DNA of 64,000 nucleotides, taken from the IMG/VR virus record IMGVR_UViG_3300037067_026753; one strand, written 5' to 3'. This DNA comes from a virus. Position numbers and translations under genes: made by a program. The first letter of the stretch is position 1, and every line of letters starts with the position of its first letter. A model generated the notes under the pieces. That model was not told the DNA's origin. It searched no databases and saw nothing but the letters and a program-made list of their open reading frames with translations. Shown here piece after piece: positions 1 through 64,000 of the stretch.

Positions 1-447
1 GACAAAAAGCCACCATTTGATAAATGACCATATAAACCCAATCAATATATACCCTAAAAGAAATAAAAATGATTTTGTAGGATTTTGAGCAATCCATCCA
101 AATACGTCTTTTCTAACTATAATTTGAAAAAATAAAAAATAAAGAACAATGTTGAAACCCGACCAAAAGACAAATTCTTTCTCCACACAGTAAAAAAGAA
201 GAATTATCCAGATTCCTGTAAATATAAAGAACCACACTGTACCCAAAGCAAAAATTGAAGCTAACCATGTAATCATTTGTGCTTCCTTTTTCTTTTCTCA
301 GATAAAATAATAAATAACCCAAGTAAGAACAAAAAACATATACTTGGTATTGAAAAATAATGGTAAAAAGAAATTCCATTTTTATGAATTGCAAGAATAG
401 CAAAAACAAGACACATCACAGAAAAAACACTTAAAGACCAGCCAAAT

Positions 448-1509
448 TTATTCACCAAACCACCTCGCATAAAGACGCCAGTATAAATCTGTTCTCATAA
501 AATCTACAAGATGTTCATTTAATGATTCTCTATATGGGCTATCTTGTTTTAAAGCAAACCCATAGGATTGTTTGTCAAACATTTCGCCTGCAATTTTACA
601 CCTTTTTTTCCCAGCATTACTCACATAATATTTTAAAGTAGGCATATCGAAAATAACAGCATCAACTTTATTATTTGCAAGCAAATCATATGCATCTTCG
701 ATTTTTTCTGTATATGTACCTATGCAACTCATTCCTTTGACATAAGCTTCTGCTGTTGTCCCTTTTTCCGTAGCAACTTTTTTCTCGATTAAATCTTGTA
801 CAGAATTTATAGCTGATTCCGTTTTTTCCGTAGTCAAAGCTGTATTCATAGAAGCAATAATGTACGGGAAAATAAACCCAATCCCGACTAGCATAACAAT
901 AATAGTGATAAATTTACCTATTGGAGTTTGTGGTGTTTTGTCTCCATAACCTACTGTTGTAATTGTAGTTATGATCCAATATAGCCCGTCACCTGCACCT
1001 TTAATTGGATTTTTATGAAATAGTCTACCCCGTTCTACAACCCATATGCCAATAATACCTAGAAGTAAAAAAACACCAAATATTTTAAAAGGAGTACCCA
1101 TTTGCTTGAAATAAAGAATCAAAACATTCAAGATATTTACTTCTTTATCTTTATTGACACAAATACTTAAACCGGAATTCAAATAAGGGTGTGAGAAATC
1201 AAATTTGGCTTCTCTTTCCCCAGTGATAGTAATTCCAGAAATTGCAGCATCATAAATACCATTTTGCATCCCATCTAAAAGTTCTGAGAAAGTAGCCGGT
1301 ATTTCATACTTAATATCTAATTTTGCTCTTTTTGCAATTTCCTCAAATACTTCAACGTCAAAGCCTGTCGGATTTTTCCCTTGTTCAAGAATAACACAAG
1401 GAGGAAAATCATAGACCGCAACTTTTAAAGTATCAGAAGAAACTGAAAAAGAGACAAGTAATATAAACAATACAACAAAACTCTTCATACTTGTCTCTAT
1501 TCCCTTCAT
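448..1509 (-). CDS. GluR0-like ligand-gated K+ channel: a periplasmic substrate-binding domain split around an M1-P-M2 pore
   Basis: Signal peptide (MKSFVVLFILLVSF). Two SBP_bac_3-like lobes flank two TM helices and a pore loop with the K+ selectivity filter TTVGYGD. This S1-M1-P-M2-S2 order is the prokaryotic iGluR (GluR0) architecture. Confidence 0.75.
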   Translation of the reverse strand: MKGIETSMKSFVVLFILLVSFSVSSDTLKVAVYDFPPCVILEQGKNPTGFDVEVFEEIAKRAKLDIKYEIPATFSELLDGMQNGIYDAAISGITITGEREAKFDFSHPYLNSGLSICVNKDKEVNILNVLILYFKQMGTPFKIFGVFLLLGIIGIWVVERGRLFHKNPIKGAGDGLYWIITTITTVGYGDKTPQTPIGKFITIIVMLVGIGFIFPYIIASMNTALTTEKTESAINSVQDLIEKKVATEKGTTAEAYVKGMSCIGTYTEKIEDAYDLLANNKVDAVIFDMPTLKYYVSNAGKKRCKIAGEMFDKQSYGFALKQDSPYRESLNEHLVDFMRTDLYWRLYARWFGE

Positions 1510-2312
1510 TAAGCAACTTTCTTTGCCGTCAACTTATTACGCATACATTTTTGCATATCAGCTGCGGCTTTGTCAATATTCCATAGATCATAATCGAGTA
1601 ACTTGATCATCTCTACAGGATCGATCCCCAGCATTGCAAAAGAATACAATATTGGGGACATTATTGTACCGATATCTTTGAGATAAAAATCGAGCGTCTG
1701 AACACCATAGAAATTCTTTTTAATATCTGTTTCCATAGTGCCTGATGCAATGAATCGAGCTGCACACCATGTTACATGATTCGTATGCAACAAATACCGC
1801 ATTTCCTCCGAGTTTGCAGAACGCATTGCAGCTCCCAGCATTTCAGCGACATCTTTCTCTGTAAAAATCGGGTCTTTTACGCTTAAAAATGCGCAAATTG
1901 CTTTTGCGAGAGCAAGTGTCGGAAGTTCATTGGCCTGTCTCCGCGCAATGGAAAGTTGTTCATAAGGGCGAAAAAACGGATTGAATACTTTATCATCTGG
2001 TTTGGCCTTTGATGAAATCCCCAGTTCGACCATAGCTTCGGAGGAAAGATCTTTCACAAACACAGGATTCTGTTCTTCACCTGTGAATGTATATTCAGTC
2101 ATTTCGCTCCCGCCATACATTATTTTGAGTGTTTTTCCAACAGGGAAAAACCCACAAAATGGATGGTCAGCTTTGTCAACAAGAACTTGACAACCACGGA
2201 GCCAAAGCTCATGGCCTAATTTTGCAGGTACATGCACATTTTCGAGTAAATGTATGTAGAAAGCCTGCCCGCTTCCAGGGATGCTTGATGCACTTTCAAT
2301 TGGATAACGCAC
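1509..2312 (-). CDS. hypothetical protein (267 aa)
   Basis: Long intact ORF with ATGA start/stop overlap with the channel gene. No motif recognised. Confidence 0.5.
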   Translation of the reverse strand: MRYPIESASSIPGSGQAFYIHLLENVHVPAKLGHELWLRGCQVLVDKADHPFCGFFPVGKTLKIMYGGSEMTEYTFTGEEQNPVFVKDLSSEAMVELGISSKAKPDDKVFNPFFRPYEQLSIARRQANELPTLALAKAICAFLSVKDPIFTEKDVAEMLGAAMRSANSEEMRYLLHTNHVTWCAARFIASGTMETDIKKNFYGVQTLDFYLKDIGTIMSPILYSFAMLGIDPVEMIKLLDYDLWNIDKAAADMQKCMRNKLTAKKVA

Positions 2313-2324
2313 ACAACCTCCTTT

Positions 2325-2368
2325 TAATTTTGCTTAAAAGTAAAGGGACTCCCATTTCCGAGTCCCCT
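2325..2368 (-). terminator. intrinsic terminator downstream of the PspA-like gene
   Basis: Minus-strand hairpin GGGGACTC-GGAAATGG-GAGTCCC followed by TTTACTTTT. Confidence 0.5.
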
Positions 2369-2382
2369 ACCCGTTATCTCTA

Positions 2383-3066
2383 TTAAGTAGACGTAGACTT
2401 CAAACGAGCCATACGAGCTGAAACACCTGATGTTCCGAGCGCCTGTCTCGTTTGATTTTCAAGTGATTCAGAAGTACCTGATTCTTTCATTGTCTGACTT
2501 TTAATCAGACGTTTCCTTGCTTCTTCTTTTCGAGTATTAAATGAAGAAAGCGCCGATGCTCCGGAATTTGAAGTGATTGTTGCAAGTTTCTCATTAGCTG
2601 AAGCCGCATCAGTCATTGCTTTGAGCGTAACAAGATCCGTTTCAGCCTGCTGCAAGGCGTTTTCAAGATCACGTCGAGTCGCCTGCTGTTCTTCGAGCAA
2701 CCCTCGCTGTACCTTGAGCGCCTCTTCAATTGAAGTCACCTGCTTCTCGAGACTCTCGGCAGCCAGGCAATGTTGCTCAGCAAGTTGCTCATTTTTTGCA
2801 GCCATAAGAGCTTTGGCATCGTCGTCATGTTTTTTAATTTGGTTTTCAAAATCATGCTTCTTGTCTTCAAGAATCGCAATTTCGCCTTTGATTGATCCGA
2901 TATTTCCCTTGACCTTATCAATATCACTGCGTAACTGAGCAAGATCTTGTTTGCCGAAATCGACAGCATGTTCTGCTGCAATCCCATCTGCTGCTTTCTG
3001 AGCTCTTGCATCAGCAACTTTTCCGATGTTTGTAAACAGACTGAAAAAACCGCCACCTTTTCCCAT
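2383..3066 (-). CDS. PspA/IM30-family coiled-coil protein (phage-shock protein A-like)
   Basis: N-terminus MGKGGGFFSLFTNIGKV resembles PspA MGIFSRFADIV. Long heptad-rich helical sequence with a charged, Q/E-rich C-terminus. Confidence 0.6.
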   Translation of the reverse strand: MGKGGGFFSLFTNIGKVADARAQKAADGIAAEHAVDFGKQDLAQLRSDIDKVKGNIGSIKGEIAILEDKKHDFENQIKKHDDDAKALMAAKNEQLAEQHCLAAESLEKQVTSIEEALKVQRGLLEEQQATRRDLENALQQAETDLVTLKAMTDAASANEKLATITSNSGASALSSFNTRKEEARKRLIKSQTMKESGTSESLENQTRQALGTSGVSARMARLKSTST

Positions 3067-3081
3067 ACTCTCACCTTCTTT

Positions 3082-3486
3082 CTATTCGACAATTGTTGAA
3101 ATTTTTTCGACGCCTTGTTTAACCATACCGAGCGTCCAACCGAGAGCAGCCTCAAGCTCATTGAGATCGAGATTTGCGATTTCAAGATTTTCCTTGAAGT
3201 AGACTTTTTTGCCATCCGAAGAGAATTTACCATGAACTGCCTGATGATTGAGTTCAAGCAGGTATTTGAACAGCAAAAACTGTTTTGATTCATCTTCAGG
3301 CACATCACAGATTTCTGATGCAATGCACACTAAAGTCGGTTCGACATCAATAAGACAGGAAAAACCTTCAGGTCCCCTGACTTCGAAAATATCTTCTCGA
3401 GTCTGGTTGTAGGCAATTCCTTCGATGTCGCACAACATTCCCAGAACAATAGAAGCATTCTGGATTTCAATTGTTGACACTGTCAT
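3082..3486 (-). CDS. small cytoplasmic protein, tentatively YbjN-like
   Basis: 134 aa, acidic, in an operon with the PspA-like gene. The family call rests on size and composition only. Confidence 0.4.
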   Translation of the reverse strand: MTVSTIEIQNASIVLGMLCDIEGIAYNQTREDIFEVRGPEGFSCLIDVEPTLVCIASEICDVPEDESKQFLLFKYLLELNHQAVHGKFSSDGKKVYFKENLEIANLDLNELEAALGWTLGMVKQGVEKISTIVE

Positions 3487-3501
3487 ACTTCACCCTTTCA
3501 T

Positions 3502-4095
3502 TTAATGATTGTGTAACAACTCAACATCATCAACACGTACTTCACATCCGTACCACACTTCAATGAACCCCCCAAGCTTATTGCCTGTCCATTCAATAAA
3601 ACAATGAGGATTACCACGAGAATCATCAGCTGTAAAATATTCAGCAATAGTTTTCGGGTCGCTCTCACCGGATTGTGTCGACTTTGTTTCAATCCCAAAC
3701 TTGCTATCACCTTGACGATCCCACGTGACTTCTACATCATCTTCACCGAAATGAAGAGTTGCATTGAACCGATCAATCAGATCATCCTTGAGTGCATCAA
3801 ACAATGGGACAAAATCTTCAGATGGACCACTTGAATCCATATAAAAAACCCGAAGATCAAAATTTGCCCCGATTTGTCTGACCATAAGCATGATTGTTTG
3901 TTCATCACCGACAGATGGTTTATAAGAAGCAAAATAGCAGGTATAGGTAAAATAACTGCTTGGTTCTTTATAAGTTCTGACCTCAGTGATTATAAAATCG
4001 ACACTTAACATATTAAATTCAGTTTGGGTTTGAAGATCGCTTAAAGTAACAATGTCGTTTTTCCCAAACCCAAGATACTCTTTAATAGTTTTCAT
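3502..4095 (-). CDS. hypothetical protein; start taken at the internal MKTIKEY
   Basis: ATGA overlap with the upstream gene at 4092-4095. No motif. Confidence 0.45.
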   Translation of the reverse strand: MKTIKEYLGFGKNDIVTLSDLQTQTEFNMLSVDFIITEVRTYKEPSSYFTYTCYFASYKPSVGDEQTIMLMVRQIGANFDLRVFYMDSSGPSEDFVPLFDALKDDLIDRFNATLHFGEDDVEVTWDRQGDSKFGIETKSTQSGESDPKTIAEYFTADDSRGNPHCFIEWTGNKLGGFIEVWYGCEVRVDDVELLHNH

Positions 4096-4862
4096 GAGAA
4101 CTTCTTTCTTAAGAAGATAGCAGCACAAACAATCACACCAATGATTACCAAGAATGTAATCAGAACAGCAGTTCCTGACACTGGTGTATGTCGAATTGGT
4201 TTTCCATAGTTATCCCACTCACCATAACCATGGTGTGCCATCGTCATGTTGTCAGCAATCATATCAGCTGCAACAAGTGCCACAAGCATATTTGTGGTTG
4301 GATCGACACGACCATATCCATAACCACCTCCTGGCAGTTGTCCATAGGTTACTGGTACTGAAGAACCATTATATACAACAGTCTTCGGTATATAGTCAGG
4401 TGTCGTTGTAGGAGCAGTCGGAGTCGTAAATTTATTTGCATTAGCCATTTTTTGACGATATGCAGTTTCAGCTGAAGCTTTAGTGCCGTACGTTTTTATT
4501 GCCGTCGTATTTTTTTGCGCCATAGTTTTTCGAGTTTGTCTGTCGAGTGTACTTGTCGAAACAGCTCTGGGTTTCGTAGATTTCGAAGTACCTGATGAAG
4601 AAAAAGATGAGCCCGAATTTTTACGTGAACCTATAGATGAAGATGTTGGTGCCGTAGCTTTTTTTGTTGTCCCTGAACTGCTTCTGAATGTTGAACCGCT
4701 GTTTGACCTTGATGGGCTCGAGCTTGAACTTCTGAAACTCGAGCCTGACGATCTAGAACTGCTACTGCTCCTTGATGAACTGGTCGATCCACGAGCAATA
4801 ATATCAGAAACACCTATGAGTACTGACAAACAAAGCACAAAATGAAAAGGTGCTATTTTCAT
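4092..4862 (-). CDS. Ser/Arg-rich low-complexity secreted protein with a C-terminal TM anchor
   Basis: N-terminal signal peptide, about 80 aa of S/R/T low complexity (SSRSSSSSRSSGSS...) and a C-terminal hydrophobic helix. It is the first gene of the PspA operon. Confidence 0.5.
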   Translation of the reverse strand: MKIAPFHFVLCLSVLIGVSDIIARGSTSSSRSSSSSRSSGSSFRSSSSSPSRSNSGSTFRSSSGTTKKATAPTSSSIGSRKNSGSSFSSSGTSKSTKPRAVSTSTLDRQTRKTMAQKNTTAIKTYGTKASAETAYRQKMANANKFTTPTAPTTTPDYIPKTVVYNGSSVPVTYGQLPGGGYGYGRVDPTTNMLVALVAADMIADNMTMAHHGYGEWDNYGKPIRHTPVSGTAVLITFLVIIGVIVCAAIFLRKKFS

Positions 4863-4991
4863 TCTGAACTCCTTTCTTTTAATTTGAATTAATAATGCAC
4901 ATACTTTCTAACGACTTACTTTAATTTATATCTAAAAAAACTACAAGGGCTAATTTTGTTTTCAGTATAATTATTTAGAATAGAGCAACTT

Positions 4992-5498
4992 ATGGACGAT
5001 TTAGTTCAAATAAAGTTTGAAAAATTTTGTGGACAGATCAAAAAATCAAAATTGTCCCATTCTATTATTAGAACAAAAATAGAACAATGTGACAAAAGTC
5101 TATCTATATGGAAAGAGAAACTTAATGACTTAGAAAAAACTTTAGGTATTGGAACAGCATATTGGGGTATTATTTCTTTAGAAAGCAAATTTAGCAATTA
5201 TTGTAGACTTTGTATAGAAGTAAAAGATGATGGTTTCCATTTAGAGTTTCTCAAAGGTTCACCCTTTGATAGTTTTTTAAAAACAGTACAATGTTTTGAA
5301 GAGGATGAAGTTATTTGTTATAATGGGGATGACAGTCTAATAAAATTAGCAATTAAATATAGAAAAAAAGGACTTTTAAAACCTTTTGAGAAAAACCAAG
5401 ATTTTATAGATAAATATTTCTATAATTACATGCATATTATGAAACGTGAATTAATATTAAGATTTTACAACTTTTTAATTGAGCAATATAATGAATAA
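4992..5498 (+). CDS. hypothetical protein
   Basis: Intact 168-aa ORF whose stop overlaps the next gene's start. No motif. Confidence 0.45.
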   Translation: MDDLVQIKFEKFCGQIKKSKLSHSIIRTKIEQCDKSLSIWKEKLNDLEKTLGIGTAYWGIISLESKFSNYCRLCIEVKDDGFHLEFLKGSPFDSFLKTVQCFEEDEVICYNGDDSLIKLAIKYRKKGLLKPFEKNQDFIDKYFYNYMHIMKRELILRFYNFLIEQYNE

Positions 5499-6021
5499 AC
5501 TAATTTTCCCCCTTCAATTTGCTTTTATTATGTGGCTTGTGTTTTTTATTGATGCTCTTATTATACCTATAAATTTTAATAAATATGGCATTCTACCAAG
5601 ACATATAGAAGGTCTTATAGGAATTCTTCTTATGCCCTTTCTTCATGCAAATTTGTTTCATCTTATTAGCAATACAATACCCATTATTATTTTACTTTGT
5701 ATTGTTTCATTCTTCTTTTCAAAAAATTTAGAAATTGTAACAAGTATTTCCACTTTAGGCGGATTCTTTCTATGGCTTGTAGGTCGTAATTCTTACCATG
5801 TTGGTGCAAGCCTTTTAATCTTCGGTCTTGCAAGTTTCATTATATTCTTTGGAATCTTTAAAAAACAATTTTTTCCTTTAATTCTTTCAATTTTAATTTG
5901 TATAACTTACGGGACATCTCTACTTATTGGGCTCCTGCCTATTTTCCCGGGTGTTTCATGGGAGGCACATTTATGTGGTACTGTTGCTGGATTCATAACA
6001 GCAAAACAATTGGCAAAATAA
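5479..6021 (+). CDS. rhomboid-family intramembrane serine protease
   Basis: Six predicted TM helices. Catalytic-type motifs HVGASLLIFGL (GxSx) and AHLCGTVAGF (AHxxG). Confidence 0.65.
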   Translation: MSNIMNKLIFPLQFAFIMWLVFFIDALIIPINFNKYGILPRHIEGLIGILLMPFLHANLFHLISNTIPIIILLCIVSFFFSKNLEIVTSISTLGGFFLWLVGRNSYHVGASLLIFGLASFIIFFGIFKKQFFPLILSILICITYGTSLLIGLLPIFPGVSWEAHLCGTVAGFITAKQLAK

Positions 6022-6046
6022 AAATAATGAAGGATATTATATAAAT

Positions 6047-6526
6047 ATGAGTGATATTACTGTCTATTTAACTACAACAAAATGGACAATTGCAACAGAT
6101 CATCCAAATCATGATTTTTTTGTAAAAAAAGATGTCCCTGTCTGTTGTGCTGCAATGATAATTGCTTCATTTGGATTCTCTCCCCATGAACTTGAAACAA
6201 TCGAATTCCGTTGGGCAAAAATCATGAAAGAAATGGCAAAACTGGTTTTAATTGACTCAAATAAAAAAACTGTTTATATTGGAGAAGAGAGTGAAAATTC
6301 AGGTTTAATCGAATACACAGAACAAACTGGTAGCGAATACAGTAAACATTTTTTTGAACGCTGGGATCAAACACAAACTCTTATGCTAGAATTCATAATT
6401 TATGACAAAAATAACAAACCAATCACTTGTTTAAAAGGCCTCTGGGACATAAACCATTGGGATTATCTTGATTTTTTTCCAACAAATAATATTCAAATTG
6501 TTAGTCCTTCTCATAATTCAAAATGA
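6047..6526 (+). CDS. hypothetical protein
   Basis: Intact ORF overlapping the GNAT gene start. Confidence 0.45.
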   Translation: MSDITVYLTTTKWTIATDHPNHDFFVKKDVPVCCAAMIIASFGFSPHELETIEFRWAKIMKEMAKLVLIDSNKKTVYIGEESENSGLIEYTEQTGSEYSKHFFERWDQTQTLMLEFIIYDKNNKPITCLKGLWDINHWDYLDFFPTNNIQIVSPSHNSK

Positions 6527-6912
6527 ATTTAGATTTGGGCAAAATATCTGTCAGTGTTTCTGATACATGTATTTCTATTTATTGGGTAGAAAATCTTGGA
6601 CATAATGCATGTGTAGAATCTGATCAGATTATCCCAAATCATTGGATGATTACTAGAGCTCTTGTTAGACCTGATGGTTATAGAAACCAGGGTCTTGGTT
6701 CTCATTTATTGAAAATTTTAATCGAAGAAATAAAAAAGAAAAAAGGAAAAAGTATTCTTGTTACTCCAGGTGGTTATGATGGAGAAACAGAAAAACAATT
6801 TCGCTTTTATGAAAAAAATGGGTTTATTACTCCCAAACAAGATCAAATTCCTGCTGTTTTTGACATAACAAAACAAGAACATTTAAATCAAACAAGAATC
6901 TTTTTATTATAA
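6523..6912 (+). CDS. GNAT-family N-acetyltransferase
   Basis: Acetyl-CoA binding motif A: RPDGYRNQGLGSHLLKILIEE ... FYEKNGF. Confidence 0.6.
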   Translation: MNLDLGKISVSVSDTCISIYWVENLGHNACVESDQIIPNHWMITRALVRPDGYRNQGLGSHLLKILIEEIKKKKGKSILVTPGGYDGETEKQFRFYEKNGFITPKQDQIPAVFDITKQEHLNQTRIFLL

Positions 6913-6985
6913 TGCCCTTACCCAGATTCGAACTGAGATAGACACCGTTTTAGAGACGGCCGCTTTACCATTAAGCCATAAGGGC
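6913..6985 (-). tRNA. tRNA with anticodon CUA (amber suppressor-type; amino-acid identity not determined)
   Basis: Minus-strand 73-nt cloverleaf read by eye. Acceptor GCCCTTA/TAAGGGC with discriminator A. U8. D-stem GCTT/AAGC with loop AATGGTA carrying GG. Anticodon stem GCCGT/ACGGT and loop CTCTAAA with U33 and A37, giving anticodon CUA. T-stem CTCAG/CTGGG with a canonical TTCGAAT loop. The variable region is 6 nt, which is slightly unusual. Confidence 0.65.
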
Positions 6986-6986
6986 T

Positions 6987-7292
6987 TTATGCTGTTTTTA
7001 ATTCCTTAAAAATAATTCCATCGTCATAACATGCAATTGCAGTTAATTGGCCTTCAAGATCAGGTTCGTGAAAACTCCTATGGATTTTCCCAGATTCAGA
7101 TACTTTTGCGTGCCATGCTTTCAGTTCAAGCAAGTTACGAACTTTGAGAAAGACAATTGTTGAATTTCCCCAAATTTTGAATTGTTCAGGGAAATCAAGC
7201 GCGTATTGCGCAAGGGCATGACTGCCCTGCACAATACGATATGTCTCAGAAAGATCAGCACGCACTAACACATACATTTTCAGTGTAGGCAT
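6987..7292 (-). CDS. PTH2-type peptidyl-tRNA hydrolase (archaeal/eukaryotic type)
   Basis: KMYVLVRADLSETYRIVQGSHALAQYAL matches the PTH2 core (…VVRTDL…QCSHA…). Start placed at the internal MPTLKM. Confidence 0.55.
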   Translation of the reverse strand: MPTLKMYVLVRADLSETYRIVQGSHALAQYALDFPEQFKIWGNSTIVFLKVRNLLELKAWHAKVSESGKIHRSFHEPDLEGQLTAIACYDDGIIFKELKTA

Positions 7293-7554
7293 TTTTGATC
7301 TCCTGGACTTTGGCCATATCAGGTTTATTATTTTCAGCACAACATTTTTCAATTTGTTCATAAGTCTTTCCTTTCAAAAGACTGTAAGCTATATGATGTA
7401 AACGATAATCTTTTGCCAAATATTTTAATTGTTTAAAATAACCTCCGTCAGCACCACTATTACTTTTTTGATAAAGTTTGAGTTCTGCTGTCAGAGTTCT
7501 TATGATTGCAGCTTGTTCTTTTAAATAATTTTTGAGATTTAATATCTTTGACAT
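7255..7554 (-). CDS. hypothetical protein
   Basis: 99-aa ORF. Its 3' end would overlap the PTH2 start, so the call is uncertain. Confidence 0.3.
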   Translation of the reverse strand: MSKILNLKNYLKEQAAIIRTLTAELKLYQKSNSGADGGYFKQLKYLAKDYRLHHIAYSLLKGKTYEQIEKCCAENNKPDMAKVQEIKNAYTENVCVSAC

Positions 7555-7854
7555 TGCTAGTCTCCTGTTTATTATTGTTTTGAGTTCTGTTTGAAGATAC
7601 AGTTACAATAAAAACGGGAGACTTACAGAGGTTTAAAAACTCTTACCTATATAAAACCAATAATCTACTGCATTTTTGTCTCTTTTTAAAAGTTTATATT
7701 TGCTTTCCTTTTAAATATAATCTAAAAATTTCAAAAAGGAAACAAAAATATGATCGAGTCACTAAAACTTTCAAATCGTAAAAAGCAGATAAGCACGAAT
7801 TCATGAAAAGACCATATTGGCAAAATAAAAATGCTATTGTGATTTATTAATAAT

Positions 7855-8100
7855 ATGCTTAAAATTTCAAGGCCTAATAAAGAAAATAAGTCTAAGATAA
7901 TTTCATTACGGCTGAAACCTAATCAGATGAAGGACGTTTTAAAATTAAAAGGCGACCTTAAGTTTGAGACTGTTACAGACTTAATGTGTTATTCTTTAGA
8001 TATTTTTAAACGCTTACATGAATGGAAATTATTAAACTATCATTTTTATATTGCTAATCCAGAAAATAAAAATTACAAAGAGGTCGAACTTGAATTATGA
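7855..8100 (+). CDS. hypothetical protein; first gene of a translationally coupled operon
   Basis: ATGA overlap with the next ORF. Confidence 0.45.
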   Translation: MLKISRPNKENKSKIISLRLKPNQMKDVLKLKGDLKFETVTDLMCYSLDIFKRLHEWKLLNYHFYIANPENKNYKEVELEL

Positions 8101-8420
8101 AAACTATTACTATTACAATAGAAGCTTCAAGTCCACAAGACACGCATAAATGCACTGTCGACCCTTCTGTCGTTGTCAATCCCCCTGCAATTCAATACTT
8201 CAAAGGTATCGAATATGCTTTATTCGGTAAAAAACAACCAAGAGACGACCGTAAAACAGAAATTATAAAACATATAGTAACATGTTTGTCTTCAAAAGAT
8301 TACCCAAATCCTCCAATTTGTTCTGAACGTAAAGCAAGAAAACTAGCAAATGAACATGTCGGTTCTTTGCTTGAAAAATTGAAACATACAACAAAAACAA
8401 CTACGAGAGTAAATGTTTGA
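8097..8420 (+). CDS. hypothetical protein
   Basis: Coupled starts and stops on both sides. Confidence 0.45.
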   Translation: MKTITITIEASSPQDTHKCTVDPSVVVNPPAIQYFKGIEYALFGKKQPRDDRKTEIIKHIVTCLSSKDYPNPPICSERKARKLANEHVGSLLEKLKHTTKTTTRVNV

Positions 8421-8664
8421 AACCCTTGAATGCGTTCAATGCGGCTTTTGTTGCACGCTTGGTCCTTGTCCCTTTGGTGATTGGAACCCTATCACTCACC
8501 AGTGTAATTATTTAACCGTCAATAATAAATGTTCGAAATATGATGAAATCAAACAAAATCCATTTTCTAATTTCTCGCCAGCATTTGATACTGGCTGTTC
8601 ATCAACAATTGGAAATATTAGAAGAAAAAATAAAATAAGAGAGTTACTATGCTCTCAGAAATAA
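8413..8664 (+). CDS. YkgJ-type CxxCxxCC metal-cluster protein
   Basis: CVQCGFCC motif (CxxCGxCC) plus additional Cys residues. Confidence 0.5.
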   Translation: MFETLECVQCGFCCTLGPCPFGDWNPITHQCNYLTVNNKCSKYDEIKQNPFSNFSPAFDTGCSSTIGNIRRKNKIRELLCSQK

Positions 8665-8936
8665 CGACCTGTTCAATTTGCAGGAGAGAAACACCAGAAA
8701 AATTTTTAGAAAAACACCATCTGACTCCTGCTTCAAAAGGTGGTAAAGGCGGAAAAACAATTCTAGTATGCATTGATTGTGGAAATCAAATCCATTTGCT
8801 TTTCACAAATAATGAGTTAAGAGATTCCTACAATACTCTCGAAAAACTACTTGAACATCCTAAGATAAAAACTTGGATCAAATGGATTCGAAAACAAAAA
8901 TTCGGTGTATGTATGAAGGAGAAGAAAAAGAAATAA
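8649..8936 (+). CDS. small HNH endonuclease
   Basis: CSIC...EKHHLTPASKGGKGGKTILVCIDCGNQIH matches the HNH pattern (HH..P..GG..N..LC..CH) with a zinc-binding Cys pair. Confidence 0.55.
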   Translation: MLSEITTCSICRRETPEKFLEKHHLTPASKGGKGGKTILVCIDCGNQIHLLFTNNELRDSYNTLEKLLEHPKIKTWIKWIRKQKFGVCMKEKKKK

Positions 8937-8937
8937 A

Positions 8938-9756
8938 ATGGAAACTTTTTCTGATAATGGCCTAATTGTTTCAAGAAAAGACAATGTTACGACATTATCT
9001 TCTGAAACCGACTCTAGTTTTACAAAAAAAATCAAAACAAAAATCTATATGCCTGATGAATATACTCGAGCTTATAATGAAGTCTTGTCAGGAGAAGACG
9101 TAATCGTTCTGGGTATGAATGGATTCTCAACTATTACTCCAGAACGTTGTTCTGAATGGGGAATACAATTTGGAGCTTATGAAGCTGCTTGTGAATTTCT
9201 TCTTTCTCATGCAATTGAAAAATTACAACATTATTTCAGAGGTATTAGTATTAGACTTGCCAATGGAGCCTCAGATATTGGTGTTGATCTCGCTATAAAT
9301 AACACTGCTAAAAAATTTGGATTACCATTGCTTGGACACAGTTGTCCCAAGTATTTAAAATATGTCAGGGAAGATATTGACATTCCTATATACGTGGCTC
9401 AAAATCAAGAAAGATACTCTAATGCTTTCACAGATTCATTAGATATTCTTATTACAGCAAATGGTGGTGAAGTTACTTTCAAAGCTGATATTGATGCAGC
9501 TTTCAATAAAGCAAAACATGTAATCCCAATTGATATATTGAGTAGCATTTCGACTACTGGTGGTCCACCTGCTTTTGACAAAAATGGAAAAGTGCTTGAC
9601 GCAGTAAAAGCTTTTAACGAAAGAGTACACATTATTGCAATGCAAATAAATAATGCAGGAGCAGACCAATGGGAAACTATAGTCGATAACTGCGAAAAAA
9701 TAATAACATCAATAAGCCGCAAAAAACTATCCGCAAAAAGAGCATTCAGAATCTAA
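8938..9756 (+). CDS. Rossmann-like protein, tentatively LOG/DprA (SLOG)-like
   Basis: IRLANGASDIGVDLAINNTAKKFGLPLLGH and ITANGGEVTF resemble the G-rich nucleotide-binding loops of LOG/DprA-type folds. The family assignment is tentative. Confidence 0.4.
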   Translation: METFSDNGLIVSRKDNVTTLSSETDSSFTKKIKTKIYMPDEYTRAYNEVLSGEDVIVLGMNGFSTITPERCSEWGIQFGAYEAACEFLLSHAIEKLQHYFRGISIRLANGASDIGVDLAINNTAKKFGLPLLGHSCPKYLKYVREDIDIPIYVAQNQERYSNAFTDSLDILITANGGEVTFKADIDAAFNKAKHVIPIDILSSISTTGGPPAFDKNGKVLDAVKAFNERVHIIAMQINNAGADQWETIVDNCEKIITSISRKKLSAKRAFRI

Positions 9757-9891
9757 ATGCAAACATTACAAGATCTCTATAATTCTATCCCAAAATTTAC
9801 TTGTACACCAGGTTGCAATCTATGCTGTGGCCCTACACCATGCAATACTATTGAACAACAAATTCTTAACATACAACAACCTATATTGCCA
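9757..9891 (+). CDS. second small CxxCxxCC protein (44 aa)
   Basis: CTPGCNLCCGP motif. Abuts the stop of the previous gene. Not in the ORF track because it is under 60 aa. Confidence 0.35.
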
Positions 9892-10305
9892 TAAATTTAT
9901 AGAATCAAAACCTTTAGCCTTTATTGTCTCTACAACTTGTTTAATAAATTCTTTTACAGCTTTAAATGATTGATAAGTCTCATCCCTTGAAAGATCTTTA
10001 TACTTGTTTATGATCATAAACTTATCAATTTGAGCAACAAGATCAGCATTTTCTTTACTAAATTGTTCTTTCTTTTTCCCAAACTCCTTATGGTATCCTA
10101 TAAATTTTTCTTTAAACCCTTCAGGTAAATCTTTATTGCCCTTTATCATGTCAATGACATCCATGTAGGGTACATGTCTATTAACAATAAATTCAGCATA
10201 AATAGCTTTTACATCTTTGTCGTTCTTGACAAATTTTTCAAATTCAATTCGTGTTTTTTCGGATGCAAAAGCAACAACTTCACGTACTATTTTTTCATAA
10301 TTCAT
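9820..10305 (-). CDS. hypothetical protein
   Basis: Intact 161-aa ORF, K/E-rich. Confidence 0.45.
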   Translation of the reverse strand: MNYEKIVREVVAFASEKTRIEFEKFVKNDKDVKAIYAEFIVNRHVPYMDVIDMIKGNKDLPEGFKEKFIGYHKEFGKKKEQFSKENADLVAQIDKFMIINKYKDLSRDETYQSFKAVKEFIKQVVETIKAKGFDSINLWQYRLLYVKNLLFNSIAWCRATA

Positions 10306-10512
10306 ATCTATTTCCTTTTCATAAACTTACACGTATAAAAACTCTATAAAAATTCTATTTCATGTGATTTCTAATATAATTAGACATGAAGTGTAGACGT
10401 TGCAATCATGATATTGGTGATATTCTATGGCATGGTTGGGAATTATGCGACCATTGCGGCTATCGATTCCATGTAGAAACACAACAGAGCCCAGATGATA
10501 AGGAATTAAAAC

Positions 10513-10737
10513 ATGAAAACAACACAAACAAACTTGCTCATTGCTAATGAAGTTTCATCAGAAACAATTTCTCTCATACGTTCTTTTCTGTACGAAACTG
10601 CCATTGTCAATAATGCTACACAAATTATGGTTCACAGCAAAGACGCAAACAGTATAAACAGAACTCATTTCAATGCAGAACTCAAAAAAATTATAGATCC
10701 TGCCTACAATGGTTATTATTTTTTTACTATGTATTAA
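10513..10737 (+). CDS. hypothetical small protein
   Basis: ORF only. Confidence 0.3.
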   Translation: MKTTQTNLLIANEVSSETISLIRSFLYETAIVNNATQIMVHSKDANSINRTHFNAELKKIIDPAYNGYYFFTMY

Positions 10738-11065
10738 AAATATGGCAACCCTATCAATTATCTACGATTTTCATACTATGATAACAGTATGCAATAGCCC
10801 CCTCACCGGGTCGGCTGAGCATATCGGAACTTTGTTTTGGGGATGCATCTCCATTCAAGTAGTACAATATGCGAAGCAGGGTTTACCGTCCGTTAGAGTG
10901 ACGCGTCAACGCTCTACTGAAATCACGTTCGAACCGTGGCGGTGGGGCTACAGCATACTCGACATATCCATGCTACAATCAGCGCGGGCACCACGGGCCA
11001 AACAAAACAAAGCCCATAAGGTGATTACATAGACACACCCAACACCATTCTAAAGGGTATCTATT

Positions 11066-11278
11066 ATGCTATCGAAAATCAAACAAATTTGCATTCAATT
11101 CCCAAAGTGCCCATGCAAACCCCCTATTTGCTCAACTTATCCACATCGAACAGTTTATCCGTGCCAAACAGCTAAACTTACTTGTCCCTTATGGCAAACT
11201 GAATGTCTTGTAGACAGTAACCCAGATTCATGGGATCTGGTCACCATACAATCAATCGTAGAAAAATATCATGATTAA
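11066..11278 (+). CDS. Cys/Pro-rich small protein
   Basis: CIQFPKCPCKPPICSTYPH...CPLWQTEC. Confidence 0.35.
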   Translation: MLSKIKQICIQFPKCPCKPPICSTYPHRTVYPCQTAKLTCPLWQTECLVDSNPDSWDLVTIQSIVEKYHD

Positions 11279-11355
11279 ATCATTCTTGATCAAACTGTGC
11301 ATCTATTGCGGCAATACAAACCGTAACAGAAGCTTTTGGGTGTGTCTGTCGTTTT

Positions 11356-12051
11356 TTGTTGTCTCATTCATCATACGATTTGTCATATCAAATACTTTCA
11401 CAATCGGGCTGCATATCGCATGCATTAGTATCTTTGTTATACAATATGTATCCATGCTCACTTATGACACCTTTGACAAAAAATCCAAATATGCTTCATA
11501 AAGCTATCATAACAGCATACAGAGAAAAAACACATTTTTATTTCTCTTGCTTTATCTTTGTTTATAAAACCAGCATGACGCATAAAAAAGACAATTTTCT
11601 CAGTTTTAAAGACATAAAAACAACATGTATGCTGTTTAAAAAATACCATCGTCTCAAAATAGCGATACGTAATCACTATTTCATAGTACATATTTACAAT
11701 AATCCCAAAGACTTGATATCCTTCGTCGATAAATATGAAGGCAAACCCAGAACAGCAAAAGCAAGCAAATTAAGCGGTGCATACCTTGTCAATATAAGCA
11801 ATAATAAGAAAATAGGCACCATAGCGCTTACATTTCAAGCTCTAGCACACCCATTAATCATACACGAATGTAGTCATGCAGCTCTATCCTACCACTCCAC
11901 CATATTCAATAAAAACGACAAACCTACTATCAATACGAGTAAACAAGAAGAATTTTTCTGTGACCTTGTCAGTTTCTTATATGCTGAAATAACTAACTAT
12001 ACTACGAATTCATATAGAACGCTCAATACGCGTGTCGGTAAAATAATATGA
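11356..12051 (+). CDS. HExxH zinc-metallopeptidase-like protein, possibly ImmA/IrrE-type (true start may be the internal Met near 11575)
   Basis: ALAHPLIIHECSHAALSYH contains HExxH plus a downstream His, as in ImmA/IrrE-type peptidases. The 5' part of the ORF may be non-coding. Confidence 0.45.
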   Translation: MLSHSSYDLSYQILSQSGCISHALVSLLYNMYPCSLMTPLTKNPNMLHKAIITAYREKTHFYFSCFIFVYKTSMTHKKDNFLSFKDIKTTCMLFKKYHRLKIAIRNHYFIVHIYNNPKDLISFVDKYEGKPRTAKASKLSGAYLVNISNNKKIGTIALTFQALAHPLIIHECSHAALSYHSTIFNKNDKPTINTSKQEEFFCDLVSFLYAEITNYTTNSYRTLNTRVGKII

Positions 12052-12225
12052 AAATTGGTAGTAACATAATAAACTTACGACATTAAGGAAAATTATGGAA
12101 GAATTAATTGAAGCTCTACAGATTTTATTAAAATATGGGTGTCCTCAATTCCCAACACATTGTGAACATGACACTTTATGTAGACATAAATCCTGATCTA
12201 GTAAACGCTGATGATCTGAGTAGAC

Positions 12226-13242
12226 TTGAACAACTACATTTTTCACCAGATAGTGACAATCCCATGTTCAAATCAACAAATTTTGGGAGCTGCTAAACAT
12301 ACAGGAGACACTTTGTTAATCAATTTTATAATATTACTTGCTGGCATAGCTATTGCTGGGCTTGGTGGCGACATTTTCGTACGGGGCGCTGTAGGACTTG
12401 GACGCTGGGCACGTATTTCACCTGCTATAATAGGTGTTACAATTGCTGCTTTTGCTACATCAAGCCCAGAACTATCTGTCGCAATCAATTCAGCTCTTTC
12501 TGGTACACCTCAAATCTCTCTTGGTGACTGCCTCGGCAGCAATGTCGTCAACATAGCTTTAATACTTGCTATTGCTCTTTTAATCTCAAACATAAAAACG
12601 ACAAGAGAAAGCATTAAACGTGATTTTCCTGTTGCATTATTCATACCTTTACTTACACTCTTGCTTTTCATTGACAATAATTTCTCGCGTCTTGACGGTA
12701 TCATCACTATATCTATTTTCTTAACCTGGCTTATTTTTACAATACTCCATATCATCAAACATAAAAAACAGCAAGCACAGATTTCTACTTTACATCCAGG
12801 ACTCATTTTGCTTTTCTGTACGCTTGGGCTTATATTACTCATTACAGCTGGCAAATGTATAGTTCATGGTGCAAGCAATATAGCAGCTACATTCGGTATT
12901 AGTTCGTTCATCATAGGTGCAACTATTGTTGCTGTTGGCACATCAGTACCAGAACTTGCTACAACTATTATTTCAAAATTACGGGGCCACGACGATATAA
13001 GCTTAGGCACTATTATCGGCAGTAACATATTCAACGGCTCGTTCATCATACCACTTGCTGCTATTATTAACCCTATCAATCAACCTGTAACTTCAATCAT
13101 TGTACCACTTGCTTTCAGCACGCTTTGTCTATTTACCTGCTACCCTACACGCTCGGGCACCATAACAAAACAACAAGGCGTAATTTTGCTAGGCATTTAC
13201 ATAATCTATATCGTTCTTGTACTTACTGGAGTATCTAAATGA
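12226..13242 (+). CDS. CaCA-family Na+/Ca2+ antiporter (YrbG-like)
   Basis: About 10 TM segments with two alpha-repeat motifs, GTSSPELSVAI and GTSVPELATTIIS. Confidence 0.7.
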   Translation: MNNYIFHQIVTIPCSNQQILGAAKHTGDTLLINFIILLAGIAIAGLGGDIFVRGAVGLGRWARISPAIIGVTIAAFATSSPELSVAINSALSGTPQISLGDCLGSNVVNIALILAIALLISNIKTTRESIKRDFPVALFIPLLTLLLFIDNNFSRLDGIITISIFLTWLIFTILHIIKHKKQQAQISTLHPGLILLFCTLGLILLITAGKCIVHGASNIAATFGISSFIIGATIVAVGTSVPELATTIISKLRGHDDISLGTIIGSNIFNGSFIIPLAAIINPINQPVTSIIVPLAFSTLCLFTCYPTRSGTITKQQGVILLGIYIIYIVLVLTGVSK

Positions 13243-13757
13243 ACACTATCAAAATTATTACACAATCCAGCTCACTACCTGATCTGCCTTACAACAAACA
13301 ACACATAATTCACTCTATACAAGACTTAAATGCTTCATTACCTGATAAAAACATAGTTCCGCTCCTGTTTCAAGACCACTGGAACCCGTTTAACATTTTA
13401 ACAACGCTTAATATAGACAATACGCCCTTGTTAGCTACTCGATACACTTGTCCACTCAACCCAAATAATATCTACTACGGCATTACGCCAGTTTTTATTT
13501 TCTCTGAAAACATATCTAAATATGCAATAAACTCATTACCTAATTATATCTTTGACACCACAGATCCATCTATATACACTTACACAAAAATATATAGCCC
13601 AAAAACTAATAATCTAAGTCCTTTTATAAAAACTTACTTGGGCACTGGTTATTCAACACACCCGACTAAACGTAATGATTATACTGTTGTGCTTGCAAAC
13701 CTGCAACTAACAAATGAAGACTATATACTTGCAGTTACGCTGAGTAGAAAGGAGTAA
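13239..13757 (+). CDS. hypothetical protein
   Basis: Start overlaps the antiporter stop. Confidence 0.4.
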   Translation: MNTIKIITQSSSLPDLPYNKQHIIHSIQDLNASLPDKNIVPLLFQDHWNPFNILTTLNIDNTPLLATRYTCPLNPNNIYYGITPVFIFSENISKYAINSLPNYIFDTTDPSIYTYTKIYSPKTNNLSPFIKTYLGTGYSTHPTKRNDYTVVLANLQLTNEDYILAVTLSRKE

Positions 13758-13758
13758 T

Positions 13759-14010
13759 ATGTCTGATAATATCATGTTTAAATTAAATTCTTTTGATGAT
13801 TTGAAACAATTACCAGAAGCCAATGTCACAAAATTTATAGACGGCCCAATGCAAGGTCAGATTGCTGGCATAAAAATCAAACTGCTTGAACGTAATTGCT
13901 GGTACGGCGAACCAAAAGTTGCATGGGACAAAAAGGATTTTTGCGAAAAAATAGTAGTTTGGCAAAATTTACCAACATTACCAAGCGTCAAAAAGCAATG
14001 CTCAGAGTAA
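13759..14010 (+). CDS. hypothetical small protein
   Basis: ORF immediately after the previous stop. Confidence 0.35.
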   Translation: MSDNIMFKLNSFDDLKQLPEANVTKFIDGPMQGQIAGIKIKLLERNCWYGEPKVAWDKKDFCEKIVVWQNLPTLPSVKKQCSE

Positions 14011-14026
14011 CACTAAATTACTCATA

Positions 14027-15790
14027 CTATTTCTTCATATCAGGTAATGCAAGACCACTATAAAATCTTCTTATGTCTGAAACTATAAAATCTAAATCAG
14101 AATTTCCAGCAATAGACAAATTATAAAAATTTACTCCAGGTTTGTCAGGATTTATAGGAATTTTTCTTGCAGTACTTATTGTTCTTTTAACTGGTTCTGT
14201 TTGTAGATTTGGCGGTAATGCAAGATCTTCAGCTACAAAATAAATATCAAATATTTGTCCAGAAGAAAGTTGTTTGATTTGAGCATAAGTCTCTATATCA
14301 GAAGCTGAAAAACTACCTGAATGTACATGTTCATCATAAGCATCAGTTCCTGCTCTAACTTGTTGTGACGTTGGTGCTACAGATTTTTCAGGCAATACTA
14401 CATAATAAACAACACATTGTTCATCTAATTTTATAAGAAAATTTGCGTTTTGCATTGTAACAGAATCTTGCTTAGGATAACCAAATGCCCAATTTGGTTC
14501 ATCTATATCAGGCACCACTATTGTTTCATTGTCAGTCTCATTATCACTATTATGTATAACAAGAATTTGTTCGCCTATTGGAGTATTTTCACCCTGTTGC
14601 AATATGATTTCCGTATCTGTTACGCTTTCAATTATAAAAGCCGTTCCTCCAATAGTTCCTGTTGGATCTGTTAATTCTGGTATAAAACCACTCCCGGTCA
14701 CTTTCCATTTTTTCGAACCTAATGATACCACAGATAATATTATAGGTTGTACAGTAACTATCCAGTATGTCGATTGATTAAACCAATTGTTATACCTCCA
14801 CACAATCTCATTTTCTGTTTCTGCTCTGTCAAGGATAACACGAGTTTCATCAAGAACACCAATAAATGACATACCAGTAAGACCGAACTGAAAAGCTTGT
14901 CCGGGATTATTTGGGTATATAGAAGAGACGTCCGCTGTAAATGTTCCATTAATTCGGACACCATCTATAAAAACCTTAAATCGTTTATTATTTTGAATTG
15001 TATGATCATCATCTACTTGAGTCAAATCACCAACAACATCAATCAAAAACCAATTATCGTTTGTAATAATACCCGTTAAGTCTACTACAAAAGCAAAATT
15101 CAAAGCATCGAAAGTAAACACGCATGTAGAGATGTTCGTCATAAAAATACGAAATCCCGTGCCATGAACAGCCCAACAACTTAATGAATCTGCTGTTGTT
15201 TTTTTCATCAACATCTTAACAGAAAATTTTGTTTTTCCATCAATAGGTATTCCAACAGGTTCATTGAAGGTTGCTATGCTGGAAGTACTATCGAACCCAA
15301 GACCTCTATCGATCTTTCCAGCTTTATCATATGACACACTAACACCATGAGAATGAGGAACGCCATCAATATTACCAGCGCACCTATTCATTAAATTTGG
15401 TCCTGAAGCTTCCATATAACCATTAGAAGCAACATGACCTGTAGATGTAAATACCGAAGTAGAATTGTCTTTAGATAAACTTGCACCAGCTTGTAAATAA
15501 TAAAACCGATTCTGTTGTGCTGAACCTAAAAACCATAATGAACCTGCTGGAGTAGAAATATTATAGTTTGTATCGATATATCTTGAAACTTCTAATCCTG
15601 TAATGCTATCAACAACCCCAATTTTTTCGGCTGTGGAAGCAATAGTCTTCCATAAATCAAATTTTGTGCTAGACAAATCTGAAACACTAAACAACTGATC
15701 AATACTATTTATAACAACAGGAATAAAATCATTATTTGGAGTCAATTTAATAACTCTTTCAGTCTCAGGTAACAATGGTATAGAACTCAT
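14027..15790 (-). CDS. large LamG (concanavalin-like) domain protein with an Ig/IPT-like segment; surface or adhesin-like
   Basis: FIGVLDETRVILDRA matches the LamG hallmark (…G.LDE.R.…). Downstream beta-rich, IPT-like stretch. Confidence 0.5.
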   Translation of the reverse strand: MSSIPLLPETERVIKLTPNNDFIPVVINSIDQLFSVSDLSSTKFDLWKTIASTAEKIGVVDSITGLEVSRYIDTNYNISTPAGSLWFLGSAQQNRFYYLQAGASLSKDNSTSVFTSTGHVASNGYMEASGPNLMNRCAGNIDGVPHSHGVSVSYDKAGKIDRGLGFDSTSSIATFNEPVGIPIDGKTKFSVKMLMKKTTADSLSCWAVHGTGFRIFMTNISTCVFTFDALNFAFVVDLTGIITNDNWFLIDVVGDLTQVDDDHTIQNNKRFKVFIDGVRINGTFTADVSSIYPNNPGQAFQFGLTGMSFIGVLDETRVILDRAETENEIVWRYNNWFNQSTYWIVTVQPIILSVVSLGSKKWKVTGSGFIPELTDPTGTIGGTAFIIESVTDTEIILQQGENTPIGEQILVIHNSDNETDNETIVVPDIDEPNWAFGYPKQDSVTMQNANFLIKLDEQCVVYYVVLPEKSVAPTSQQVRAGTDAYDEHVHSGSFSASDIETYAQIKQLSSGQIFDIYFVAEDLALPPNLQTEPVKRTISTARKIPINPDKPGVNFYNLSIAGNSDLDFIVSDIRRFYSGLALPDMKK

Positions 15791-15854
15791 AAAGACCTCC
15801 TTTTTACTTAAAAATTATAAAAACTTTACAACTATTAAATTGGCAACATTAAAA

Positions 15855-15876
15855 ACATTCCTCGATATCTAAAATC
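15855..15876 (+). promoter_or_regulatory. leaderless-type promoter: CTCGATATC, 7 nt, then ATG
   Basis: Top-strand copy of the GATAT core 7 nt before the ATG of 15877..16218. Confidence 0.4.
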
Positions 15877-16218
15877 ATGATTACCGACCTGACAATCGAC
15901 ACTTCTTCTGATTTAGACAAATTTATTGCTCTCTACAACAGAGTTGGCATCAAACCCGAATTAGAAAAACACGAGCATGGTACTAACCTTATGCTTTCTG
16001 TTCCTAATATAGTTTCCAAACGCTCGAAAATACAAGGCCATGCAGGGTTCTACACCATTCTATACTTTGACATAAATGGCAAATTCAAATATCAAGAAAT
16101 CAAAGAACCAGCTACCAACAAAGTCGCTCTTTATGATGCTTTTGTTGCGGGACGCAGTTCTATACATATGTCATATCCTGATTCAGTTGCATTCGATAAA
16201 TGGTGTCATCATGCATAG
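15877..16218 (+). CDS. hypothetical protein
   Basis: Intact ORF. Confidence 0.45.
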   Translation: MITDLTIDTSSDLDKFIALYNRVGIKPELEKHEHGTNLMLSVPNIVSKRSKIQGHAGFYTILYFDINGKFKYQEIKEPATNKVALYDAFVAGRSSIHMSYPDSVAFDKWCHHA

Positions 16219-16983
16219 CAATACTATGCAAGTCACACCCTTGGCAACTCTTTCAATTAGCATCGATTTAAGCTGCTATGTTAAACTATGACCTGCTCCC
16301 AGACCATATCATTGCACGTATGGTAGTCATTATCGGCCAACCAGGCAAACACATCAAACAATTGGTGCGCCACCATACAGGGCACACTATAACCATAGCT
16401 CCTAAGTACTATAAACGGATTTTCAACAAAGCCCGTAGCCACCTTAAAGCGCACCACTACATAGTCATTGACACCTGGCCCAAATTACTAACAGAACGTG
16501 TTTAAACACTATGCAAATCACGCCCCTAATTTTAAAACAACAAGGGTTTATCCCGACTACCTTAAAAAACATATACTCAAAAAGAGTACACGAACTCATT
16601 TTTCTCGAATTCGATATGAATGATTGCTTTATAACTATTGTCAGAATGCTCGAAATACCGAAAGCAAGACGGGACAACATCTGTGACAGGCACAAAATAG
16701 TGTTCCCTCAAAAAATAGACACAATTTCAAAACTCAATCAAGTTGTAGCTGTTTTTACTGGTAATTGGTAACTTATGCAAACACAGTTGCTCAAAGTAAT
16801 TGCTAATCGGTTTGCTATTATTATGTGGTAGACTTTCATGTCCAGTCTGGTGGCTCATTACATTTGAAGACGAAGAAATCAAAAAATTAGCCATTGATCT
16901 CTATACAAGACATAAGCTAGAAATAGATATTGGTGTTGCAACATTACTTGCAAAACGTTTTGTACGAGAAGGAGAATAATTAT

Positions 16984-17235
16984 ATGCGTAAAATCTATTT
17001 ACTCATTACAATTGCATTGCTTATAGCCTGCACAGACCCTAAAGGCACCATACAAATACTTACTAAACAGGGTTACAAAAATATAACCATTACAGGCTAC
17101 AGGCCTTTCTCATGCTGGAAAAATGACCTAGCTACAGGGTTCACAGCCACAGACTCCAATGGCTTTTATGTCACTGGCTGCAATTGCTACAATGTCCTAA
17201 CTGGCTCACGTATCAAAATAGACAAACACAAATAA
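16984..17235 (+). CDS. small lipoprotein
   Basis: Signal peptide with lipobox LIAC. SD gaaggagaa precedes the ATG at 16984. Confidence 0.5.
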   Translation: MRKIYLLITIALLIACTDPKGTIQILTKQGYKNITITGYRPFSCWKNDLATGFTATDSNGFYVTGCNCYNVLTGSRIKIDKHK

Positions 17236-17320
17236 GGCCTAATTAACACTAAAAATTACAATTACAAAAAATTAATTATTTACTGTGTTTATCATAACAC
17301 ACCCCTAAAAAGGAGTTGTT

Positions 17321-17911
17321 ATGCATAAACATGCGGCCCATTGTACTATTTGCAACATACTTGGCAACACAAACATAAACGTGCGACATACACGTGCCCA
17401 AACTAAACAAGGAGGCAATGACGACATGCTCGCACAACTAAAAACACTACTACCCAACAACACCACTGTCACACCATCAATCAACGATTCTTACAAAATC
17501 GACTTTGACAGCCTTATTACCATTGACAAACACCTCAAAACACTACAACAAAAACTACCAGACTACACAGTACGCCACGTACCTAGCACGCTCTATGTCG
17601 TTGTAGAACCCAAAATAAAACAAGAAACAATTAACCTGCCATTCGAACTCACAACTGCACATGGCCACCTTGATACTGAAACCCTACGCAAAATACAAAA
17701 ACACTTGTATGACACGTCAACAAACAAAGCAGACTTGCACAAAAATGTGCTCCACTACTTCAAACACATACCTAACCTACGCGAATCCTTTGAACACTTT
17801 ATCATAACTAAACAACCCGCAAACAAACACACACCCGAAAGACTAGTTGATCATTTTATTTGGGACATATCAAAACTAGAAACAAACAAAAAAAAGAAAA
17901 AGTTTGAATAG
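17321..17911 (+). CDS. hypothetical protein
   Basis: SD aaaaggag. The coding strand is A/C-rich. Confidence 0.45.
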   Translation: MHKHAAHCTICNILGNTNINVRHTRAQTKQGGNDDMLAQLKTLLPNNTTVTPSINDSYKIDFDSLITIDKHLKTLQQKLPDYTVRHVPSTLYVVVEPKIKQETINLPFELTTAHGHLDTETLRKIQKHLYDTSTNKADLHKNVLHYFKHIPNLRESFEHFIITKQPANKHTPERLVDHFIWDISKLETNKKKKKFE

Positions 17912-17943
17912 TAATGCTCCTCGATATATAAAGTAAAAACATA

Positions 17944-18093
17944 ACCCTAACAACTCTATCAACCCAATCATCTTGAACCGCAAAGACAAGTAAGCTATCC
18001 CTATCAATTTTCTTAAGGTCTCTGCTTAATAGAATCACCCTATCAACTCTTTCAACCCAATCAAACTGAGCCAACTTGAACCCTCTGCTTAGG
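17944..18093. repeat. imperfect tandem direct repeats at the left edge of the island
   Basis: Three copies of CCCTA(A/T)CAA(C/T)T(C/T)T, plus two copies each of CAACCCAATCA..CTTGAACC and TCTGCTTA(A/G). Confidence 0.6.
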
Positions 18094-18213
18094 CGACTCG
18101 CTACGGGGGCCCTGGTACCCCCTCGAGTATACCTCCCTATACCTGCACCAGAAGGTATCTAGAAGGCCCTCTAGCATGCCTGTCTAGAGGGGGTATATAG
18201 ACCATAGGTAGGG

Positions 18214-18438
18214 TTATTCAAATGTGCCTGCCGGGGTTATAGTATTTATAACTGTGATTTCCTGGTTCTTGTTTTTGGTGGGAGCATCGAAAGAAACCGT
18301 GGTGATGTTGATTCCTTTTTTTGCCAGGGCATTGAGGATTTTGGCAATTCTTTTGGTGAAGGTGGCTTGAGTTTCTTCATCGGTTTTGATTAGGTTGACT
18401 TGCATTTGCTCTCCTTTGTTTGTTGTTGAATTGTGCAT
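18214..18438 (-). CDS. cassette gene, hypothetical (74 aa)
   Basis: Preceded by the element GCGATATAACT...AAAAGGAGAG. Confidence 0.5.
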   Translation of the reverse strand: MHNSTTNKGEQMQVNLIKTDEETQATFTKRIAKILNALAKKGINITTVSFDAPTKNKNQEITVINTITPAGTFE

Positions 18439-18477
18439 AAACTCTCCTTTTGTTGTACAAGAGTTATATCGCTTGTT

Positions 18478-18723
18478 TTACTTGTACCTGCCAATTAGCT
18501 GGTCGTAGATTTGTACTGCTTCATAGAGCCCAATGTTTGTGGCAGTGCGCAAGCTTTTGACAAATTCGAGTTTCGTTGGAGCTGGGGTTGACATTAACCA
18601 GTCATCGGCATATTTTCTGGCTTCGTCGAAAGTGTATGTTATCTTGAGTTTTTTCAAGATGTCATCGTCCGGGTATCTTGTCAAAAGAGTGTGATGTTGT
18701 TCCGAAGTTAAAATGACGTACAT
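18478..18723 (-). CDS. cassette gene, hypothetical (start MYVILT)
   Basis: Promoter/SD element at 18725-18790. Confidence 0.5.
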   Translation of the reverse strand: MYVILTSEQHHTLLTRYPDDDILKKLKITYTFDEARKYADDWLMSTPAPTKLEFVKSLRTATNIGLYEAVQIYDQLIGRYK

Positions 18724-18859
18724 AAACTCTCCTTTTTGTTGATAGTAAGTATATCGCAAGTAAGGAGAGACACTGCCCGCAAACCGACTAGCATAAAACA
18801 AGTTAGGGCCCATGTAATATATAGGCCCTTGGCTTGCGGTGTGCTAAACCAGGTCGCTG

Positions 18860-19297
18860 TTAGGTGTCGCTGGTTTCGTCATAATGAATGGTGAAGGAGA
18901 TTGTCAGTTTTTTGTCGTCGAATTTGAAGTTGGTGTAGTAGGAGTCCACAAAGCAGTCATCCCTGCCATGGTAGGTGAAATCGAAGTACCGCAAGTCATC
19001 CCAGTATTCCCGGACTGACATGTCTTTGGCAGCGATCTTGACGCCCTCGGACGTCTCATATTCCCGGTGTTCCTCGGTGGGATTGTCGTAGGCATGCTTG
19101 ATTTTGTCGTAGAGTGCCTGGTCACAGCCAAAGGTGATTGTCAAGCCCTCATTTTTGAGATCGCGGAGTTCCGGCAGTTTGTTGGGCAAGCGGTTTTTCC
19201 AGTTTTTGGTTTCGAAAGCTTTAAGGGTGAGGTCGGTGATTACCAATGACTTGAGTTTCTTGGACTTGACCGTGACCGTTTTCTTGCTGATTTCCAT
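18860..19297 (-). CDS. cassette gene, hypothetical (145 aa)
   Basis: Element TTGGCA-N18-GATATAATT...AAAGGAGAGAG upstream. Confidence 0.55.
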   Translation of the reverse strand: MEISKKTVTVKSKKLKSLVITDLTLKAFETKNWKNRLPNKLPELRDLKNEGLTITFGCDQALYDKIKHAYDNPTEEHREYETSEGVKIAAKDMSVREYWDDLRYFDFTYHGRDDCFVDSYYTNFKFDDKKLTISFTIHYDETSDT

Positions 19298-19375
19298 ACC
19301 CTCTCTCCTTTGTTAAGTGGTTTTTCCTTTGATAGTAATTATATCGCAAGAAAACAATCTGATTGCCAAAAACAA
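19298..19375 (-). promoter_or_regulatory. cassette promoter with 5' leader (representative copy)
   Basis: Minus strand reads TTGGCAATCAGATTGTTTTCTTGCGATATAATTACTATCAAAGG...AACAAAGGAGAGAG then ATG. Confidence 0.6.
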
Positions 19376-19413
19376 AACGGGGCCCGTAGGCCCCAGGGTG
19401 AAGGGAAAGCGCA

Positions 19414-19785
19414 TTAGGCAGTTGCCAGGGCGGTGGTGTCGGCGGCCGGTGCTTTGGCAGTTTTGGTCGTCTTCTTGCTGCTTTGCTTGAAGTATTTCGC
19501 CAGGATCTTGTCGAGGTCAACCGTGTCCTCCACACCGGCGATGATTCCGCGGACGCTGCCGAGGTGGCATTTCTCGATCTGTTCACCGGTGTACGCCTTG
19601 ACCCGGTCCCCGAGTTCCTTGAGAACGCTGGTGACTTCCAGGGCTCTGCCTTTGAGAATCGCTTTCTTTTCGCCCCGGACGAAGGTGATGCAGGTTTTCT
19701 TCGCGATCATTTCGACACCGGCCGGCAGCGTGACTGCGTTCACTGCAATTGCGTTGGTGTTGGCGGTTGCGGCTTTCTTGCTCAT
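19414..19785 (-). CDS. small basic protein, paralog of 22742..23026
   Basis: The core …VTLPAGVEM…ITFVRGEKKAILKGRALEVT…IEKCHLG… is shared with the paralog. Own promoter element at 19790-19850. Confidence 0.55.
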   Translation of the reverse strand: MSKKAATANTNAIAVNAVTLPAGVEMIAKKTCITFVRGEKKAILKGRALEVTSVLKELGDRVKAYTGEQIEKCHLGSVRGIIAGVEDTVDLDKILAKYFKQSSKKTTKTAKAPAADTTALATA

Positions 19786-19842
19786 AGAAACTCCTTTGAA
19801 AAGGTTGATTGATTTGTTGTTGATAGTGATTATATCGATTGT

Positions 19843-20004
19843 TTTACGCCTGACTGCCAGCCTGTGTTTCGCTCTCTGCTGGCCTATTGTCAATTGCCAT
19901 GTCAGCCAAGAAAGAGATAAGTTGTTTTTCAGCTTGTTCTCTCTTTCTGAACCTGTCAAAGATTGCTTGTTGCTTGGGACTTGCTTTTTTATATTTGCGT
20001 TCCA
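19843..20004 (-). CDS. small ORF (MERKYKK…, about 54 aa)
   Basis: SD AGGAGGAGGA and an upstream GCGATATGA. Not in the ORF track. Confidence 0.3.
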
Positions 20005-20048
20005 TGTGAATCCTCCTCCTTCATATCGCCAGAAGAGAAAAAGGCTGC

Positions 20049-20237
20049 CTAATTGGCAGCCTGAGTACGCTGGTCAAGCCGTATTGCGCTGGGGAATTCG
20101 ATTTTCGGCGTGGTGCCCCGGGCAGCCATGATTGCGGCTTTTTCAACCTGGAACTGCGCCATTGCCAACCGGATGCTCTCTTCGATTTCACGGTTGCGCA
20201 TACGTTTCGGATATAGGGTCCTGGTTACTTCAGCCAT
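20049..20237 (-). CDS. cassette gene, hypothetical (MAEVTRTLYPK…, 62 aa)
   Basis: Element CGCGATATAGTAATTG...AACAAAGGAGAGAAAATG. Confidence 0.5.
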   Translation of the reverse strand: MAEVTRTLYPKRMRNREIEESIRLAMAQFQVEKAAIMAARGTTPKIEFPSAIRLDQRTQAAN

Positions 20238-20367
20238 TTTCTCTCCTTTGTTGAGTACAATTACTATATCGCGGGTTTTTAGTGGGCTTGCCAAATCAGC
20301 GCGGGCCCGACGAGCAAACACAAAGCTCCCACCTATAGGTAACCTATGGGCATGAGCTTGAATGTGC

Positions 20368-20647
20368 TTAGGGATTGTACCAGAACACTAGGATAAAGGT
20401 ATAACCGGTTTGAGTTTTGGCGAAGTTTTCGATGCCATAGAAGTCGATCGAAGATCTGCCAAGGTCATTGTCCTCGAGGAAATCGAGCACATTTTCTTCG
20501 CTGAGATCATTGGCAGTCGTGAGTTTGACCGGGACTCTTGACTTGTCGTTCTCATCCCGGATATCGATAATTTCTTTGGCTTTCAAATTTCTGGCAACTT
20601 GGTACAAGCTCGGCAGACTGGTAGCAATGATACCAGAAAGCGTTCAT
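20368..20647 (-). CDS. cassette gene with a frame inconsistency
   Basis: The SD-associated ATG at 20647 opens a 31-aa frame. The long 79-aa frame (20368..20607) begins with TTG in another frame. Confidence 0.3.
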
Positions 20648-20673
20648 TAACTCTCTCCTTTGTTGTGCAATAA

Positions 20674-21003
20674 CTATATCGTTGTCAGGTCCAGTGGCTG
20701 CCATAGTTCGATTTGTTCGATAGCCAGTTGCAAGTCAGCCAAGTTTTTGATTTGACCCTCCCACTGGAGTATTGGGCTTATAGGGTTCAACTTGAACCCA
20801 TGGATCGAATGGATTCTGCCACTCGGATAAATGACAAAGTCAATCTCCTCATCGTTGATTCTGTCATATATGGTGGCAAAAATTGAGGGTATGGTAGAGT
20901 CGCTGTCTTGGTGGTCAAGAAATACAGCTGTAAACCGTTTGGGCAATATGGCAGCCAGGGTTTCTTTTGTGAGAATGTGCATGTGCGAATTTAAGACATT
21001 CAT
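20674..21003 (-). CDS. cassette gene, hypothetical (109 aa)
   Basis: Intact ORF with an AAGGAG region upstream. Confidence 0.45.
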   Translation of the reverse strand: MNVLNSHMHILTKETLAAILPKRFTAVFLDHQDSDSTIPSIFATIYDRINDEEIDFVIYPSGRIHSIHGFKLNPISPILQWEGQIKNLADLQLAIEQIELWQPLDLTTI

Positions 21004-21064
21004 GGTGTCATTTTCTCCTTGTTAAGCGTAATAACGTAAGGGGGCGGTTTGACCGCCAACCCTT

Positions 21065-21130
21065 AGCCCTCAATTGCTCCAACGCCCATGAGCACCAGAA
21101 TGCCAACCAAGTAGATCCCCATAACCATAA
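21065..21130 (-). CDS. 21-aa hydrophobic micro-protein (MVMGIYLVGILVLMGVGAIEG)
   Basis: Has its own complete promoter/SD cassette (CACGATATCAAC...AACAAAGGAGAGAGTT then ATG). Confidence 0.35.
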
Positions 21131-21436
21131 CTCTCTCCTTTGTTGTGGTGTAGAGTTGATATCGTGCGTTTTGTGTTTGGCAACCAACACAGTTTCGGGC
21201 GATATAGTTAATACTGCTAAACGGCGAGGGCTTGTGCAGGGAGATCGGGGTAGTGTATTTGCTAAACTTGCTTGCTTACGCGTTATACGCTCTTGTACTT
21301 GCATACGCCTGCGCTTGTATACGCACTATAGCGCTTATAAAAACAAAAAAGGTAGGAGCCAAAGGCGCCCTGCCTGGGCACTCATTGGCTACCTACCAGT
21401 TAAAGGAGAGAGAGATTTTGAGGTGAATTTCGCTTG

Positions 21437-21805
21437 TTATGCGGCTGCAATTTTTTCTCTGGCAGTCATGACTTTTGCAGCCAAGTCCGTGAACCGAGTT
21501 TCTTCCTCAGCAAGTTTCTTTTTATATTCAGCTTCGATCGCTGCCATGCGATCAGCATGATCTTGATGAACATCACCCGCATGCTCAATCAAGTCATAGG
21601 CAGAGTAGATATCGTCAGCGTAAGCGCTGTAGCCCATGCCAGGGCCTGAGCGGCTCAACTTGCTGTGTGGCACGTTGACAAGTACGATTCTTGCCTTAGA
21701 GTACTTTTTGCGATCATTGGCAATGCGCGTCTTGACTTCTTCTTTGTCAGATGAATAGATGCCCGTGAAATGCAGGCCTTGAGCGTGTGCTTGTTGTTCG
21801 TTCAT
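21437..21805 (-). CDS. cassette gene, hypothetical (start MNEQQAH)
   Basis: Element at 21806-21850. Confidence 0.5.
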   Translation of the reverse strand: MNEQQAHAQGLHFTGIYSSDKEEVKTRIANDRKKYSKARIVLVNVPHSKLSRSGPGMGYSAYADDIYSAYDLIEHAGDVHQDHADRMAAIEAEYKKKLAEEETRFTDLAAKVMTAREKIAAA

Positions 21806-21834
21806 AGTTTTGCTCTCCTTTTGTTTGATAAGAG

Positions 21835-22242
21835 CTATATCGAGCGTTTCCGGCATGCATGCCATTGATCAATTGCTTTTTGTACGCTGTTTGGCATGCT
21901 GTCTGCCAGTTCTTCGTCATTCATTACCATGTCAAGAGCATCTTCGGCAGCTTTGAGTCTTGCTTTATCAACTGCAAGACATTTTCGTGTCTCATCGCTT
22001 GATGGCTGGAATGTATTCCCTTCATCACCAACTTCAATAAGGCCTTCATGGATCAAGCCGGAAAGCTGTGTGGCAATTTCATACATTTCACATTCCATAC
22101 CCTGTGACTTCAGGTAGGAATAAATCTCTTTGGCAGTCACTGGCGCCACAGCATAGATATACTCTTTGATAACGGACCTTCGAATTGCAAGACCCTTGTT
22201 TGCTTGTATTTCTTCAGCAGTCTTTCGAATTTTCTTATCCAT
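21835..22242 (-). CDS. cassette gene, possible winged-helix protein
   Basis: Element CTCGATATAGCTTCTATCACCAACAAGGAGAGAAACG then ATG. Confidence 0.5.
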   Translation of the reverse strand: MDKKIRKTAEEIQANKGLAIRRSVIKEYIYAVAPVTAKEIYSYLKSQGMECEMYEIATQLSGLIHEGLIEVGDEGNTFQPSSDETRKCLAVDKARLKAAEDALDMVMNDEELADSMPNSVQKAIDQWHACRKRSI

Positions 22243-22481
22243 CGTTTCTCTCCTTGTTGGTGATAGAAGCTATATCGAGCGTTGAGCGGGCTTTGCCAAA
22301 TCGCGTTTGAGCAAAAGCATACTTTGGTGTATATAAGGCCCTGCATCACTTGTAACGGCGCAATTGATGGCGACTTGCAGCGGGACACGGCACATTCTTG
22401 CATAGTCTCTTGCCCAGTTCATTGCCATGGCTTGAGTTTTTCTTCGCCTATTTGTGCAATCCATTCAAGATCAAGTTGAGC

Positions 22482-22631
22482 GCTCATTGTCTGCCCTCTT
22501 TCTTGAGGATTGCATGCAAGACATACAAGTCGATTATTTCTCTGTTGAGTTGACGTACTTGTTCAGTCACGCCAGCTTTTTGTACTACGTGGAGCAGTTT
22601 GAGTTTTGATTCGATTTGAAGTTCAAAGTTC
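22482..22631 (-). CDS. small cassette ORF (49 aa, MNFELQIES…)
   Basis: Element at 22632-22670. Below the ORF-track size cutoff. Confidence 0.35.
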
Positions 22632-22741
22632 ATACTTTATCTCCTTGTACTGACTATATCGAGAGCAAAAGCACAAGCCGCCATAAAACAAAAAGAGCCC
22701 TGGAGTTAACCAGAGCTCTTCCTGCCCGTGGAATTGGCAGC

Positions 22742-23026
22742 TTACTTGTAATAGGCGGCCAGGATTTTGGTCAGGTCGATGGCATCGGCCACGCCACGGA
22801 CGACGCCCTTGATCGCGCCGAGGTGGCATTTTTCGATGATTTCCTCGGTGTACGTTTCGATGCGCTTGAGCGTCTTGGGCGTGTTGGTGACTTCCAGGGC
22901 CCGGCCCTTGAGCACCGCTTTCTTTTCACCGCGGATGAACGTGATCGCGGATTTGCCGGGTTTCATTTCCACGCCCTTGGGCAGCGTAACGGCATTCAGG
23001 TCAATGGCGGCAACTGCTTTACTCAT
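22742..23026 (-). CDS. small basic protein, paralog of 19414..19785
   Basis: See the paralog entry. Confidence 0.55.
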   Translation of the reverse strand: MSKAVAAIDLNAVTLPKGVEMKPGKSAITFIRGEKKAVLKGRALEVTNTPKTLKRIETYTEEIIEKCHLGAIKGVVRGVADAIDLTKILAAYYK

Positions 23027-23159
23027 AGTAACTCCTTGAAAAGGTTGTGTTCCTCCTGATAGAGGTTATGTCGCATGTTTTTGCAGGACCTGCCAATGTA
23101 CTTACTTGTAGTATTGCTGCTACGCGCGTATAGCGCGCACGCAAGCGCTTGAGCACAAA

Positions 23160-23218
23160 CAAAAAAGGTAGGGAGTTACAAGGGTGTTGAGCACCCATTG
23201 GCTACCTACCATGTGTAT
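23160..23218 (-). terminator. intrinsic terminator (repeated element, copy B)
   Basis: Minus strand GGTAGGTAGCCAATGGGTGCTCAACACCC...CCCTACC followed by TTTTTTGTTTGT. A near-identical copy lies at 21350-21405. Confidence 0.55.
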
Positions 23219-23379
23219 TAAGTTAGAAAGAAGAATTCGTCCAGCGAACTTGCAGTGTTGAGAGCGATTGCCAGATTGAGAAAGTCTTCTTGGCCAATTA
23301 CTGTGTCACGGTCAGGCCGTCCACCCAGGAACGGGATACTTACTGGTATCTGGTATTTTGTTTTTTGTGTGCGTTCCAT
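23218..23379 (-). CDS. small cassette ORF (53 aa)
   Basis: Element CTCGATATAGTTTTTAACAACTAACAAGGAGAGAGAGTT then ATG. Confidence 0.4.
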   Translation of the reverse strand: MERTQKTKYQIPVSIPFLGGRPDRDTVIGQEDFLNLAIALNTASSLDEFFFLT

Positions 23380-23552
23380 AACTCTCTCTCCTTGTTAGTT
23401 GTTAAAAACTATATCGAGAGATTTTGAGTAACTACCAACATAGCTACGACTGTGCGTAGCACAACAAGTCGTTATTATATATTGTACCATTAAGTGTAGT
23501 GCAATAAAACAGCGCTGGGCCCCGTAGGGCCCTTGGCTGTAAGGAGAGAAAG

Positions 23553-24197
23553 TTATTTGATATAAGGTTTGGATTTGCCACAGAGTGCCCGGAGTTGTGC
23601 CACATTGGCAGCATTGCCGGCAATTTTGTAGAGCCGTTCATCGAAACCTTCCTTCAGTTCGTACTTCATGACCGTCTGGAAGAACTTGCTGAAGTTGGCA
23701 CCGAGCAATTTTGTCAGCTCTGCTTTCAAGACAGCATCCTCGAAAACTTCGGGTTTGAGGGTGACAATCGGTTTTGTCTTGACTTCGACAGCGAACTGGT
23801 CGCCGAGCAAGACCTTGAGTGTGTCGATTGCGTCGGTTGAAACTGAGAACTTGTCCTGGGAGATGAAGGTGGCTTTCGTCTTGCCGTCGTCGCTCAGTAC
23901 TGAATAGGACCCGGAAAAATCGCCTGCAAGGCCGTCGGTATCCTGGCGGTTCAAGCAGAGTTCCAGCAGGGGTCCTTCCTCGGACCGGAAGGTACCTTCG
24001 GCGGCTTTCATTTCGCGTTTGGCTTTCAGCATTTTCTCCAGTTTTGCTGACTGAGCCGCATCCAGCTTGATGACAGGTTTTTTGTCCTTGGATTTGACGG
24101 CATCCGGGGAAATTGTGGATGTGCCGACCATTTGTTCGAATGACAGATCGGTATTTGCCGTTGCAACGGCAACTGGATCTGCTTTTCTTTTGGCCAT
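23553..24197 (-). CDS. cassette gene, hypothetical (214 aa)
   Basis: Element with GACATAGTG...AAAGGAG. Confidence 0.5.
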   Translation of the reverse strand: MAKRKADPVAVATANTDLSFEQMVGTSTISPDAVKSKDKKPVIKLDAAQSAKLEKMLKAKREMKAAEGTFRSEEGPLLELCLNRQDTDGLAGDFSGSYSVLSDDGKTKATFISQDKFSVSTDAIDTLKVLLGDQFAVEVKTKPIVTLKPEVFEDAVLKAELTKLLGANFSKFFQTVMKYELKEGFDERLYKIAGNAANVAQLRALCGKSKPYIK

Positions 24198-24339
24198 AGA
24201 AACTCCTTTGGTTAAAGTACGTTCACTATGTCGCTCAATTTTGGCTGGGCTGCCTTGAAATGTTTTCTGTGTTCGTGACAGTAACCCATGATATCTCTCC
24301 TTGTTAGAAGCTATATCGTGAGTTTATACTGTTTTGCCA

Positions 24340-24555
24340 TTAATGCGGGCAGTCACATTGGGGCCCAAGTAAAGAGGAGCATCTTGGGCAAAGGACAATG
24401 TCTTTGAAATACTCAATGACAAGCAAGTCGTCGTCAAGTGGCAGGAAATTGTCGAGGATAATCTCTTGCACTCGGTCAACAGTTTCTTCATTGAGACCCA
24501 GCTGGTTTATAACGGCTTCAGCTGTTTCCAGTAAAGTATCAGCTACATTGCTCAT
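24340..24555 (-). CDS. hypothetical protein (start MSNVADT); second gene of a two-gene cassette
   Basis: SD GGGAGATG. No promoter element of its own. Confidence 0.45.
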   Translation of the reverse strand: MSNVADTLLETAEAVINQLGLNEETVDRVQEIILDNFLPLDDDLLVIEYFKDIVLCPRCSSLLGPQCDCPH

Positions 24556-24643
24556 AAACATCTCCCTACCAGCATGCCGCCGATAAAAGCAACTGTGCTG
24601 CACATAACAAGTATGAGCAGCAAGTATTTTGCTTTTGGGTGTT

Positions 24644-25051
24644 TCATTTGCCCGACCTGCAATTGGCATTACTTCGTGTTTTTTCTTCTTCTTTGAAGTT
24701 GATGCTCAAGCCATCGTTAGGCATGGTCAAGTTCGCTTCCGTGCCGCAAGAGCAAACATAACGCATTGAACTCACACGGCCATTACCACCGCCGCCTGTA
24801 CTCTCCATGTTTTTATGGCATTTGGGACATTTGATCTTGATGAAGAGTTTCATGACGTCGAAGATACTATTACAAGTCGAGTGCCAGTCGATGTCGTGTT
24901 TGGTCATGTACTGGATTGCTTCGACTCGATAATTATCTCGGGTAGCATGTTCGAAGAAGTCACGTTCAATGAGTGCTGTCTGATCAACTTCGAGTTCGCC
25001 TAACTGCAGGCGTACACCGGGGCATTTTTTCTGAAAATCTTTGAGTTTCAT
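24644..25051 (-). CDS. Zn-ribbon/zinc-finger protein
   Basis: CPKCHKNMEST…CSCG Cys clusters. Element at 25052-25110. Confidence 0.5.
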   Translation of the reverse strand: MKLKDFQKKCPGVRLQLGELEVDQTALIERDFFEHATRDNYRVEAIQYMTKHDIDWHSTCNSIFDVMKLFIKIKCPKCHKNMESTGGGGNGRVSSMRYVCSCGTEANLTMPNDGLSINFKEEEKTRSNANCRSGK

Positions 25052-25239
25052 AATGGTTTCTCTCCTTTGTTACTAGCTATATCGTGCGCTGTTGAGTTAC
25101 AGCCAAACAAAGCTCCCCGCATTTTACGTTTGGCATGTCTACCGGAGTTTCCGAAGTATTTGAGTACTTGGGAAACTCCGCATGCCGCCCCAACCAGCAG
25201 AATGGCTGTTGTGCAAGGGAGCTTTGTTAAGCTGCCTTG

Positions 25240-25590
25240 TTATTTATCACTCAGCAACATGTAAGCTGCCATTACTTTATCAAACATTGCACGATTCTTA
25301 TCATTGGCGTTACTGGCATCATGAGAAAAATTGTCTTGCCGGTATTTGAGCACCAGTCTAGCCATTGCTTTACGGATTTCAGTAACGGTGGCAGTTTCAG
25401 ACACGCCCAAAATAATGTGAGGAGATTCTCCATGCTGGAGGATCTGAAGCGCTTGTTCTCGGCTCATTTTTATGAAATTGAATGCTTGCGCCCATTGCTC
25501 TGGGTTGCCAGCTTCACCGTTGTATGTACCGTAGGGTGAAGAGTCTTTCCAGATATTGCGCTTTGGTTTGCCGGTTCTGGTTCGTGGCAT
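25240..25590 (-). CDS. J-like domain protein (degenerate DnaJ J-domain without HPD)
   Basis: HIILGVSETATVTEIRKAMARLVLKYRQD resembles the J-domain YYEILGV…IKKAYRKLA..YHPD, with the HPD motif replaced. Confidence 0.45.
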   Translation of the reverse strand: MPRTRTGKPKRNIWKDSSPYGTYNGEAGNPEQWAQAFNFIKMSREQALQILQHGESPHIILGVSETATVTEIRKAMARLVLKYRQDNFSHDASNANDKNRAMFDKVMAAYMLLSDK

Positions 25591-25650
25591 GGTTATCTCT
25601 CCTTGTTAGTAGCTATATCGTGGGTTACTGTTTGAGTTGCCGGTATTTCC
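25591..25650 (-). promoter_or_regulatory. cassette promoter with 5' leader (representative copy)
   Basis: Minus strand CACGATATAGCTACTAACAAGGAGAGATAACC then ATG. Confidence 0.6.
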
Positions 25651-25867
25651 AATTGGAGTAGTTGAACTCCAACTTGAGCGTTTCCGGGAGCAACCTGAAC
25701 GTTTGTGTTGTCAACATGGGTACATTTGCACTGTCTTCAAGCCGTTGAGCAACCAGTAGCAAGTCGTGTACCCTTGAAAGTTGCTCAGGGGTGTACTCTT
25801 CCGGAGCATCCATGTCCGTACAACCAAGTTGATCGCCATCTTTTTTGGGTGTAATTTTGTTTGCCAT
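25625..25867 (-). CDS. cassette gene, hypothetical (start MANKITPKK)
   Basis: Element at 25868-25900. Confidence 0.5.
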   Translation of the reverse strand: MANKITPKKDGDQLGCTDMDAPEEYTPEQLSRVHDLLLVAQRLEDSANVPMLTTQTFRLLPETLKLEFNYSNWKYRQLKQ

Positions 25868-25911
25868 ACTCTCTCCTTTGTTAGTAACTATATCGTGAGC
25901 TACAGAGAGAG

Positions 25912-26289
25912 TTACCGAGTGTAAGCAGGCAAGTTTGCAGTCCACTCTTGAGAGTCAGTCAACTTAGACAAGACCGCGAAAAATATGTCATCATAGACTT
26001 CCAGGATTTTCTTGCCCAGTTTTGTACGCAGTTTGCCAGCGTATTTGAACTTGCCCTCGTCCGTGAATACATACACGGTTTCTTTTTCTGTCTTGACGAC
26101 AAACCAGGAAATGCTGTGGTGTTGTTTTTTGAAGAACGATAACGTACCAGTAGTGGTGCCGTCCGAAATACTTAATGCGCCCTCGACTTGCTGTGGATTG
26201 GCTTCAAGATTATCTGCTATAGCTCGTGAGGAAAGTTCTTTATCTACGGCGCTCAAGGCAACTGTTTTGGGAGCCATTACCCTTACCAT
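25912..26289 (-). CDS. cassette gene, hypothetical
   Basis: Element TGCGATATTGATGCATGTAATAAGGAGGTTCT then ATG. Confidence 0.5.
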   Translation of the reverse strand: MVRVMAPKTVALSAVDKELSSRAIADNLEANPQQVEGALSISDGTTTGTLSFFKKQHHSISWFVVKTEKETVYVFTDEGKFKYAGKLRTKLGKKILEVYDDIFFAVLSKLTDSQEWTANLPAYTR

Positions 26290-26424
26290 AGAACCTCCTT
26301 ATTACATGCATCAATATCGCAGAAACTCAGTAAAACTGCCACATAGCTACGACCCAGTGTAGCACATACAAATAGAGCCACAGGTAGACCCATGGCCCTC
26401 AATTACTTGTTGTGTTAGTCCGGC

Positions 26425-26739
26425 TTACGCTGCATGAGCGATGGCGAGTCTGGGTGCCGCAATTGCCGGTGCAGTTTTGATAGCATCTTCGAGTCGTGAG
26501 CGCCCGTATTTGCGACCCTTAAGGCCCATGGAATCAAGATGTTTGCATGAGCCATGACGGATATTGCCCCGGCAACTGCACGTCCAGTAGCCGCCGGCTG
26601 AATCGAAGGAAACCCGGTAAAGCGAATTGCTTGACTGGGACCGCACGTTGAAGCGGCATTTGTATCGGCTGTCATCCGGGAATGTTTCAACTGCGGCTGC
26701 CGGCACCAGGTAATTGGTTGTTGCTATTGCGTTGTTCAT
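26425..26739 (-). CDS. SWIM-type zinc-finger protein (paralog A)
   Basis: CSCRGNIRHGSCKH fits CxCx9CxH. Confidence 0.5.
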   Translation of the reverse strand: MNNAIATTNYLVPAAAVETFPDDSRYKCRFNVRSQSSNSLYRVSFDSAGGYWTCSCRGNIRHGSCKHLDSMGLKGRKYGRSRLEDAIKTAPAIAAPRLAIAHAA

Positions 26740-26795
26740 AACTCTCTCCTTGTTATTGGTGTAATAGCTATATCGTGAGTTATGTAACAACTGCC

Positions 26796-27080
26796 TTACA
26801 GGCCAAAGGTTTCAAGCGCCTTTATTACCGTTGCACAGTCATTGGCGTTGTAGTCAAGTGAGCCTTCAATGTCGGCAGCCAGAATCCGGATGCAATCATC
26901 GATCAATTCGATTTCTTCAGGAGTGCTTGCATAGGCGCTCTTGTTTTCTGAGTAGCCGTGGTAGAATTCCTGCAAGCAATGTTCGTTGGGATCGAGTTCC
27001 TGCCAGTCGCTCTGTTCGGCTTGCTTCGAAAAGTGGTCAATCACGTGGAGTTCGAGTTCGGTACGTTCGTGTGCGTGCAT
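26796..27080 (-). CDS. acidic small protein (start MHAHERT)
   Basis: Element TTGGCA-N17-CGCGATATAATTCTTATCAACAAAGGAGAGAAAACA then ATG. Confidence 0.5.
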   Translation of the reverse strand: MHAHERTELELHVIDHFSKQAEQSDWQELDPNEHCLQEFYHGYSENKSAYASTPEEIELIDDCIRILAADIEGSLDYNANDCATVIKALETFGL

Positions 27081-27430
27081 TGTTTTCTCTCCTTTGTTGA
27101 TAAGAATTATATCGCGAGTAGCAATTGGGTTGCCAAACAAAACAACAGCCATTGAGCTAAAACAAGTTGAGGCCCAGCCAACATTGCTTTTTGGTTGACT
27201 GGAGCCCCGATTCGTAGTAATTCGACCGACGCCGGTTTGTTCAACGGTGGTTTAGAAAACTCTTGCCTTAAAGGAATCCGGTTGGATACCCTTGCGGCAC
27301 CAGCCGCAGTACGATGGTTCGCGTCGGTTTGGCGTCGATTCGGCTGCAGGGGACCAGAGCCACCGCGGCGGTTGCCAGCGTCCTGGCAATCATTCGGATA
27401 GTCTCGGCCGCGTTCTGGCGATCATCGATA

Positions 27431-27484
27431 ATAAAAAAACCATTCAACATTTCGCGGTCCCTCTCGCCGATTGTTCAGAAATGG
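27431..27484 (-). terminator. intrinsic terminator inside a GC-rich non-coding gap
   Basis: Minus strand CCATTTCTGAACAATCGGCGAGAGGGACCGCGAAATGTTGAATGG followed by TTTTTTTATT. Confidence 0.5.
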
Positions 27485-27624
27485 CCCCTCGGGTTTTTTT
27501 GCCGGTACCCCGGGGCGTTGTTTTGTACCTTATTAATATCGAGTGTTTAGTTTTTGACTGCCTTAATTTTTTTTAAAAAAACGTTTGACCATTATACGCT
27601 CTTGCTGCGCGTCCATATCTCTCC

Positions 27625-27996
27625 TTAAAAGAAAAACGCCATTACTTCTTGCGGCGTTGTAGTTGCTGTCATGATTTTTTCGATATCAATAACGTCCTGC
27701 GGTTTATATCGTATGTTTTTCTTATCGAGCCAAGCTCTTATTGCATCCATACGAGATTTTTTCATGGCACCAGAGAATTCTGTCCGATTATATGTGGCAG
27801 CAATTTGAGCTTCAAGATTGTTAAGAAAGCCTTTTTTCTCTGCTTGGCGGTAGTGTCTGCACAACTTGCGGAACCCAAAGCCCTTGCATGAACAACTGTC
27901 GTGAGTTACTTTGTATGTGTGCCCTGAGCCAGAGACGCACTCGACGTACCCTTGCTTGAGGGTAAATATGTCGGGTCCTTGTGGTTTATAGCCCAT
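27625..27996 (-). CDS. SWIM-type zinc-finger protein (paralog B)
   Basis: SCSCKGFGFRKLCRHY fits CxCx9CxH. Element at 28000-28030. Confidence 0.5.
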   Translation of the reverse strand: MGYKPQGPDIFTLKQGYVECVSGSGHTYKVTHDSCSCKGFGFRKLCRHYRQAEKKGFLNNLEAQIAATYNRTEFSGAMKKSRMDAIRAWLDKKNIRYKPQDVIDIEKIMTATTTPQEVMAFFF

Positions 27997-28040
27997 AACA
28001 TCTCTCCTTGTTAAAAACTATATCGAGAGTTTTTTGGGGG

Positions 28041-28213
28041 TTACCAATTACCTTCATTCATTAAAGCAACAAGACGCTTTACTTTTGTAACCGGCAACCC
28101 AACTTGTTTTGCCCATTTTGCAGCTGGCACTTTGAAAACAATATTGCTTTCATTTGCTTTTTTAGTTGCCATGAACAACTTGAAAAGCTTGTATTCTTTT
28201 TCTTTTGCAGTCA
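28041..28213 (-). CDS. small basic protein (start MTAKEKEY); second gene of a cassette
   Basis: SD AAGGACTGG. Overlaps the stop of the upstream gene. Confidence 0.4.
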
Positions 28214-28215
28214 TA

Positions 28216-28599
28216 TTACCAGTCCTTATCCGGCATTTCATCTTCCTGCCAACTGTATCCGGTTGCTTCTTTACGTGCGAGCATAGCAGAGAGCCGGTCT
28301 AGCATATCAGGCTGACGGTGCCTTTTATGTTTCCTTGGCGCTCGTTGCGCCTTGCTCGTCAGGCCCGTAGTAATGCTTGAAGCGAGCATTGCATCAAAGG
28401 ATGCAATATGATATTGATTGGCACATGCAGCGGCAATTTCATCAATTGCGAAACATTCGAAGTCGGACATACAGGTGATTTGAGCAGCCTTGTCCCATAT
28501 CAACTCCCTTGACACGTCCTTGTAACCTGTCAAAAGGATACGCATTATGCCAATTGCTTTAGAAAGCAGAATTGCTTTTTTGTTTGTGTTTGCGTCCAT
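28216..28599 (-). CDS. cassette gene, hypothetical (127 aa)
   Basis: Element TTGGCA-N17-CACGATATAGCTCCTAACAAGGAGAGAACTC then ATG. Confidence 0.5.
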   Translation of the reverse strand: MDANTNKKAILLSKAIGIMRILLTGYKDVSRELIWDKAAQITCMSDFECFAIDEIAAACANQYHIASFDAMLASSITTGLTSKAQRAPRKHKRHRQPDMLDRLSAMLARKEATGYSWQEDEMPDKDW

Positions 28600-28710
28600 G
28601 AGTTCTCTCCTTGTTAGGAGCTATATCGTGAGTTACAATTTTGTTGCCAAACAAAAAGGGCGCCCAGCCTAACTGGTACGCCCCCAAGGAGAGAACGAGA
28701 GGAATCTTGT

Positions 28711-29796
28711 TTACGGCTCCGGAAAGAAACCGGCACCGGCCAGAATGGAGCTTGCCTTGCGCACAATGCTCTTCTTGTTTTTCGGGTTTGTACTTGCTAA
28801 ACCCGCAAGTTCTGCAGGTACACTTTCGCCCGGAAGATTCTGGATAAGGGCCAGTGTAATCTCGATGATTTCGTTCCCGGTGAGTCCGTCCAGTGAAATT
28901 TTACCACCGGATTGCGTCGTCTTGAGTTCGGCTATCTTGTCAGCGTGAATTCTGGCCATCTCAGCCCGCACAACTTTCTTGTTGGCCTTCTTGGTTCCGG
29001 TTTCTTTCTTTTCACTGTTCCGGCGCATGGATTTCTCGGTGGCGTGGTCCAGCAATGGAATTGCGTTCGGGTCAATTTCCTTGCCAGCGTTGAGTGACAC
29101 AACCTCGTAGCGGCATACCCGCATTTTCTGGTTGTTGTAGTCTTCAGGCACCGCAACCACGTCTCGGGGATTTACCTTGACCTCGATCTTGACGTTATGG
29201 TTATACTGACTCCAGACGTAGTCGAAAGCAGCAACATGCAAGCCGTTGCTGCAAGTTTCTCTGCGGCTCGGGTTGACTCTGGCACGGTCCATGGTAACCA
29301 CTGCACCGATATTATTGCAGAAGTTACCAGTATAAGCGTCTACCAGATCGCCTTTATCGTTGCGGTTCACGCCCTTGTACGCAAGGAAGCAACCGTCGTG
29401 TGTGATGACCATCCTGTTGGCTTCCAGGAAAAGAAACAAGTGCGCCTTGCTCTCTTCGCTGGGATTTGATTGAATGTTGCGCCAGAAGTTGAGCAGCGGT
29501 AAATACGGCAGCTCTTTTCTTGCGAACTCGACGATACGATCGATGATCACATCATGTACTTCGGTACCGTCAATCATGACGGTACCAGCATCGCGGTCAA
29601 CGCTGAATTCGCCCTGGCCGTAGTTTTCGATTTTCTTGGCGACATCCAGCTGAGCAAGTATTTCATCGTCACTTGCGCCGGATGTGAGAAGCGGCAAGAT
29701 TTTGTCATGCTTCTCGGAACCGATTTCCAGGGTGATGGGCCGCATCGACCCGATCGATACCACCAGGTATCTACCTGTGGACAACCATTGTGCCAT
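28711..29796 (-). CDS. hypothetical protein (361 aa)
   Basis: Element at 29797-29840. No motif. Confidence 0.5.
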   Translation of the reverse strand: MAQWLSTGRYLVVSIGSMRPITLEIGSEKHDKILPLLTSGASDDEILAQLDVAKKIENYGQGEFSVDRDAGTVMIDGTEVHDVIIDRIVEFARKELPYLPLLNFWRNIQSNPSEESKAHLFLFLEANRMVITHDGCFLAYKGVNRNDKGDLVDAYTGNFCNNIGAVVTMDRARVNPSRRETCSNGLHVAAFDYVWSQYNHNVKIEVKVNPRDVVAVPEDYNNQKMRVCRYEVVSLNAGKEIDPNAIPLLDHATEKSMRRNSEKKETGTKKANKKVVRAEMARIHADKIAELKTTQSGGKISLDGLTGNEIIEITLALIQNLPGESVPAELAGLASTNPKNKKSIVRKASSILAGAGFFPEP

Positions 29797-29868
29797 ATAA
29801 ACTCTCCTTGTTAATGTTCCTTAGCTATATCGCTTCTTTTTTCTCGAGTGCCAACATTTGCCTGAACT

Positions 29869-30129
29869 TCACTTTGCACTGGAAGATCCTATCATCCTTT
29901 GCATCTGCAATACGGTGATCATCTTGTATTTACCGTTTATAAAACCTCGATATTTTTGATATGCTTCATTCCAGTGCATTGGACCTTTAGATGTGGCATA
30001 AGCTCTCTTCATATTTTTAGGTGGACCTTTATCGGGCATTTGTTCCTCCAGTGTAAAAAAAAGGCCCTCCTTGCGACTCGCTGGTTGAGGGCTACCCCTG
30101 GATGTCCAATGGGCTTCGTAGGTATCCAT
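29869..30129 (-). CDS. small ORF; alternative start at 30039 (MPDKGPP) just after a terminator-like hairpin
   Basis: SD GGAGGAACAA precedes the ATG at 30039. The longer frame reads through the hairpin. Confidence 0.3.
   Translation of the reverse strand: MDTYEAHWTSRGSPQPASRKEGLFFTLEEQMPDKGPPKNMKRAYATSKGPMHWNEAYQKYRGFINGKYKMITVLQMQRMIGSSSAK
30053..30093 (-). terminator. intrinsic terminator
   Basis: Minus strand AGCCCTCAACCAGCGAGTCGCAAGGAGGGCC followed by TTTTTTTT. Confidence 0.5.
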
Positions 30130-30241
30130 TAGATGAGTCTACCGGAGCTCATACTTTGCGTGTTTTTACCTTGCGGTAATCATTCCGGTCTAGTATGCTC
30201 CGGTATAGCTTTATATCACACGCTCACGTGCAAATTGCCAT

Positions 30242-30541
30242 TTATTCTTCAGGGTCCATGAGTCTTGAATAGACCATACATTCGAATTCAACCCTTGCAT
30301 CGACTTCTTTGAGGATTTCCTGTACTGTGCTCTGATCTGTGTAGCCAAAGATTCTGACTTTTTTTCGCCATACTCCGTTGGCATCTTCTTCAAAGGTGAC
30401 CATAACCTTATGACCCAGAACATCCACTACGTAATTATGATTGGCAGTCAGTCCTGCAAATGACAGTTCTGAAAGCGTCGAATTTGCTTCAAAAGGATAC
30501 TGCCTTGCATAGGACGTAACAGTTGCTATTGATTTATCCAT
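30242..30541 (-). CDS. cassette gene, hypothetical (99 aa)
   Basis: Element CGCGATATAGTTAGTACAGGAGGGATAAC then ATG. Confidence 0.5.
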   Translation of the reverse strand: MDKSIATVTSYARQYPFEANSTLSELSFAGLTANHNYVVDVLGHKVMVTFEEDANGVWRKKVRIFGYTDQSTVQEILKEVDARVEFECMVYSRLMDPEE

Positions 30542-30682
30542 GTTATCCCTCCTGTACTAACTATATCGCGCTTTAAAAGCACTACTGCCCGCAGCCCGTT
30601 TAGCATAAATACAAGTGGGGTAATGGTTTCCTATTACCCCTACTTTCAATATGTGCTCGTGCCTATTCGCGCTGATTGATAA

Positions 30683-32860
30683 TTATACCAGTTTACCTGC
30701 CTGTATTAAGGCATTTTCACGTTCCGTTATGTATTCTTGTATTGTGCTTGAGTTGCAATCAAGCTCATACCGGCTCAAGTAATTGAGCATAGGGAACGAC
30801 TTGTACATGGCATCAATCTGTGTTTTCAAGTTGCTCAACTGGCTTGTTGCCGCATATTTTTTCACCAGCTCATCAGGCACCGTTATTTCAAGCTTTATTG
30901 ACAAACTCTTTATAAGAGTCATCAAGTCACAAAAGGTTTTGCTTGCATATTTGTATCTCTGCAACCAGGTTTTGTCGCCCACAATTGTCATTATACTGCT
31001 TGCATCGATCAATTGTGTAATTATCGCTGGTGTAAGTAACTTGCGTTTCTCATCAAGACTCTCAACCAGACCAACCAGCCTTGAACCCCGGTTTTTATTT
31101 GCATATATTACATTGAATGCAGGTACCAGTTTCGCTTTCATTGCAATACGGAGCATCCGATACTCATCATCCTGGTATGAAATGTTCGGTATCTGGAGTA
31201 TATCATCCACAAGCACCAGAGCATAGTTAGCCGACGTAAAAGGCGAACCGCTCTCGCTTGTTATTTGATTTCCATCAACCTTGATATATTGATAAGTGCC
31301 CGGTTTGCTGGATGCACCCCGTCTTGCATAGTGGATATCCTGGTCAAAATATTGTATCCAGACTTTGAGCGTATCAGGTTGACGGACACTGGGTATTTTC
31401 ACCGTACCAGCATTAGTTTTGGTCACTTTCATCTTTTCAACTTGGCTATATAAGGAATATGTTATGCCCAGTTTTGCAAGCGTTTTAATATCCTTGAGAT
31501 ACCGGCGGTAACCCTTGTTGATTGTCCTGCGGTCTTCTTTATTGAGTTCCCAATACCGCAAGTACTTGGGTTCCGTAGGCCGTATGGCTATATAATCGTT
31601 CCCGCCAGCAAAGATCGTGGCATCCTTTAAAGGTATATAGGACGGTGTTGCATCGAACAAGAAGACTCTGTCTTTGATAAGTGAAGTACTGATTTCAGTT
31701 GTCTTTGTTCTGGTCACTTTCCCGTGGTCATTTGACACATCAAAAAACTGGAGCGTCTGGAAATGACTGTCAAGCCGCAGATTCAATGACCGGTTGTCAA
31801 AGTTCTTCACCTCTTTCCAGTACGGGTCACTACCTGATAAATGTGCATCAAGGTACTTGTAAAGCGTCCCTTGTTTTGTGCTCTGATAAAACAAAGCAGC
31901 CTGCAACCAGGTAGTGCATTTCTTGAACTCAGTTTGATAGACAGACTTGACTTCATTTATAAAAGCCACAAAAGCAAGATTGATTGCGCTCTTTGTTTTC
32001 TCGTCGTACTGGACATGTTCCCGGTTAGCACTTATTGTAAGCACACCAACCGGAAACTTGAATATGACTTGGTGGTCATAAATGGTGTGTCCTGCCCAGT
32101 TGATTTGTGAACTTGAAATCGGGTAGAAGATACCGTCAAGCAACAACCCATATCCCTGACCCAGGAAATCCTGCTTGACTATCATGAATTGGTCGTTGTC
32201 AAGCACCGTTTCGATTTTGAGGCGTTCAAGTTTGAGCCCGAAGTTTTTGTATACCGGGCGCATCGGCCAGAAGATAGTTGCTTTGTAGCATTCCTGCTCA
32301 AAGTTAGTACGGTCGCCTGATTTGATCGGGACCAGTATCGTTGTACCGTTAGCTTCTTGCGTTTCAGCCGTATCAATGCAGTATATTTTGCCCTTGCGGC
32401 CCTGTTCGATTGCAGCCACATAAGTATACTTGATACCAGCAACGATTGTTTCGATCGTAAAATTGTCTGTGTAACTGAAAGGCGTTTTGGCGCCCAAGCC
32501 AAAGCCACCAGTGAAAGTGTCGCTCTCTCTCTTGGTTGAACTCCCGTAGTTGACAAACACATCAGCCATGCGTTCAGGAGATATACCAGTACCGAAATCC
32601 TTAAAGTATATCACCATGTCGCTCATGCTCAAGTGGCTGTTGGCAATACCAATTTCGATCGGTACGTTGTTTTCAGCTTCACGGTTGGCGTCTCTGGAAT
32701 TGCTGCTCACTTCCCTGCAAATTGCACCAATTGGGTTACTGTACAACTTGCTGCGCAGTATTTCGAGTATCAAGCCCATATCAGCTTCTTTGATACCGAA
32801 ACTGAGCTCTTGGAATGCAGCGCTCGTTGTTACGGTTGTCGGTTTGCCTGCTAACTTCAT
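30683..32860 (-). CDS. GHKL-superfamily ATPase (HATPase_c N-terminal domain) with a large uncharacterised C-terminal region
   Basis: N-box EVSSNSRDANRE, G1 box DFGTGIS and G2 box TGGFGLGAKT in the first ~200 aa. No Toprim or MutL C-terminal motifs seen. Confidence 0.6.
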   Translation of the reverse strand: MKLAGKPTTVTTSAAFQELSFGIKEADMGLILEILRSKLYSNPIGAICREVSSNSRDANREAENNVPIEIGIANSHLSMSDMVIYFKDFGTGISPERMADVFVNYGSSTKRESDTFTGGFGLGAKTPFSYTDNFTIETIVAGIKYTYVAAIEQGRKGKIYCIDTAETQEANGTTILVPIKSGDRTNFEQECYKATIFWPMRPVYKNFGLKLERLKIETVLDNDQFMIVKQDFLGQGYGLLLDGIFYPISSSQINWAGHTIYDHQVIFKFPVGVLTISANREHVQYDEKTKSAINLAFVAFINEVKSVYQTEFKKCTTWLQAALFYQSTKQGTLYKYLDAHLSGSDPYWKEVKNFDNRSLNLRLDSHFQTLQFFDVSNDHGKVTRTKTTEISTSLIKDRVFLFDATPSYIPLKDATIFAGGNDYIAIRPTEPKYLRYWELNKEDRRTINKGYRRYLKDIKTLAKLGITYSLYSQVEKMKVTKTNAGTVKIPSVRQPDTLKVWIQYFDQDIHYARRGASSKPGTYQYIKVDGNQITSESGSPFTSANYALVLVDDILQIPNISYQDDEYRMLRIAMKAKLVPAFNVIYANKNRGSRLVGLVESLDEKRKLLTPAIITQLIDASSIMTIVGDKTWLQRYKYASKTFCDLMTLIKSLSIKLEITVPDELVKKYAATSQLSNLKTQIDAMYKSFPMLNYLSRYELDCNSSTIQEYITERENALIQAGKLV

Positions 32861-32927
32861 TGCTCTCTCCTTGTTAGTGTTTTTCCTTACACTAACTATA
32901 TCGTGAGTTCTCGCTGTTTAGCCAATG

Positions 32928-33134
32928 TTAGGGTCGTGGGATTTGCTGGGTTTCCATCATTGTATCAACTGCACTTGACACCCTTACTTCTAATTCAAGT
33001 GCGTCCAAGTCAACCACGTTGTCTCCCTCGTCAAAACTCAACGGGCCTTTCGGTATTTTACCGGCTGCCTGTGCTTCTTCTACTAAGCACATAAAAATTT
33101 GCTTGTTTGCAAAATCCTCAGCACGTACAATCAT
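32928..33134 (-). CDS. cassette gene, hypothetical (68 aa)
   Basis: Element CGCGATATAGCACGTAACAGGAGGATTATTTT then ATG. Confidence 0.45.
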   Translation of the reverse strand: MIVRAEDFANKQIFMCLVEEAQAAGKIPKGPLSFDEGDNVVDLDALELEVRVSSAVDTMMETQQIPRP

Positions 33135-33255
33135 AAAATAATCCTCCTGTTACGTGCTATATCGCGTTTCCTTTTCATGTTTGCCAACTATTTATATAAC
33201 AAAAAAGCCGCTTGGCACCCGCCAATACGGCTTCAACAAGGAGAGAAACTTTTAT

Positions 33256-33588
33256 TTACGTAGTTACTGGCTCTTCAAACTTGGGCTTCTCTTTTGCCAT
33301 TTTAAACATGCCAAACAACATGTGCAAAGGGCTGGTAAGCAACCAGAGCACTAACCACACAATCAAGTATATAACCATAGTACCTATAAAGGTAAACATG
33401 GTTTCAAACCCTGGTTCTGTTGGTGCTCCATATTTCAAAACTGCACTTGCAAATACCGGGCAACCAACCAGCACGGCAATTATCCCCACCCATTCCAATA
33501 TGGGTACAACATGACAGAGCAACTTCCAAAAGAAAGTTACTATGTATATAATCGGAATCGTGATCAGGGCCATAACGACTACAGCCAT
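33256..33588 (-). CDS. small integral membrane protein (110 aa)
   Basis: Three hydrophobic helices. Element CACGATATAGAAAGTAACAGGAGGTGATAT then ATG. Confidence 0.5.
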   Translation of the reverse strand: MAVVVMALITIPIIYIVTFFWKLLCHVVPILEWVGIIAVLVGCPVFASAVLKYGAPTEPGFETMFTFIGTMVIYLIVWLVLWLLTSPLHMLFGMFKMAKEKPKFEEPVTT

Positions 33589-33687
33589 ATATCACCTCCT
33601 GTTACTTTCTATATCGTGTATTGTTTAAAAACAGCCAAGGGCGCCCAACCAATATGCGCCCCAGCTATAAAAGGTTTGCTACTTGCT

Positions 33688-34566
33688 TTAGTTCGCCAGT
33701 GCAACCGCCGTTTTCCAGGCTTCCTCTTTCAGGTAACTGGCGCCCAGCACGCTGTTTGCCAGCCGTGTTTCTGCATCCGCACTCCGGTAATGATCAATCC
33801 ACTCGATATAACCGTTGTACAAGTCGTACAACGTCCCCTGCCCGGTGCCCTTACCGGCTTCGTAAAGTTCGGTCACCTTGTTTATCAGGTTTTTCTGGCG
33901 GGTCCCGCCCTCTGCACCGCTGAAGCATTCCTTGATGAATTTGTCAACCATGGCCGCATCGCACACCACCTGTGCAAGCACCTTGCACTGTGCTTCGAAC
34001 TTGTCGAAGTAAGCGGTGCCCTGGGCAAGTATCCGCATGGCTTCACCGGCTTTGACTTCGCCGTTTTTGGTATGATGCACTTTGCATTTATTTTCGTTCG
34101 CCCAGCCCATCAGGCCGTTCTTGCATACCTGACGCCAGACGCGGTAGATCGCCGTGAAGGGATAGGAACCGTCGAAGGTGTTGATCAGCTGAATTTTACG
34201 GAATGTTTCGTCGCCCTTGCGTATTTCAACCGGGCTCCCCACCGTGGCTTCCAGGATGAGTTTGCGCCCGCCGTCGATCACGTATGCACTGGTGTACTTG
34301 GCGTTGTTCTGCTGACATGCGGTATCGAACCAGGCATATGCAAAGGAGTTCTGCAAGGGAGTATACCGATCTCCCACTAGCCCGATGATTGCGTGATTGT
34401 CGCTCCGCACCACGGCTTTGTTGTCCGGGATTTTGATACCTGCAGGTATGTCGCCGGCACCGAGAGTCTGTATGGGCACCAGTTCGGCGCGCCATTTTGA
34501 TTCGCTCTTATCGAGCGCTTCTTCTGCGGTTGTAACTCCGCCAAGGTCATAAAACGTTGCTTTCAT
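33688..34566 (-). CDS. hypothetical protein (292 aa), tentatively DUF932-like mobile-element protein
   Basis: Own element at 34567-34620. The family resemblance is from memory only and unverified. Confidence 0.4.
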   Translation of the reverse strand: MKATFYDLGGVTTAEEALDKSESKWRAELVPIQTLGAGDIPAGIKIPDNKAVVRSDNHAIIGLVGDRYTPLQNSFAYAWFDTACQQNNAKYTSAYVIDGGRKLILEATVGSPVEIRKGDETFRKIQLINTFDGSYPFTAIYRVWRQVCKNGLMGWANENKCKVHHTKNGEVKAGEAMRILAQGTAYFDKFEAQCKVLAQVVCDAAMVDKFIKECFSGAEGGTRQKNLINKVTELYEAGKGTGQGTLYDLYNGYIEWIDHYRSADAETRLANSVLGASYLKEEAWKTAVALAN

Positions 34567-34622
34567 AACTCTGCTCCTTGGTTAAGGGTTTTGTTGGTTA
34601 CAAAAGCAATATCGTGTGTTTC

Positions 34623-34964
34623 TCACCGTTTTGCCAAAACTGCTGCAACTTTATGGTGCAACGCCAACATACCCCGTATATCCTTAGCTGTCAGTCTGTG
34701 TGCAAACGGGTATTGATAAGCATCACCGAGTGGCAGGTGTATTAGTACTACCGGGGCTAAACTTACAATTATGTAGCGGGCATCTCCGTCAGCCACGCCA
34801 AAACTGATTTCTTCTCCGGCTTCGGGCCATTTACCATGCTCCTTTGCCCAGGCTTTCACCTGCTCAACAAAAGCATGTTCTCGTATTACGTTCTCTTCTC
34901 TGGGCAACTTATGGTCCCATTTGGGAGCCTCGATACCTTTTGGTGGGTCATATACTTTCCCCAT
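34623..34964 (-). CDS. cassette gene, hypothetical
   Basis: Element CGCGATATAGCAAATAACAAGGAGGGATA then ATG. Confidence 0.5.
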   Translation of the reverse strand: MGKVYDPPKGIEAPKWDHKLPREENVIREHAFVEQVKAWAKEHGKWPEAGEEISFGVADGDARYIIVSLAPVVLIHLPLGDAYQYPFAHRLTAKDIRGMLALHHKVAAVLAKR

Positions 34965-35026
34965 TATCCCTCCTTGTTATTTGCTATATCGCGTGCTGCT
35001 CATGGTTCTGCCTATACCCGAACCAC

Positions 35027-35248
35027 TCATAATCGCAAACAAGAGACTCGCACAAAATTCCTGCCTGTCTCGTACGCTCTTACTGGCTTGCCACATTTCG
35101 GGCAAATTTTGGGTGGCTCTAACTGGTCAGGCCATGTTACATAGCGACAAGAGCTACAAATTAGCTGGTGGTCAACATGCCCACCATACGCCTTCTTGTC
35201 ATATTCAAAAAGTTTACCACCACATTTCGGGCAAATCAAGTCGCTCAT
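35027..35248 (-). CDS. zinc-ribbon protein
   Basis: Two CPKCG…C…C motifs. SD GGAGAAGC. Confidence 0.45.
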   Translation of the reverse strand: MSDLICPKCGGKLFEYDKKAYGGHVDHQLICSSCRYVTWPDQLEPPKICPKCGKPVRAYETGRNFVRVSCLRL

Positions 35249-35478
35249 AATGCTTCTCCAGCTGCTTGTTCGGCATTTGACATGTCAGCCAAATGTTTGC
35301 CACGCTCAATAAAAAAACGTACTTGATCCCTGTACTTCTTGGGTATTGTGTCCCAAGTCTCTCGGATCCGCACCACTTCTTCGACTTTGTCAGTCCAGTG
35401 CGTAAATTCGTCAGCCTCATGTATGGGTAATCCCCAACTATTCTTGGGCTGATAATCGTCTTCTTTTTTCCGTTTCAT
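35245..35478 (-). CDS. hypothetical small protein
   Basis: Coupled within the 35.0-35.84 kb cassette. Confidence 0.4.
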   Translation of the reverse strand: MKRKKEDDYQPKNSWGLPIHEADEFTHWTDKVEEVVRIRETWDTIPKKYRDQVRFFIERGKHLADMSNAEQAAGEAL

Positions 35479-35837
35479 TTTTCGTACTCCGGCTTCCACA
35501 TTACAAAGTTCAAGTACTGCTGCTCAGTCCACTCGTACTCAATATCATTGCCGAAAGTCAACTGGTACTGTACAGCTTCAACAAGCGTATCATGCACTGC
35601 TTTTGTATAGGTTATCCCATACCTTGGTATGTTTTCACGCAGCCCGCTCGCCAAACTACAATTTATAAGGTATAGGATTTTATGGTTAGGCATGTCGAGC
35701 AAAGCGACGATCATGTTAGCCACTTTATGTGCCAACTCAATCATTACCTGTGGTATTGCTTCAGGGTGCTCAAGGTCAATCCCACACCCAGCCAAAAAAA
35801 CCTCGCACAACCGGCTACGTTCATTTTGCGTGTTCAT
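35475..35837 (-). CDS. cassette gene, hypothetical
   Basis: Element CACGATATGGTTAGAGTAATAAAGGAGAGAGT then ATG. Confidence 0.5.
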   Translation of the reverse strand: MNTQNERSRLCEVFLAGCGIDLEHPEAIPQVMIELAHKVANMIVALLDMPNHKILYLINCSLASGLRENIPRYGITYTKAVHDTLVEAVQYQLTFGNDIEYEWTEQQYLNFVMWKPEYEK

Positions 35838-35931
35838 ACTCTCTCCTTTATTACTCTAACCATATCGTGCGCTCAAAACAAAAAAGCCAAGGTTACCCCT
35901 GGCTCATTTTATACTTGTTAGTTCTTTATTT

Positions 35932-36846
35932 CTAAAAGTGTCGTTTAAATTCTTTTGCATTGTTTAAACCAACCAAGTAATCTTGAGCAGCTTTAAGCGT
36001 CAAGCTATGCGTACCCTGGAAACTCACATACCGTATTTCAACTTTGTTACCCTTGTGCGTTGCACTGGCGCCAAATAACGGCTGGTGCTCTCCTTGTTGC
36101 TTATTCCAGGGTGTCGCTTCCCATGTTCTCAAGTGTCCGTTTATTGCGTCAGCAACTTCCATAGCACACATCCCGTATACATCCTTAGTCACACGTGCTT
36201 TCGGCTTGTACCCGGTCACTACTGGTGCTGCACTCTTGTCTGCAAGTAAATTGCTTGCTTCACCTACCGGCAACAACTTAACCAGGGTACTCTCATCCAC
36301 GTTCAACCCGTGCTGAGTCTGCAAAAATACTCCCAGTTGGCAAGCAACCTGTGTTTGCATTGTGCCCAGTTCCTCTTCAGCCTGCTGCACAACGAAATCG
36401 TCATTCTCGCCAAAATGGCTCAATATGGTATCAGCCTGCGACAAAAAGTCTTCCAGTTTCCTCTTACCAGCACTCCCACCAGCCACAGCCTCGTACAAAT
36501 CTTTCTTCAAGTCGGCTATCCTGCTGCGCAGCTCCTGGCGGCTATCTCCCAAGCGCTCTTTCATCCGGCTCCGCACCGTTTTAGGCCGCTCAACTTGCTC
36601 CGTTATTATTTGGCCATCAAGCCCACGGTAACGCTCCAGGGTACAGGGCACCTCGCCATTGTACATAAGTGTACGGGTCATCTGCTCAAAAGTGAGCGCC
36701 ACCCTTGCCACCAGCCTGCCATCAGGGTCTTTTATTTCCATGCTTACGTAGTGGTGCTGGGGTACCATTGCTCCATTGAGCCAGCTACCACTGCTGCTGG
36801 TCATGGTCATACACACTGTGCTTGTTTCTTTGCCTTCCAATTTCAT
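35932..36846 (-). CDS. hypothetical protein (304 aa)
   Basis: ATGA coupling to the upstream gene. SD AGGGAGAGAGGGACC. Confidence 0.5.
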   Translation of the reverse strand: MKLEGKETSTVCMTMTSSSGSWLNGAMVPQHHYVSMEIKDPDGRLVARVALTFEQMTRTLMYNGEVPCTLERYRGLDGQIITEQVERPKTVRSRMKERLGDSRQELRSRIADLKKDLYEAVAGGSAGKRKLEDFLSQADTILSHFGENDDFVVQQAEEELGTMQTQVACQLGVFLQTQHGLNVDESTLVKLLPVGEASNLLADKSAAPVVTGYKPKARVTKDVYGMCAMEVADAINGHLRTWEATPWNKQQGEHQPLFGASATHKGNKVEIRYVSFQGTHSLTLKAAQDYLVGLNNAKEFKRHF

Positions 36847-37121
36847 ATTAGGTCCCTCTCTCCCTGTTCGTAAATACGAAAATCAGTTTCCTCTCGTGCA
36901 ATTTCATCAAGCGTAGTTTCGAGCTGCTTAAGCATTTGTTCAGCCGCTCGCTTGTCAGCAGCTATACGCATACACTTGTCGTATCGTTCACTGGGCATAC
37001 ACGGCCTGCACGTATCAAACTGGCATGTTTCAAACGTAAGTATGTCAATTTGAGTAATTTCGGGCAGTGCCTCAGCCGCCTGCTGCGCTCTCATTTCGCG
37101 TTCGTTGCTGTCATCCCACAT
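36843..37121 (-). CDS. cassette gene, hypothetical acidic protein
   Basis: Element CACGATATAGCAACTAACAAGGAGTTGTT then ATG. Confidence 0.5.
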   Translation of the reverse strand: MWDDSNEREMRAQQAAEALPEITQIDILTFETCQFDTCRPCMPSERYDKCMRIAADKRAAEQMLKQLETTLDEIAREETDFRIYEQGERDLI

Positions 37122-37163
37122 AACAACTCCTTGTTAGTTGCTATATCGTGTGAAGCCAGGCTC

Positions 37164-37268
37164 CTTACCAGGTCATGTTCTTAAACACCTGGCGGTGCTT
37201 GCCAAAACCGAAATCCAAATAAACCACGCACTTGGGCTGCATCTTAAAAAACTTACGTACCTGTGCCA
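37164..37268 (-). CDS. 34-aa micro-ORF (MAQVRKFFKMQPK…)
   Basis: SD AACAAGGAGCAAGTT precedes the ATG. Lies between the FtsK-like gene and the next cassette. Confidence 0.3.
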
Positions 37269-37290
37269 TAACTTGCTCCTTGTTTAGGTG

Positions 37291-38379
37291 TTACTTGCCA
37301 CATATTTTCTTTATATCAGGTTCGGGCACCCATATGCCCTGGTATTTTGTCAACTCTCCATTGCACTTAAATAATAACTCTCCAGCTCCTTTAAGGCGCT
37401 CAGCCCCCGGCTCATCAAGTATTATGCGACTATCTTGTCTGCTCTCTACTCTAAAAGCCACCCTTGCTGGCATGTTAGCCTTTATCAAACCTGTCATTAT
37501 TTCGACTACCGGGCGCTGTGTTGCCATTACAATATGCATACCAGCAGCCCTTGCCAACTGTGCCAACCGAGTTATTTTATCACTTATTGTCTTGTCTTCG
37601 CTCTGCATCATCAAGTCAGCCACCTCATCAATTACCAAAACTATATATGGTAACTTTGTTTTGGCTACTTGGTTATATGCATCAAGAGATTTAACGTCGT
37701 GCCTTGCAAGCAACTCATACCGGCTCTCCATTTCGTCTACCAAACTACTAAGCAAACCGCTTGCTTGGTCAAGTTTAGTAGCTATAGGTGCATACAAGTG
37801 CGGTACGCTCCGGTACAAAGCAAACTCAACCCGTTTTGGGTCAACCAATGCGAGTTGCACTTGCTCCGGCTGTAATTTATACAACAAACTCAGTATAGCA
37901 ACGTTCAAGAAAACAGATTTACCCGAGCCAGTAGTACCGGCTACCAATAAATGGGGCATACGGCTCAAATCAATTACCTTGTTTGCGCTCAATACTACTG
38001 GCAACCGCTCATTTGCTATATGATTAAAGGTTGTTATGCCCGTAAAATCAAGTGGAGTGGCATTAACTACAGGAGTGCTAACGTCTGGTGTAGTTGATGC
38101 CACTAAATCTGCAGGAAACATTATCAAATACTTGCTCACTTCAAAATCAATCTCTCCTATATATTTAAGGTCGCGCTCAATTTTATCAAGCTTACTCGCT
38201 ATCATCCCTACGTTCACACGTTTTATGCGCTCTACCTCGTCCTCCACCTCACTATAATGTAACCTGGCCTGCATTTGCCTTATGTCTAACGGGCTCGCGC
38301 CGCACCCTACCATGCTACTCAACGTTTTACACAACGCCCGGTCAACTTTCAAAGTTTCCAATATCTCCTTAAGATTCAT
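37291..38379 (-). CDS. FtsK/SpoIIIE-family DNA translocase ATPase (soluble motor domain only)
   Basis: Walker A LVAGTTGSGKSV. Walker B IVLVIDEVADLMM. FtsK signature ATQRP…ARVAFRV. No N-terminal TM region or gamma domain. Confidence 0.75.
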   Translation of the reverse strand: MNLKEILETLKVDRALCKTLSSMVGCGASPLDIRQMQARLHYSEVEDEVERIKRVNVGMIASKLDKIERDLKYIGEIDFEVSKYLIMFPADLVASTTPDVSTPVVNATPLDFTGITTFNHIANERLPVVLSANKVIDLSRMPHLLVAGTTGSGKSVFLNVAILSLLYKLQPEQVQLALVDPKRVEFALYRSVPHLYAPIATKLDQASGLLSSLVDEMESRYELLARHDVKSLDAYNQVAKTKLPYIVLVIDEVADLMMQSEDKTISDKITRLAQLARAAGMHIVMATQRPVVEIMTGLIKANMPARVAFRVESRQDSRIILDEPGAERLKGAGELLFKCNGELTKYQGIWVPEPDIKKICGK

Positions 38380-38425
38380 AGTCGCTCCACATGGGTTATT
38401 GGTTTACGTAGCGTTATATCGTGCG
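38380..38425 (-). promoter_or_regulatory. cassette promoter for the FtsK-like gene; a second gene-less copy lies at 38490-38515
   Basis: CACGATATAACGCTACG...GGAGCGACT then ATG. A tandem upstream copy reads CACGATATAGTGTATAGG. Confidence 0.5.
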
Positions 38426-38829
38426 CTTTTCCTTAACTAACCAAAACATACATGCTAAATACTCGCCAGGGTACTATACCCATGTTTACCCTATACACTA
38501 TATCGTGTGCTATATTGCTGGCAGCCACAACACACCCGCCAAAAATTGTACCCTGCCAAAACTATAACAAAACAGTTAAACAGCGCGCACAAGCAGCCAA
38601 ATAACAACTCTAACACACTAAAAGCTATCTAGCGTTGTAGCGCTATCACCACATGAATTACAAGATTTAGAGCAACCTACTTGTGGAATTTACTAACATA
38701 TTTACTAGCATAAAAGGTAGGAATATAGCACAACATATAACTCATACAAAAAGAGCGGAGCAAACCGTGGTAGCACTCCATAAGTTCACCCCGCCCAGTA
38801 TTGCATAAGAGTTACGAAAGGAGAAGCTC

Positions 38830-39246
38830 TTACGCAAAATATTTGGTTACCAACTCGTTCAACTCGTCCTGGCTGGTCACTTTCCCCAGCATACGCGTTT
38901 TCCCCAGGTGGTTCTTCTTCGCTTCTTCCTCGCTTACTGCTTTAAAACCCTTCAACCCGGTTACCTTATGGGTCAAACCCACACTGGCTCCACGTACCCA
39001 CATACGTTTCTCTCCGGCTTCTGCCGTAATTACGTACTTGGTCTCATTCACGGTCACGCCCTTGGTTGCCTTAATTTTCAAAGGCTCCTTCTTCACACGC
39101 GGCTGCTTTGCCTTCTTGTCCTTGTCTACCGGCTTAGTCTGCTTGGGTTCCGGTTTTTTCCCTGTTGCGGCTTTCTTCGCCATTTCGTCTTCTCCTCCTA
39201 CCGGCTGCGTATCTCCCGCCTCCGGAATCGTTCCTGTATCGCCCAT
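38830..39246 (-). CDS. lysine-rich histone-like (H1/Hc1-like) DNA-binding protein
   Basis: N-terminal AKKAATGKKPEPKQTKPVDKDKKAKQPRVKK tail, followed by a small globular C-terminal domain. Confidence 0.45.
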   Translation of the reverse strand: MGDTGTIPEAGDTQPVGGEDEMAKKAATGKKPEPKQTKPVDKDKKAKQPRVKKEPLKIKATKGVTVNETKYVITAEAGEKRMWVRGASVGLTHKVTGLKGFKAVSEEEAKKNHLGKTRMLGKVTSQDELNELVTKYFA

Positions 39247-39337
39247 ATCGTCAACTCCTTCTAGAAAATCAGTTGAACTAGCATCTACAGCATAAATTTA
39301 TATCGTGCACTCAATATTATGTCTTTTATTTTACAGT

Positions 39338-39568
39338 TTACCCAGCAAATCTATGTGCAGCCTCTATCTCTTCTCTGCTCAATATACTCTCTTCCTTATA
39401 AACTATAACTACCGGCGCTCTATCCTCCTCCAACCCAGTATTATAAGCAACACACTCTACTACATGCAATGCCTTCTCAAAGCGCTCCTGATATAGCCGC
39501 GCCTCTTCTCTCCCAAACTCCTTATTCACCGCAAGCAGCTCCCTCAATTTTTTCGTTTCTATCAGCAT
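39338..39568 (-). CDS. hypothetical small protein
   Basis: SD AGGAGGAATAGTT then ATG. Confidence 0.45.
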   Translation of the reverse strand: MLIETKKLRELLAVNKEFGREEARLYQERFEKALHVVECVAYNTGLEEDRAPVVIVYKEESILSREEIEAAHRFAG

Positions 39569-39570
39569 AA

Positions 39571-39782
39571 CTATTCCTCCTGCTGCTCACACACGTGCGC
39601 AACAAACTTGTCCAAATTTATCTCTTCGTTCAACTTATCTTCATTCCCTCTATACTTACACCCTTTACACTTTTTATCAGCTCCCGGCTCCTTACAAAAC
39701 GAAAGCCGAAAGATAATATTCGTGGCAAACAAACCACAACGATACTCCTTCTCCCACCTACGCTTTCTTTTCATACTACTCA
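39571..39782 (-). CDS. Cys-rich small protein (start MSSMKRKRR or MKRKRR)
   Basis: GCGATATGAGTAGTATG is a leaderless-type configuration. CKGCKYRG motif. Confidence 0.35.
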
Positions 39783-39829
39783 TATCGCCCGAACATCTAT
39801 TACATTGCCAACACAGAACGACACCTAGC

Positions 39830-39875
39830 AGACGCACGCGCCTGCACGCGCTACGCGCGTACGCGAAGCTCTCGA
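39830..39875. repeat. GC-rich palindromic cluster (CACGCGC x2 plus TACGCGCGTA)
   Basis: cgcacgcgcctgcacgcgctacgcgcgtacgcg. Related ACGCGC clusters occur at 21230-21340 and 23090-23150. Confidence 0.5.
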
Positions 39876-40079
39876 GTTTTTCAAACTTGCTCGATATGCC
39901 CGAGCCACAACCAACAAAAAACAAGCAACAAAAAAACTCCCTCAACAACCAGCCACATGCCCGACACACCCGAGCAAACTTGCATAACTATTTACCAGTG
40001 CACTTGAATGCGCATATACGCGCTTGCAATTCTCATATACATTATGCGTTCTAGAACACGTTTATAGGGTTATAGGAAC

Positions 40080-40210
40080 TGAACAGCAAAAACAGGGCCC
40101 TAGTTTCTTATAGCTGTTCAGTCTTATAGCCGTTCAGCATAGCTGCTCAAGCTGTTCTCTTAGCGGGTTCTGTTTAGCTGCTCTCGTTCTTTAAGCTGTT
40201 TAAAGCCGTT
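40080..40210. repeat. iteron-like direct repeats (about 8 copies of AGCYGYTC at 11-16 nt spacing); candidate replication origin
   Basis: tagctgttcag / tagccgttcag / tagctgctcaag / ctgttctc / tagctgctctcg / aagctgttt / agccgtttt. Located in the divergent intergenic region. Confidence 0.5.
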
Positions 40211-40352
40211 TTAGGTCTTGTATAGTTGTTCTACCATGTTTTGTAGTGAGTTTGTTGTTTCCTTTTTTGTTTGTTTGGATGTCGTGTGTTTTTTTTTAGA
40301 TTGCCATGTTTTTATAGTTTATAATTTCTTGTTGTTGAATGGGGGGTTTTGT

Positions 40353-41186
40353 ATGTTTGAGCGTAGGGAGTTTCGTGTTGGTTGGTTGCGGGCGTGGTGG
40401 GTGTGGTGTAGGGAGGTAGATCGAGTTAGTAGGTGGAGGGAAGTTGTAGTTATAAAGCGTAGGCTTGAGTGTGAGTTGGTAGAGCGGGCGTTTGTGCGTA
40501 TGAATAGGGTTGGTTGGACGGCGATGTTGGGTTGTGATGATTATGACCGGTGTGTTGAGTTGGGCGTGAGTTTGAATGTGGCTGGGGTGCATTTGGTGCG
40601 GGATGGTAGTGTGGGGCGTGGTTGTACGTGGTGGGAGGCGCCGGTGGTGGTTAGGGAAGCAGCTGGTTTGGAGCCCTTGTATGGGCATGTGGGTAGTAGA
40701 GCTGTAGGTGTTACAGGTATGCAGGGTGTGACTGGCGCGGGAGGGTTGTGGGATAACCGTAATAATGACGTTTGGTATGAGCCTACATTACGTGGTACTG
40801 GTTTTGGGGATATAGTTGAGCCTGTTGCAATAGGTGACGTTAGTTATGCTGATTATTTTGGTGGTAGGCCGGTGGAGGTGCAGGTAAGTTTTGACGTGGT
40901 TAAGAATAAGCAGTTAGTGGAGCAGGGCCCTAAGGTTAATAGGCGTATGGGTTGGGTGGTAAATGAGCGTATAGAGCAGCAGCCCAAGCCTGAGCAGCCA
41001 GTAATGGGACAGCATATAGAGCAGCCGGGGTGTGTGCATACAAAGCCCGTTGTAGTGGCACACCCGTTGGTGAGCGACCCGGCTGCAAGGGTTAGGGCCC
41101 GTTGGGCTGAGTTATTGCGGTTAGCAGACGCAACACATAATGAAAACGAGCGTACTGGTGATGATACCCGTGAGCAGGGTGCATAG
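40353..41186 (+). CDS. G/V/W-rich hypothetical protein next to the iterons (possible Rep?); start uncertain
   Basis: 322-aa ORF from 40218. The best ATG with a G-rich SD is at 40353. Composition is very unusual because the strand is C-depleted. Confidence 0.35.
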   Translation: MFERREFRVGWLRAWWVWCREVDRVSRWREVVVIKRRLECELVERAFVRMNRVGWTAMLGCDDYDRCVELGVSLNVAGVHLVRDGSVGRGCTWWEAPVVVREAAGLEPLYGHVGSRAVGVTGMQGVTGAGGLWDNRNNDVWYEPTLRGTGFGDIVEPVAIGDVSYADYFGGRPVEVQVSFDVVKNKQLVEQGPKVNRRMGWVVNERIEQQPKPEQPVMGQHIEQPGCVHTKPVVVAHPLVSDPAARVRARWAELLRLADATHNENERTGDDTREQGA

Positions 41187-41541
41187 AGGGTGATATATAG
41201 ATAGTTGGGTATGAGCCGTGAGGAGGAGTTATGTTGTGGGAGAGCTTGAAGCGTTATTATTTGTAGTTGATTTGCACTATACAGAGCATGCCGTTGATAA
41301 GCTTGTAGATAAGCTTGACTTGACAAATTACGCTATGGTGCGTATGAAGGAGGAGGGTGGATATGCGCAGGTTTAAATAGTGCAAGCTGCTGGCCATACC
41401 CTGAGTTTTATGTAGTAGAGTATAGAGTGTGGTTTTTGTTGTAGTTGTGGTAAAAATAGTATACCAATAGATATAACCATAGTAAGCAGCTTGAAGTAGT
41501 GGGTAATATGTATGATAACCCAGAGTTGAGGGAGCAGGTAG

Positions 41542-41736
41542 TTGGGAAAGAGTAGTGAACCAATTAGAATGTGGACAGTTTTAAGTGATTGTGCAATATG
41601 CCATATTACCGTGCCGGGGGCGCCTTATTTGAGTACTGATATTAGGTATACGCTTGACGAATATAAACGCATAATGGAGTATGAGTTACGCCAGCAGAAA
41701 CGGAAGCGGCGAGCACATAGCACACATTTTAAATAA
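41542..41736 (+). CDS. hypothetical small protein
   Basis: ORF at the head of the rightward operon. Confidence 0.35.
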   Translation: MGKSSEPIRMWTVLSDCAICHITVPGAPYLSTDIRYTLDEYKRIMEYELRQQKRKRRAHSTHFK

Positions 41737-41746
41737 GGAGTTTTTA

Positions 41747-41902
41747 TGCAGTTTGGTTGCGGGCATAGCATAGTAAAGTGTAAGGCATGTGGTAAGGTGA
41801 TAAGCCAGTGCCGGTGTTTGAATGCAAATAAGCCGGTGGTGTGGAGCGTGTGCGACAAATGTAAGGCTGGTGTTGACCCTAAGCAAGAGGTAAGGGGATG
41901 AG
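41747..41902 (+). CDS. 51-aa Cys-rich zinc-binding protein
   Basis: CGHSIVKCKACGKVISQCRC…CDKCKAG. SD aaggag. Confidence 0.35.
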
Positions 41903-41904
41903 CT

Positions 41905-42183
41905 GTGTGCGTGATAACAAGAAAAGCAGATGACGTAGTGGTGAGCATTAGTTTGATACCTGGGTTAGCCAGACTGATGAATGATAGATTACAGGGTGGG
42001 CAGTATGTGTTGTTTTGCGAAGATTGTGCCCGTAAAGCTGGATTAGAGAGCAGTTTTGAAAATAGTATTATAGGCGTGATAGCAGGACAGGGCGTGTGTT
42101 GTCAGGGTTGTGATAGGGATATAGGTGGTAGAGATGTTTATTTGCCCGATAAGCGTTTGAAATTTAAGTGGATAGCAAAATAA
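41905..42183 (+). CDS. KFKWLA-family protein A (C-terminal …RLKFKWIAK)
   Basis: Cys-rich, with the C-terminal motif shared by 43933..44331, 44344..44937 and 44941..45219. Confidence 0.45.
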   Translation: MCVITRKADDVVVSISLIPGLARLMNDRLQGGQYVLFCEDCARKAGLESSFENSIIGVIAGQGVCCQGCDRDIGGRDVYLPDKRLKFKWIAK

Positions 42184-42801
42184 ATGTTGAGTGAACGTTG
42201 TAAGTATTGTGTGCATAGAGATGATAATGAGAGGGTTTCACACTGGCAACAAAATTTTAGTTGTATAAAGTGTGCTGGTTTGAGCAGCTTGGTTTTTTTT
42301 AAGTTGGATAGAACACAGATTAATAAAACGGTAGTTGAAAAACCAAGGCCAAGTGCTGCTGGACGGTTCAAGTTTGTGTTTAAGGATATGTATGATGAGA
42401 AGAAGCAAGACGATAACCGTAAGCAGTACGTACAGGATTTAGTAAACAAGTTAGCTGCTCTACATCGTAGCCAGTTGACACGGTTTGTAGGTTTGTTAGA
42501 GCGCATAAAAGAGTTTAAGGATGTGGAGCCGTGGCAGTGGGTGTGGTATGACTGTGATAACCCGATAACATGGCCAGAGCTCGGTGTGCCCGTGCTTGTT
42601 ATGGTAGGGCAAGCTTATAACCGGTATTATATGGTTTTAGAGCGCAGGGTGTTAGAGCGTAATGGGAGTGTGGATAAGTGTTGCTGGTTTATGCATGTTG
42701 AAAATTGGTTTTTGCGTGACGATATGAACGTGGTGTGTTGGTGTTTAATAGGCCCACCGCCCGTATTACCTGCACCAGTGCCGACAGCGATACCTATATG
42801 A
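42184..42801 (+). CDS. hypothetical protein (205 aa), N-terminally Cys-rich
   Basis: CKYCVHRDD…CIKCAG. Confidence 0.45.
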   Translation: MLSERCKYCVHRDDNERVSHWQQNFSCIKCAGLSSLVFFKLDRTQINKTVVEKPRPSAAGRFKFVFKDMYDEKKQDDNRKQYVQDLVNKLAALHRSQLTRFVGLLERIKEFKDVEPWQWVWYDCDNPITWPELGVPVLVMVGQAYNRYYMVLERRVLERNGSVDKCCWFMHVENWFLRDDMNVVCWCLIGPPPVLPAPVPTAIPI

Positions 42802-43010
42802 ATATACGTAAACTAGCAAGACGTAAACCGGCAACAAGAATAGCTGTACCAGAAGAGGTAAAAAGTAAAGTAATACGTGTGCGTGTAACTGAGCAAGAAT
42901 TTAAGACAATATATAGTGCTGCTAAACAGCGTGGAGTAACAGTAAGTATGTTGTTGATTGAAACTGTATTGAAAAAAATAAAAAGGGAGTTAAAAAATGG
43001 ATGTGCTTGA
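42799..43010 (+). CDS. ribbon-helix-helix (CopG/MobC-like) DNA-binding protein
   Basis: IRVRVTEQEFKTIYSAAKQRGVTVSMLLIETVLKKI shows the beta-strand/helix/helix pattern of RHH proteins. Confidence 0.45.
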
Positions 43011-43155
43011 TGGTATTGAAAAGTTTGCTGACAGAGTGGGTAAGCTATTTGGGAGTAAGGGGTGGGTGATAAAAGCATTTGTTATGTTTGCGTGCGTGCT
43101 TGTGTGTGGCGGGTTGATAGTGATAGGAGCACTTGCAAAGAAGGATAGCAAATGA
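42997..43155 (+). CDS. 52-aa membrane peptide
   Basis: SD aaaagggag. One TM helix (VIKAFVMFACVLVCGGLIVIGAL). Confidence 0.35.
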   Translation: MDVLDGIEKFADRVGKLFGSKGWVIKAFVMFACVLVCGGLIVIGALAKKDSK

Positions 43156-43367
43156 GTGCTGACAATAGCGAAATGATGAAGGAGCTGATAGAAGCACTTT
43201 GTTTTTATGCTGACCCTGATACTTATTTTGCTATAGGTTTTTTTCCTGATTTGCCGTGTGGTGAGTTTATTAAAGATTTTGACGAGTCGAAAAAGCCTGG
43301 AGCAAGGGCCCGTAGTGTAATAAAAAAATACCAAGCAGAGTTACAGGGGTTATATGACGATAGATGA
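43152..43367 (+). CDS. hypothetical small protein
   Basis: ATGA coupling. Confidence 0.4.
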   Translation: MSADNSEMMKELIEALCFYADPDTYFAIGFFPDLPCGEFIKDFDESKKPGARARSVIKKYQAELQGLYDDR

Positions 43368-43623
43368 TGGCGAATATTACAGTGCGATACCGTATGTGCA
43401 GCTACGTAGACGCAGGGTAAGGCAGCCTGAAAAGAAGGAAATACGGCTTGACGTTGATGCATTTAGACAGGAGTTGCTTGATAATATAAAGCAGAACCCA
43501 ACACAGATAGGTGATAAGCATATTGTAATGTGTTGGCCTGAGACAGAATCAACACGCCGTGTAAGGTTGAAGAAGTTTTTAGAAAAGCGTTTTTGTGTTG
43601 CGCCCTTGTTTAGACGAGGATGA
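43354..43623 (+). CDS. hypothetical small protein
   Basis: Overlapping coupled ORF. Confidence 0.4.
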   Translation: MTIDDGEYYSAIPYVQLRRRRVRQPEKKEIRLDVDAFRQELLDNIKQNPTQIGDKHIVMCWPETESTRRVRLKKFLEKRFCVAPLFRRG

Positions 43624-43756
43624 TAGCAATATACATGTGCGCTGGTTGTTTGAAAAGACTGAAAATGGTTTTTTGGTGGCAGGTTTGAGTTTGTGAAAGC
43701 AGAGAAAAGGGTACAAAAGCAGCAAATTGAAAAAAATAAATTGAGGTTTATAGTTA

Positions 43757-43936
43757 ATGAAAACTGAGGAAGTGATAAGTGCTTTGAGCGAGGCTTGTAA
43801 GTGTGGTGATAGTGCAGGTTTGCGGCAGTACCACCAGCAGACAGCACCGCATATAAGTTATGTTGAGTGGCTTGAACGTAGAGTAGTTATATTGACTGAG
43901 TATATAGTTGAGAAAGCATTGAAAGAGCAAAAATGA
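43757..43936 (+). CDS. 59-aa hypothetical protein
   Basis: ATG with its stop overlapping the next start. Confidence 0.3.
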   Translation: MKTEEVISALSEACKCGDSAGLRQYHQQTAPHISYVEWLERRVVILTEYIVEKALKEQK

Positions 43937-44331
43937 CCATAGATGATTTGTGGCGCCCAAAGCCGAATCTGTGTGTGGCAAAAGATCTTGACGTCGAAAT
44001 GTATTATGAGGACGTAATAAGTTGTATACAGAGTAACCCAAGGCAGAATGAAAATAAGGACCGTGTGTTGTGCAGGTACCAGAATCGAAATGTTTTGTTG
44101 GTTAGGTTTGTTAGAGAGGGCTATAATTATTTTATTTTGAAGACATGGGGCTTTAAGGAAGCTTGTTCTGATTTTAGTATCAATTATAAGTTGTTGCATG
44201 TGCGTTGGGTGTTAGAGTATAGAGCAAGGCCCGATGATATAGGTAGGTTTGAGTTGGTGAGAGAAGATGATGGAGATAGAGTGCAAGTGAAAGAGCAGCC
44301 TAAAATGAAGTTTAAGTGGCTGGCAGAATAG
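43933..44331 (+). CDS. KFKWLA-family protein B (C-terminal …KMKFKWLAE)
   Basis: Shared C-terminal motif. Confidence 0.45.
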   Translation: MTIDDLWRPKPNLCVAKDLDVEMYYEDVISCIQSNPRQNENKDRVLCRYQNRNVLLVRFVREGYNYFILKTWGFKEACSDFSINYKLLHVRWVLEYRARPDDIGRFELVREDDGDRVQVKEQPKMKFKWLAE

Positions 44332-44343
44332 AAAGTTTGACAA

Positions 44344-44937
44344 ATGGCACGGCTTGGTGAGCGTAAGAGTATACGGTTAGAGAGCAATGATGGATTGGCG
44401 ACTATAAGAGCAAACTTGTTAGCTGACCCGCAGCAGACAAGCCGTAGGAAACTTATGTTTGGGAAAAGCACTGGTATAACCTATGCTAATTTTAGTTTGC
44501 CGGTTTGGTTAAAGCGCGGGTATGAGTTGTACCGGGTGCGTAATAGTATAATCGAGTGGGACAGCACGAGCCGGACGTTTAGGTTAGTGCCCAAGGTGAC
44601 AATGGATACATTGGTGGCTACGAGCGATGTGACTAAGAATAAGTTTAAATGGTTAGTTGATGAAACATTGGTTACATTAAAAAACCGCGATTTGGGTGAT
44701 ATAAGTAATGATATCCATCGATACTATGATGTAATTACAAAGCCGCCAGCGACAAAGCCTTCAAGTGGTGGACAGTCGATACCTTGGAATTATATAACAA
44801 CAAGCGAGGTGAATACGAATCCGTGTAATTGTTGTGGACTTTATGAGGTTTGTGAATCTTGTTGTGATGCTCAGTATCGTTTTGTATTTGACGATAGACC
44901 CGAGCCAAAGCCTAAGTTTGCATTTGTGTTTGGGTGA
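44344..44937 (+). CDS. KFKWLA-family protein C (two fused units; internal …NKFKWLVDE, C-terminal …PKFAFVFG)
   Basis: Shared motif at mid-protein and a related one at the C-terminus. Confidence 0.45.
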   Translation: MARLGERKSIRLESNDGLATIRANLLADPQQTSRRKLMFGKSTGITYANFSLPVWLKRGYELYRVRNSIIEWDSTSRTFRLVPKVTMDTLVATSDVTKNKFKWLVDETLVTLKNRDLGDISNDIHRYYDVITKPPATKPSSGGQSIPWNYITTSEVNTNPCNCCGLYEVCESCCDAQYRFVFDDRPEPKPKFAFVFG

Positions 44938-44940
44938 GTT

Positions 44941-45219
44941 ATGTGGACTGTGCGTGTAAATGATGGTTTTTGTACATGGGAGTATGAAATGACAGGTGAA
45001 CATAGTAGCGTTGCAAATACAAGTATAGCTAATGTGATTAATGCAATTACTAAGAATACTGGTTTGATAGTTACAAAAGCTACTTTTATTAATGCAATTG
45101 AGCCGCAACAAGTGGAGTCGCAGGTAGACAAGCAGAATAAGCAGAACATAAAGTTTAAAAGTGGAAAAATAGGTGACCCAAAAATAAATGTAAAGTTTAA
45201 ATTTTTAGCACAGGAGTGA
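44941..45219 (+). CDS. KFKWLA-family protein D (C-terminal …NVKFKFLAQE)
   Basis: Shared C-terminal motif. Confidence 0.45.
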   Translation: MWTVRVNDGFCTWEYEMTGEHSSVANTSIANVINAITKNTGLIVTKATFINAIEPQQVESQVDKQNKQNIKFKSGKIGDPKINVKFKFLAQE

Positions 45220-45222
45220 AGT

Positions 45223-45534
45223 ATGGTAAAAGAGATAGTGGAGAATTTTGCAAAGAGTGGTGTGTCCCAGGCTGCTTTAGAGCGTATACTTGATTTGGGC
45301 CAGGGAGATTTGAGCAAAGAAGAGACGCCAGAAATGATAGCTCTTATGCGTATTGTGGCGACATATCCTTGGTTGCTTAGTGTAGCTGAGCATCATTATG
45401 ACGAAAAGTATGCAAATAGAGTCGTGTTGCATGTGGGTGTAGATGCATTGCTCGATATGCAAGAGCAATTAGCAGGTAGTGAGTGCAAGTGCGAAAAAGA
45501 GCAGCCAGCAAGTGAAGATGCAGGTAAGAGCTAA
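45223..45534 (+). CDS. hypothetical acidic protein
   Basis: Intact ORF. Confidence 0.4.
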   Translation: MVKEIVENFAKSGVSQAALERILDLGQGDLSKEETPEMIALMRIVATYPWLLSVAEHHYDEKYANRVVLHVGVDALLDMQEQLAGSECKCEKEQPASEDAGKS

Positions 45535-45598
45535 TTTGCATTGATTTTATTTTTATTATAGATTGCGCGCAAGCGCGCACAGAGAGGGATTAGTAGTC

Positions 45599-46024
45599 AT
45601 GTGGTTGGATACATTTAATGATACTGAAATAAATGTAGGCATATGTGAAGCTTGTATGCAGGAGTTTTTCCCTGATGATAAACTTATGGAGAGTGCTGCT
45701 TCTTATCTGTGCCCTATATGTATGAGTGTAATTCAAGTAAGGGGCAAGATGGGCGTGCTTAAGTTGAGGAAAAGCGTATTTGAAGCACTCATGAACACAA
45801 AAACTAAACGTTTTATATTGTGCAAGCGTTGTGCTGACAGCAGGAATTTAACCAGCGAGAATATGACAAGTCCGTTCACAGACAAAAACAAGTATGTATG
45901 TCGGTTGTGTGGTAATAAAGAGGGACATGCTGAATATATGTTGCCGAATAAAGAAGCAGATTTGTTGTTGAGAAAAAAGAACTCGAAAACAATTGACAAG
46001 TTAAAATTTCGTTTTATACAGTGA
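45599..46024 (+). CDS. zinc-finger protein (start MWLDTFND)
   Basis: CEACMQEF…CPICMSV and CKRCADS…CRLCG motifs. SD agagaggga. Preceded by a TATTATAGAT box and a GCGCGCAAGCGCGC hairpin. Confidence 0.45.
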   Translation: MWLDTFNDTEINVGICEACMQEFFPDDKLMESAASYLCPICMSVIQVRGKMGVLKLRKSVFEALMNTKTKRFILCKRCADSRNLTSENMTSPFTDKNKYVCRLCGNKEGHAEYMLPNKEADLLLRKKNSKTIDKLKFRFIQ

Positions 46025-46031
46025 GTGTTAA

Positions 46032-46337
46032 ATGGCAAGAATTTGTGGCAAGCGTGGTAGAGCGATACCGTCAAGTAAGGTTTTTTGTTTCGATTGTGAG
46101 GTGAGCATGTTGGAGAAGCAGAAGAGCCCTGATGAAGAATTGAGAATGAGAGCCAATGAAATAATGTTGGGTTCAAAAGGTTTCATGTTGTTTGCTGTTA
46201 CTCATTCTGGCGCAATAGAAGCTGTAGGTGATACAACTAGACTTACGACAGTAGAACAACTTGGACTTGAGTACTATGTGCAAGAATTTAATCCGATTGA
46301 AATTGATGAAGACGAAGACGACCGAGCACCTTTTTGA
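46032..46337 (+). CDS. hypothetical protein
   Basis: Intact ORF. Confidence 0.4.
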   Translation: MARICGKRGRAIPSSKVFCFDCEVSMLEKQKSPDEELRMRANEIMLGSKGFMLFAVTHSGAIEAVGDTTRLTTVEQLGLEYYVQEFNPIEIDEDEDDRAPF

Positions 46338-46349
46338 ACAGGAGAAAAT

Positions 46350-46847
46350 GTGGCTCTAGCTTTAAATATAGGTTGCCATGACATACATATTGCTGGTATG
46401 GTAAATGTAGACAATGACGCAGCAATGAAGCCTGATTTGTTATTAGATTGTACGAAATTGACAAGCAAGTTTGAAAAGAACAGCGTTGATTTTGTGTATG
46501 CCGGGCATTTTTTTGAGCATTTTGATGTGCATGTAGGCAAACAAATTGTAATCGATATTTTTACTATATTGAAGGATTATGGTGTTCTAGTTGCTACAGT
46601 ACCAGATTATACAAAATGTTTTGGTATGAAGATTGAGGAAGCTGAGCGAATTATTATAGCAGTGGGTACCCATAAGGTACTTATGAACATAGATAGATTG
46701 AGAGATTATTTGTGTTGTGCTGGTTTTAAAACTGTGGTACAAGCAAAGCCGAGTGAGTTAGCACATTGTCCGTTTCCTAATGTAGAGTGGCAGACAAGTA
46801 TAATAGGCATAAAGCACCCGCATATAAATTTCCATGGTATAGCATAG
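46350..46847 (+). CDS. class I SAM-dependent methyltransferase (GTG start)
   Basis: Motif I LNIGCHD (hhhhGCG-like) and VDFVYAGHFFEHF (post-II). SD ggag 5 nt upstream of the GTG. Confidence 0.5.
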   Translation: MALALNIGCHDIHIAGMVNVDNDAAMKPDLLLDCTKLTSKFEKNSVDFVYAGHFFEHFDVHVGKQIVIDIFTILKDYGVLVATVPDYTKCFGMKIEEAERIIIAVGTHKVLMNIDRLRDYLCCAGFKTVVQAKPSELAHCPFPNVEWQTSIIGIKHPHINFHGIA

Positions 46848-47051
46848 TTACCAGTACCATGTGTTGTTTTCATCTACGCTTGTGTCAATGCGGCCATTGA
46901 TTCTATCTGATATGTTTGTTATGATTATGCTCAAGAATGCAGCAATGCCTATAATCCATAAAATAGTTTGTAACATAAGATTAATATACTACAATTAATA
47001 GGCTTTTGAATCAGTTCGAGTAGGTACGGGCACATAGGTAATTATGGTGTT

Positions 47052-47396
47052 TTATTTTTTTATGGTTAGCCGCCATAGAATGATTGCTTTGCCGAGGTGC
47101 CCAGTTTTGCAAAGGTCTATTTTACTTAAAGTTGAGTAGTTTGTGGTGAGCAGTCCGCTGTTGAACCCTGAGCCCGTGTATTCGGGACAATCGTCAAAAA
47201 AAACATATTTTTTGATACTGTCGGGCGAAATTGGGGGATGTGACAGTATAAGGTTAAGAGCGCCGAAAGCTTTTCGAATTGCTATGCTTTGCTGATTTCG
47301 TGCTAAAATTTCTTTGAGAGCCTCAAAATCTGCAAGGGTGTATGTGTGTGTCATGGTTTTACTCCTAAGGTATACAGGGCAATGTACAAAAGGCAA
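47052..47396 (-). CDS. hypothetical protein
   Basis: Intact ORF just outside the island. Confidence 0.4.
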   Translation of the reverse strand: MPFVHCPVYLRSKTMTHTYTLADFEALKEILARNQQSIAIRKAFGALNLILSHPPISPDSIKKYVFFDDCPEYTGSGFNSGLLTTNYSTLSKIDLCKTGHLGKAIILWRLTIKK

Positions 47397-47446
47397 CCAT
47401 AGATAATTATTAGGTTGCCTTTTGGGTATGACTACGACCGTCGCGC

Positions 47447-49027
47447 TTATAAAGATAATGAAATTAGTTTGGGCCTGATTTTTGTATCCACCAGGACAAT
47501 TTTTGTTTGTGCTGTGGCCGGGTATTTTGTGTTTGTTATTACTTTGAGTGATGCAAGTTCTCCCATGAGTGCACCGTCATAGGTGATTGTTACCAGGTTG
47601 CTGGTGTTTGCCTGGAATTCCGAGTTGTTGATTTGATGAATTGCACCCTGTAATGACGAACCTGCTCTGAAAGCGTAAGTTGCACCACCTGAACCGGCAA
47701 TATGGATATAACCTTTGAACAAGCCAGGCCAACCGATTTGCCAGAGTTTCCCGCCGTCTTTTACGTAGAGCAACGTAGTAGAACTCGAGCTTGATTCGTA
47801 CCAGTTACTGTTGATGCTCAACTCTTTGCTTACTATGAAAATTACTTTGCCGGAAAAGATGCCCTGAACATCAGCAGTATAGAATGTTGGTACCGAATTG
47901 GAAATGGCAACAACCAGATAACCATTCCAAAGTTGATCGGCTGGTGTGTTGTCGTATGCATTTTGCAAGTTGGTACCGTTGAGTTTTGTGAAACCTAACG
48001 TTGAGAATTCTTTGATTTTATCCGAGGAAATTGTTGTCATGTTGATTATCGTTGCGTTTTCATTACCGCCTGAGATGTCAACATAGTCACTGATATTGAA
48101 GGAGCCTTTGTTTTCAAGAGCAGTGAGATTTTGGAATTGAGAAGCCATGCAACTACCTGAATGATAGGCTTTGTGGTTTTTCATGTCGACTTTGAAGGTG
48201 CCACTGATACTGTTCGTAAAGTACCCTTCTCCATTGATATTGAGCGTGTTGAGCAGTTCAATATTTCTTTTGAAACCTGCTTTACCATTGACATCAAGTG
48301 AAGAGTTTTGCAATTTTACGGGCGTTTGGAAATAGGCATTTCCGTTAACAGTGAGTTGCCCGTTGAATTCCGTAGTAGTTCCATTGTCCCCGGTTTTGAG
48401 ATAGCCGTTGATGATCGAGCCCGAGGCGTTGGAATTGAACCGAACGCCACCACCGAAGTAGACATTGCCGTTGACGGTCATTTTCTGGTTGAAGTCGTAG
48501 CCGTCTTTCTGGATGTAGATTGCAAAGTCCTGTACGGATGGTCGGTCAAATTCGGTACCGTCGAGTTGGTATGTTGCAACGGCTGTTTTTTTCTTGCCTG
48601 AAAATTGACCATAGCCGTTTCCTTGAACTATGATATGCGGGATGTTGTAACCGCCGTCACCTAATGCTTCACCGATTCCAAGAATGCAGACTGAAAATTT
48701 GGCTGGGTCGGTGACATTTGTGCTCATCGAGATTTTCTGTTCGCTTGAAGGGTCCGCCGAAAGGAGCCATTTTTTCGATTTTTCGGTCAGGTAATTGTTC
48801 ATTACCGTTATCGATTCAACGGATTTCTTTTCAAGTTGGGTTTCGCAGGCTTTAACCGCAGTCGAAGCAGCCTGGTATGCGGAACGTGTTTTCCCTGCGT
48901 TTGCAACATTTGTCCTGTCATAACCGACCGTTTTGAGCATGACAGCGCCGGTAATACCGACGACGCAAACGAGACAAAGGGTGTAGACAATTGCGGCTGA
49001 ACCGCGTTGATTGTTAAAGTTGAACAT
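47447..49027 (-). CDS. PilX-like type IV pilus minor pilin/tip protein
   Basis: PilX_N-like N-terminus NQRGSAAIVYTLCLVCVVGITGAV. Large beta-rich C-terminal domain with NGN.YF repeats. SD aaaggaggttct. Confidence 0.55.
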   Translation of the reverse strand: MFNFNNQRGSAAIVYTLCLVCVVGITGAVMLKTVGYDRTNVANAGKTRSAYQAASTAVKACETQLEKKSVESITVMNNYLTEKSKKWLLSADPSSEQKISMSTNVTDPAKFSVCILGIGEALGDGGYNIPHIIVQGNGYGQFSGKKKTAVATYQLDGTEFDRPSVQDFAIYIQKDGYDFNQKMTVNGNVYFGGGVRFNSNASGSIINGYLKTGDNGTTTEFNGQLTVNGNAYFQTPVKLQNSSLDVNGKAGFKRNIELLNTLNINGEGYFTNSISGTFKVDMKNHKAYHSGSCMASQFQNLTALENKGSFNISDYVDISGGNENATIINMTTISSDKIKEFSTLGFTKLNGTNLQNAYDNTPADQLWNGYLVVAISNSVPTFYTADVQGIFSGKVIFIVSKELSINSNWYESSSSSTTLLYVKDGGKLWQIGWPGLFKGYIHIAGSGGATYAFRAGSSLQGAIHQINNSEFQANTSNLVTITYDGALMGELASLKVITNTKYPATAQTKIVLVDTKIRPKLISLSL

Positions 49028-49038
49028 AGAACCTCCTT

Positions 49039-50142
49039 TTAAAAAATTCCGTTGTTGAGCGTTTCGATTGTTTCAGTGCGTGTTTTCCATTCGTATTTCC
49101 CCGTTCTAGCTATTGATATGTTTCCTATTTCAAATGGAGTAGTTTGGGCGTTACCTATATCGTTGGATTTGCTCCTTGTGACCATGGAAATTTTTATTGC
49201 GCGTACTGTTTTCTTTTTGGCAACTGATACACTGTCGAGCCATACAAATTTGCCGTAGTCCTGGCGTCTTACTTCAACACCATTGAGCATAAGTTGCCCT
49301 GAACTTTTTGTCCAGTATCGTATGGCAATTTTTCCTGTAGACGTTGCTTGCGTGTTGATTGTCAGGTGCTGGACGCGATTAACAGGCAGGAATTTTTCCA
49401 CGCCCTTGTTTACTGTACTGTTGACAATACAACATTGTAGCGAATCGAATATTTTGTCAGATACAATATCCAGTGCGACATTAAGGCGTTGGTTGGTGTC
49501 ATTTGCAAATGATGTGTTGTAATAGATCATCCCTCTGCTTATACCAGAGAAATCGAACCGAACAGAGGAGCCTACGACTGTTGCTGTTGGTGTCGCACCG
49601 GATTCTGAGGCAATCAACCAGTTGCCGGGGATAGGTATCGGGTTCAAGTCCTGGAGCATCGAATCATTGGCAAATACTCCATATTGAAATTGTAGTCCTT
49701 GTACGTTAGCGCAAAATCGCAATTTCTGATTGTTGAGTTTCCTTATAAGGTTGTTCGAATCCAAATAGAATTCAACCGAGTCGGTCCGGACGTATTCACC
49801 GGTTTCTGACAGTTTTGCTTTGTAAATTTTCAGAGTGTCACTTGGGTCGCCCTGGCGTGCAACAAATGATGATGAATCCGCGATAAATGCGTTCGAAACA
49901 AGGTGTTTGTCGAATTTGGTGCCGTTGGGCGTCAGGTAGAATTTGCAGCCCATGTTGCGTATTTCGCGTACAAGGACGACAAGTGCATCTCTTGCATCGA
50001 TCTGCATTTTTGTCATTTGCTGGGTTCTGTTGCTACTCTTGGTTATGTCGGCATAGGATTTGTGCCAGAGTGAAATGACGATGCCGAAGATTACAATGCA
50101 GATCAGCAGTTCGATAATTGAAAGACCTTTTTGGTTGTTCAT
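49039..50142 (-). CDS. type IV minor pilin (PilW-like) with a class III (prepilin) signal
   Basis: MNNQKG|LSIIELLICIVIFGIV: Gly at -1, Glu at +5, hydrophobic helix. Confidence 0.6.
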   Translation of the reverse strand: MNNQKGLSIIELLICIVIFGIVISLWHKSYADITKSSNRTQQMTKMQIDARDALVVLVREIRNMGCKFYLTPNGTKFDKHLVSNAFIADSSSFVARQGDPSDTLKIYKAKLSETGEYVRTDSVEFYLDSNNLIRKLNNQKLRFCANVQGLQFQYGVFANDSMLQDLNPIPIPGNWLIASESGATPTATVVGSSVRFDFSGISRGMIYYNTSFANDTNQRLNVALDIVSDKIFDSLQCCIVNSTVNKGVEKFLPVNRVQHLTINTQATSTGKIAIRYWTKSSGQLMLNGVEVRRQDYGKFVWLDSVSVAKKKTVRAIKISMVTRSKSNDIGNAQTTPFEIGNISIARTGKYEWKTRTETIETLNNGIF

Positions 50143-50465
50143 TATATCCCCCTTGCAAACTGGGCATTTTTTGTTTTGTTGAAGGCACGCCAGGTGACTG
50201 TGATTGTTACTTGACTTACCTTTCCGGTGTCGGTGATTGTCCAGGTACGGACAAATTTGTAGTTGTCGACAACGGTTGAATCGACTCCGTTTGAGGGAGT
50301 GATTTGCACTTTGAGTTCCGCGAATTTGTCTTCAGCGACCAATTGCGCATTGTCGTTTAACCGCGCATCCTGTGACATCAGCAGAACATTGCGATAGCTC
50401 GCTGACATGTTGAGAGATACCATTGCAAGGATGAACAATGCAATGATCAAACTGAGCAGCCTCAT
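50142..50465 (-). CDS. pilus-associated small protein (PilV-like?; start MRLLSLIIALF)
   Basis: N-terminal hydrophobic helix but no canonical G-F-T-L-I-E motif. SD GTAGGAGGCACC. Preceded by CACGATATCTCT. Confidence 0.4.
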   Translation of the reverse strand: MRLLSLIIALFILAMVSLNMSASYRNVLLMSQDARLNDNAQLVAEDKFAELKVQITPSNGVDSTVVDNYKFVRTWTITDTGKVSQVTITVTWRAFNKTKNAQFARGI

Positions 50466-50520
50466 GGTGCCTCCTACGTTAATTTTTGGTGAAGTTTTTT
50501 TCCTACAATGAGAGATATCG
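50466..50520 (-). promoter_or_regulatory. promoter of the pilin operon, using the same CACGATAT core
   Basis: Minus strand GCGCACGATATCTCTCATTGTAGG...GTAGGAGGCACC then ATG. Confidence 0.45.
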
Positions 50521-50567
50521 TGCGCCCGGGTGTAATCTGCCAACTATATTACATAGAACAGTGAGAA

Positions 50568-50861
50568 CTATATAGGTATAAATTCATCCTTATAACCTAA
50601 TAGCATTCCTTCAGGGAAGCCTATGTTGCGGAGTCTTGCTAAAACAAAAGCAAACTGATGTTGTTCTGGTAACTCTGGAATTTCATATTCCAAAAGTTTT
50701 TCTATATAAACACGAGCTTCTTTGGGAGAGCATGTTTTGGGAAATAAAAACTTGAATTTTTTGTAATACTTTATTTTTTCGACTTTTTTTCTTTTTTCAA
50801 GGGTATCTTTGAATAATAGATATGAAATAAAAAAACAAATTAATGCTAGTGCAATAGACAT
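50568..50861 (-). CDS. small membrane protein
   Basis: N-terminal TM helix. Confidence 0.4.
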   Translation of the reverse strand: MSIALALICFFISYLLFKDTLEKRKKVEKIKYYKKFKFLFPKTCSPKEARVYIEKLLEYEIPELPEQHQFAFVLARLRNIGFPEGMLLGYKDEFIPI

Positions 50862-50871
50862 AGTTTACTCG

Positions 50872-51351
50872 TTAAACGATTAGTTCCCAGACAGCATCTT
50901 TTTTAGTTCCTGTTTTTTTGACTATTTTTCTTGACTTCATTGTCCATAAAGTTTGTTGTACTTGCAAATATGCTATATGTATCTTATTGTCAGGGAAAAG
51001 TTTTTTTAAGCGAAGTTGGTTAACAATTTCGGTTACTGCACCGTGTTTTATTTCTTGCAAAGTTTCACGTGTTACTTGTGACCAGTTTACTGACTTACAA
51101 GTCCAATCTGATTCTGATTCTATACCATTAAATACTTCTTTATCTGGTATAAACATGATACTGTGCTCAAAAGAATCAATAACCCCAGTGTGTACGCAGC
51201 TTTCTAAGAAGTGAACAAATGCAAGCGTATGACGGTCGAAAGGCTTAGTTCTATGAATTTCTTGCAGAAACCCAATTCGGGACTTGGTTTTTATTACGTA
51301 GCACTTTGAAACACTTGTACTTTTGTCTTCAACAATGACTGTTTCGCTCAT
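50872..51351 (-). CDS. hypothetical protein
   Basis: ORF. Confidence 0.4.
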   Translation of the reverse strand: MSETVIVEDKSTSVSKCYVIKTKSRIGFLQEIHRTKPFDRHTLAFVHFLESCVHTGVIDSFEHSIMFIPDKEVFNGIESESDWTCKSVNWSQVTRETLQEIKHGAVTEIVNQLRLKKLFPDNKIHIAYLQVQQTLWTMKSRKIVKKTGTKKDAVWELIV

Positions 51352-51694
51352 TTTCCCATTCCTGTTTGTTTCTTTCGACTTGTGCTGTCAGAGCCACGTC
51401 GAATTGTTCTCCTGTGCAAATTTGCAAAGCAACATATTTTTCCTTGTAATGCCACCAGCCTTCAACTTTGTATTCCCAGATCATTTGAAGAGCTTTTGGG
51501 ACATCAGCTTCTTTGAGAACTGGGTAGACATTTGAACGTGCTACTTCGAAACCTGCATTGCGTAGGAAGCAGTCCTGGATTCCCATTTGAGACAGGTCGC
51601 CAGAGAGATAGAACTTGAATTCACTTGGAGCCCGTTCGTTTGAAACAGCCGATGAAAGCAGACTGACAACGCCGGGAGCAATTGAAAATTGCAT
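51329..51694 (-). CDS. hypothetical protein
   Basis: ORF with coupled overlap. Confidence 0.4.
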   Translation of the reverse strand: MQFSIAPGVVSLLSSAVSNERAPSEFKFYLSGDLSQMGIQDCFLRNAGFEVARSNVYPVLKEADVPKALQMIWEYKVEGWWHYKEKYVALQICTGEQFDVALTAQVERNKQEWENERNSHC

Positions 51695-51783
51695 ATAACC
51701 TCCTTAGAACAAGGCTGGAAATGTTGAGTGCTTTAGCTCGCTGACCGTCTAGCATTCTTCTTTTCAAGGACCAATAGGACACA

Positions 51784-52137
51784 TTAAGGATAGACAATGA
51801 AGTACCTATCCAGTTGTTCAAGTTTTTTTACGTATTCCAGAGAAAACTCTACAAATTTTAATGGTCTGTATTTTCCTGTTTCAATGTCATTTGCTGTTAT
51901 GACGGAAAATTCGACAGGATTGTGACCTTTGTCATCTACCCACCATTTCTTTGAAAAAATCTCGTATTGATCCTGAGGTATGGCTTTTCGCCTTATGCCC
52001 TGGAATATTTTTGAAAGACCTTCATACACCAAAATCAGACCTGGAATCAAGAGCCAAAGCAAAAAAACATCGTAATGATATGTGAACAGACCAGTACAAA
52101 CAATAAGTACACCGACAACAAATCTGTATAAGTTCAT
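51784..52137 (-). CDS. small membrane protein
   Basis: Two TM helices. Confidence 0.4.
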   Translation of the reverse strand: MNLYRFVVGVLIVCTGLFTYHYDVFLLWLLIPGLILVYEGLSKIFQGIRRKAIPQDQYEIFSKKWWVDDKGHNPVEFSVITANDIETGKYRPLKFVEFSLEYVKKLEQLDRYFIVYP

Positions 52138-52577
52138 TTTGACTCCATAACTTCATCAAGGAATTCGTGTGCAAACCGAGCAGGTGTTTTTGTACCATCC
52201 CACAGAACAGTCACAAGCGGGAAATCTTTTATTCTTTTTACGGTACCTTTCCTGTCAGGTCTCGAATTTCTGGCAACAAAGATTCCCAAGCAACTGAGCT
52301 TGACACGGCTCCCTATTGCAAAGGGCAATTTGGGATTTTGTATGTCTTCGATTTTTTCGATGATTTCAAGGTGCTCTGCTGTCCATTTGATAATTTGACC
52401 ATTCGCACGGATATAGAGACAATTGTTGTCGGAGCCACCGTATTCCGCAACAGTGCCTGTAAAATCAAGGCTAGACAGGGTAGACTTGACAAGGTCCCCG
52501 ATTCTTTTCCCGTAATATCGAGTCCTTGCTTCATTGTCAAAAGGCTTTAGCATCGTGTTTCCTTTCAAGCGCACCAA
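52134..52577 (-). CDS. hypothetical protein
   Basis: ATGA coupling. Confidence 0.4.
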   Translation of the reverse strand: MVRLKGNTMLKPFDNEARTRYYGKRIGDLVKSTLSSLDFTGTVAEYGGSDNNCLYIRANGQIIKWTAEHLEIIEKIEDIQNPKLPFAIGSRVKLSCLGIFVARNSRPDRKGTVKRIKDFPLVTVLWDGTKTPARFAHEFLDEVMESK

Positions 52578-52966
52578 GCACTGTAATGCTCTTCTTCAGG
52601 TTGAAAAATAACTTTTCTCGTACTTGCAAGGGTAAAATAAGTTTGACTACCAAACTGAGTTCGTACTCCGCTTATTTTAAGAGCGAAGAAAGCATCAAAC
52701 ACTTTATGGTCGCCGACAAATCTTAAGAGACAACCACAAATAGTCCCTTGCTGGACAAAACCGGCTTCTTGAAGTTTCGTTTGTAAGAATTCCCAATTCT
52801 CATAATGCTCTTCAAAGCATCTAAAACTTCCTCGAACACATCGATAATCGCCTGACTTGCAATTAGCGATTTTTGCACATATGCTCGGATCAGTAAATAA
52901 TTTTTTACGGTAGTCTTTGAAAGAGTTGTTCATCCTATTAAAACTCCCAGTGCAATACCAGCACAA
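52565..52966 (-). CDS. Cys-rich hypothetical protein
   Basis: CWYC…C…C…C. Confidence 0.4.
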   Translation of the reverse strand: MCWYCTGSFNRMNNSFKDYRKKLFTDPSICAKIANCKSGDYRCVRGSFRCFEEHYENWEFLQTKLQEAGFVQQGTICGCLLRFVGDHKVFDAFFALKISGVRTQFGSQTYFTLASTRKVIFQPEEEHYSAWCA

Positions 52967-53018
52967 CTTGCAAGGACAATAATGATGGTTTTGAGTGCAA
53001 AGTCTCCATTCATATTAT

Positions 53019-53231
53019 TTAAAATCGAAAGTTGACTATGTGTTTGCCATGGCAGGTTTGCACGGGCGTTGTTGAGACTTCTTTTAAATTGTTTTTCTTA
53101 CAGGACCACAATCTTCCCAGATTAGAGTCTAAAAAACTTCCCAATTTGCCGCATGAACATTTTCCCGCACCGTGGAATTGAATATGGATACAGCCTTCGC
53201 ATGTGTCCGTACGTGTCTGTGTCGATGTCAT
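53019..53231 (-). CDS. Cys-rich small protein
   Basis: CEGC…CSCGK. Preceded by ACGATATACTCC...AATGGAGG. Confidence 0.4.
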   Translation of the reverse strand: MTSTQTRTDTCEGCIHIQFHGAGKCSCGKLGSFLDSNLGRLWSCKKNNLKEVSTTPVQTCHGKHIVNFRF

Positions 53232-53937
53232 AAAACCTCCATTTTGGGGATATGGAGTATATCGTATAAGTTTTTAGAACTGCCACCTTAATATCTTTCT
53301 TGGTAGTAAAGAACTTTCATTGATTCGAGCGCTTTATTATTTTTCTCCAAGTATCCCTTGAAATTTTATATTTGAAAAAACAAACATCATTGTCATTGCC
53401 GAATGCAATGACATCGTCTGATTCGACTATAATTGGAATTTGTATAAAATCATTACTATCATTTATCATAGTTCTTGAGGTGAAAGCATGAATTGCGCCT
53501 TGATAGATCATATTGCCACGCTATACCAAAAACTCCTTTAGCTCGTATGAAATCTTGTGTATTTAGTTTTATCAGCTCATACTGATACCATGTACAAATA
53601 CCTCCTCTAGAAAGATGAAACCATTTCCAGAAAGTCAATTTTGCTATGTTTTTTTGTTTTTATTCTGTTTACTGTAAGGCACATAGAGTCAGTTAGAATA
53701 GGCTCGAGCACAACAAAAATATTTCATAATAGTATTATTCAATCCCAATACGGGGCTCAAATTTGTCGCAAATTTGGTGCCAATAAACTGTTTGGTCTTG
53801 ATCTAAATCGCAAACACTCCAAGCATATTCATTTTCAGCATGTGTGCAATTGAAACAACATCGAGCTTCTCGTAAATTCATATCTCGTAAATTCATATTA
53901 TATTTTATATTCAACTCAAACTAATATAAAAAGAAAT

Positions 53938-54168
53938 ATGAAAAAAGAAGATCTAGCAAATCGTTTGTTTTCTGATGTGAACGCAATAGTACCTGCGATT
54001 TTTAAAGGTTGCGTCATCTATAACAGACCAAGAGGCGGCTGGAAAGTTAAAGGTAGATTCCAGCTCGTGAATGATATATCTTTCGAAGATTTAGTTAAAA
54101 AATTAAAAGGAACTAACTTGACAGCTAGTATTGTAAAACGACACATCTGTATAACAAAGGATTATTAA
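53938..54168 (+). CDS. hypothetical small protein
   Basis: ORF. Confidence 0.35.
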   Translation: MKKEDLANRLFSDVNAIVPAIFKGCVIYNRPRGGWKVKGRFQLVNDISFEDLVKKLKGTNLTASIVKRHICITKDY

Positions 54169-54540
54169 ATGGATTTAAATGAATTTGTAGAAAAATTTGG
54201 TACTTTGTGTATACCGTATAAATCTAGTTTAGATGATTTCTTTGGAGAAATGAAACTCTTCAAAAGACAGAATGAGTATAAAATTACTGGTGGCCCAGAA
54301 GGTTATCTTACATTCTCTGAAAGTCAGCCTGCATTTGATTATTTTGAAAGTTTCTTTACTAATATTGGAGTGTTACAATGTCAAGTTATAACTGAAAATC
54401 CTGCATTAGCTGATGAAGAAGATTTAGAAAAGATCCAAGAAGCTATAAACAAGAAAGTTGAAAGAACACAGACACTTGCTTGTTCGGGCGATCCTGCTGT
54501 CAGCGTAGGGCGTGGTTGGGTATCGACAGACAACAACTAA
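54169..54540 (+). CDS. hypothetical protein
   Basis: Abuts the previous stop. Confidence 0.4.
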   Translation: MDLNEFVEKFGTLCIPYKSSLDDFFGEMKLFKRQNEYKITGGPEGYLTFSESQPAFDYFESFFTNIGVLQCQVITENPALADEEDLEKIQEAINKKVERTQTLACSGDPAVSVGRGWVSTDNN

Positions 54541-54765
54541 CTATCCTAAAGAAACAATAAATAAACCAATTTCTAGTAACTCTTCCGTTGTTAATCTTAT
54601 TGATCTATTCAAGAAAAAAGAAGTCTGTCCTTGAATTCTTTGTACACATCCAATATGTTTTCTGCCTTTATATATCTCATGAAACCAATAGGAACGATAA
54701 TGGCGTTTGAATGTGAGTGTTCTAGTTTGCTTTGTTATTACGAACTGGCTTTTCATTCGCCTTTC

Positions 54766-55104
54766 TTAATTATCCCAAATCGATCTAGTTGCTGTCATTT
54801 TGTTTCGAGCATGCATAATTGAATCTGCTTTAGCTTTCCGAGCAGCACAATACTTGCAGTTACCTTTATGTGTTGGGCCACCATGGTAATCTGATGCTAC
54901 AAAGAAATATTCACATGAATCGAATTCAAACACTTTGATGTCCCATGTCAATGAACCATCAACTAATTGATATTTAATTATAGAGTCTTGTATAGAATCT
55001 GTTCGAACTTTTGCGTTTATTATTTTTTCAGGTTTTTCAGGTGTGCTATCAAAAGAACAAACTACGCAGAAAAGCACTATAAAAATAGAACCTGTATATC
55101 TCAT
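54766..55104 (-). CDS. small secreted Cys-containing protein
   Basis: Signal peptide. Confidence 0.4.
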   Translation of the reverse strand: MRYTGSIFIVLFCVVCSFDSTPEKPEKIINAKVRTDSIQDSIIKYQLVDGSLTWDIKVFEFDSCEYFFVASDYHGGPTHKGNCKYCAARKAKADSIMHARNKMTATRSIWDN

Positions 55105-55487
55105 TATTTTTCCCTTGGTAGAATTGTAGTAACAACTTTTTCTTTGAAAACAATGGTAAAAGGTATGTCAGCAATTTCCTTATGAAATCTACCTGACTTT
55201 AGCGTTTGTATCATTGTTTCTACATCTGGTGTTAAAATTTCACTCTCAATCTTCTCAATGTCCATTTTGTAGACACGCTCTAAATAGCGTATAATTGCAT
55301 GTTCGGTAACTATAGGTTTCTTTGAATCTTCTAATAAGTGTTTTTGTTCTAATTCATTCTTTTGAATGTCGTTTTGTGTTCTGTTTATTTCTTTGTTTAA
55401 ATCATTTCTTTGCCCAATAAGAGTTTCTAATTTAGATTTTAAATTAGCGAGTCTTGTTTGAATAAGTTTTAGAACATCATGACTCAT
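55104..55487 (-). CDS. coiled-coil protein
   Basis: Heptad-rich. Confidence 0.4.
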   Translation of the reverse strand: MSHDVLKLIQTRLANLKSKLETLIGQRNDLNKEINRTQNDIQKNELEQKHLLEDSKKPIVTEHAIIRYLERVYKMDIEKIESEILTPDVETMIQTLKSGRFHKEIADIPFTIVFKEKVVTTILPREK

Positions 55488-55849
55488 TTTCGACTTTCAC
55501 ATGCTTTCCAAGTTTCATCTATACTCGGGTATCTGTCGTTTTCTTCCTGGAATTTCTCTACAAACTCTTCAAAGGTTCCTGCAGAAACAACTTCTTCGAT
55601 TTCTTGTTGTTCTTGCTCTTCTTTCAAATGGGCATTCTGAATTCTAAGTTCACCAATCTGTTCTTCAAGCTCATCAATTTTGGTTTCAAGTTCAGCATAA
55701 TCTGATGCAGAGTTATGGTTCAACTCATCAAGAAGCCCTTCAATTATTTCGTCTGTTGTAGAACGACGTGAAATCTCGAAAAGCTTAAAAGTTGTTGCCT
55801 CGTCAAAATTCTTGCTACGGATAAGCAATTGAAGTTCTTGTAGTTCCAT
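55484..55849 (-). CDS. acidic coiled-coil protein
   Basis: E-rich with ATGA coupling. Confidence 0.4.
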   Translation of the reverse strand: MELQELQLLIRSKNFDEATTFKLFEISRRSTTDEIIEGLLDELNHNSASDYAELETKIDELEEQIGELRIQNAHLKEEQEQQEIEEVVSAGTFEEFVEKFQEENDRYPSIDETWKACESRK

Positions 55850-55920
55850 GAGAAAAGCTCCTTTGAAAATCTGTTTGACTTGTTTAGATTTTCTATATTG
55901 GGAGCCTTTATAAATTTATT

Positions 55921-56370
55921 TTATTGAATATAAGTATACACGGTTTTTGCCCAAAAAGTACTTTTAATTGGAATCTCCAAAAGCTGTTTATGTTGAGTAT
56001 AAAAAAATACACCTTTTTTGGGATAGAATGTAAACATTTCTACGGCGCCATTGTAGATTCCTACAGCTGTAATTTTATCGCCATCATCAAGTATTATAGT
56101 GGCTAACCGCGTGGTAGGTAAATTCTTTACGTCCCAAACATCAGAAAGATTCTTTGTATGATCAAAAATTACAGTAATATCATTTTTGTTATCATCAAAG
56201 ATGAAAACTGGATACACTCCTGAAAAACCATCATCTTCGACTGTCATTTTACCATCTTGGTAACCGAACCATTTTCCTTGAAGCGGTGTTTCGCATTTTG
56301 CAATAAAATAAGGTTTTGCTAAAATAGCAATGTTCAACAATAAAACAAGAAGATAACTCAAATAATTCAT
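55921..56370 (-). CDS. secreted hypothetical protein
   Basis: Signal peptide MNYLSYLLVLLLNIAILA. Confidence 0.4.
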   Translation of the reverse strand: MNYLSYLLVLLLNIAILAKPYFIAKCETPLQGKWFGYQDGKMTVEDDGFSGVYPVFIFDDNKNDITVIFDHTKNLSDVWDVKNLPTTRLATIILDDGDKITAVGIYNGAVEMFTFYPKKGVFFYTQHKQLLEIPIKSTFWAKTVYTYIQ

Positions 56371-56385
56371 ATAAACCTTTCTAAT

Positions 56386-56982
56386 TTATTGACATAGGAT
56401 TCCACTCTTTACGAAAGCTTTATCAAGTTTCTTGAGCTCTATATGGATTTTTTTGTCGATATCTTGCCATGTCATCCCTGTCAGTTCAAAATATATTGCT
56501 AAACGTTCTTCTAACCATGCTTTCTTGTCAGGAACTTCATTAAAGGAAGGAACACCGTGGTATCTGTCAGCTAAAGACTTAAAACCTACGTCATCAACTA
56601 TACAAGACTTATATTTGTCTGGGATCTTGTTCCAAATTGTTTTCACAAATATCGGGCATTTTTCATTACCATCGTATATGTAATAAGGAACTTCTCCAAC
56701 ATTTTTTATTTTTATTGTCTTACCTATCTTTATAGCCATCCATTTGACTACAAGAAAAATGTAATCTCTTTCTGGTTCGCAAGCATTGTAATCAAAACCG
56801 ATAGCATTTTTCCTGTGATCATAAGACAAGCCTGTAGAATCTGCTATGTTTATTGCTAGTCGCGAATAATTATCTTTTTGATTGAATAATTGTGCAGGTT
56901 CTACATAGTGCTCCTGCAAAAATTCCCACATTTTAAGTAAGAGGACTTTGTTTTTTGCAATGCAAGAAATGCTATATCCCAT
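56386..56982 (-). CDS. hypothetical protein (198 aa); third gene of the ATPase module
   Basis: 3-nt gap to the upstream gene. Confidence 0.45.
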   Translation of the reverse strand: MGYSISCIAKNKVLLLKMWEFLQEHYVEPAQLFNQKDNYSRLAINIADSTGLSYDHRKNAIGFDYNACEPERDYIFLVVKWMAIKIGKTIKIKNVGEVPYYIYDGNEKCPIFVKTIWNKIPDKYKSCIVDDVGFKSLADRYHGVPSFNEVPDKKAWLEERLAIYFELTGMTWQDIDKKIHIELKKLDKAFVKSGILCQ

Positions 56983-56984
56983 TG

Positions 56985-57422
56985 TTACACCTCGACATAA
57001 ACCGAATGCGTGAATTCTGGTGCCCTGACATCAGGCACGTCTTTAATTGTCATACCCAGTCTGACAGCAATTACGACTTCACCATCCTTATCAGACCATG
57101 AAAGGATTCCTTTTTTATATTCAAGGTCGTCTATAGGACCAGAACATTTGGAACGAAATTTTCCATTTTTTTTGCATTCTACGACAAGTTTCTCTTTTCT
57201 TCTGCTTATAACTTCAGCAGCAATTAGATATTCTTTTTTCGTTTTCGAAACTGCTTTCTTGATTGGTTCGCATTTCACAATGAAGTAATTCTGGTGAGTG
57301 AAAACTTTCTCCATGACATCTTCTGCTTCTTTAAAAGTCATGGGGTCATTGCCTACGAAATGCAGTTTGCCATTATACTTCCACATGATAGCATAGAAAG
57401 GTTTCATATTCCCTCCAATCAT
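56985..57422 (-). CDS. hypothetical protein (145 aa); second gene of the ATPase module
   Basis: ATGA overlap with the ATPase gene. Confidence 0.45.
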   Translation of the reverse strand: MIGGNMKPFYAIMWKYNGKLHFVGNDPMTFKEAEDVMEKVFTHQNYFIVKCEPIKKAVSKTKKEYLIAAEVISRRKEKLVVECKKNGKFRSKCSGPIDDLEYKKGILSWSDKDGEVVIAVRLGMTIKDVPDVRAPEFTHSVYVEV

Positions 57423-58075
57423 TTATTGCTTGCCTTTATTAAAGCTGCAATTTCATCGTATACTTTTTCGTTTCTTGCAAAAAGATCTTCAAGATTACCA
57501 GGTTCGTCAACAGTATTAAGCCAAGTTTTAAGATCAGAACAACCACCAACCCGGAGATGAGACGGATTCAAGGGAAGTAACTGACGGATCAAAGGCTTGC
57601 TGTGAGAAATAACAACAACAACAACACCTTTTGTCAGAGCCGGAAGGTTTTCGACAAATTCTTTTATTTTGACACCAACAGCACCAGAATATTTCTCGCT
57701 GAGCCCAATATCAAGCTCATCCCAAATAATATAATGTTCGTTTTCTCTTTTCTGGCAATTTTTAATACCATTGACTACGGTTAATGCAGTCAGATAACCA
57801 GTAGAATTGTATGACTCATCACCATATATCATAGCAGAAGGAATGCCTGAAGAGCTACGCCCTTGTTGCGAAAGATGTATTACCTCGAGCTTCATTTGTT
57901 TTAAAATGGTGTAGTAAATACGACGGACAAAAGATTTTCCAGTAGCATTTTCTCCGGTGACTACGACAATGTCTTTGTGCCCAGGGTCAAAGTGTGTGTT
58001 TAAAGGACCATTGAGACAAGCGAGCTCACACATATCCGTAGTTAGAGCCACCATGTTCTTGGTTGAGTATTTCAT
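57419..58075 (-). CDS. small P-loop NTPase (ABC/AAA_21-like minimal ATPase)
   Basis: Walker A VTGENATGKS. Walker B YIIWDELD. Possible Q-loop (SQQ) and H-loop (ISHS). Leaderless-type promoter CGATATAAACCGT then ATG. Confidence 0.55.
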   Translation of the reverse strand: MKYSTKNMVALTTDMCELACLNGPLNTHFDPGHKDIVVVTGENATGKSFVRRIYYTILKQMKLEVIHLSQQGRSSSGIPSAMIYGDESYNSTGYLTALTVVNGIKNCQKRENEHYIIWDELDIGLSEKYSGAVGVKIKEFVENLPALTKGVVVVVISHSKPLIRQLLPLNPSHLRVGGCSDLKTWLNTVDEPGNLEDLFARNEKVYDEIAALIKASNK

Positions 58076-58550
58076 ACGGTTTATATCGTATTAAATAGAC
58101 TACTCAACCAATATATATTGTTTTTTAAATAGTTTCGCTAGAAGCCTGAAGAAAATGTTTTCTTTAGAAAATACAATGTCCGCAATATCTTTTCATTTTG
58201 CTATAATTTTCTCATATTCTTCGTCAGACAAACTTGTCCAAAGTAATTCGCCTGTTTCTTCGTCTACTAAGTTCCAGTGACTAAATTCGCCATTACCAGT
58301 AAATTCTTCATGTAATTTGGGTTTCATTTTTTATCTCCTTTATTTACAGCACATTTTTTACACCACATAGCCACTATGCATAATTCTCCATCAAGATCAG
58401 AATGTTCTTTCATTGTTTTGCCTGATGTGTATAACGAAACAAACTTGCCACATTGTTCACAGTTCATTGTAGATTTATTCTTCATAGAGGAATTTATATC
58501 TTTTCTAAGGAACTGTTATTATAATTAGTTCACAAGGAGAAAAACAAAAC

Positions 58551-59099
58551 ATGATTAAACATATTTATACGAAGTCTAGACGTGAAGTCGAGCATGCAAT
58601 CATTACCGGTACAAGGTTATCAAAACAAACTTGGGCTTTAATATCTATTTGGAGTGGAGAAGAGCTTGTAACTCCTTTTAAGAATAGAGAAACGCTTGCA
58701 AGAATTGGATGTCCTGAAGCTTTGAGCGTTCGGTTTTCAGATGTCACAAAAGATGAATTTGAGAAGCGAGACCTTGCAAAAAATGGGTGTGTACTTTTTA
58801 CAGAAGAAGCGGCAAAAGAAATTGTCAAGTTTGTCAACAAAATCAATGACATGGAAATACCAGACTTGTTTATACATTGTGCGGCTGGAATTTCAAGATC
58901 ACCTGCTGTTGGATTATTTACTTGCAAATATCTAAATTTGGATGAAGCAGAGTTTAGAAAAGCAAATCCTCATATTTTACCAAATTTTTATGTTCTTAAT
59001 ATTCTAAATCAAGTCTCAGGTATAAATTCTAATTATACCGAGTTTTGGATGACTCAAGAAAACATTGAAAAAAGAAACAAATTAGCTGAATTGTTTTAA
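58551..59099 (+). CDS. CX5R protein-tyrosine / dual-specificity phosphatase-like
   Basis: HCAAGISRSP matches HCxxGxxRS. Confidence 0.6.
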   Translation: MIKHIYTKSRREVEHAIITGTRLSKQTWALISIWSGEELVTPFKNRETLARIGCPEALSVRFSDVTKDEFEKRDLAKNGCVLFTEEAAKEIVKFVNKINDMEIPDLFIHCAAGISRSPAVGLFTCKYLNLDEAEFRKANPHILPNFYVLNILNQVSGINSNYTEFWMTQENIEKRNKLAELF

Positions 59100-60026
59100 A
59101 TGAAAGAATTCAGAAAAACACAAGAAGGAAGATTCATTTGTGAAGAATGCAATGAAACTTTTTCATCAAAAACGTTTTTAAGTATTCATAATATCAAGAA
59201 ACATTGTTTGTCTCCAAAACAATATTATGACAAATGGATTAAAGAAGAAGGTGAAGGAATTTGCGAATATTGTGGAAAAGAAGCAAGATTTATAAGAAGC
59301 GATACTGGATATCAACCAACCTGTTGCAGAGAACATGCTCACAAAATTGCTTTTAAAAAAACTAAACAAACAATGTTAAATAATTCTGGTGTAATAAACA
59401 ATTTCCAAAGAGAATATGTAAAGACTAAAATAAAACAAACAAATGTAAAAAAATTTGGATTTGATAACCCAAATAAGAACAAAGATGTTTTGCTTAAAAG
59501 ATCTAACACTTGTTTGAAAAAATATGGAACAAGTGTTGCTATGAAATCTGATATTGTAAAAGAAAATGCGAGACAACTTTGTTTTAAAAAATACGGAGTA
59601 TACTATAGTTTCCAAAGAGAAGATGTAAAACAAAAAATTACTGCTATTATTCTTGAAAGATATGGTGTTGAGCATCCATCGCAAAATTTAAGTTCACATA
59701 ACAAAGGATTAAAAACAAGACTTCTCATTAAAAATTTTAATGGAACAAATATAACTTATCAGGGTTCTTTTGAACTTGATTTTCTTGTTCATTATTTTGA
59801 TAAACTTGAAATAAGAAACGGATTGTCATTTAGATATGGGAAAAGAATGTATCACTCAGATTTTTATTTACCAGAATTCAATATGATCGTCGAAATAAAA
59901 AGCAGTTGGACTCTAAAATTAGATAATTTTATTAATGAAAAATCAAAAACTGTTGTCGATCATGGATTCAAGTTCATTTTAATTGTCAACAAAAACTATG
60001 CTGAATTTGATAAAGCTATCTCTTGA
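59100..60026 (+). CDS. C2H2 zinc finger, internal ~35-aa repeats and a C-terminal PD-(D/E)xK nuclease-like domain
   Basis: CEECNETF…HNIKKH (C2H2). Repeats of the form …FQREYVKTKI…KKFG. C-terminal D-x12-EIK (HSDFYLPEFNMIVEIK). Confidence 0.5.
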   Translation: MKEFRKTQEGRFICEECNETFSSKTFLSIHNIKKHCLSPKQYYDKWIKEEGEGICEYCGKEARFIRSDTGYQPTCCREHAHKIAFKKTKQTMLNNSGVINNFQREYVKTKIKQTNVKKFGFDNPNKNKDVLLKRSNTCLKKYGTSVAMKSDIVKENARQLCFKKYGVYYSFQREDVKQKITAIILERYGVEHPSQNLSSHNKGLKTRLLIKNFNGTNITYQGSFELDFLVHYFDKLEIRNGLSFRYGKRMYHSDFYLPEFNMIVEIKSSWTLKLDNFINEKSKTVVDHGFKFILIVNKNYAEFDKAIS

Positions 60027-60504
60027 GAACTTCTCTTATGATTTTCTCAGTATTGACAGTTTGCTTAAAGCCTTGCGGAGTCATAGTAATCCCAAGAGTC
60101 TTTTCGACAACTTTCTTGTCATTTGCTTGCATCGTTTCGTGATCCTGGAATTCCCATCTGACTTTTCCAATTGCTTTTGCATCCCCCAGTTTGAAGTCCG
60201 AAATGACATCAAGTTTGTACTGGTCAGGGAAATCTTCTCCCCAAGCAACAACCCATTGGTTTTCGCCGCTCTCCATGATCCTGCCTCTGGGTAAACCCCG
60301 ATAATTGTCCTCGATGAGTTCTACAGCTTTGTCTCTGTATCTGCGGCGAAGCAAGTTGACAATAGTATCCCAGAGCATGAGATGCACGGCTTCATTTCCT
60401 TCATCGTCATGCTCGGAATAAATAGTGTAATTACCTGTCTTCGGGTCCGGGACAAGGTAGAACACGCCAGTCTTGGGTTTTTCAAAAGCTTTTTTCTGTT
60501 CCAT
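60016..60504 (-). CDS. hypothetical protein
   Basis: ORF. Confidence 0.4.
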   Translation of the reverse strand: MEQKKAFEKPKTGVFYLVPDPKTGNYTIYSEHDDEGNEAVHLMLWDTIVNLLRRRYRDKAVELIEDNYRGLPRGRIMESGENQWVVAWGEDFPDQYKLDVISDFKLGDAKAIGKVRWEFQDHETMQANDKKVVEKTLGITMTPQGFKQTVNTEKIIREVLKR

Positions 60505-60699
60505 TTACGATTCTTTCTTAGGTAAGACCTTCAAGGTCGCAACAGCTTGTTGCAGATTGGTAATGCACTTCTTGGCGATTTTGAGCAACTCTCCATCTCC
60601 ACAAGAAGAGCAGAACAACATTCCGTTGATTTTTACCGTTGCATCTTTTTGGCAGAAGCAGCAACAGCCTTGTTTGACTTTTTCAACGACAATCATAAC
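60505..60699 (-). CDS. Cys-rich small protein (start MIVVEK)
   Basis: CCCFC…CSSCG. SD taaggag. AACGATATAGAC upstream. Confidence 0.4.
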   Translation of the reverse strand, partial: VMIVVEKVKQGCCCFCQKDATVKINGMLFCSSCGDGELLKIAKKCITNLQQAVATLKVLPKKES

Positions 60700-60880
60700 G
60701 ATCTCCTTATAAAACGAAGATAAAACCTCGATGTCTATATCGTTTAGAAGCTTAATTGCTGCCGAATTATTTTCGACGACCAATGAAGATTGTTAAAAGA
60801 AGCAGAACGACTGTTACTCTTGTCATTTTTCTACTGCTTTTATAGAGTCATTGGATATTACCAACAAGAGAGGAGTTTTT

Positions 60881-61633
60881 ATGAATATTATTCCAGATGT
60901 TTGGCGGTACAGTGAGGCGGCTGATCACGGGCCAAAAGCTTTAGACAATTTTGAGTTTCTAAAAGACAAAAAACTCACTAAAAACGATCACAAAGAATGT
61001 TTTTCTTATGTGAGCGAGGAAGAGAAACGTGTTGTATTTGTTTTTGCTGGTACTAAGGGCAATCTGAAATCATGGGCAAAAGATTTCTTGGCTTTGCCTT
61101 TGAAAAAAGATAGTCTGATTAACACAAAAACAAATGAACCCGGTATTATTCATGCTGGCTTTTATGAACTGTGGTTAAAATCAAAACAAATGGTTGATGA
61201 TACTCTTGTTAGAGCAGGTGACAAAGAAATAGTAGTTGGGGGAATGAGTCAAGGCGGGGCTCTGGCCGTATTGTGTGCAAGACATTTAGTCAAGAACAGA
61301 AATGTCAATAAATCAAATCTTACTCTAGTCACTTTTGGAGCTCCTGCACAAGGAATTGGAGAATATGCAACTCAAGTGAATGAATTGCTTAGCATGCATT
61401 ATAGAGTTGTAGATGGTTATGATATTGTTCCTACAATGCCGCCAGCAGTGGCTGGGTTTGTACATTCAGGTAGTTTAATTTGGCTAAAAGCACCTTGGTG
61501 GCACAAACTATTCATATTTATGAAAGTCCGTGCTCATTTCTATTCTTCTTACACCAAGGGTTTATTGAAGAAATTTACTAAACTCGAGGACCAAACTGAA
61601 TTGAAAATAGTATTAAAAAGGGTATCAATCTAA
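60881..61633 (+). CDS. class-3 lipase (alpha/beta hydrolase)
   Basis: GMSQGGALAV (GxSxG nucleophile elbow) and a lipase_3-like FAGTKG…W motif. SD agaggag. Confidence 0.6.
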   Translation: MNIIPDVWRYSEAADHGPKALDNFEFLKDKKLTKNDHKECFSYVSEEEKRVVFVFAGTKGNLKSWAKDFLALPLKKDSLINTKTNEPGIIHAGFYELWLKSKQMVDDTLVRAGDKEIVVGGMSQGGALAVLCARHLVKNRNVNKSNLTLVTFGAPAQGIGEYATQVNELLSMHYRVVDGYDIVPTMPPAVAGFVHSGSLIWLKAPWWHKLFIFMKVRAHFYSSYTKGLLKKFTKLEDQTELKIVLKRVSI

Positions 61634-61797
61634 TCAGTCTCGTAAGGCACGAGCACATCAAGTTATTGGGGCTATAGGATCTGTAGTCCCATCTTTTTTG
61701 GGTTCTTCGGCCTCGTCTGCTCTACACAATTTAGTCTGTTTATCGAAAAGCTGACACCCGACTAAAATGCAATAGTAATAATTTTTGGGTTTTGTCA

Positions 61798-62190
61798 TTA
61801 CTCACCTGGCTTATCGATTACTCGAAGATGTGCTACTCGAGCATTGAAGATACAACAGAATGTGCTGTCTATGTAATTGTAAACAATTTTACCCATGTAC
61901 CACTGTTCTTTACGATCTCCGAACTCATTGTCTATGATTTGTGCGATTTTAAGCTCTGCTTGATAGAGTTTGTTCGATTCGCTTTCGCTCACGCACACTT
62001 CAATTGCGGCCCCATTTTGGAAAAGTAAAGCAATATTCGGATTTAAGACAAGTAGTCTTTCACATTCTTTTTCAAGAGCCCCGGTAATAAGTTCAGTGAG
62101 TCCATCAGAATATTGGGTGAATCCACCAGTATACATCCAGGTGCCGTTTGGATTTTGGATGATACATACTTTATATGTCATTTCGTCCAT
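61798..62190 (-). CDS. hypothetical protein
   Basis: SD aaaggag. Confidence 0.4.
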   Translation of the reverse strand: MDEMTYKVCIIQNPNGTWMYTGGFTQYSDGLTELITGALEKECERLLVLNPNIALLFQNGAAIEVCVSESESNKLYQAELKIAQIIDNEFGDRKEQWYMGKIVYNYIDSTFCCIFNARVAHLRVIDKPGE

Positions 62191-62388
62191 GTCACGCTCC
62201 TTTATTCGAGTTTACGTACCCATGAATTTTCAAAACTCGTATCAGCTCCGAAAACCTCTGTTATCTTGTCTCTGACAGTGTGAACAGCTTTGCAGCCTTC
62301 TGTCATATGTGGGTCATAAGTTTTCGTACGAGATAACGGTTACAATCACGGTGAAAACTGATGTTGATACTACATTTTTCTCTCCGTT

Positions 62389-62868
62389 CTATTTGGATCG
62401 AGTTTTCTTGGGAAACAGAGATGTTTTTCTTGGGACAGGGCTCTTTTTGAGAACAGCAAGAACTCGCTGGTAGCTCAAACCGACTACTTTGCGTTTGCTT
62501 TTGTATTTTGTCCATCCGCAAAAAGCACATTTCAACCCATAAGACTGCTCAACAAGACATGATTCGTTACAAGAAGGACATTTGAGTTTTTGTTTCTTCG
62601 CTTTAATGGGAGCATAATTTTGACAAGTGTGCTCAACTGCTTTTAAGAATTCATAAATTGCATAGGCATGTTGTTTTTTGCGGGGGCAATGTAAGTGCTT
62701 ATCGTAACAGAACACGAATTTGTTTCTGATCCATAGACCGTGTTTCGTTTTAGTACGACCAAACTTGATATCTTTTACGGGTATTTCAACTTTTGTTATA
62801 TTAACAATTACAAAACTGACAGCTAGTCTTACTGGCAGACTGTTTAAATTGACATAATAATCTTTCAT
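62389..62868 (-). CDS. zinc-ribbon hypothetical protein
   Basis: CPSCNESC…CAFCG. Confidence 0.4.
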   Translation of the reverse strand: MKDYYVNLNSLPVRLAVSFVIVNITKVEIPVKDIKFGRTKTKHGLWIRNKFVFCYDKHLHCPRKKQHAYAIYEFLKAVEHTCQNYAPIKAKKQKLKCPSCNESCLVEQSYGLKCAFCGWTKYKSKRKVVGLSYQRVLAVLKKSPVPRKTSLFPKKTRSK

Positions 62869-62877
62869 GATCTTCCT

Positions 62878-63081
62878 TTAATAAAGTGTTGCTATCTTTT
62901 CTTTATCACGAAAATTATTGGTTTCGTAATAACCAGCAGTTAAAGACGATCTTGCTTCATTAAAGGCTATAATCTCTCGAGCTGATTTTTTGACGGTACC
63001 TTCGTGCTTGTCCACTGTACAAAAATCATGATCAAGCAGATCTTGGTCTTGAATCATTCTTATTAAGTCTCTGCCCTTCAT
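62878..63081 (-). CDS. small protein, tandem paralog 1 (MKGRDLIRM…)
   Basis: About 65% identical to 63279..63482. Confidence 0.45.
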   Translation of the reverse strand: MKGRDLIRMIQDQDLLDHDFCTVDKHEGTVKKSAREIIAFNEARSSLTAGYYETNNFRDKEKIATLY

Positions 63082-63278
63082 AATACTTCTTTCTACGACT
63101 GAAAAAGCCAAGAAAAAGAAATCCACATGCAATTATTGAGTGCAAAATTCCTGTAATAAACGTGTTGAAAGAAGTGACTTTAACAAGGTCGGTATGCAAT
63201 AACAAGCTTTCAGTATAACACTGTAAAGCCATGCCGGAAAACAACACGAAGACAATATTAAACAACCTATCTTTTTCC

Positions 63279-63482
63279 TTAGTTAAAAATTGCTATTTTT
63301 TCATCGCTGTTAAAATTATCAGTTTCGTAATAACCACCAGCAGAGGACAATCTTGCATCGTTAAAGACTATAATCTCCCGAGCTGATTTTTTGATAGCAC
63401 CTTCATGTCTGTCCACCGTACAAAAATCATGGTCGAGTAGATTTTGTTCCCGAATCATTTTTATTAAGTCTCTGCCCTTCAT
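63279..63482 (-). CDS. small protein, tandem paralog 2 (MKGRDLIKM…)
   Basis: See paralog 1. Confidence 0.45.
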   Translation of the reverse strand: MKGRDLIKMIREQNLLDHDFCTVDRHEGAIKKSAREIIVFNDARLSSAGGYYETDNFNSDEKIAIFN

Positions 63483-63548
63483 AGTTTCTTCCTATTCTAT
63501 TTCCTTGTCAATATTTTATAAAAACAATATCGATTATCTTCAGAAAGG

Positions 63549-63758
63549 TTGCCAATGACAAAAGAACAATGGCAAAGTTTAAAAGTCGGTGATTTTATCT
63601 ACTCAAAAACTGGAAGTAAACGAGAAATCGTAAAAATCTCCCAAAAAAATGGATTAACTGATTGTGTTTCTTTAAAAATTTTGCGTCATTCAAAGTACAA
63701 CGATAAACTAACCGTTTATTGCGCAAACGATCGTAAACACTGGCAGCTTAAATTGTAA
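63549..63758 (+). CDS. hypothetical small protein
   Basis: ORF. Confidence 0.35.
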   Translation: MPMTKEQWQSLKVGDFIYSKTGSKREIVKISQKNGLTDCVSLKILRHSKYNDKLTVYCANDRKHWQLKL

Positions 63759-63999
63759 CCCAAACAGTAGTAGACAGTTTTTCAACATTGATTGGTACGT
63801 AATTTTTTGACTCAATACGAAATTTTTCGGGTACATCGAAGCTAAACATTTTGTATTTTTTATCTCCTGCTAAAATAGCAGCTTCTTTATCAAGGATATT
63901 TATCTTTGTTTTCAAGAAAGCCAAATAGGTATACAGACCTGTAAATACATTATTTTTGACACAGACAAAACCGGCTTCGAGAAGCAATTGAACGGTCAA
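63748..63999 (-). CDS. hypothetical protein, probably 5'-truncated by the window edge
   Basis: The ORF runs to the last frame position of the window. Confidence 0.3.
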   Translation of the reverse strand: MTVQLLLEAGFVCVKNNVFTGLYTYLAFLKTKINILDKEAAILAGDKKYKMFSFDVPEKFRIESKNYVPINVEKLSTTVWVTI

Positions 64000-64000
64000 A

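What the first reader, a model, noticed from the sequence alone, without database searches (positions are those of the whole stretch)
6913..7292. tRNA with a CUA anticodon (amber suppressor-type) next to a PTH2-type peptidyl-tRNA hydrolase
The 73-nt minus-strand tRNA folds into a canonical cloverleaf with U33 and A37 flanking anticodon CUA, which would read UAG. Its T-loop is TTCGAAT and its D-loop carries GG. ORFs called with the standard code in this window are long and intact. So this looks like a standalone suppressor or selfish tRNA, not evidence for a recoded genome. Alternatively it is used by a co-resident recoded phage. It sits tail-to-tail with a PTH2-family hydrolase, an archaeal/eukaryotic-type enzyme that is rare in bacteria, giving a small cluster of unusual translation factors. 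Caveat: the variable region is 6 nt by my fold, so the anticodon assignment needs software confirmation.
Basis: seen in the sequence. Interest (0 to 1): 0.7.

Follow-up and report, generated by a model that had tools for sequence, protein, structure and literature searches.

The report
Phage amber-suppressor tRNA with PTH2 partner
The tRNA that reads the UAG stop codon is real. It is the last gene of a small three-gene unit (an unknown basic helical protein, a divergent PTH2-type peptidyl-tRNA hydrolase, then the tRNA) that recurs in well over a hundred huge-phage contigs, and I could not find this linkage described.

Summary
It is not tRNA-Pyl.

The neighbouring 101-aa ORF (6987-7292, -) misses Pfam's PTH2 threshold. 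It is a PTH2 homologue by profile search against PDB sequences and by predicted fold (pLDDT 96; TM about 0.8 to archaeal and human Pth2).

The genes are co-oriented, and the tRNA starts 2 nt after the hydrolase's stop codon.

A third gene, a basic 99-aa helical-hairpin protein (7255-7554, -), overlaps the hydrolase start.

This trio is conserved. A suppressor tRNA (CUA, rarely UUA) lies by the hydrolase homologue in 28 of 31 first loci and 58 of 77 metagenome loci. These include Lak megaphages, the 735-kb phage and cultured Tenacibaculum phage pT24. In three contigs the two proteins are fused.

The window shows no TAG recoding: 19 of 120 genes end in TAG. The element looks like a huge phage binned into a "Nanoarchaeia" MAG.

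Phage suppressor tRNAs and phage PTH2 are each known. Their specific linkage appears undescribed. The mechanism, hydrolase clean-up of peptidyl-tRNA by-products of stop-codon decoding, is inferred, not shown.

The parts
6913..6985 (-). tRNA with anticodon CUA, an amber-suppressor type. Class I, 6-nt variable loop, A73, no encoded CCA.
   Evidence: ARAGORN. Rfam RF00005 at 60.8 bits, full length. Stems parsed. The sequence is identical in 8 other assemblies.
6987..7292 (-). Divergent PTH2-like peptidyl-tRNA hydrolase homologue, 101 aa. Its TAA stop lies 1 nt before the tRNA's 5' end.
   Evidence: Pfam PTH2 at 17.5 bits, below the cut-off. PHROG 1866 and 3668 'hydrolase'. Profile hits to PDB Pth2 chains. 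AF2 pLDDT 96.4. Foldseek top 13 hits are all Pth2-family structures, 12 named Pth2 or Bit1 chains and Ta0108, at TM 0.74-0.82. Family-invariant residues Q22, H25, A26, E76, D78 and T84.
7255..7554 (-). 'up99': a 99-aa basic protein (pI about 9) made of a helical hairpin plus short helices. It overlaps the hydrolase start by 38 nt.
7300..7304 (-). Shine-Dalgarno AGGAG, 8 nt before the hydrolase ATG (7292) and inside the 3' end of up99. This suggests translational coupling.
   Evidence: Read from the sequence.
7562..7566 (-). Shine-Dalgarno AGGAG before the up99 ATG (7554).
   Evidence: Read from the sequence.
7555..7854 (-). A 300-nt AT-rich intergenic region upstream of up99, divergent from the gene at 7855-8100 (+). 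It is the presumed promoter region of the unit.
   Evidence: Only consensus-level promoter-like matches, for example TTGAAA-16-CATATT at 7774-7747. Not verified.
6523..6912 (+). GNAT acetyltransferase converging on the tRNA's 3' end. It is a neighbour, not a conserved member of the unit.
   Evidence: Pfam Acetyltransf_7. Homologues occur only in the closest relatives L013, L020 and L021. No specific similarity to tRNA-acetylating toxins among solved structures.

Best explanation
The tRNA is a functional UAG-decoding (amber suppressor) tRNA of a huge phage. The 64 kb seen here uses the standard genetic code.

The tRNA is made as the 3' end of one transcript, up99 - PTH2-like hydrolase - tRNA(CUA), and is released by RNase P and 3' processing. 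This step is inferred from three facts: a 1-nt spacing, the same strand, and overlapping coupled ORFs.

During infection the tRNA inserts an amino acid at UAG codons in host and/or phage messages. The amino acid is not determined.

The two proteins act together. The basic helical hairpin docks the esterase on RNA, either the tRNA or the ribosome. The esterase hydrolyses the peptidyl-tRNA (or N-blocked aminoacyl-tRNA) that stop-codon decoding generates. Such products could arise by drop-off in competition with release factor, or from ribosomes that read through and stall. Hydrolysis keeps the single-copy suppressor tRNA and the ribosomes recycled.

Shown here: the tRNA, the PTH2 fold, the gene order, its wide conservation and the protein fusions.

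Inferred: co-transcription, enzymatic activity, and the clean-up role.
For: - The tRNA is canonical.
- The PTH2 fold and the conserved QxxHA and E/D...T motifs are present.
- In the first 31 loci, a suppressor tRNA lies within 2.4 kb of the hydrolase homologue in 28. It is on the same strand in 27. It is the nearest tRNA in 21, including loci with 13-32 tRNAs.
- In an independent metagenome set, 50 of 77 evaluable loci have a suppressor tRNA 4-56 nt downstream, and 8 more have one elsewhere in the locus.
- The slot holds very different tRNA bodies: class I with 4-9-nt variable loops, class II, and A, G or U at position 73. Almost always the anticodon is CUA or UUA. So the link is to stop-codon reading, not to one tRNA lineage.
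- In the reverse direction, 27 of 120 IMG/VR loci chosen only for a class I CUA tRNA carry the hydrolase.
- up99 is conserved upstream and is fused to the hydrolase in three contigs. It is basic.
- tmRNA genes lie next to the unit in L027 and L030.
- Standard-code context: the window; 156 module loci show no excess of TAG-spanning alignments; cultured phage pT24 has intact structural genes and 21 of 157 TAG stops.
- Literature: PTH2 in jumbo phages has been proposed for ribosome rescue (PMC7824862). PTH2-like genes occur in mycobacteriophage tRNA arrays (PMC5966550). Jumbo phage XacN1 has CUA suppressors with no identifiable target genes (PMC5852040).
Against: - No activity data exist.
- The residue aligned with the catalytic Lys of Pth2 is R, K, C or G in this family, and the catalytic Asp aligns with an invariant Glu. 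The chemistry may therefore differ.
- TAG ends 16% of window genes, with no enrichment of back-up stops. An efficient constitutive suppressor would extend many of the phage's own proteins.
- In Lak megaphages the linked tRNA is UUA. That is hard to reconcile with plain suppression if, as their low G+C suggests, most Lak genes end in TAA (not measured here).
- A general clean-up enzyme does not obviously need such tight linkage to one tRNA.
- Co-divergence of protein and tRNA is weak beyond close relatives (rho 0.10).
- 17 of 77 metagenome loci and several distant homologues (Aeh1, RAS14, LR756504) lack a nearby suppressor tRNA.
Confidence: 0.45

Rival explanations
1. Code-change machinery. The genome of more than 420 kb has TAG-recoded late (structural and lysis) genes outside this window, as in Lak and crAss-like phages. 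The tRNA exists to decode them. The hydrolase and up99 are accessory parts of that switch.
For: - The hydrolase family occurs in Lak megaphages. Their loci here show 30 TAG sites spanned by homologue alignments in 40 kb, with Q the commonest partner.
- Recoded phages keep their suppressor tRNA in standard-code regions and recode late genes (bioRxiv 10.1101/2021.08.26.457843).
- The window has low G+C and contains no capsid, portal or tail genes to test.
Against: - The 64-kb window and about 20 kb of flanks have no recoded gene.
- 156 module loci (1.5 Mb) show 45 TAG-spanning sites per Mb, against 154 for TGA and 64 for TAA, and Q does not dominate. CUA loci without the hydrolase show 128-158 per Mb, Q-dominated, with 25 loci flagged as recoded.
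- Cultured phage pT24 carries the tRNA and the hydrolase but has intact standard-code sheath, terminase and portal genes.
- TAG is a normal stop codon in the window.
Confidence: 0.25
2. The proteins act on the suppressor tRNA itself rather than cleaning up after it. One version: they are a brake that deacylates or sequesters it, so read-through is timed. The other version: the tRNA guides the up99-hydrolase pair to stop codons, giving termination or rescue that does not need a release factor.
For: - Very tight and specific linkage to tRNAs with a stop anticodon, whatever the tRNA body.
- Fusion of a basic helical hairpin to the esterase, an arrangement reminiscent of ArfB's hydrolase domain plus helical tail (the ArfB comparison is from my own knowledge).
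- The UUA version in the low-G+C Lak phages, where a true ochre suppressor would probably be costly.
Against: - The tRNAs look like ordinary elongator tRNAs: 7-bp acceptor stems, G18G19, TPsiC, many with encoded CCA.
- Canonical Pth2 does not hydrolyse unblocked aminoacyl-tRNA (my own knowledge).
- A 100-aa domain and a full acceptor arm cannot both occupy the ribosomal A site. This is inference.
- Nothing here tests binding.
Confidence: 0.12
3. The linkage is positional only. PTH2-like genes are ordinary residents of phage tRNA regions, and the suppressor tRNA sits beside one by shared ancestry, without functional coupling.
For: - PTH2-like genes are reported inside tRNA arrays of cluster C mycobacteriophages (PMC5966550) and across jumbo phages (PMC7824862).
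- Many loci here have large tRNA arrays nearby.
- Protein and tRNA co-divergence is weak.
Against: - In arrays of 13-32 tRNAs the suppressor is still the nearest tRNA and on the same strand.
- The arrangement persists while the flanking genes differ completely.
- The slot holds unrelated tRNA bodies that share only the stop anticodon.
- In the window, L013 and the Lak loci the suppressor is the only tRNA in 20-64 kb.
Confidence: 0.1
4. It is a pyrrolysine (or selenocysteine-type) tRNA of a cellular genome, as the ARAGORN label and the NCBI 'Nanoarchaeia archaeon' label might suggest.
For: ARAGORN prints 'tRNA-Pyl'. The NCBI record name is archaeal.
Against: - The tRNA has G18G19, a TPsiC-type T loop, a 5-bp anticodon stem and a 6-nt variable loop. 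None of these is typical of tRNA-Pyl, and it has no long arm or 8-9-bp acceptor stem as in tRNA-Sec.
- No Pyl synthesis genes, aaRS or release factor appear in the window sweep.
- The genes use AGGAG Shine-Dalgarno sites.
- Relatives carry sigma-70 and tmRNA and are classed as viral.
Confidence: 0.02

Closest known systems
Suppressor tRNAs of stop-codon-recoded phages (Lak megaphages, crAss-like, 'Jade', 'Agate' and others; Borges et al., bioRxiv 10.1101/2021.08.26.457843; Devoto et al., PMC6784885)
   Same: A phage-encoded tRNA with a CUA anticodon, in a large, low-G+C phage, placed in a standard-code part of the genome. The same hydrolase family is present in Lak genomes.
   Different: No in-frame TAG was found in this window or in 1.5 Mb of module loci. 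Those papers list tRNAs, release factors and aaRS as code-change parts, but the word 'hydrolase' does not occur in the Borges text, and 'peptidyl-tRNA hydrolase' does not occur in the Lak or huge-phage papers.
CUA suppressor tRNAs of standard-code jumbo phages, such as Xanthomonas phage XacN1 (PMC5852040)
   Same: Amber suppressor tRNAs in a jumbo phage whose TAG-terminated genes show no meaningful read-through products. A peptidyl-tRNA hydrolase is encoded in the same genome.
   Different: In XacN1 the tRNAs sit in terminal-repeat arrays and the hydrolase (ORF295) is reported separately. No operon-like linkage or third protein is described.
PTH2 (PF01981) peptidyl-tRNA hydrolases of archaea and eukaryotes, and their jumbo-phage copies (Iyer et al. 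2021, PMC7824862; PTH2-like genes in mycobacteriophage tRNA arrays, PMC5966550)
   Same: The same fold (TM about 0.8) and the same core motifs. Presence in jumbo phages and near tRNA genes is already reported, with a ribosome-rescue role proposed.
   Different: - This family falls below Pfam's threshold.
- It is shorter (about 100 aa) and near-neutral in charge.
- It has Glu where the catalytic Asp is, and a variable residue where the catalytic Lys is.
- It comes with a dedicated basic partner, up99.
- It is specifically linked to stop-anticodon tRNAs. Neither paper mentions suppressor tRNAs.
'Code change operon' of TGA-recoded Jade phages (RF1 + TrpRS + suppressor tRNA; Borges et al.)
   Same: A compact phage gene cluster that pairs a suppressor tRNA with protein factors acting on the translation step that the tRNA perturbs.
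   Different: The partners are different (a hydrolase and an unknown helical protein, not a release factor or aaRS). The stop codon is different. No recoded genes are seen nearby.
Bacterial ribosome-rescue hydrolases (ArfB; Pth acting in RQC). This comparison is from my own knowledge and was not tested here.
   Same: An esterase domain combined with a basic helical element, and genomic company with tmRNA in some loci.
   Different: No sequence or fold relation to the GGQ domain or to Pth1. Binding to the ribosome is pure inference.

Membership tests
tRNA (Rfam RF00005) | Full-length cloverleaf that scores above the family's gathering threshold | tested here: met
   60.8 bits against 29, model positions 1-71 of 71. 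ARAGORN call. Stems of 7, 4, 5 and 5 bp, all paired.
Nonsense (amber) suppressor tRNA | Anticodon CUA in a 7-nt loop, with U33 and a purine at position 37 | tested here: met
   The loop is CUCUAAA. The same loop occurs in 72 of 97 linked tRNAs.
Nonsense (amber) suppressor tRNA | Is aminoacylated and inserts an amino acid at UAG in vivo | not testable with these tools
   Needs a reporter assay or mass spectrometry. Identity elements are ambiguous (A73, G1-C72, C2-G71, C3-G70). No close isoacceptor was found among 260 phage tRNAs.
tRNA-Pyl | Small D loop without G18G19, a 3-nt variable loop, a 6-bp anticodon stem, an atypical T loop, and pylS/pylBCD genes in the genome | tested here: not met
   The D loop AAUGGUA has GG, the variable loop is 6 nt, the anticodon stem is 5 bp and the T loop is UUCGAAU. 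No Pyl genes appear in the window sweep.
PTH2 peptidyl-tRNA hydrolase (Pfam PF01981) | Scores above Pfam's gathering threshold | tested here: not met
   17.5 bits against 23. Only 2 of 94 homologues carry a precomputed PF01981 hit.
PTH2 peptidyl-tRNA hydrolase (Pfam PF01981) | The PTH2 alpha/beta fold | tested here: met
   AF2 pLDDT 96.4. Foldseek hits 2zv3, 3erj, 1wn2, 1q7s and 1xty at probability 1.0 and TM 0.75-0.82. Profile hits to PDB Pth2 sequences.
PTH2 peptidyl-tRNA hydrolase (Pfam PF01981) | Catalytic Lys and Asp (S. solfataricus K18 and D86, numbering from my own knowledge) conserved | tested here: inconclusive
   The Asp position aligns with an invariant Glu76 and the following Thr84 is invariant. 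The Lys position is R, K, C or G.
PTH2 peptidyl-tRNA hydrolase (Pfam PF01981) | Hydrolyses peptidyl- or N-acyl-aminoacyl-tRNA | not testable with these tools
   An enzyme assay or pth(ts) complementation is needed.
TAG-recoded (code 15) phage | In-frame TAG codons in conserved genes, aligned with Gln in homologues. ORFs lengthen when TAG is read as sense. | tested here: not met
   For the window and its flanks. The method does detect recoding in Lak loci and in 25 other loci. The rest of the genome (more than 420 kb) was not seen.
Huge (jumbo or mega) phage | Viral hallmark genes (capsid, portal, terminase) and a genome above 200 kb | tested here: inconclusive
   - The same genes lie on contigs of 214-424 kb.
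- Relatives are in IMG/VR and in GenBank huge phages.
- rIIA, rIIB and homing endonucleases are in the window.
- No capsid or portal gene was identified in the window; the one weak large-terminase PHROG hit (E 7.8e-14) was not assigned to an ORF.
- The NCBI label is archaeal.

The most novel reading that the evidence does not exclude
The trio up99 + PTH2-like esterase + stop-anticodon tRNA is a dedicated ribonucleoprotein device. The tRNA (CUA, or UUA in Lak) supplies codon recognition. The hairpin-docked esterase acts on the peptidyl-tRNA at or after that codon. This would be a phage-encoded way to control what happens at a chosen stop codon without a release factor: timed read-through, enforced termination, or rescue. 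It would also be an obligatory protein cofactor pair for natural suppressor tRNAs.
Probability: 0.08. Interest if true: 0.9.

Novelty: new variant of a known kind. Interest (0 to 1): 0.6.

Why it matters
Phage suppressor tRNAs are the best-known means by which viruses rewrite the host's genetic code. How the cell's termination and recycling machinery is managed during that switch is still open. So is the reason why standard-code jumbo phages carry amber suppressors at all.

A conserved, sometimes fused, protein pair physically linked to stop-anticodon tRNAs gives that question a concrete and testable handle. The pair spans Lak megaphages, the largest known phage genomes and a cultured phage.

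If the proteins prove to be needed for, or to tune, natural suppression, they would also interest genetic-code-expansion work, which depends on amber suppressor tRNAs.

If instead the hydrolase is a generic clean-up enzyme, the finding is a tidy but ordinary example of huge-phage translation genes.

Tried and rejected
1. TAG recoding of the window. ORF lengthening, stop usage and homologue alignments across TAG found nothing. The single hit is an antisense-frame artefact of the channel gene.
2. CesT (3082-3486) - TAG - PspA (2383-3066) lie in one frame, which suggested a read-through fusion. They are different families and are out of frame in L013 and L014. Coincidence.
3. Back-up stops after TAG. 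The enrichment is not significant (5 of 18 against 17 of 101, p = 0.21).
4. Amino-acid identity of the tRNA. No similar E. coli tRNA, no consistently closest isotype among 260 phage tRNAs, and mixed discriminator bases and variable-loop lengths in the family. Unresolved.
5. Organism from GTDB genomes. The only hit was one distant match in an 'uncultured proteobacterium', which was uninformative.
6. Megablast of the first 20 kb against GenBank phages found no match.
8. The GNAT neighbour as a TacT- or AtaT-like tRNA acetylase opposing the hydrolase. There is no specific similarity and it is conserved only in close relatives. Dropped.
9. A ribozyme or other RNA element beside the tRNA (theta/HDV-like). 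Rfam found nothing at E <= 1.
10. The 46% G+C block as an insertion absent from other assemblies. It is contiguous in all of them.
11. Deep co-divergence of hydrolase and tRNA. Weak (rho 0.10, 35 of 500 permutations reach it).
12. My first reverse scan used a gap that selected only long-arm tRNAs. I repeated it with the correct spacing and kept the first scan as a contrast set.
Full report
**Observation**

ARAGORN finds exactly one tRNA in the 64-kb window, at 6913-6985 on the minus strand, with anticodon CTA. It labels it 'Pyl' only because of that anticodon. Rfam's tRNA model matches it end to end at 60.8 bits against a gathering score of 29.

Read from the sequence:
- 7-bp acceptor stem GCCCUUA/UAAGGGC
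- D arm with G18G19
- 5-bp anticodon stem and loop CU-CUA-AA
- 6-nt variable loop GUCUAU
- T arm CUCAG-UUCGAAU-CUGGG
- discriminator A73, no encoded CCA

The tRNA lacks the hallmarks of tRNA-Pyl and tRNA-Sec.

**The neighbouring ORF**

The ORF at 6987-7292 (minus strand, 101 aa, AGGAG 8 nt before its ATG) gives only a sub-threshold Pfam PTH2 hit, 17.5 bits against 23. It also matches two PHROGs, one annotated 'hydrolase'.

Three further results settle the homology:
- A 33-sequence profile (A1) hits only Pth2 chains in the PDB.
- The AlphaFold model is confident, pLDDT 96.4.
- Its 13 best Foldseek matches are all Pth2-family structures (M. jannaschii, A. fulgidus, P. horikoshii, S. solfataricus, human Bit1, and the unannotated T. 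acidophilum homologue Ta0108), at TM 0.74-0.82.

So it is a divergent PTH2 homologue. The QxxHA motif and a Thr are invariant. The catalytic Asp position holds an invariant Glu, and the catalytic Lys position varies. Activity is therefore plausible but not assured.

The ORF and the tRNA are co-oriented, with one nucleotide between the TAA and the tRNA's 5' end. The gene that converges on the tRNA is a GNAT acetyltransferase (6523-6912, plus strand).

**A third member**

A 99-aa ORF (7255-7554, minus strand; 'up99') has its own AGGAG and overlaps the hydrolase start by 38 nt.
- It has no Pfam or PHROG family.
- It is basic, pI about 9.
- It is predicted with confidence (pLDDT 90.8) as a long helical hairpin plus short helices.

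**Source**

The same DNA occurs in NCBI MAG GCA_028717785.1, which is labelled 'Candidatus Nanoarchaeia archaeon', and in several ENA, JGI and Logan assemblies on contigs of up to 424 kb.

Evidence that it is a huge phage that was binned with an archaeon:
- Relatives of the hydrolase lie on IMG/VR contigs of up to 467 kb with large tRNA arrays.
- Relatives also lie in Lak megaphages, in the 462-, 636- and 735-kb phages of Al-Shayeb et al., and in cultured phages.
- The window carries rIIA, rIIB and homing endonucleases.
- Its genes use Shine-Dalgarno sites.
- Relatives encode sigma-70 and tmRNA.

No capsid or portal gene was identified in the window. One large-terminase PHROG family hit at E 7.8e-14 was not traced to a gene. 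This identification therefore stays an inference.

**Conservation of the unit**

- All assemblies of this phage have the identical tRNA in the same place.
- Relatives at about 63% protein identity, with entirely different flanking genes, keep up99-hydrolase-tRNA(CUA).
- Over the first 31 loci, 28 have a suppressor tRNA within 2.4 kb of the hydrolase gene. It is on the same strand in 27. It is the nearest tRNA in 21, even where 13-32 tRNAs are present.
- An independent scan of metagenome contigs gave 77 evaluable loci. Fifty have a CUA tRNA (one a UUA tRNA) 4-56 nt downstream, 8 more have one elsewhere in the locus, 2 have a tRNA(UGU) in the slot, and 17 have none.
- GenBank phages agree. Lak megaphages have a tRNA(UUA) about 0.5-0.7 kb upstream as the only tRNA in 20 kb. 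LR756500 and LR756501 have CUA tRNAs within 0.8-2.2 kb. Tenacibaculum phage pT24 has an annotated tRNA-Sup 2.5 kb away.
- More distant homologues lack the tRNA: T4-like Aeh1, RAS14 (where the domain is part of a 261-aa protein) and LR756504.
- up99 homologues sit directly upstream in most loci and are fused to the hydrolase in three contigs.
- The hydrolase family is large: 969 clusters (50% identity) at E <= 1e-10.

**Reverse test**

Loci were picked only for a class I CUA tRNA with a common T loop. Of these, 27 of 120 carry the hydrolase (25 of 93 evaluable tRNAs). For long-arm (class II) CUA tRNAs the figure is 4 of 120. The hydrolase nearly always comes with a stop-anticodon tRNA. Only a subset of phage suppressor tRNAs comes with the hydrolase.

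**The linked tRNAs**

Ninety-seven distinct linked tRNAs fold canonically: 90 have 7 of 7 acceptor pairs and 93 have 5 of 5 T-stem pairs. Otherwise they are diverse:
- variable loops of 4-9 nt or long arms
- A, G or U at position 73 (64, 19 and 9)
- no deep co-divergence with the protein

Variable loops of six nucleotides or more are about four times commoner than in other class I tRNAs of the same loci (28 of 93 against 71 of 923). What these tRNAs share is the stop anticodon. The amino acid carried could not be inferred.

**Is the genome recoded?**

- In the window, treating TAG as sense lengthens ORFs less than doing the same for TGA or TAA.
- 19 of 120 genes stop at TAG.
- Back-up stops are not enriched after TAG.
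- I searched all fetched loci (3.4 Mb) for homologue alignments that run across an in-frame stop. Lak loci show recoding clearly, and so do 25 CUA loci without the hydrolase, with Q the dominant partner. The 156 module loci show 45 TAG sites per Mb, against 154 for TGA and 64 for TAA, without Q dominance. The window shows none.
- In pT24, 150 kb including sheath, terminase, portal and a 9.7-kb gene is intact in the standard code, with 21 of 157 TAG stops.

So the unit is common in standard-code contexts. This resembles the unexplained CUA suppressors of jumbo phage XacN1 (PMC5852040). Recoded late genes elsewhere in this genome of more than 420 kb cannot be excluded.

**Mechanism**

Shown: a genuine UAG-reading tRNA, a PTH2-fold protein, a basic helical partner, their order, and its conservation.

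Inferred:
- one transcript, from which RNase P releases the tRNA
- translational coupling of the two ORFs
- the esterase, docked by up99 on RNA, hydrolyses peptidyl-tRNA generated when a stop codon is decoded in competition with release factors, or after read-through stalls

The company of tmRNA in two loci fits this picture. So does the ribosome-rescue role proposed for jumbo-phage PTH2 (PMC7824862) and for PTH2-like genes in mycobacteriophage tRNA arrays (PMC5966550).

Three things argue against a simple reading:
- the cost of suppressing the phage's own TAG stops
- the UUA version in the low-G+C Lak phages, whose own stop-codon usage I did not measure
- the variable 'catalytic Lys' position

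Rivals are a code-change role for unseen recoded genes, proteins that act on or are guided by the tRNA itself, and mere positional linkage.

**Literature and novelty**

Phage suppressor tRNAs, code-change operons with release factors and aaRS (bioRxiv 10.1101/2021.08.26.457843), PTH2 in jumbo phages, and PTH2-like genes in tRNA arrays are all published. In the searchable library I found no paper that links PTH2 to suppressor tRNAs. 'Hydrolase' is absent from the recoding paper. 'Suppressor' is absent from the two PTH2 papers.

The tRNA alone is an ordinary member of a known kind. The conserved three-part unit is, as far as I can tell, a new variant.

Noticed in passing
window 18000-47400: A 46% G+C block inside a 33% G+C genome. 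It is contiguous in every assembly that covers the 17.3-23 kb junction. It carries rIIA (30683-32860, -), rIIB (28711-29796, -), an FtsK/SpoIIIE ATPase (37291-38379, -), DUF932 (33688-34566, -), a NikA-like protein and a DnaJ-domain protein. This is a mix of phage-type and conjugation-type genes, suggesting an old horizontal acquisition.
   Followed up: partly
window 39400-40800: A very sharp GC-skew inversion, from -0.55 to +0.66 in 400-nt windows, centred near 40050. Tandem 16-mers TCTTATAGCYGTTCAG lie at 40106-40137, with related short repeats, and gene orientation switches here. It could be origin-like or a divergent control region.
   Followed up: partly
window 448-1509 (-), 12226-13242 (+), 5479-6021 (+): Membrane and ion-transport genes in a phage-like genome: a GluR0-like channel with a solute-binding domain and a K+ channel pore, a Na/Ca exchanger, and a rhomboid protease.
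   Followed up: no
window 47447-50142 (-): Type IV pilin-like genes. One is a 367-aa protein with an N-terminal methylation motif and a PilW domain. A 526-aa ORF of unknown family lies next to it.
   Followed up: no
L007 13331-15724 (just beyond window position 1): An RtcB RNA ligase interrupted by an intein, followed by a NADAR-domain gene. These are further RNA-repair-type functions near the tRNA unit.
   Followed up: no
window 2383-3486 (-): The CesT-like chaperone gene ends in TAG and lies in the same frame as the PspA/IM30 gene 5 codons downstream, so amber read-through would fuse them. The frames differ in relatives L013 and L014, so this is probably coincidence.
   Followed up: yes
source record GCA_028717785.1 (JAQUND010000007.1): NCBI names the proteins as from 'Candidatus Nanoarchaeia archaeon'. 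The gene content (Shine-Dalgarno sites, rII genes, viral relatives with sigma-70 and tmRNA) points to a huge bacteriophage contig binned into an archaeal MAG.
   Followed up: partly
L047 9341-9413; L048 9233-9305 (Prevotella phages Lak-B7 and Lak-A1): In Lak megaphages the tRNA beside the hydrolase homologue has anticodon UUA (ochre type). It is the only tRNA in 20 kb. These phages have very low G+C, so TAA is probably their main stop codon (not measured here).
   Followed up: partly
L027 13113-13531; L030 7222-7597: Phage-encoded tmRNA genes lie within about 3 kb of the hydrolase gene in two IMG/VR contigs.
   Followed up: no
L326, L336: Two metagenome loci have a tRNA with anticodon UGU (Thr) in the slot directly after the hydrolase gene, where the others have CUA.
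   Followed up: no
L055-L294 (IMG/VR loci with CUA tRNAs): Twenty-five loci without the hydrolase show clear TAG-to-Gln recoding within a few kb of their CUA tRNA. Most of these tRNAs have long variable arms, and many come from one sample (3300045988).
   Followed up: partly
window 4092-4862 (-): A 256-aa protein with a signal-like N-terminus, a long Ser/Arg/Thr-rich low-complexity region and a C-terminal hydrophobic anchor.
   Followed up: no
window 8649-8936 (+); 59100-60026 (+): An HNH_5 endonuclease lies 1.1 kb from the unit. A homing-endonuclease-like gene (DUF7487 with a C2H2 zinc finger) lies further away. The HNH gene is absent near the unit in L013 and L014.
   Followed up: no

What the first reader, a model, noticed from the sequence alone, without database searches (positions are those of the whole stretch)
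7855..9891. Tightly coupled six-gene operon with two YkgJ-type CxxCxxCC proteins, an HNH nuclease and a Rossmann/LOG-like protein
Six consecutive ORFs (7855, 8097, 8413, 8649, 8938 and 9757) overlap or abut by 1-15 nt. That implies translational coupling and stoichiometric function. Two of them carry the CxxCGxCC / CxxCxxCC signature of YkgJ-family metal-cluster proteins. One is a 95-aa HNH endonuclease. The largest has G-rich loops reminiscent of LOG/DprA (SLOG) nucleotide-binding folds. Nuclease plus SLOG-like plus small Fe/Zn-cluster proteins is a combination seen in nucleotide-signalling defence systems, but I cannot match it to a named system.
Basis: partly seen in the sequence, partly recalled or inferred. 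Interest (0 to 1): 0.5.

Follow-up and report, generated by a model that had tools for sequence, protein, structure and literature searches.

The report
Phage accessory cassette with SLOG and HNH
The six tightly packed genes are real, but they are a strain-specific cassette of accessory genes in what is most likely a huge bacteriophage, not a conserved defence system; its two recognisable genes are an HlpB-like HNH protein and a member of a rare SLOG nucleotide-binding family that sits inside NAD-salvage operons in other organisms.

Summary

The system-level reading fails. In 25 other distinct loci with an ORF5 homolog and 92 loci with an ORF4 homolog, none carries any of the other five genes. 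ORF1, ORF2 and ORF6 have no homologs in any fetched locus, and ORF3 has one homolog in 5.8 billion clusters. PADLOC finds nothing. Tight junctions are common across the window.

The window encodes RIIA and RIIB, a homing endonuclease and an amber-suppressor tRNA, and its relatives are 200-640 kb phage contigs. It is therefore most likely a huge phage mis-binned as Nanoarchaeia.

ORF5's family is rare (133 hits among 1.84 billion representatives) and lies outside Pfam's SLOG families. In Patescibacteria it is embedded in Preiss-Handler NAD-salvage operons.

Only ORF3 has CxxCGxCC, with no match to the YkgJ profile. ORF6 has CxxxCxxCC and is doubtful as a gene.

A side finding is a conserved module in huge phages: 99-aa protein, PTH2-like protein, often the HNH, then a suppressor tRNA.

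The parts
7855..8100 (+). ORF1, 81 aa, orphan. Its N-terminal pattern (short strand IISLRL followed by two helices) might suggest a ribbon-helix-helix regulator; this is my inference and was not tested.
   Evidence: ORF. No hit in Pfam, PADLOC, NCBIfam or PDB sequences. No homolog in any of the 130+ fetched loci except identical copies.
8097..8420 (+). ORF2, 107 aa, orphan of unknown function; overlaps ORF1 by 4 nt (ATGA).
   Evidence: No family or PDB sequence hit. No homolog in fetched loci.
8413..8664 (+). ORF3, 83 aa, small Cys-rich protein with CxxCGFCC...PC...CxYLT...KCSKYDEIK...GCSST; probably binds metal.
   Evidence: One homolog among 5.8 billion clusters (P0020, 53% identity), which keeps all the cysteines. 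No match to PF03692 or any other model. In the homolog's contig it is followed by an unrelated zinc-ribbon-like ORF, not an HNH.
8649..8936 (+). ORF4, 95 aa, stand-alone HNH (beta-beta-alpha-Me) protein of the HlpB/YisB-like family. It has a CxxC...CxxC zinc site, an HH...N...H motif and a conserved basic C-terminal tail.
   Evidence: Pfam HNH_5 1.6e-6. NCBIfam NF058586 HlpB 6.2e-22, full length, 77.9 bits against a cut-off of 130. 76 homolog clusters at 46-92% identity, mostly 53-67%. AF2 model pLDDT 83; best fold hit is the Gme HNH nicking endonuclease 4h9d.
8938..9756 (+). ORF5, 272 aa, SLOG-fold protein of a rare, unnamed clade. Conserved motifs: GMNG(F/Y)S, GAYEAAC, GASxxGVD, LGHSCP, ANG(G/R)xxxFxxD, ISTTGGPPA.
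9757..9894 (+). ORF6, 45 aa, Cys-rich (CxxxCxxCCxxxxC). Doubtful as a gene.
   Evidence: Not called on any database contig. Its 3' 75 nt overlap the convergent 161-aa gene. Shares only a 10-residue motif with ORF3 (E=0.05). No homologs in any fetched locus.
7555..7854 (.). AT-rich divergent intergenic region between the 99-aa gene (minus strand) and ORF1 (plus strand). Likely promoter region; holds a 17-bp indel polymorphism (7799-7815) between population variants.
   Evidence: Promoter-like sites at 7548-7575 (11 of 12 matches) and 7693-7721 (10 of 12), though the site count is no higher than in shuffles. Indel seen.
6913..7554 (-). Divergent neighbouring module: 99-aa protein (7255-7554), PTH2-like protein (6987-7361; called start probably 7292), and tRNA with anticodon CUA (6913-6985). 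In other huge-phage contigs this module directly adjoins the ORF4-type HNH.
   Evidence: tRNA. PTH2-like: phrog_1866 1.5e-8, Pfam PTH2 0.0084. Module conserved in L037, L118, L122 and L069.
9820..10305 (-). Convergent 161-aa orphan gene that bounds the cassette and overlaps ORF6; a terminator-like hairpin lies at 9742-9760 on the minus strand.

Best explanation
The block is a co-directional, probably co-transcribed cassette of accessory genes in a huge (at least several hundred kb) bacteriophage genome. It was assembled in this one phage lineage from unrelated parts and is not a conserved multi-protein system.

Shown here:
- ORF4 is a small HlpB/YisB-like HNH protein. Its family is common in huge-phage contigs, where it lies in or beside tRNA arrays, RNA-repair genes and a suppressor-tRNA/PTH2-like module.
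- ORF5 is a stand-alone SLOG-fold protein of a rare clade.
- The other four ORFs are lineage-restricted orphans. One (ORF3) is a conserved Cys-rich, probably metal-binding protein, and one (ORF6) may not be a gene.

Inferred:
- ORF5 binds or cleaves a nicotinamide- or ADP-ribose-type nucleotide. Its cellular relatives sit inside nicotinamidase / NAPRTase / NMNAT-NAD-kinase / NAD-synthase operons. A phage relative sits next to a MazG-NadD fusion and a NUDIX gene.
- In the phage it would then serve NAD+ homeostasis or the removal of NAD-derived immune signals early in infection. That is the role already predicted for viral SLOG domains.
- ORF4 acts separately on DNA, by binding or nicking, possibly modulating an AddAB/RecBCD-type end-processing enzyme as HlpB genetics suggests.
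For: - Phage context: full-length RIIA (phrog_612, 1.2e-69), RIIB (2.2e-56), phage-type FtsK and a homing endonuclease lie in the window. RIIA's best GenBank phage hit is a 462-kb uncultured phage.
- ORF4's only GenBank phage hits are uncultured phages of 485-642 kb, and it occurs in 12 IMG/VR contigs, up to 470 kb.
- The PTH2-like neighbour hits Lak megaphages. Identical proteins are listed on a 424-kb contig.
- Not a unit: tblastn of all six ORFs against 25 other distinct loci (29 contigs) with an ORF5 homolog and 92 loci with an ORF4 homolog finds no co-occurrence. Pfam over 138 neighbours of ORF5 homologs shows no HNH or CxxCxxCC among the 25 most frequent families.
- The closest relatives, L037, L036 and L009, have different partner genes.
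- Packing is genome-wide.
- ORF5 fold.
- NAD link: the SLOG gene lies between isochorismatase and NAPRTase in L017 (4-nt overlap), between isochorismatase and NMNAT-NAD kinase in L029, and after NAPRTase in L005. NAD/ADPR-related genes lie within 8 kb in 11 of 26 loci. L009 has MazG-NadD plus NUDIX.
- Literature: SLOG domains are reported in 31% of jumbo phages and predicted to counter ADPr-derived immune signals (PMC9503650).
- ORF4 as HlpB-like.
Against: - No virion gene was identified in the 64-kb window. RIIA and RIIB lie in a 46%-GC segment (18-50 kb), while the cassette lies in the 33%-GC part, so a cellular chromosome carrying a prophage is not strictly excluded.
- The window also encodes cell-like proteins: rhomboid, PspA, a CesT-like chaperone, a pilin-like protein and a Na/Ca exchanger.
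- Co-transcription is inferred from geometry alone. No terminator was found on the plus strand, and the promoter scan is not above background.
- The NAD link is guilt by association in a minority of loci. There is no NAD gene near ORF5 in the window itself.
- ORF5 lacks LOG's PGGxGTxxE catalytic motif (it has ANG[G/R]xxxFxxD), so catalysis is uncertain.
- Iyer et al. note sporadic SLOG-HNH fusions in phages, which leaves room for a functional link between ORF4 and ORF5.
Confidence: 0.6

Rival explanations
1. ORF5 and ORF4 form a functional sensor-effector pair, possibly with ORF1 as regulator and ORF3/ORF6 as metal-binding accessories. The SLOG domain would sense an NAD- or ADPr-derived signal and switch on the HNH nuclease, either as a defence system carried by the phage or as a system used against competitors.
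Against: No co-occurrence of these two families in 25 other distinct SLOG loci (29 contigs) and 92 HNH loci. No PADLOC match. The HNH is a highly conserved stand-alone family (53-67% identity across phyla) with its own independent contexts. In the closest relatives the SLOG gene has other neighbours, and the HNH is 3.6 kb away (L009) or absent (L036, L037).
Confidence: 0.12
2. The low-GC part of the window, cassette included, is the chromosome of a host-associated bacterium. In that case the 18-50 kb segment with RIIA and RIIB is an integrated phage or mobile element, and the cassette is a bacterial genomic islet.
For: GC jumps from about 33% to 46% at roughly 18 kb and falls back at roughly 50 kb. 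Cell-like genes lie in the low-GC part: rhomboid, PspA, a CesT-like chaperone, a Na/Ca exchanger and a pilin-like protein. A relative (L009) encodes a sigma-70 factor. ORF5's family is mostly cellular.
Against: Genes of the low-GC part itself have phage relatives. The PTH2-like protein hits Lak megaphages and jumbo phages. The 99-aa/PTH2-like/tRNA-CUA module and the HNH recur on IMG/VR contigs of 94-470 kb. A homing endonuclease lies at 59.1 kb. Nearly all proteins are ORFans, with no housekeeping gene found. Huge phages are known to carry sigma factors and membrane proteins (my knowledge, not tested here).
Confidence: 0.15
3. ORF5 works with the adjacent translation-related module (suppressor tRNA, PTH2-like protein), for example on a tRNA-linked or modified-adenine nucleotide as LOG enzymes do, rather than on NAD metabolites.
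For: In L037 the ORF5 homolog is followed directly by the 99-aa gene, the PTH2-like gene and tRNA-CUA on the same strand. In the window the module lies 1.4 kb upstream. LOG-clade SLOG enzymes act on AMP-derived or tRNA-derived nucleotides.
Against: The adjacency is seen only in two closely related genomes (69% identity in the 99-aa protein), so it may be simple synteny. The other 24 loci with ORF5 homologs lack the module, and the four other loci with the module lack ORF5.
Confidence: 0.08

Closest known systems
Stand-alone SLOG-domain proteins of jumbo phages (Iyer, Burroughs, Anantharaman and Aravind 2022, PMC9503650)
   Same: A stand-alone SLOG-fold protein encoded by a very large phage among accessory genes. 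A relative sits next to NUDIX and NAD-biosynthesis genes. The predicted role is binding or processing NAD/ADPr-derived nucleotides.
   Different: [quoted passage not shown] ORF5 belongs to a separate rare family that no Pfam SLOG model reaches at its gathering score. It has an extra N-terminal beta region and a C-terminal helical extension, and has no Macro or NADAR partner here.
LOG (Lonely Guy) cytokinin riboside 5'-monophosphate phosphoribohydrolases and PpnN/YgdH
   Different: 11-17% identity. The PGGxGTxxE catalytic motif is replaced by ANG[G/R]xxxFxxD. There are two invariant cysteines (C85, C136) and a distinctive ISTTGGPPA loop. No sequence-level match to LOG models.
Thoeris ThsA SLOG domain (3'cADPR sensor)
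   Different: No fused SIR2, TM or Macro effector, and no TIR (ThsB) gene nearby. PADLOC negative. Most likely encoded by a phage.
Bacillus subtilis HlpB (YisB), NCBIfam NF058586
   Same: Same size (95 vs 100 aa). Full-length profile match at E=6e-22. Stand-alone HNH with a zinc-binding CxxC pair.
   Different: The score of 77.9 bits is below the equivalog cut-off of 130, so it is a homolog and not the same protein. It is phage-encoded and lies beside tRNA and RNA-repair genes rather than in a Bacillus chromosome. Whether it cleaves DNA is unknown.
YkgJ / CxxCxxCC family (Pfam PF03692)
   Same: ORF3 has the N-terminal CxxCGxCC motif and further conserved cysteines.
   Different: No profile match for ORF3, for its homolog P0020 or for ORF6 at E<=1. 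ORF6's motif has different spacing (CxxxCxxCC).

Membership tests
SLOG superfamily (LOG / DprA / MoCo carrier / YpsA / ThsA-SLOG / TRPM MHR1-2) | Three-layer Rossmannoid alpha/beta fold that superimposes on known SLOG structures | tested here: met
SLOG superfamily (LOG / DprA / MoCo carrier / YpsA / ThsA-SLOG / TRPM MHR1-2) | Conserved glycine-rich or polar nucleotide-contacting loop after strand 1, and a Gly-containing loop before the helix after strand 4 | tested here: met
   Invariant N61-G62 in GMNG(F/Y)S after strand 55-62. Invariant G176 in ANG(G/R) after strand 170-174.
SLOG superfamily (LOG / DprA / MoCo carrier / YpsA / ThsA-SLOG / TRPM MHR1-2) | Match to a named Pfam SLOG family at its gathering score | tested here: not met
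   ORF5: LDcluster4 at E=0.0094, 16 bits against 26.3. Across 18 family members: YAcAr in 2 (best 8.9e-6) and LDcluster4 in 1. Distant relatives give only weak LSDAT_prok or YAcAr hits.
LOG family proper (phosphoribohydrolase) | PGGxGTxxE catalytic motif | tested here: not met
   The family alignment shows ANG[G/R]xxxFxxD at the equivalent position. The equivalence was placed by secondary-structure register, not by a structural alignment.
HNH / His-Me finger nucleases (Pfam HNH_5, PF14279) | Profile match at or above the gathering score | tested here: met
   ORF4: E=1.6e-6, 28.4 bits against 27.5.
HNH / His-Me finger nucleases (Pfam HNH_5, PF14279) | Beta-beta-alpha-metal fold with conserved H...N/D...H and a CxxC...CxxC zinc site | tested here: met
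   Invariant C8, C11, H23, H24, C44 and H49; near-invariant C41. Model pLDDT 83. Best Foldseek hit 4h9d, the Gme HNH nicking endonuclease, probability 1.0, followed by the HNH domains of Cap5, Cas9 and McrA.
HlpB / YisB (NCBIfam NF058586, equivalog) | Score at or above the curated equivalog cut-off (130 bits) | tested here: not met
   77.9 bits, E=6.2e-22, covering 4-94 of 95 residues against profile positions 5-93 of 99. This makes it a homolog, not an equivalog.
HlpB / YisB (NCBIfam NF058586, equivalog) | Cooperative DNA binding without detectable cleavage; synthetic relation with AddAB | not testable with these tools
   Properties taken from Pediaditakis et al. 2012 as summarised in PMC3765158.
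YkgJ / CxxCxxCC (Pfam PF03692) | CxxCxxCC motif near the N-terminus | tested here: inconclusive
   ORF3 has CVQCGFCC, which meets the motif. ORF6 has CTPGCNLCC, with spacing 3 rather than 2, which does not.
YkgJ / CxxCxxCC (Pfam PF03692) | Match to the family profile | tested here: not met
   No Pfam hit at E<=1 for ORF3, ORF6 or P0020. No NCBIfam hit at E<=10 apart from a spurious HdrC match at 1.2.
Known anti-phage defence systems (PADLOC-DB v2) | At least one protein matching a defence-system model | tested here: not met
   The only hit is a spurious Cas8b match at E=0.027 for ORF4. There are no hits for the other nine proteins.
Thoeris (ThsA/ThsB) | SLOG fused to a SIR2, TM or Macro effector, plus a TIR-domain ThsB gene nearby | tested here: not met
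   ORF5 is a single-domain protein with no SIR2, TIR or Macro domain among its neighbours.
Conserved multi-gene system (operon conserved as a unit) | Co-occurrence of the component genes in diverged genomes | tested here: not met
   None of 25 other distinct ORF5 loci (29 contigs) and none of 92 ORF4 loci carries any other member. All six genes occur together only on near-identical contigs of one viral population, from at least 8 samples.

The most novel reading that the evidence does not exclude
ORF5's family may be an unrecognised enzyme of NAD recycling. It would be a SLOG-fold N-glycosidase or transferase acting on a pyridine or ADP-ribose nucleotide, for example releasing nicotinamide from NMN, NR or NAD for the adjacent nicotinamidase and NAPRTase. 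On this reading it is a standard part of the Preiss-Handler operon in some Patescibacteria, and huge phages have captured it to rebuild or protect the NAD+ pool, or to destroy NAD-derived immune signals, during infection.
Probability: 0.2. Interest if true: 0.65.

Novelty: new member of a known kind. Interest (0 to 1): 0.35.

Why it matters
As a 'defence operon' the finding does not hold up, and it should not be counted as a new system.

Two things remain of moderate interest.

First, ORF5 defines a rare SLOG clade with about 130 representatives among 1.8 billion. It has no Pfam family, its operon context in Patescibacteria ties it to NAD salvage, and it also appears in huge phages. This gives a concrete and cheap biochemical hypothesis about a missing step in NAD recycling. 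It also adds a candidate to the growing list of phage tools against NAD-depleting immunity.

Second, the neighbouring module (99-aa protein, PTH2-like protein, often the HlpB-like HNH, then a suppressor tRNA) recurs in unrelated huge-phage contigs. It may be relevant to how such phages deploy stop-codon suppression.

The work also corrects a probable mis-binning: a 'Nanoarchaeia' MAG contig that carries phage rIIA and rIIB.

Tried and rejected
- TAG recoding as a confounder: none of the six ORFs ends in TAG. Reading TAG or TGA as sense gives no convincing gene extensions in the window.
- PADLOC, PHROGs, Pfam and NCBIfam on all six ORFs: only ORF4 gave hits, plus a weak one for ORF5.
- PDB sequence searches: the ORF5 profile hit only spurious TPR repeats. 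ORF1-3 and the PTH2-like protein gave nothing significant.
- AFDB Foldseek library: not available.
- Homology between ORF3 and ORF6: only a 10-residue Cys motif, E=0.05.
- Homology between ORF6 and the small 'PCxCxGISCxNxxCxxWW' ORFs that overlap SLOG genes in L036 and L009: the Cys spacings differ, so I did not claim it.
- Population SNPs to test selection on ORF6: only two synonymous SNPs in ORF5 and one intergenic indel, which is uninformative.
- The 424-kb contig listed for the identical proteins could not be retrieved; the longest contig returned was 74 kb.
- Extra PHROG scans of 10 more window ORFs found no virion genes.
- Literature searches for a LOG/SLOG NMN nucleosidase or a SLOG gene in NAD-salvage operons found nothing. 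Nor did searches for a suppressor-tRNA/PTH2 module in huge phages.
- The idea that the amber suppressor derives from tRNA-Gln: its acceptor stem and overall sequence differ from the neighbouring phage tRNA-Gln genes.
Full report
**1. The observation**

The six ORFs are present at the stated coordinates on the + strand: 7855-8100, 8097-8420, 8413-8664, 8649-8936, 8938-9756 and 9757-9894 (sequence). Consecutive genes overlap by 4, 8 and 16 nt, are then separated by 1 nt, and finally abut. The stop codons are TGA, TGA, TAA, TAA, TAA and TAA. A tRNA with a CUA anticodon lies just upstream, but it does not alter these frames.

Tight junctions are a property of the whole window. With a simple ATG-only gene call, 28 of 85 same-strand junctions outside the cluster have a gap of 2 nt or less, and 18 of 40 do in the low-GC part. 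The run of four (five with ORF6) is the longest in the window, but roughly one such run per window is expected. The geometry therefore fits co-transcription. It is not evidence of stoichiometric function.

ORF6 is the weakest member. It is 45 aa and was not called on any of the nine database contigs that carry the locus. It overlaps the convergent 161-aa gene by 75 nt, and a terminator-like hairpin for that gene lies at the ORF5/ORF6 junction.

**2. The individual proteins**

*ORF4.* It passes the Pfam HNH_5 gathering score (E=1.6e-6). It matches NCBIfam NF058586, 'HNH nuclease-like protein HlpB', over its full length (E=6.2e-22, 77.9 bits, below the 130-bit equivalog cut-off). HlpB/YisB of B. 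subtilis is a 100-aa stand-alone HNH-like protein. It binds DNA cooperatively, showed no cleavage, and is essential unless addAB is deleted (PMC3765158, citing Pediaditakis 2012).

ORF4 has 76 homolog clusters at 46-92% identity over the whole length, most of them between 53% and 67%. C8, C11, H23, H24, C44 and H49 are invariant, and there is a conserved basic tail. An AlphaFold2 model (pLDDT 83) is closest to the Geobacter HNH nicking endonuclease 4h9d, then to the HNH domains of Cap5, Cas9 and McrA.

- TRPM MHR1/2, ShosA and YpsA

*ORF3.* It has the CxxCGxCC motif plus further cysteines. Its single homolog among 5.8 billion clusters (P0020, 53% identity) conserves all of them. Neither protein matches PF03692 or any other model.

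*ORF6.* It has CxxxCxxCC, a different spacing, and shares only a 10-residue motif with ORF3 (E=0.05).

*ORF1 and ORF2.* They have no detectable relatives or family matches.

**3. Is the block a unit? No.**

I collected 25 further distinct loci with ORF5 homologs, on 29 contigs (18 protein clusters, 22 genome loci and several metagenome contigs). I also collected 92 loci with ORF4 homologs (80 metagenome and 12 IMG/VR).

- tblastn with all six proteins found ORF1, ORF2 and ORF6 nowhere, ORF3 only on two sub-kilobase contigs, and no case where ORF4 and ORF5 homologs lie in the same locus.
- A Pfam scan of 138 neighbours of ORF5 homologs shows no HNH or CxxCxxCC domain among the 25 most frequent families.
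- All six genes occur together only on near-identical contigs of one population. That population was recovered from at least eight samples and varies only by a 17-bp intergenic indel and two synonymous SNPs.

The three closest relatives of ORF5 (54-59% identity) show the neighbourhood being shuffled:
- L037: a 131-aa gene, the ORF5 homolog, then homologs of the window's divergent upstream pair and the tRNA.
- L036: a Cys-rich 113-aa gene, the ORF5 homolog, a zinc-ribbon-like 73-aa gene, then a 214-aa gene.
- L009: a 122-aa gene, the ORF5 homolog, a 43-aa Cys-rich ORF, a MazG-NadD fusion and a NUDIX gene, with an unrelated larger HNH 3.6 kb away.

**4. What the window is**

The NCBI record is a MAG contig labelled Candidatus Nanoarchaeia. 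The window nevertheless encodes:
- a full-length RIIA (phrog_612, 1.2e-69)
- RIIB (2.2e-56)
- a phage-type FtsK/SpoIIIE protein
- a homing endonuclease

RIIA's best GenBank phage match is a 462-kb uncultured phage. ORF4's only GenBank phage matches are uncultured phages of 485-642 kb, and its family occurs on 12 IMG/VR contigs, up to 470 kb. The PTH2-like gene next to the cassette matches Lak megaphages and other jumbo phages. Identical proteins are listed on a 424-kb contig. Almost all other proteins are ORFans.

I conclude that this is most likely a huge phage.

The caveat is compositional. RIIA and RIIB sit in a 46%-GC segment (18-50 kb), while the cassette sits in 33%-GC DNA, and I found no virion gene in the window. 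The low-GC part does, however, have its own phage-type relatives.

**5. Independent contexts of the two recognisable genes**

*The HNH family.* Its recurrent neighbours are RNA-ligase-like proteins (23 loci), RtcB, a small protein that looks DUF4326-like by motif (not scanned), ThiF/E1-like and JAB-like proteins, radical SAM enzymes and tRNA arrays.

A module of [99-aa protein, then PTH2-like protein, then tRNA(CUA)] is conserved in the window, L037, L118, L122 and L069. The HNH lies between the PTH2-like gene and the tRNA in L122 and L069, and immediately upstream of the module in L118. In the window the same module is divergent from ORF1. In Lak-B7 a UUA-anticodon suppressor tRNA lies about 590 nt from the PTH2-like gene.

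*The SLOG family.* It is rare: 133 hits at E<=1e-3 among 1.84 billion representatives, and 68 at E<=1e-30. It lies outside the named Pfam SLOG families. It is chromosomal in Obscuribacterales, several Patescibacteria and a few other MAGs, and occurs on one 309-kb IMG/VR contig.

In three diverged genomes it is embedded in Preiss-Handler NAD-salvage operons:
- L017: isochorismatase, SLOG, NAPRTase (4-nt overlap), NUDIX.
- L029: isochorismatase, SLOG, NMNAT-NAD kinase, and further downstream NAPRTase.
- L005: isochorismatase, NMNAT-NAD kinase, NAPRTase, SLOG, DUF1152, an unknown gene, NAD synthase.

NAD/ADPR-related genes lie within 8 kb in 11 of 26 loci.

**6. Mechanism (inferred)**

The fold, the many invariant polar residues (N61, E82, C85, S112, D117, C136, D184, S205, D221, R261) and the operon context suggest that ORF5 binds or cleaves a pyridine or ADP-ribose nucleotide.

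It lacks LOG's PGGxGTxxE motif and has ANG[G/R]xxxFxxD at the equivalent position (placed by secondary-structure register, not by a structural alignment). So it is not a LOG enzyme in the strict sense, and it could be a binder rather than a catalyst.

Iyer et al. (PMC9503650) found SLOG domains in 31% of jumbo phages. They predicted that these domains sense or degrade ADPr-derived immune signals. They also noted co-occurrence with NUDIX, Macro and NADAR domains and sporadic fusions to HNH and HTH domains. ORF5 fits that picture as a new member from a different clade.

ORF4 most likely acts on DNA independently, possibly in relation to host AddAB/RecBCD, by analogy with HlpB genetics.

**7. Verdict**

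The ORF cluster is real, and two of the domain calls are right. It is a lineage-specific phage accessory cassette, not a conserved six-gene or defence system.

Novelty is at the level of a new member of a known kind: a phage SLOG protein and an HlpB-like HNH. Two leads are modest but testable: the link between the SLOG family and NAD salvage, and the suppressor-tRNA/PTH2-like/HNH module.

Noticed in passing
window 6913-7554 (minus strand); L037 1574-2209; L118 6001-7312; L122 5422-6335; L069 1412-2316; L131 1841-2752: A conserved huge-phage module: a 99-aa protein, then a PTH2-like protein, then an amber-suppressor tRNA (anticodon CUA), seen in five independent loci. The ORF4-type HNH is inserted between the PTH2-like gene and the tRNA in L122 and L069, and lies just upstream in L118. 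In Prevotella phage Lak-B7 a UUA-anticodon suppressor tRNA lies about 590 nt from the PTH2-like gene. I found no description of this linkage in the searched literature.
   Followed up: partly
window 28711-32860 (minus strand), 37291-38379 (minus strand), 59100-60026 (plus strand): Full-length RIIA (725 aa) and RIIB (361 aa), a phage-type FtsK/SpoIIIE protein and a homing endonuclease are present. The contig, deposited as a Candidatus Nanoarchaeia MAG (GCA_028717785.1, JAQUND010000007.1), is most likely a mis-binned huge phage.
   Followed up: partly
window about 18000-50000: This segment has about 46% GC against about 33% in the flanks. It has few long ORFs between 18 and 28 kb. GC skew flips sharply near 40 kb (-0.34 to +0.43), which coincides with a switch from minus-strand to plus-strand genes. 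An independent assembly (L002) spans the 18-kb boundary, so it is not an assembly chimera. The origin of the segment is unexplained.
   Followed up: partly
L017 7068-10875; L029 7030-12342; L005 2257-10595: Homologs of ORF5 are embedded, on the same strand and with short or overlapping junctions, in NAD-salvage operons (nicotinamidase-like isochorismatase, NAPRTase, NMNAT-NAD kinase fusion, NAD synthase, NUDIX). The genomes are Patescibacteria-type MAGs and one unassigned metagenome contig, L005.
   Followed up: yes
L036 338-679; L009 6734-6865: Small ORFs with a shared Cys motif (PCxCxGISCxNxxCxxWW) overlap the start (L036) or the end (L009) of the ORF5 homolog. This parallels Cys-rich ORF6 abutting ORF5 in the window, but the Cys spacing differs and homology could not be shown.
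   Followed up: partly
window 7799-7815: A 17-bp indel polymorphism in the divergent intergenic (promoter) region separates two otherwise near-identical population variants. The only other differences in 3.5 kb are two synonymous SNPs in ORF5 (8961, 9618) and, in one copy, one change at 10034.
   Followed up: no
L009 3382-4263 (minus strand), 7133-8713, 11503-12120: The related contig carries, around its ORF5 homolog, an MBL-fold gene with a weak Anti-Pycsar Apyc1 hit, a MazG-NadD-like fusion, a NUDIX gene and an RNA-ligase-like gene. Together these look like a nucleotide or anti-defence gene neighbourhood.
   Followed up: no
L130 10113-10643: On the only IMG/VR contig with an ORF5 homolog (309 kb), a 176-aa ORF 1.4 kb downstream has a 'GDAKGAD' motif. 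From memory this is reminiscent of another SLOG or YpsA-like family; it was not scanned.
   Followed up: no
L119 3343-3743; L121 2123-2471; L122 55-11778: Huge-phage contigs carrying the HlpB-like HNH also encode tmRNAs (L119, L121) or a 16-gene tRNA array (L122) within 6 kb of the HNH.
   Followed up: no
window 448-1509 (minus strand), 3082-3486 (minus strand), 5479-6021 (plus strand), 49039-50142 (minus strand): Cell-like genes on the presumed phage: a ligand-gated K+ channel-like protein (SBP_bac_3 plus Ion_trans_2), a CesT-type chaperone, a rhomboid protease and a pilin-like protein with an N-terminal methylation motif.
   Followed up: no

Follow-up and report, generated by a model that had tools for sequence, protein, structure and literature searches.

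A probable two-box T(T)GGCA-N16/17-CGATAT(A) promoter element in a gene island and surrounding genes of a probable huge phage

The 64,000-nucleotide stretch of IMG/VR record IMGVR_UViG_3300037067_026753 analysed here (the window) contains a short word, CGATAT, that recurs upstream of genes both inside and outside an island of small genes. The question raised by this locus is whether the word is part of a promoter and, if so, what reads it. The preliminary description proposed that it is the -10 box of the host and cited six sites. All six are present at their positions, three with 7-8 nucleotides between the box and an ATG, and three followed by GGAGG or AAGGAG and then an ATG.

The CGATAT core is only the downstream half of a two-box motif, so its first description was incomplete; the -35 box, TTGGCA, had been missed. 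The bipartite element consists of T(T)GGCA, an unconserved spacer of 16 or 17 nucleotides, and CGATAT(A). CGATAT occurs 70 times, compared with 20.4 ± 4.5 in shuffles, and GATATV occurs 147 times, compared with 76 ± 10.5. A two-block matrix was trained on 35 island sites only and applied with a cut-off score of ≥12 to 82.4 kb, composed of the window and both flanks, which add 18 kb to the scan and to the gene searches. It returned 61 matches, where 2.2 were expected from shuffles. The spacer is 17 nucleotides long at 42 sites and 16 at 17 sites, and its information content is approximately zero. Variants of the -10 box found behind a good -35 box are CGACAT, CGATTT, CGAAAT, and GGATAT. With the register set to GATATA, an invariant CG is located directly upstream of the -10 core.

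Approximately 20 of the matches lie outside the island (about 1.6 expected) and nearly all of these are directed at a gene start. The proposal that the island and the surrounding genome are served by the same promoter is supported. A sense-strand site no more than 110 nucleotides upstream is present for 15 of the 123 predicted non-island genes. For the same genes, 3 have an antisense-strand site and 1 has a site in an equal-sized intragenic window. Among the 7-mers of non-island intergenic DNA, Shine-Dalgarno words aside, CGATATA shows the strongest enrichment (7 observed, 0.86 expected). The recurrence of the core ahead of genes was correctly described, and the word behaves as a -10 box, as seen from its strand and position bias to gene starts, its -35 partner at 16-17 bp, and its conservation in relatives.

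CGATAT is not the general -10 box of all genes. About 12% of the genes outside the island carry it and no more, a share compatible with operon heads or with a single temporal class, and the motif was not found in the plus-strand block from 40.2 to 47 kb. No promoter class other than T(T)GGCA-N16/17-CGATAT(A) is clearly enriched here. Sigma-70-consensus sites were not enriched in scans (66 compared with 69.7 ± 8.6, and 36 compared with 27.4 ± 5.5).

The island array has 41 sites with a score of ≥12 on the minus strand (18465..39811), each of the form T(T)GGCA-N16/17-CGATAT(A). Most of them have, 21-46 nucleotides beyond CGATAT(A), AAGGAGAGA and an ATG. The element is highly uniform here, and the conserved stretch continues downstream (AGNTNNTA..AACAAGGAGAG). 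The GC content of the island is 47%, compared with 33% in its flanks. Genes with their own site, named by PHROG and Pfam matches, include rIIB (28711-29796), rIIA (30683-32860), a DUF932 protein, an FtsK-like protein, and approximately 35 small ORFs. One full-consensus site within the island is on the plus strand (21177..21206, score 26.7), back to back with a minus-strand site at 21164, and may drive an antisense or divergent transcript. The 22-kb island would thus be an array of approximately 40 single-gene cassettes, rIIA and rIIB among them, each with its own promoter copy and a leader of about 15-35 nucleotides bearing AAGGAGAGA; elsewhere, the same promoter would head operons.

The distances from box to ATG can be sorted into two classes, one of 7-9 nucleotides without a Shine-Dalgarno sequence and one of ≥17 nucleotides with a Shine-Dalgarno sequence. 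A pilin-like operon is headed by TTGGCA-N17-CGATATC (50514..50543, minus strand, score 23.8), with a 49-nucleotide leader that contains GGAG and leads to ATG 50465. The N_methyl/PilW protein of this operon (49039-50142) is downstream of the promoter. Another matrix match within the PilW-like gene (49156..49185, minus strand) has a poor -35 box (ATGGTC) and is probably due to chance or an internal site. After GTGGCA-N16-CGATATA (53258..53286, minus strand) come a ribosome site, GGAGG, and then ATG 53231, and after TCGGCA-N17-CGATATA (60736..60765, minus strand) come AAGGAG and ATG 60696. TTGGCA-N17-CGATATT (63526..63555, minus strand), upstream of ATG 63482, is an addition to the sites first listed.

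Variant sites are also present at gene starts. TTGGCA-N17-CGACATA (17361..17390, plus strand) is followed by AAGGAGG, with an ATG 36 nucleotides downstream. TTGGTA-N17-CGACAT (12055..12084, plus strand) lies upstream of a 33-aa ORF and the Na/Ca exchanger gene (12253-13242), and TTGGCA-N17-TCATATA (7390..7419, minus strand) lies upstream of gene 7361-6987. An amber-suppressor tRNA (6985-6913) is located directly downstream of this last gene on the same strand. A weak and uncertain candidate, GAGGCT-N17-CGGTAT (3124..3153, minus strand), is 58 nucleotides upstream of a PspA-like gene.

Six genes have an ATG 7-9 nucleotides past the box without a Shine-Dalgarno sequence, and this arrangement is conserved in related phages for two of them. 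The 7-8 nucleotide geometry (given as 6-7 nucleotides in the preliminary description) is a real and separate class. TTGGCA-N17-CGATAT (15840..15869, plus strand) is followed after 8 nucleotides by ATG 15877 of a 113-aa gene (15877-16218), with no Shine-Dalgarno sequence. This ATG is the first start of its ORF and agrees with an independent gene call in L003. TTGGTT-N17-CGATATA (58082..58111, minus strand), 7 nucleotides before ATG 58075 and again without a Shine-Dalgarno sequence, heads a P-loop ATPase-like gene (Walker A GENATGKS), the first in a run of seven co-oriented genes to 54766. TTGGCA-N18-CGATATG (39781..39811, minus strand) is 7 nucleotides before ATG 39774; the gene, which comes first at the island's right-hand edge, encodes a basic, cysteine-rich protein of 67 aa. 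Two plus-strand variants belong here too. TTGGCA-N17-CGATTT (16241..16270) is of the leaderless type, with a low score of 7.5, and lies 8 nucleotides before ATG 16278 of a 75-aa gene whose start agrees with the gene call in L003. TTGGCA-N16-GGATAT (6010..6038, score 9.4) is near-leaderless, 9 nucleotides before ATG 6047 of a 159-aa gene (gene call in L008). In a loose window (ATG-initiated ORF of ≥50 aa at 6-11 nucleotides), there were 4 leaderless-type matches with 1.45 expected; the case that these sites yield leaderless mRNAs rests on the tight clustering at 7-8 nucleotides, the agreement with gene starts, and conservation.

The same promoters are found in relatives. A 195-kb relative, IMGVR_UViG_3300048599_000816, has a syntenic island with 43 matches (score ≥10) in 34 kb. 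Over 14 orthologous promoter pairs, identity is 80% in the -35 box, 95% in the -10 box, 45% in the spacer, and 50% in the leader, a footprint biased by the selection of each pair, in which both promoters were chosen as matrix matches. A 466-kb relative (28% GC) uses TTGGCT-N17-AGATAT. The leaderless arrangements are kept at the orthologues of 39774 and 58075, the 28%-GC phage included. At the ATPase gene, the 466-kb relative (L140) has TTGGCT-N17-AGATAT, 7 nucleotides, and ATG, and the 195-kb relative has CGATAT, 11 nucleotides, and ATG. The orthologue of 39774 has CGATAT, 7 nucleotides, and ATG; its N-terminus is conserved (MKRKRRW.KEYR), and the translated alignment of the two proteins begins at that ATG. 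After the island, the 195-kb relative carries homologues of the ATPase, phosphatase, and lipase genes found here. This shared order supports the suggestion that the island is not a recent arrival; the shared promoter code alone would also be compatible with acquisition from a related phage with the same code.

The window is most likely part of a huge phage of at least 424 kb, and not of a cellular chromosome. Phage hallmarks in the region are rIIA and rIIB (PHROG matches), homing endonucleases, an RtcB intein, bS21, and NAPRTase. The longest contig bearing these proteins is 424,144 bp, and relatives are present in IMG/VR. The 82 kb sampled contained no capsid, tail, or terminase gene, so that accessory hallmarks carry the phage identification. 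The attribution of the -10 box to a host stands only in part: the word behaves as a -10 box, and its surroundings are most likely those of a phage. Among cellular proteins, those nearest to the Na/Ca exchanger (57-60% identity) come from Desulfobulbia, Rhodospirillales, Methylococcaceae, Thiobacillus, and Rhodocyclaceae. This probable phage of ≥424 kb was deposited as "Candidatus Nanoarchaeia archaeon"; the GenBank MAG with this label most likely includes phage contigs.

The layout of the element is that of a sigma-70-family promoter, with two boxes, an unconserved spacer of 16-18 bp, an orientation toward genes above chance, and boxes that are conserved while their surroundings diverge. It does not carry the primary sigma (sigma-70/SigA) -10 consensus TATAAT, in which -11 is A and -7 is T; in the best register, GATATA, position -7 is an A. 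E. coli FliA promoters are TAAAG-N16-CGATAA/T, with the variants CGACAT and CGAAAT (PMC4183435, Table 2). The element resembles this sigma-28 group (FliA/SigD/WhiG, group 3) in its -10 core, CGATA(A/T), its tolerated variants, the distance from a 5-nucleotide upstream box, and the bipartite layout. It differs in its -35 box, which is T(T)GGCA at all sites and never TAAAG(TTT), in the two bases before CGATAT, which are C and then A/G/T rather than the GC of GCCGATAA, and in its use, which is for dozens of phage genes and not for a motility regulon.

The late promoters of Bacillus phage SPO1 (gp33/gp34) are CGTTAGA(N17-19)GATATT (PMC3601020). The SPO1 class is phage-specific and read through a phage sigma, as the class here would be, and GATATT is nearly identical to GATAT(A). 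The -35 boxes are unrelated (CGTTAGA and TTGGCA), the spacer is 17-19 there and 17-18 here when counted to GATAT, and the SPO1 promoters belong to late genes, those here to rIIA/rIIB-type genes and small accessory ones. No gp34-like gene was found in the window. Sigma-54 promoters (TGGCAC-N5-TTGCW, with GG at -24 and GC at -12) are excluded because there is no GC element 4-5 nucleotides past TGGCA; nothing is conserved 4-6 nucleotides downstream, and the partner box is 16-17 nucleotides away. ECF (group 4) promoters, for example those of B. subtilis SigW, have TGAAAC-N16-CGTATA. By consensus comparison only, they share a CG-initiated -10 box 16-17 bp past a short -35 box, but the AAC signature is missing here and the -10 box is CGAT, not CGT(A/C). 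Promoters of single-subunit T7-like phage RNA polymerases are one contiguous block of about 20 bp across the start, in place of which the element has two short boxes whose spacer is unconserved and varies in length. The T4 early region has a similar dense one-strand promoter array before small genes and rIIA/rIIB, although T4 early promoters are of the sigma-70 TATAAT type, which is not enriched here. A leaderless phage mRNA is exemplified by lambda cI from PRM. The likeness is a start codon at the (here predicted) transcription start with no Shine-Dalgarno sequence; here, several genes and an unusual promoter would be involved, and leaderless status is suggested by geometry and conservation only.

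From the observed motif, its enrichment, orientation, distances, and conservation, we infer a transcription start position, a leaderless class, and a sigma identity. The explanation that we hold to be probable is that CGATAT(A) is the -10 box of a two-box phage promoter of the sigma-70-family type. The -10 core (CGA-y-A-T) and box distance are sigma-28-like and the -35 box is different; therefore, the reader is most likely an alternative, phage-specified sigma. The RNA polymerase holoenzyme would bind both boxes and start 7-8 nucleotides past the last T of CGATAT, which corresponds to a reading in which GATATN spans -12 to -7. For no fewer than four to six genes, transcription is predicted to begin at the A of the ATG or 1-4 nucleotides before it, and their mRNAs would be leaderless. 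Such a class is unusual for a phage whose remaining genes use strong Shine-Dalgarno sites. A sigma factor, for which the island had been suggested as a source, was found neither there nor elsewhere in the window and its 18 kb of flanks (Pfam, with E up to 1 for 20 candidates, and PHROGs). With none in these approximately 82 kb, the reader protein is one that we infer, and its gene would be phage-encoded outside the sequence read. T4-like jumbo phages have no RNA polymerase of their own, yet they encode sigma factors (PMC7824862).

A broader version of this explanation is offered tentatively and is doubtful at present. A small clade of uncultured phages of >400 kb may rely for much of its gene expression on a private promoter code, TTGGCA-N17-(C)GATAT, read by an unrecognised divergent sigma, with leaderless mRNAs maybe favoured by the phage bS21 and with the code acting as a compatibility tag for modules. 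The members would be the window phage, the 195-kb IMG/VR contig, and the 466-kb JGI contig (AGATAT). The sigma would be too divergent for Pfam and PHROGs and would pair a FliA-like recognition of the -10 box with a new recognition of the -35 box.

It is unlikely that the host primary sigma reads the sites directly as early promoters, in a host lineage whose consensus is TTGGCA-N17-GATATA and not TTGACA-N17-TATAAT. TTGGCA and TTGACA share 5 of 6 positions, the spacer with GATATA as the hexamer is 17, and the failure to find a phage sigma in 82 kb fits as well. The island genes have an early look (rIIA, rIIB, and many small ORFs) at the promoter density of an early region; if they are early, a phage-encoded sigma would first have to be made or injected, and this would speak for a host factor. 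However, GATATA lacks the near-universal T at -7, and we know of no counterpart in primary-sigma promoters to the invariant CG just upstream. The lineages of the closest Na/Ca exchanger homologues have ordinary promoters. When 185,579 species-representative genomes were scanned for the cassette promoter, just 48 scattered single matches came up, a number estimated to be near chance level.

Still less probable is the borrowing of host flagellar sigma-28 (FliA), with a phage factor that re-targets the -35 contact in the manner of sigma appropriation by T4 AsiA/MotA. The CGATAT/CGACAT/CGAAAT core and the N16 from the upstream pentamer equal the E. coli FliA values, but TGGCA replaces TAAAG at every site, the base preceding CGATAT is never the C of GCCGATAA, and no appropriator was identified. 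The motility sigma is also switched off in many hosts, a risky dependence for a phage. That the repeat is no promoter but a protein-binding or recombination site delimiting cassettes, or the target of a repressor or of another regulator, is scarcely credible: island uniformity and the conserved downstream stretch would suit it, but the element has no dyad symmetry, is strictly co-oriented with the downstream gene, has two boxes with a free 16/17 bp spacer as in sigma-type promoters, keeps a fixed distance to start codons (the 7-8 nucleotide class included), and also precedes operons beyond the cassette array.

Hardly any promoters of uncultured huge phages have been mapped. The phage promoter proposed here offers a clear consensus that can be tested; it is seen at about 60 sites and is conserved in relatives. 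It is a handle on the transcription organisation of the phage and on which genes form operons, and it is a bait for the matching sigma factor. If a private code is shared by the clade, it would allow whole modules, such as the 47%-GC island, to be exchanged by phages whose base compositions differ widely. A sigma that is encoded by the phage would form with this promoter a naturally orthogonal sigma/promoter pair.

The hexamer CGATAT, put forward in the preliminary description as a core that recurs upstream of genes, has 70 copies in the window against 20.4 ± 4.5 in dinucleotide-preserving shuffles. The looser form GATATV has 147 copies against 76 ± 10.5 in the same kind of shuffle. All six of the sites cited in that description were found. 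When the context of every copy is inspected, a T(T)GGCA sequence lies 16 or 17 nucleotides upstream of nearly every intergenic CGATAT. This makes the element a bipartite one, T(T)GGCA-N16/17-CGATAT(A); the core is real and enriched, but it was incomplete as described, the upstream box having been overlooked. The spacer holds almost no information in the aligned sites, where C is somewhat favored at -5 and -2 relative to CGATAT, and A followed by G downstream of it. Downstream-box variants behind a good -35 box are CGACAT, CGATTT, CGAAAT, and GGATAT, so that the conserved core is CGA-y-A-T.

A two-block matrix covering both boxes was trained on 35 sites, all from the island, the dense minus-strand array of single-gene cassettes at 18465–39811. 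It was applied with a cut-off score of 12 or more to 82.4 kb, composed of the window, 9.6 kb to its left, and 8.9 kb to its right, the flanks being taken from other assemblies with 100% identity to the window in the overlap. The matrix matches 61 sites, compared with 2.2 expected from shuffles. About 20 of these lie outside the island (about 1.6 expected), some of them past either window end. A sense-strand site lies within 110 nucleotides upstream of 15 of the 123 predicted non-island genes, while the controls gave three genes with an antisense site and one with a site in a same-sized intragenic window. Without any model, CGATATA is the most enriched non-island intergenic 7-mer after Shine-Dalgarno words, with 7 copies against 0.86 expected. 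Taken together, enrichment by matrix, by gene-start position, and by model-free 7-mers confirms and sharpens the observation of genome-wide use upstream of genes. Sites of the sigma-70 consensus TTGACA-N16-18-TATAAT show no enrichment, either in the left flank (66 against 69.7 ± 8.6) or within the island (36 against 27.4 ± 5.5), and such promoters are rejected as the main class for this reason.

Some copies are paired. Two full-consensus promoters stand back to back on opposite strands at 21164 (minus) and 21200 (plus), and the plus-strand copy, which lies inside the array, would produce a transcript that is antisense or divergent. Several tandem pairs are spaced 55–85 nucleotides apart, for example 38505 and 38421 on the minus strand, and -9092 and -9035 on the plus strand of the flank.

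Within the island, the distance from CGATAT to ATG is mostly 21–46 nucleotides, with AAGGAGAGA preceding the ATG. Non-island sites can be sorted into two classes. The first has a leader of at least 17 nucleotides and a Shine-Dalgarno sequence. The second, termed leaderless here, has no Shine-Dalgarno sequence and an ATG 7–9 nucleotides after the box. It has six members. Three carry CGATAT and are located at 15863 (plus strand, ATG at 15877), 58088 (minus strand, ATG at 58075, ATPase-like gene), and 39787 (minus strand, ATG at 39774). A fourth, with CGACAT, lies 4.4 kb to the left of the window, and the weaker variants at 16264 (ATG at 16278) and 6032 (ATG at 6047), both on the plus strand, complete the class. 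Five of the six ATGs are gene starts called independently in other assemblies, and those at 58075 and 15877 are the earliest possible starts of their respective ORFs. Chance coincidence of a box with a gene start is expected about 0.1 times, given about 174 starts in 165 kb of strand. The leaderless case proposed in the preliminary description stands on the tight clustering at 7–8 nucleotides, the agreement with gene starts, and conservation in relatives; a loose test for ATG-initiated ORFs of at least 50 amino acids at 6–11 nucleotides (four sites against 1.45 expected) is not compelling alone. If transcription begins 7–8 nucleotides past the T of CGATAT, the 5' ends of the predicted mRNAs would fall on the A of the ATG or beside it. 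Such a start would have the usual spacing for GATATN as the hexamer from -12 to -7, the reading put forward in the preliminary description.

An IMG/VR scan with the pattern TTGGCAN{16,17}CGATATAG returned mostly single chance matches and one true relative, IMGVR_UViG_3300048599_000816 (194,595 bp), with four matches in two adjacent stored pieces. In the 44 kb of this relative that was examined, the region 2.8–36.1 kb is syntenic with 19.3–39.8 kb of the window, with protein identities of about 45–79%. Its first 34 kb contain 43 matrix matches at a score of at least 10, with 41 lying on the gene strand, and its promoters have the leader CGATATAGTTACTATCAACAAGGAGAGA, as in the island. Across 14 orthologous promoter pairs, a comparison biased because both members were picked as matrix matches, identity is 80% in the -35 hexamer and 95% in the -10 heptamer, against 45% in the spacer and 50% in the first 14 nucleotides of the leader. 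The leaderless arrangement at 39787 is kept exactly (CGATAT, 7 nucleotides, ATG); the conserved N-terminus is MKRKRRW.KEYR, and the translated alignment starts at the ATG. The ATPase-like gene of the relative is preceded by ATGGTA-N16-CGATAT, 11 nucleotides, and ATG.

To the right of the relative's island are homologues of the window at 57.4–58.0 kb (the ATPase-like gene), 58.5–59.1 kb, and 60.9–61.6 kb. The island and its right-hand neighbors are therefore ancestral to the lineage, and the window from 40 to 57 kb is variable or inserted DNA. This stretch contains iteron-like repeats, a G-rich block on the plus strand, and a pilin-like operon. The repeats, about six direct copies of TCTTATAGCTGTTCAG and its variants at 40070–40210, lie between the minus-strand island and the plus-strand block and may be a replication origin. 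The plus-strand block (40218–46847) has an extreme GC skew of +0.35 to +0.43, encodes a NikA-like protein and a methyltransferase, and contains no TTGGCA/CGATAT promoter. Because the block and the DNA to about 57 kb are missing at the syntenic place in the relative, they may be an inserted mobile element. The type IV pilin-like operon at 47447–50543 (minus), in phage context, encodes proteins with an N-terminal methylation motif and a PilW domain, and is predicted to be driven by a strong promoter copy at 50520.

On a 466-kb JGI contig (Ga0672870_0000001, 466,459 bp; 28% GC, 60% protein identity), the ATPase-like gene is preceded by TTGGCT-N17-AGATAT, 7 nucleotides, and ATG, and three more sites of the same type lie nearby, one of them leaderless. 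The leaderless ATPase-like protein itself (57419–58075, minus) belongs to a conserved family of about 220 amino acids that has no Pfam match and occurs on many phage-like metagenomic contigs; its Walker A sequence is GENATGKS and its Walker B sequence (I/L)WDEPDIGLS. A JGI scan with its alignment gave 80 loci, and among the 62 with a readable upstream region the motif is present in L147 only; the regex also matched L222, which is GC-rich and a chance match, and the remaining loci are distant, mostly GC-rich homologues. The motif is absent from the 50 kb examined of LR756500.1 (462 kb, 23.5% GC), the best rIIA relative, from two other huge phages of 26–27% GC (L275 and L276), and from contigs L142 and L144. 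IMG/VR gave no match to three window proteins or to a first cassette pattern, and GTDB representative genomes contain no relative of the 587-amino-acid protein. The cassette promoter has 48 scattered single matches in 185,579 GTDB species-representative genomes, estimated at about chance level. A search of the literature for the motif returned no relevant work. Since the motif is missing from distant homologues and other huge phages, and representative genomes are near chance level, the promoter code belongs to a narrow clade of phages.

Both the common promoter and the synteny with the 195-kb relative speak for the island as a native module of the phage lineage. The island has a GC content of 47% (45–48% in 18000–40000) against about 33% in the flanks; the relative's orthologous island has 34–40%. 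These facts would also agree with a swap of the module with a GC-richer phage that relies on this promoter code, so the earlier view that the island is not a recent arrival is only partly secured.

The surroundings are likely those of a huge phage. Strong PHROG matches place rIIA (30683–32860) and rIIB (28711–29796) in the island, which also encodes FtsK-like, DUF932, and DnaJ-like proteins. Around it are homing endonucleases, a glutamate-receptor-like potassium channel, PspA, a Na/Ca exchanger, pilin-like proteins, and a lipase. Close outside the window, within 10 kb of its ends, are ribosomal protein bS21 (L012, 3247–3462) and an RtcB RNA ligase interrupted by an intein (L008, 13331–15724), together with NADAR and NAPRTase. 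ORFs are mostly small and without family. The phage is present in landfill-leachate or digester samples (JGI 3300014205, ERZ27247358/63). The longest contig carrying exactly the same proteins is 424,144 bp, and a search of it for a second copy of the DUF7487 endonuclease found none. Both bS21 and sigma factors are known from huge phages (PMC7162821; PMC7824862). The identity is short of proven because the 82 kb contain no capsid or tail gene. A nucleotide search of GenBank phages gave no match. The surrounding DNA is not a cellular chromosome, as rIIA/rIIB, homing endonucleases, and bS21 point to a phage. The same proteins occur in GenBank MAG GCA_028717785.1, named "Candidatus Nanoarchaeia archaeon" (contigs JAQUND010000007.1 and JAQUND010000040.1; L008 and L016). 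This label is most likely a binning error, and the MAG probably holds mis-binned huge-phage contigs, because they combine a bacterial bS21, strong Shine-Dalgarno sites, and phage genes including rIIA/rIIB and homing endonucleases. The closest cellular homologues of the Na/Ca exchanger (57–60% identity) come from Desulfobulbia and several Proteobacteria, which hints at a Gram-negative host.

Two further features were recorded. A tRNA with anticodon CTA (amber suppressor; tRNA-Pyl per ARAGORN) lies at 6913–6985 (minus). Stop codons of predicted non-island genes are TAA 57, TGA 26, and TAG 17; as TAG still ends about 17% of these genes, there is no wholesale recoding here. At 6185/6186, contigs L001 and L010 from another sample cease to match the window at exactly this point, an indication of a structural variant, a repeat, or the end of a genome.

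Two short boxes, an unconstrained 16–17 bp spacer, strict co-orientation with genes, and the fixed short distance to leaderless ATGs are the hallmarks of an element recognized by a sigma-70-family factor. Reading by a phage-specified alternative sigma is preferred, though confidence and doubt in it are about equal. SPO1 late promoters, CGTTAGA(N17-19)GATATT, are read by the phage sigma gp34 (PMC3601020) and nearly match the element in the -10 box only. A sigma factor in the island had been proposed as something to look for; no Sigma70 or phage-sigma family was matched in 110 window ORFs by Pfam, in 20 permissive scans (E up to 1), or by PHROGs, and the flank gene tables list none. A host primary sigma of unusual specificity is one rival. 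The downstream box does behave like a -10 box and differs from TATAAT, as the preliminary description held in assigning it to the host, but it is part of a bipartite element in a probable phage genome. It also does not suit a primary sigma, with no T at -7, an invariant CG upstream, and no enrichment of sigma-70-type sites. Appropriation of host FliA is another rival. E. coli sigma-28 promoters, TAAAG-N16-CGATAA/T (PMC4183435), match the element in -10 core, tolerated variants, and distance to the upstream pentamer, but their -35 box is wholly different. A non-promoter binding site is the third rival, set against the strong expectation that the element is a promoter at all. The features do not suit a T7-like polymerase, which needs one contiguous block. 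A sigma-54 reading of TGGCA is rejected, since a -12 element is lacking and the partner box lies at a distance of 16–17 nucleotides.

The sites make up a genuine and clearly delimited promoter class whose -10 box is non-canonical. It is used across a probable huge-phage genome, in part in leaderless configurations. Phage-specific sigma-type promoters are a known kind of element, and this variant of the kind is new.
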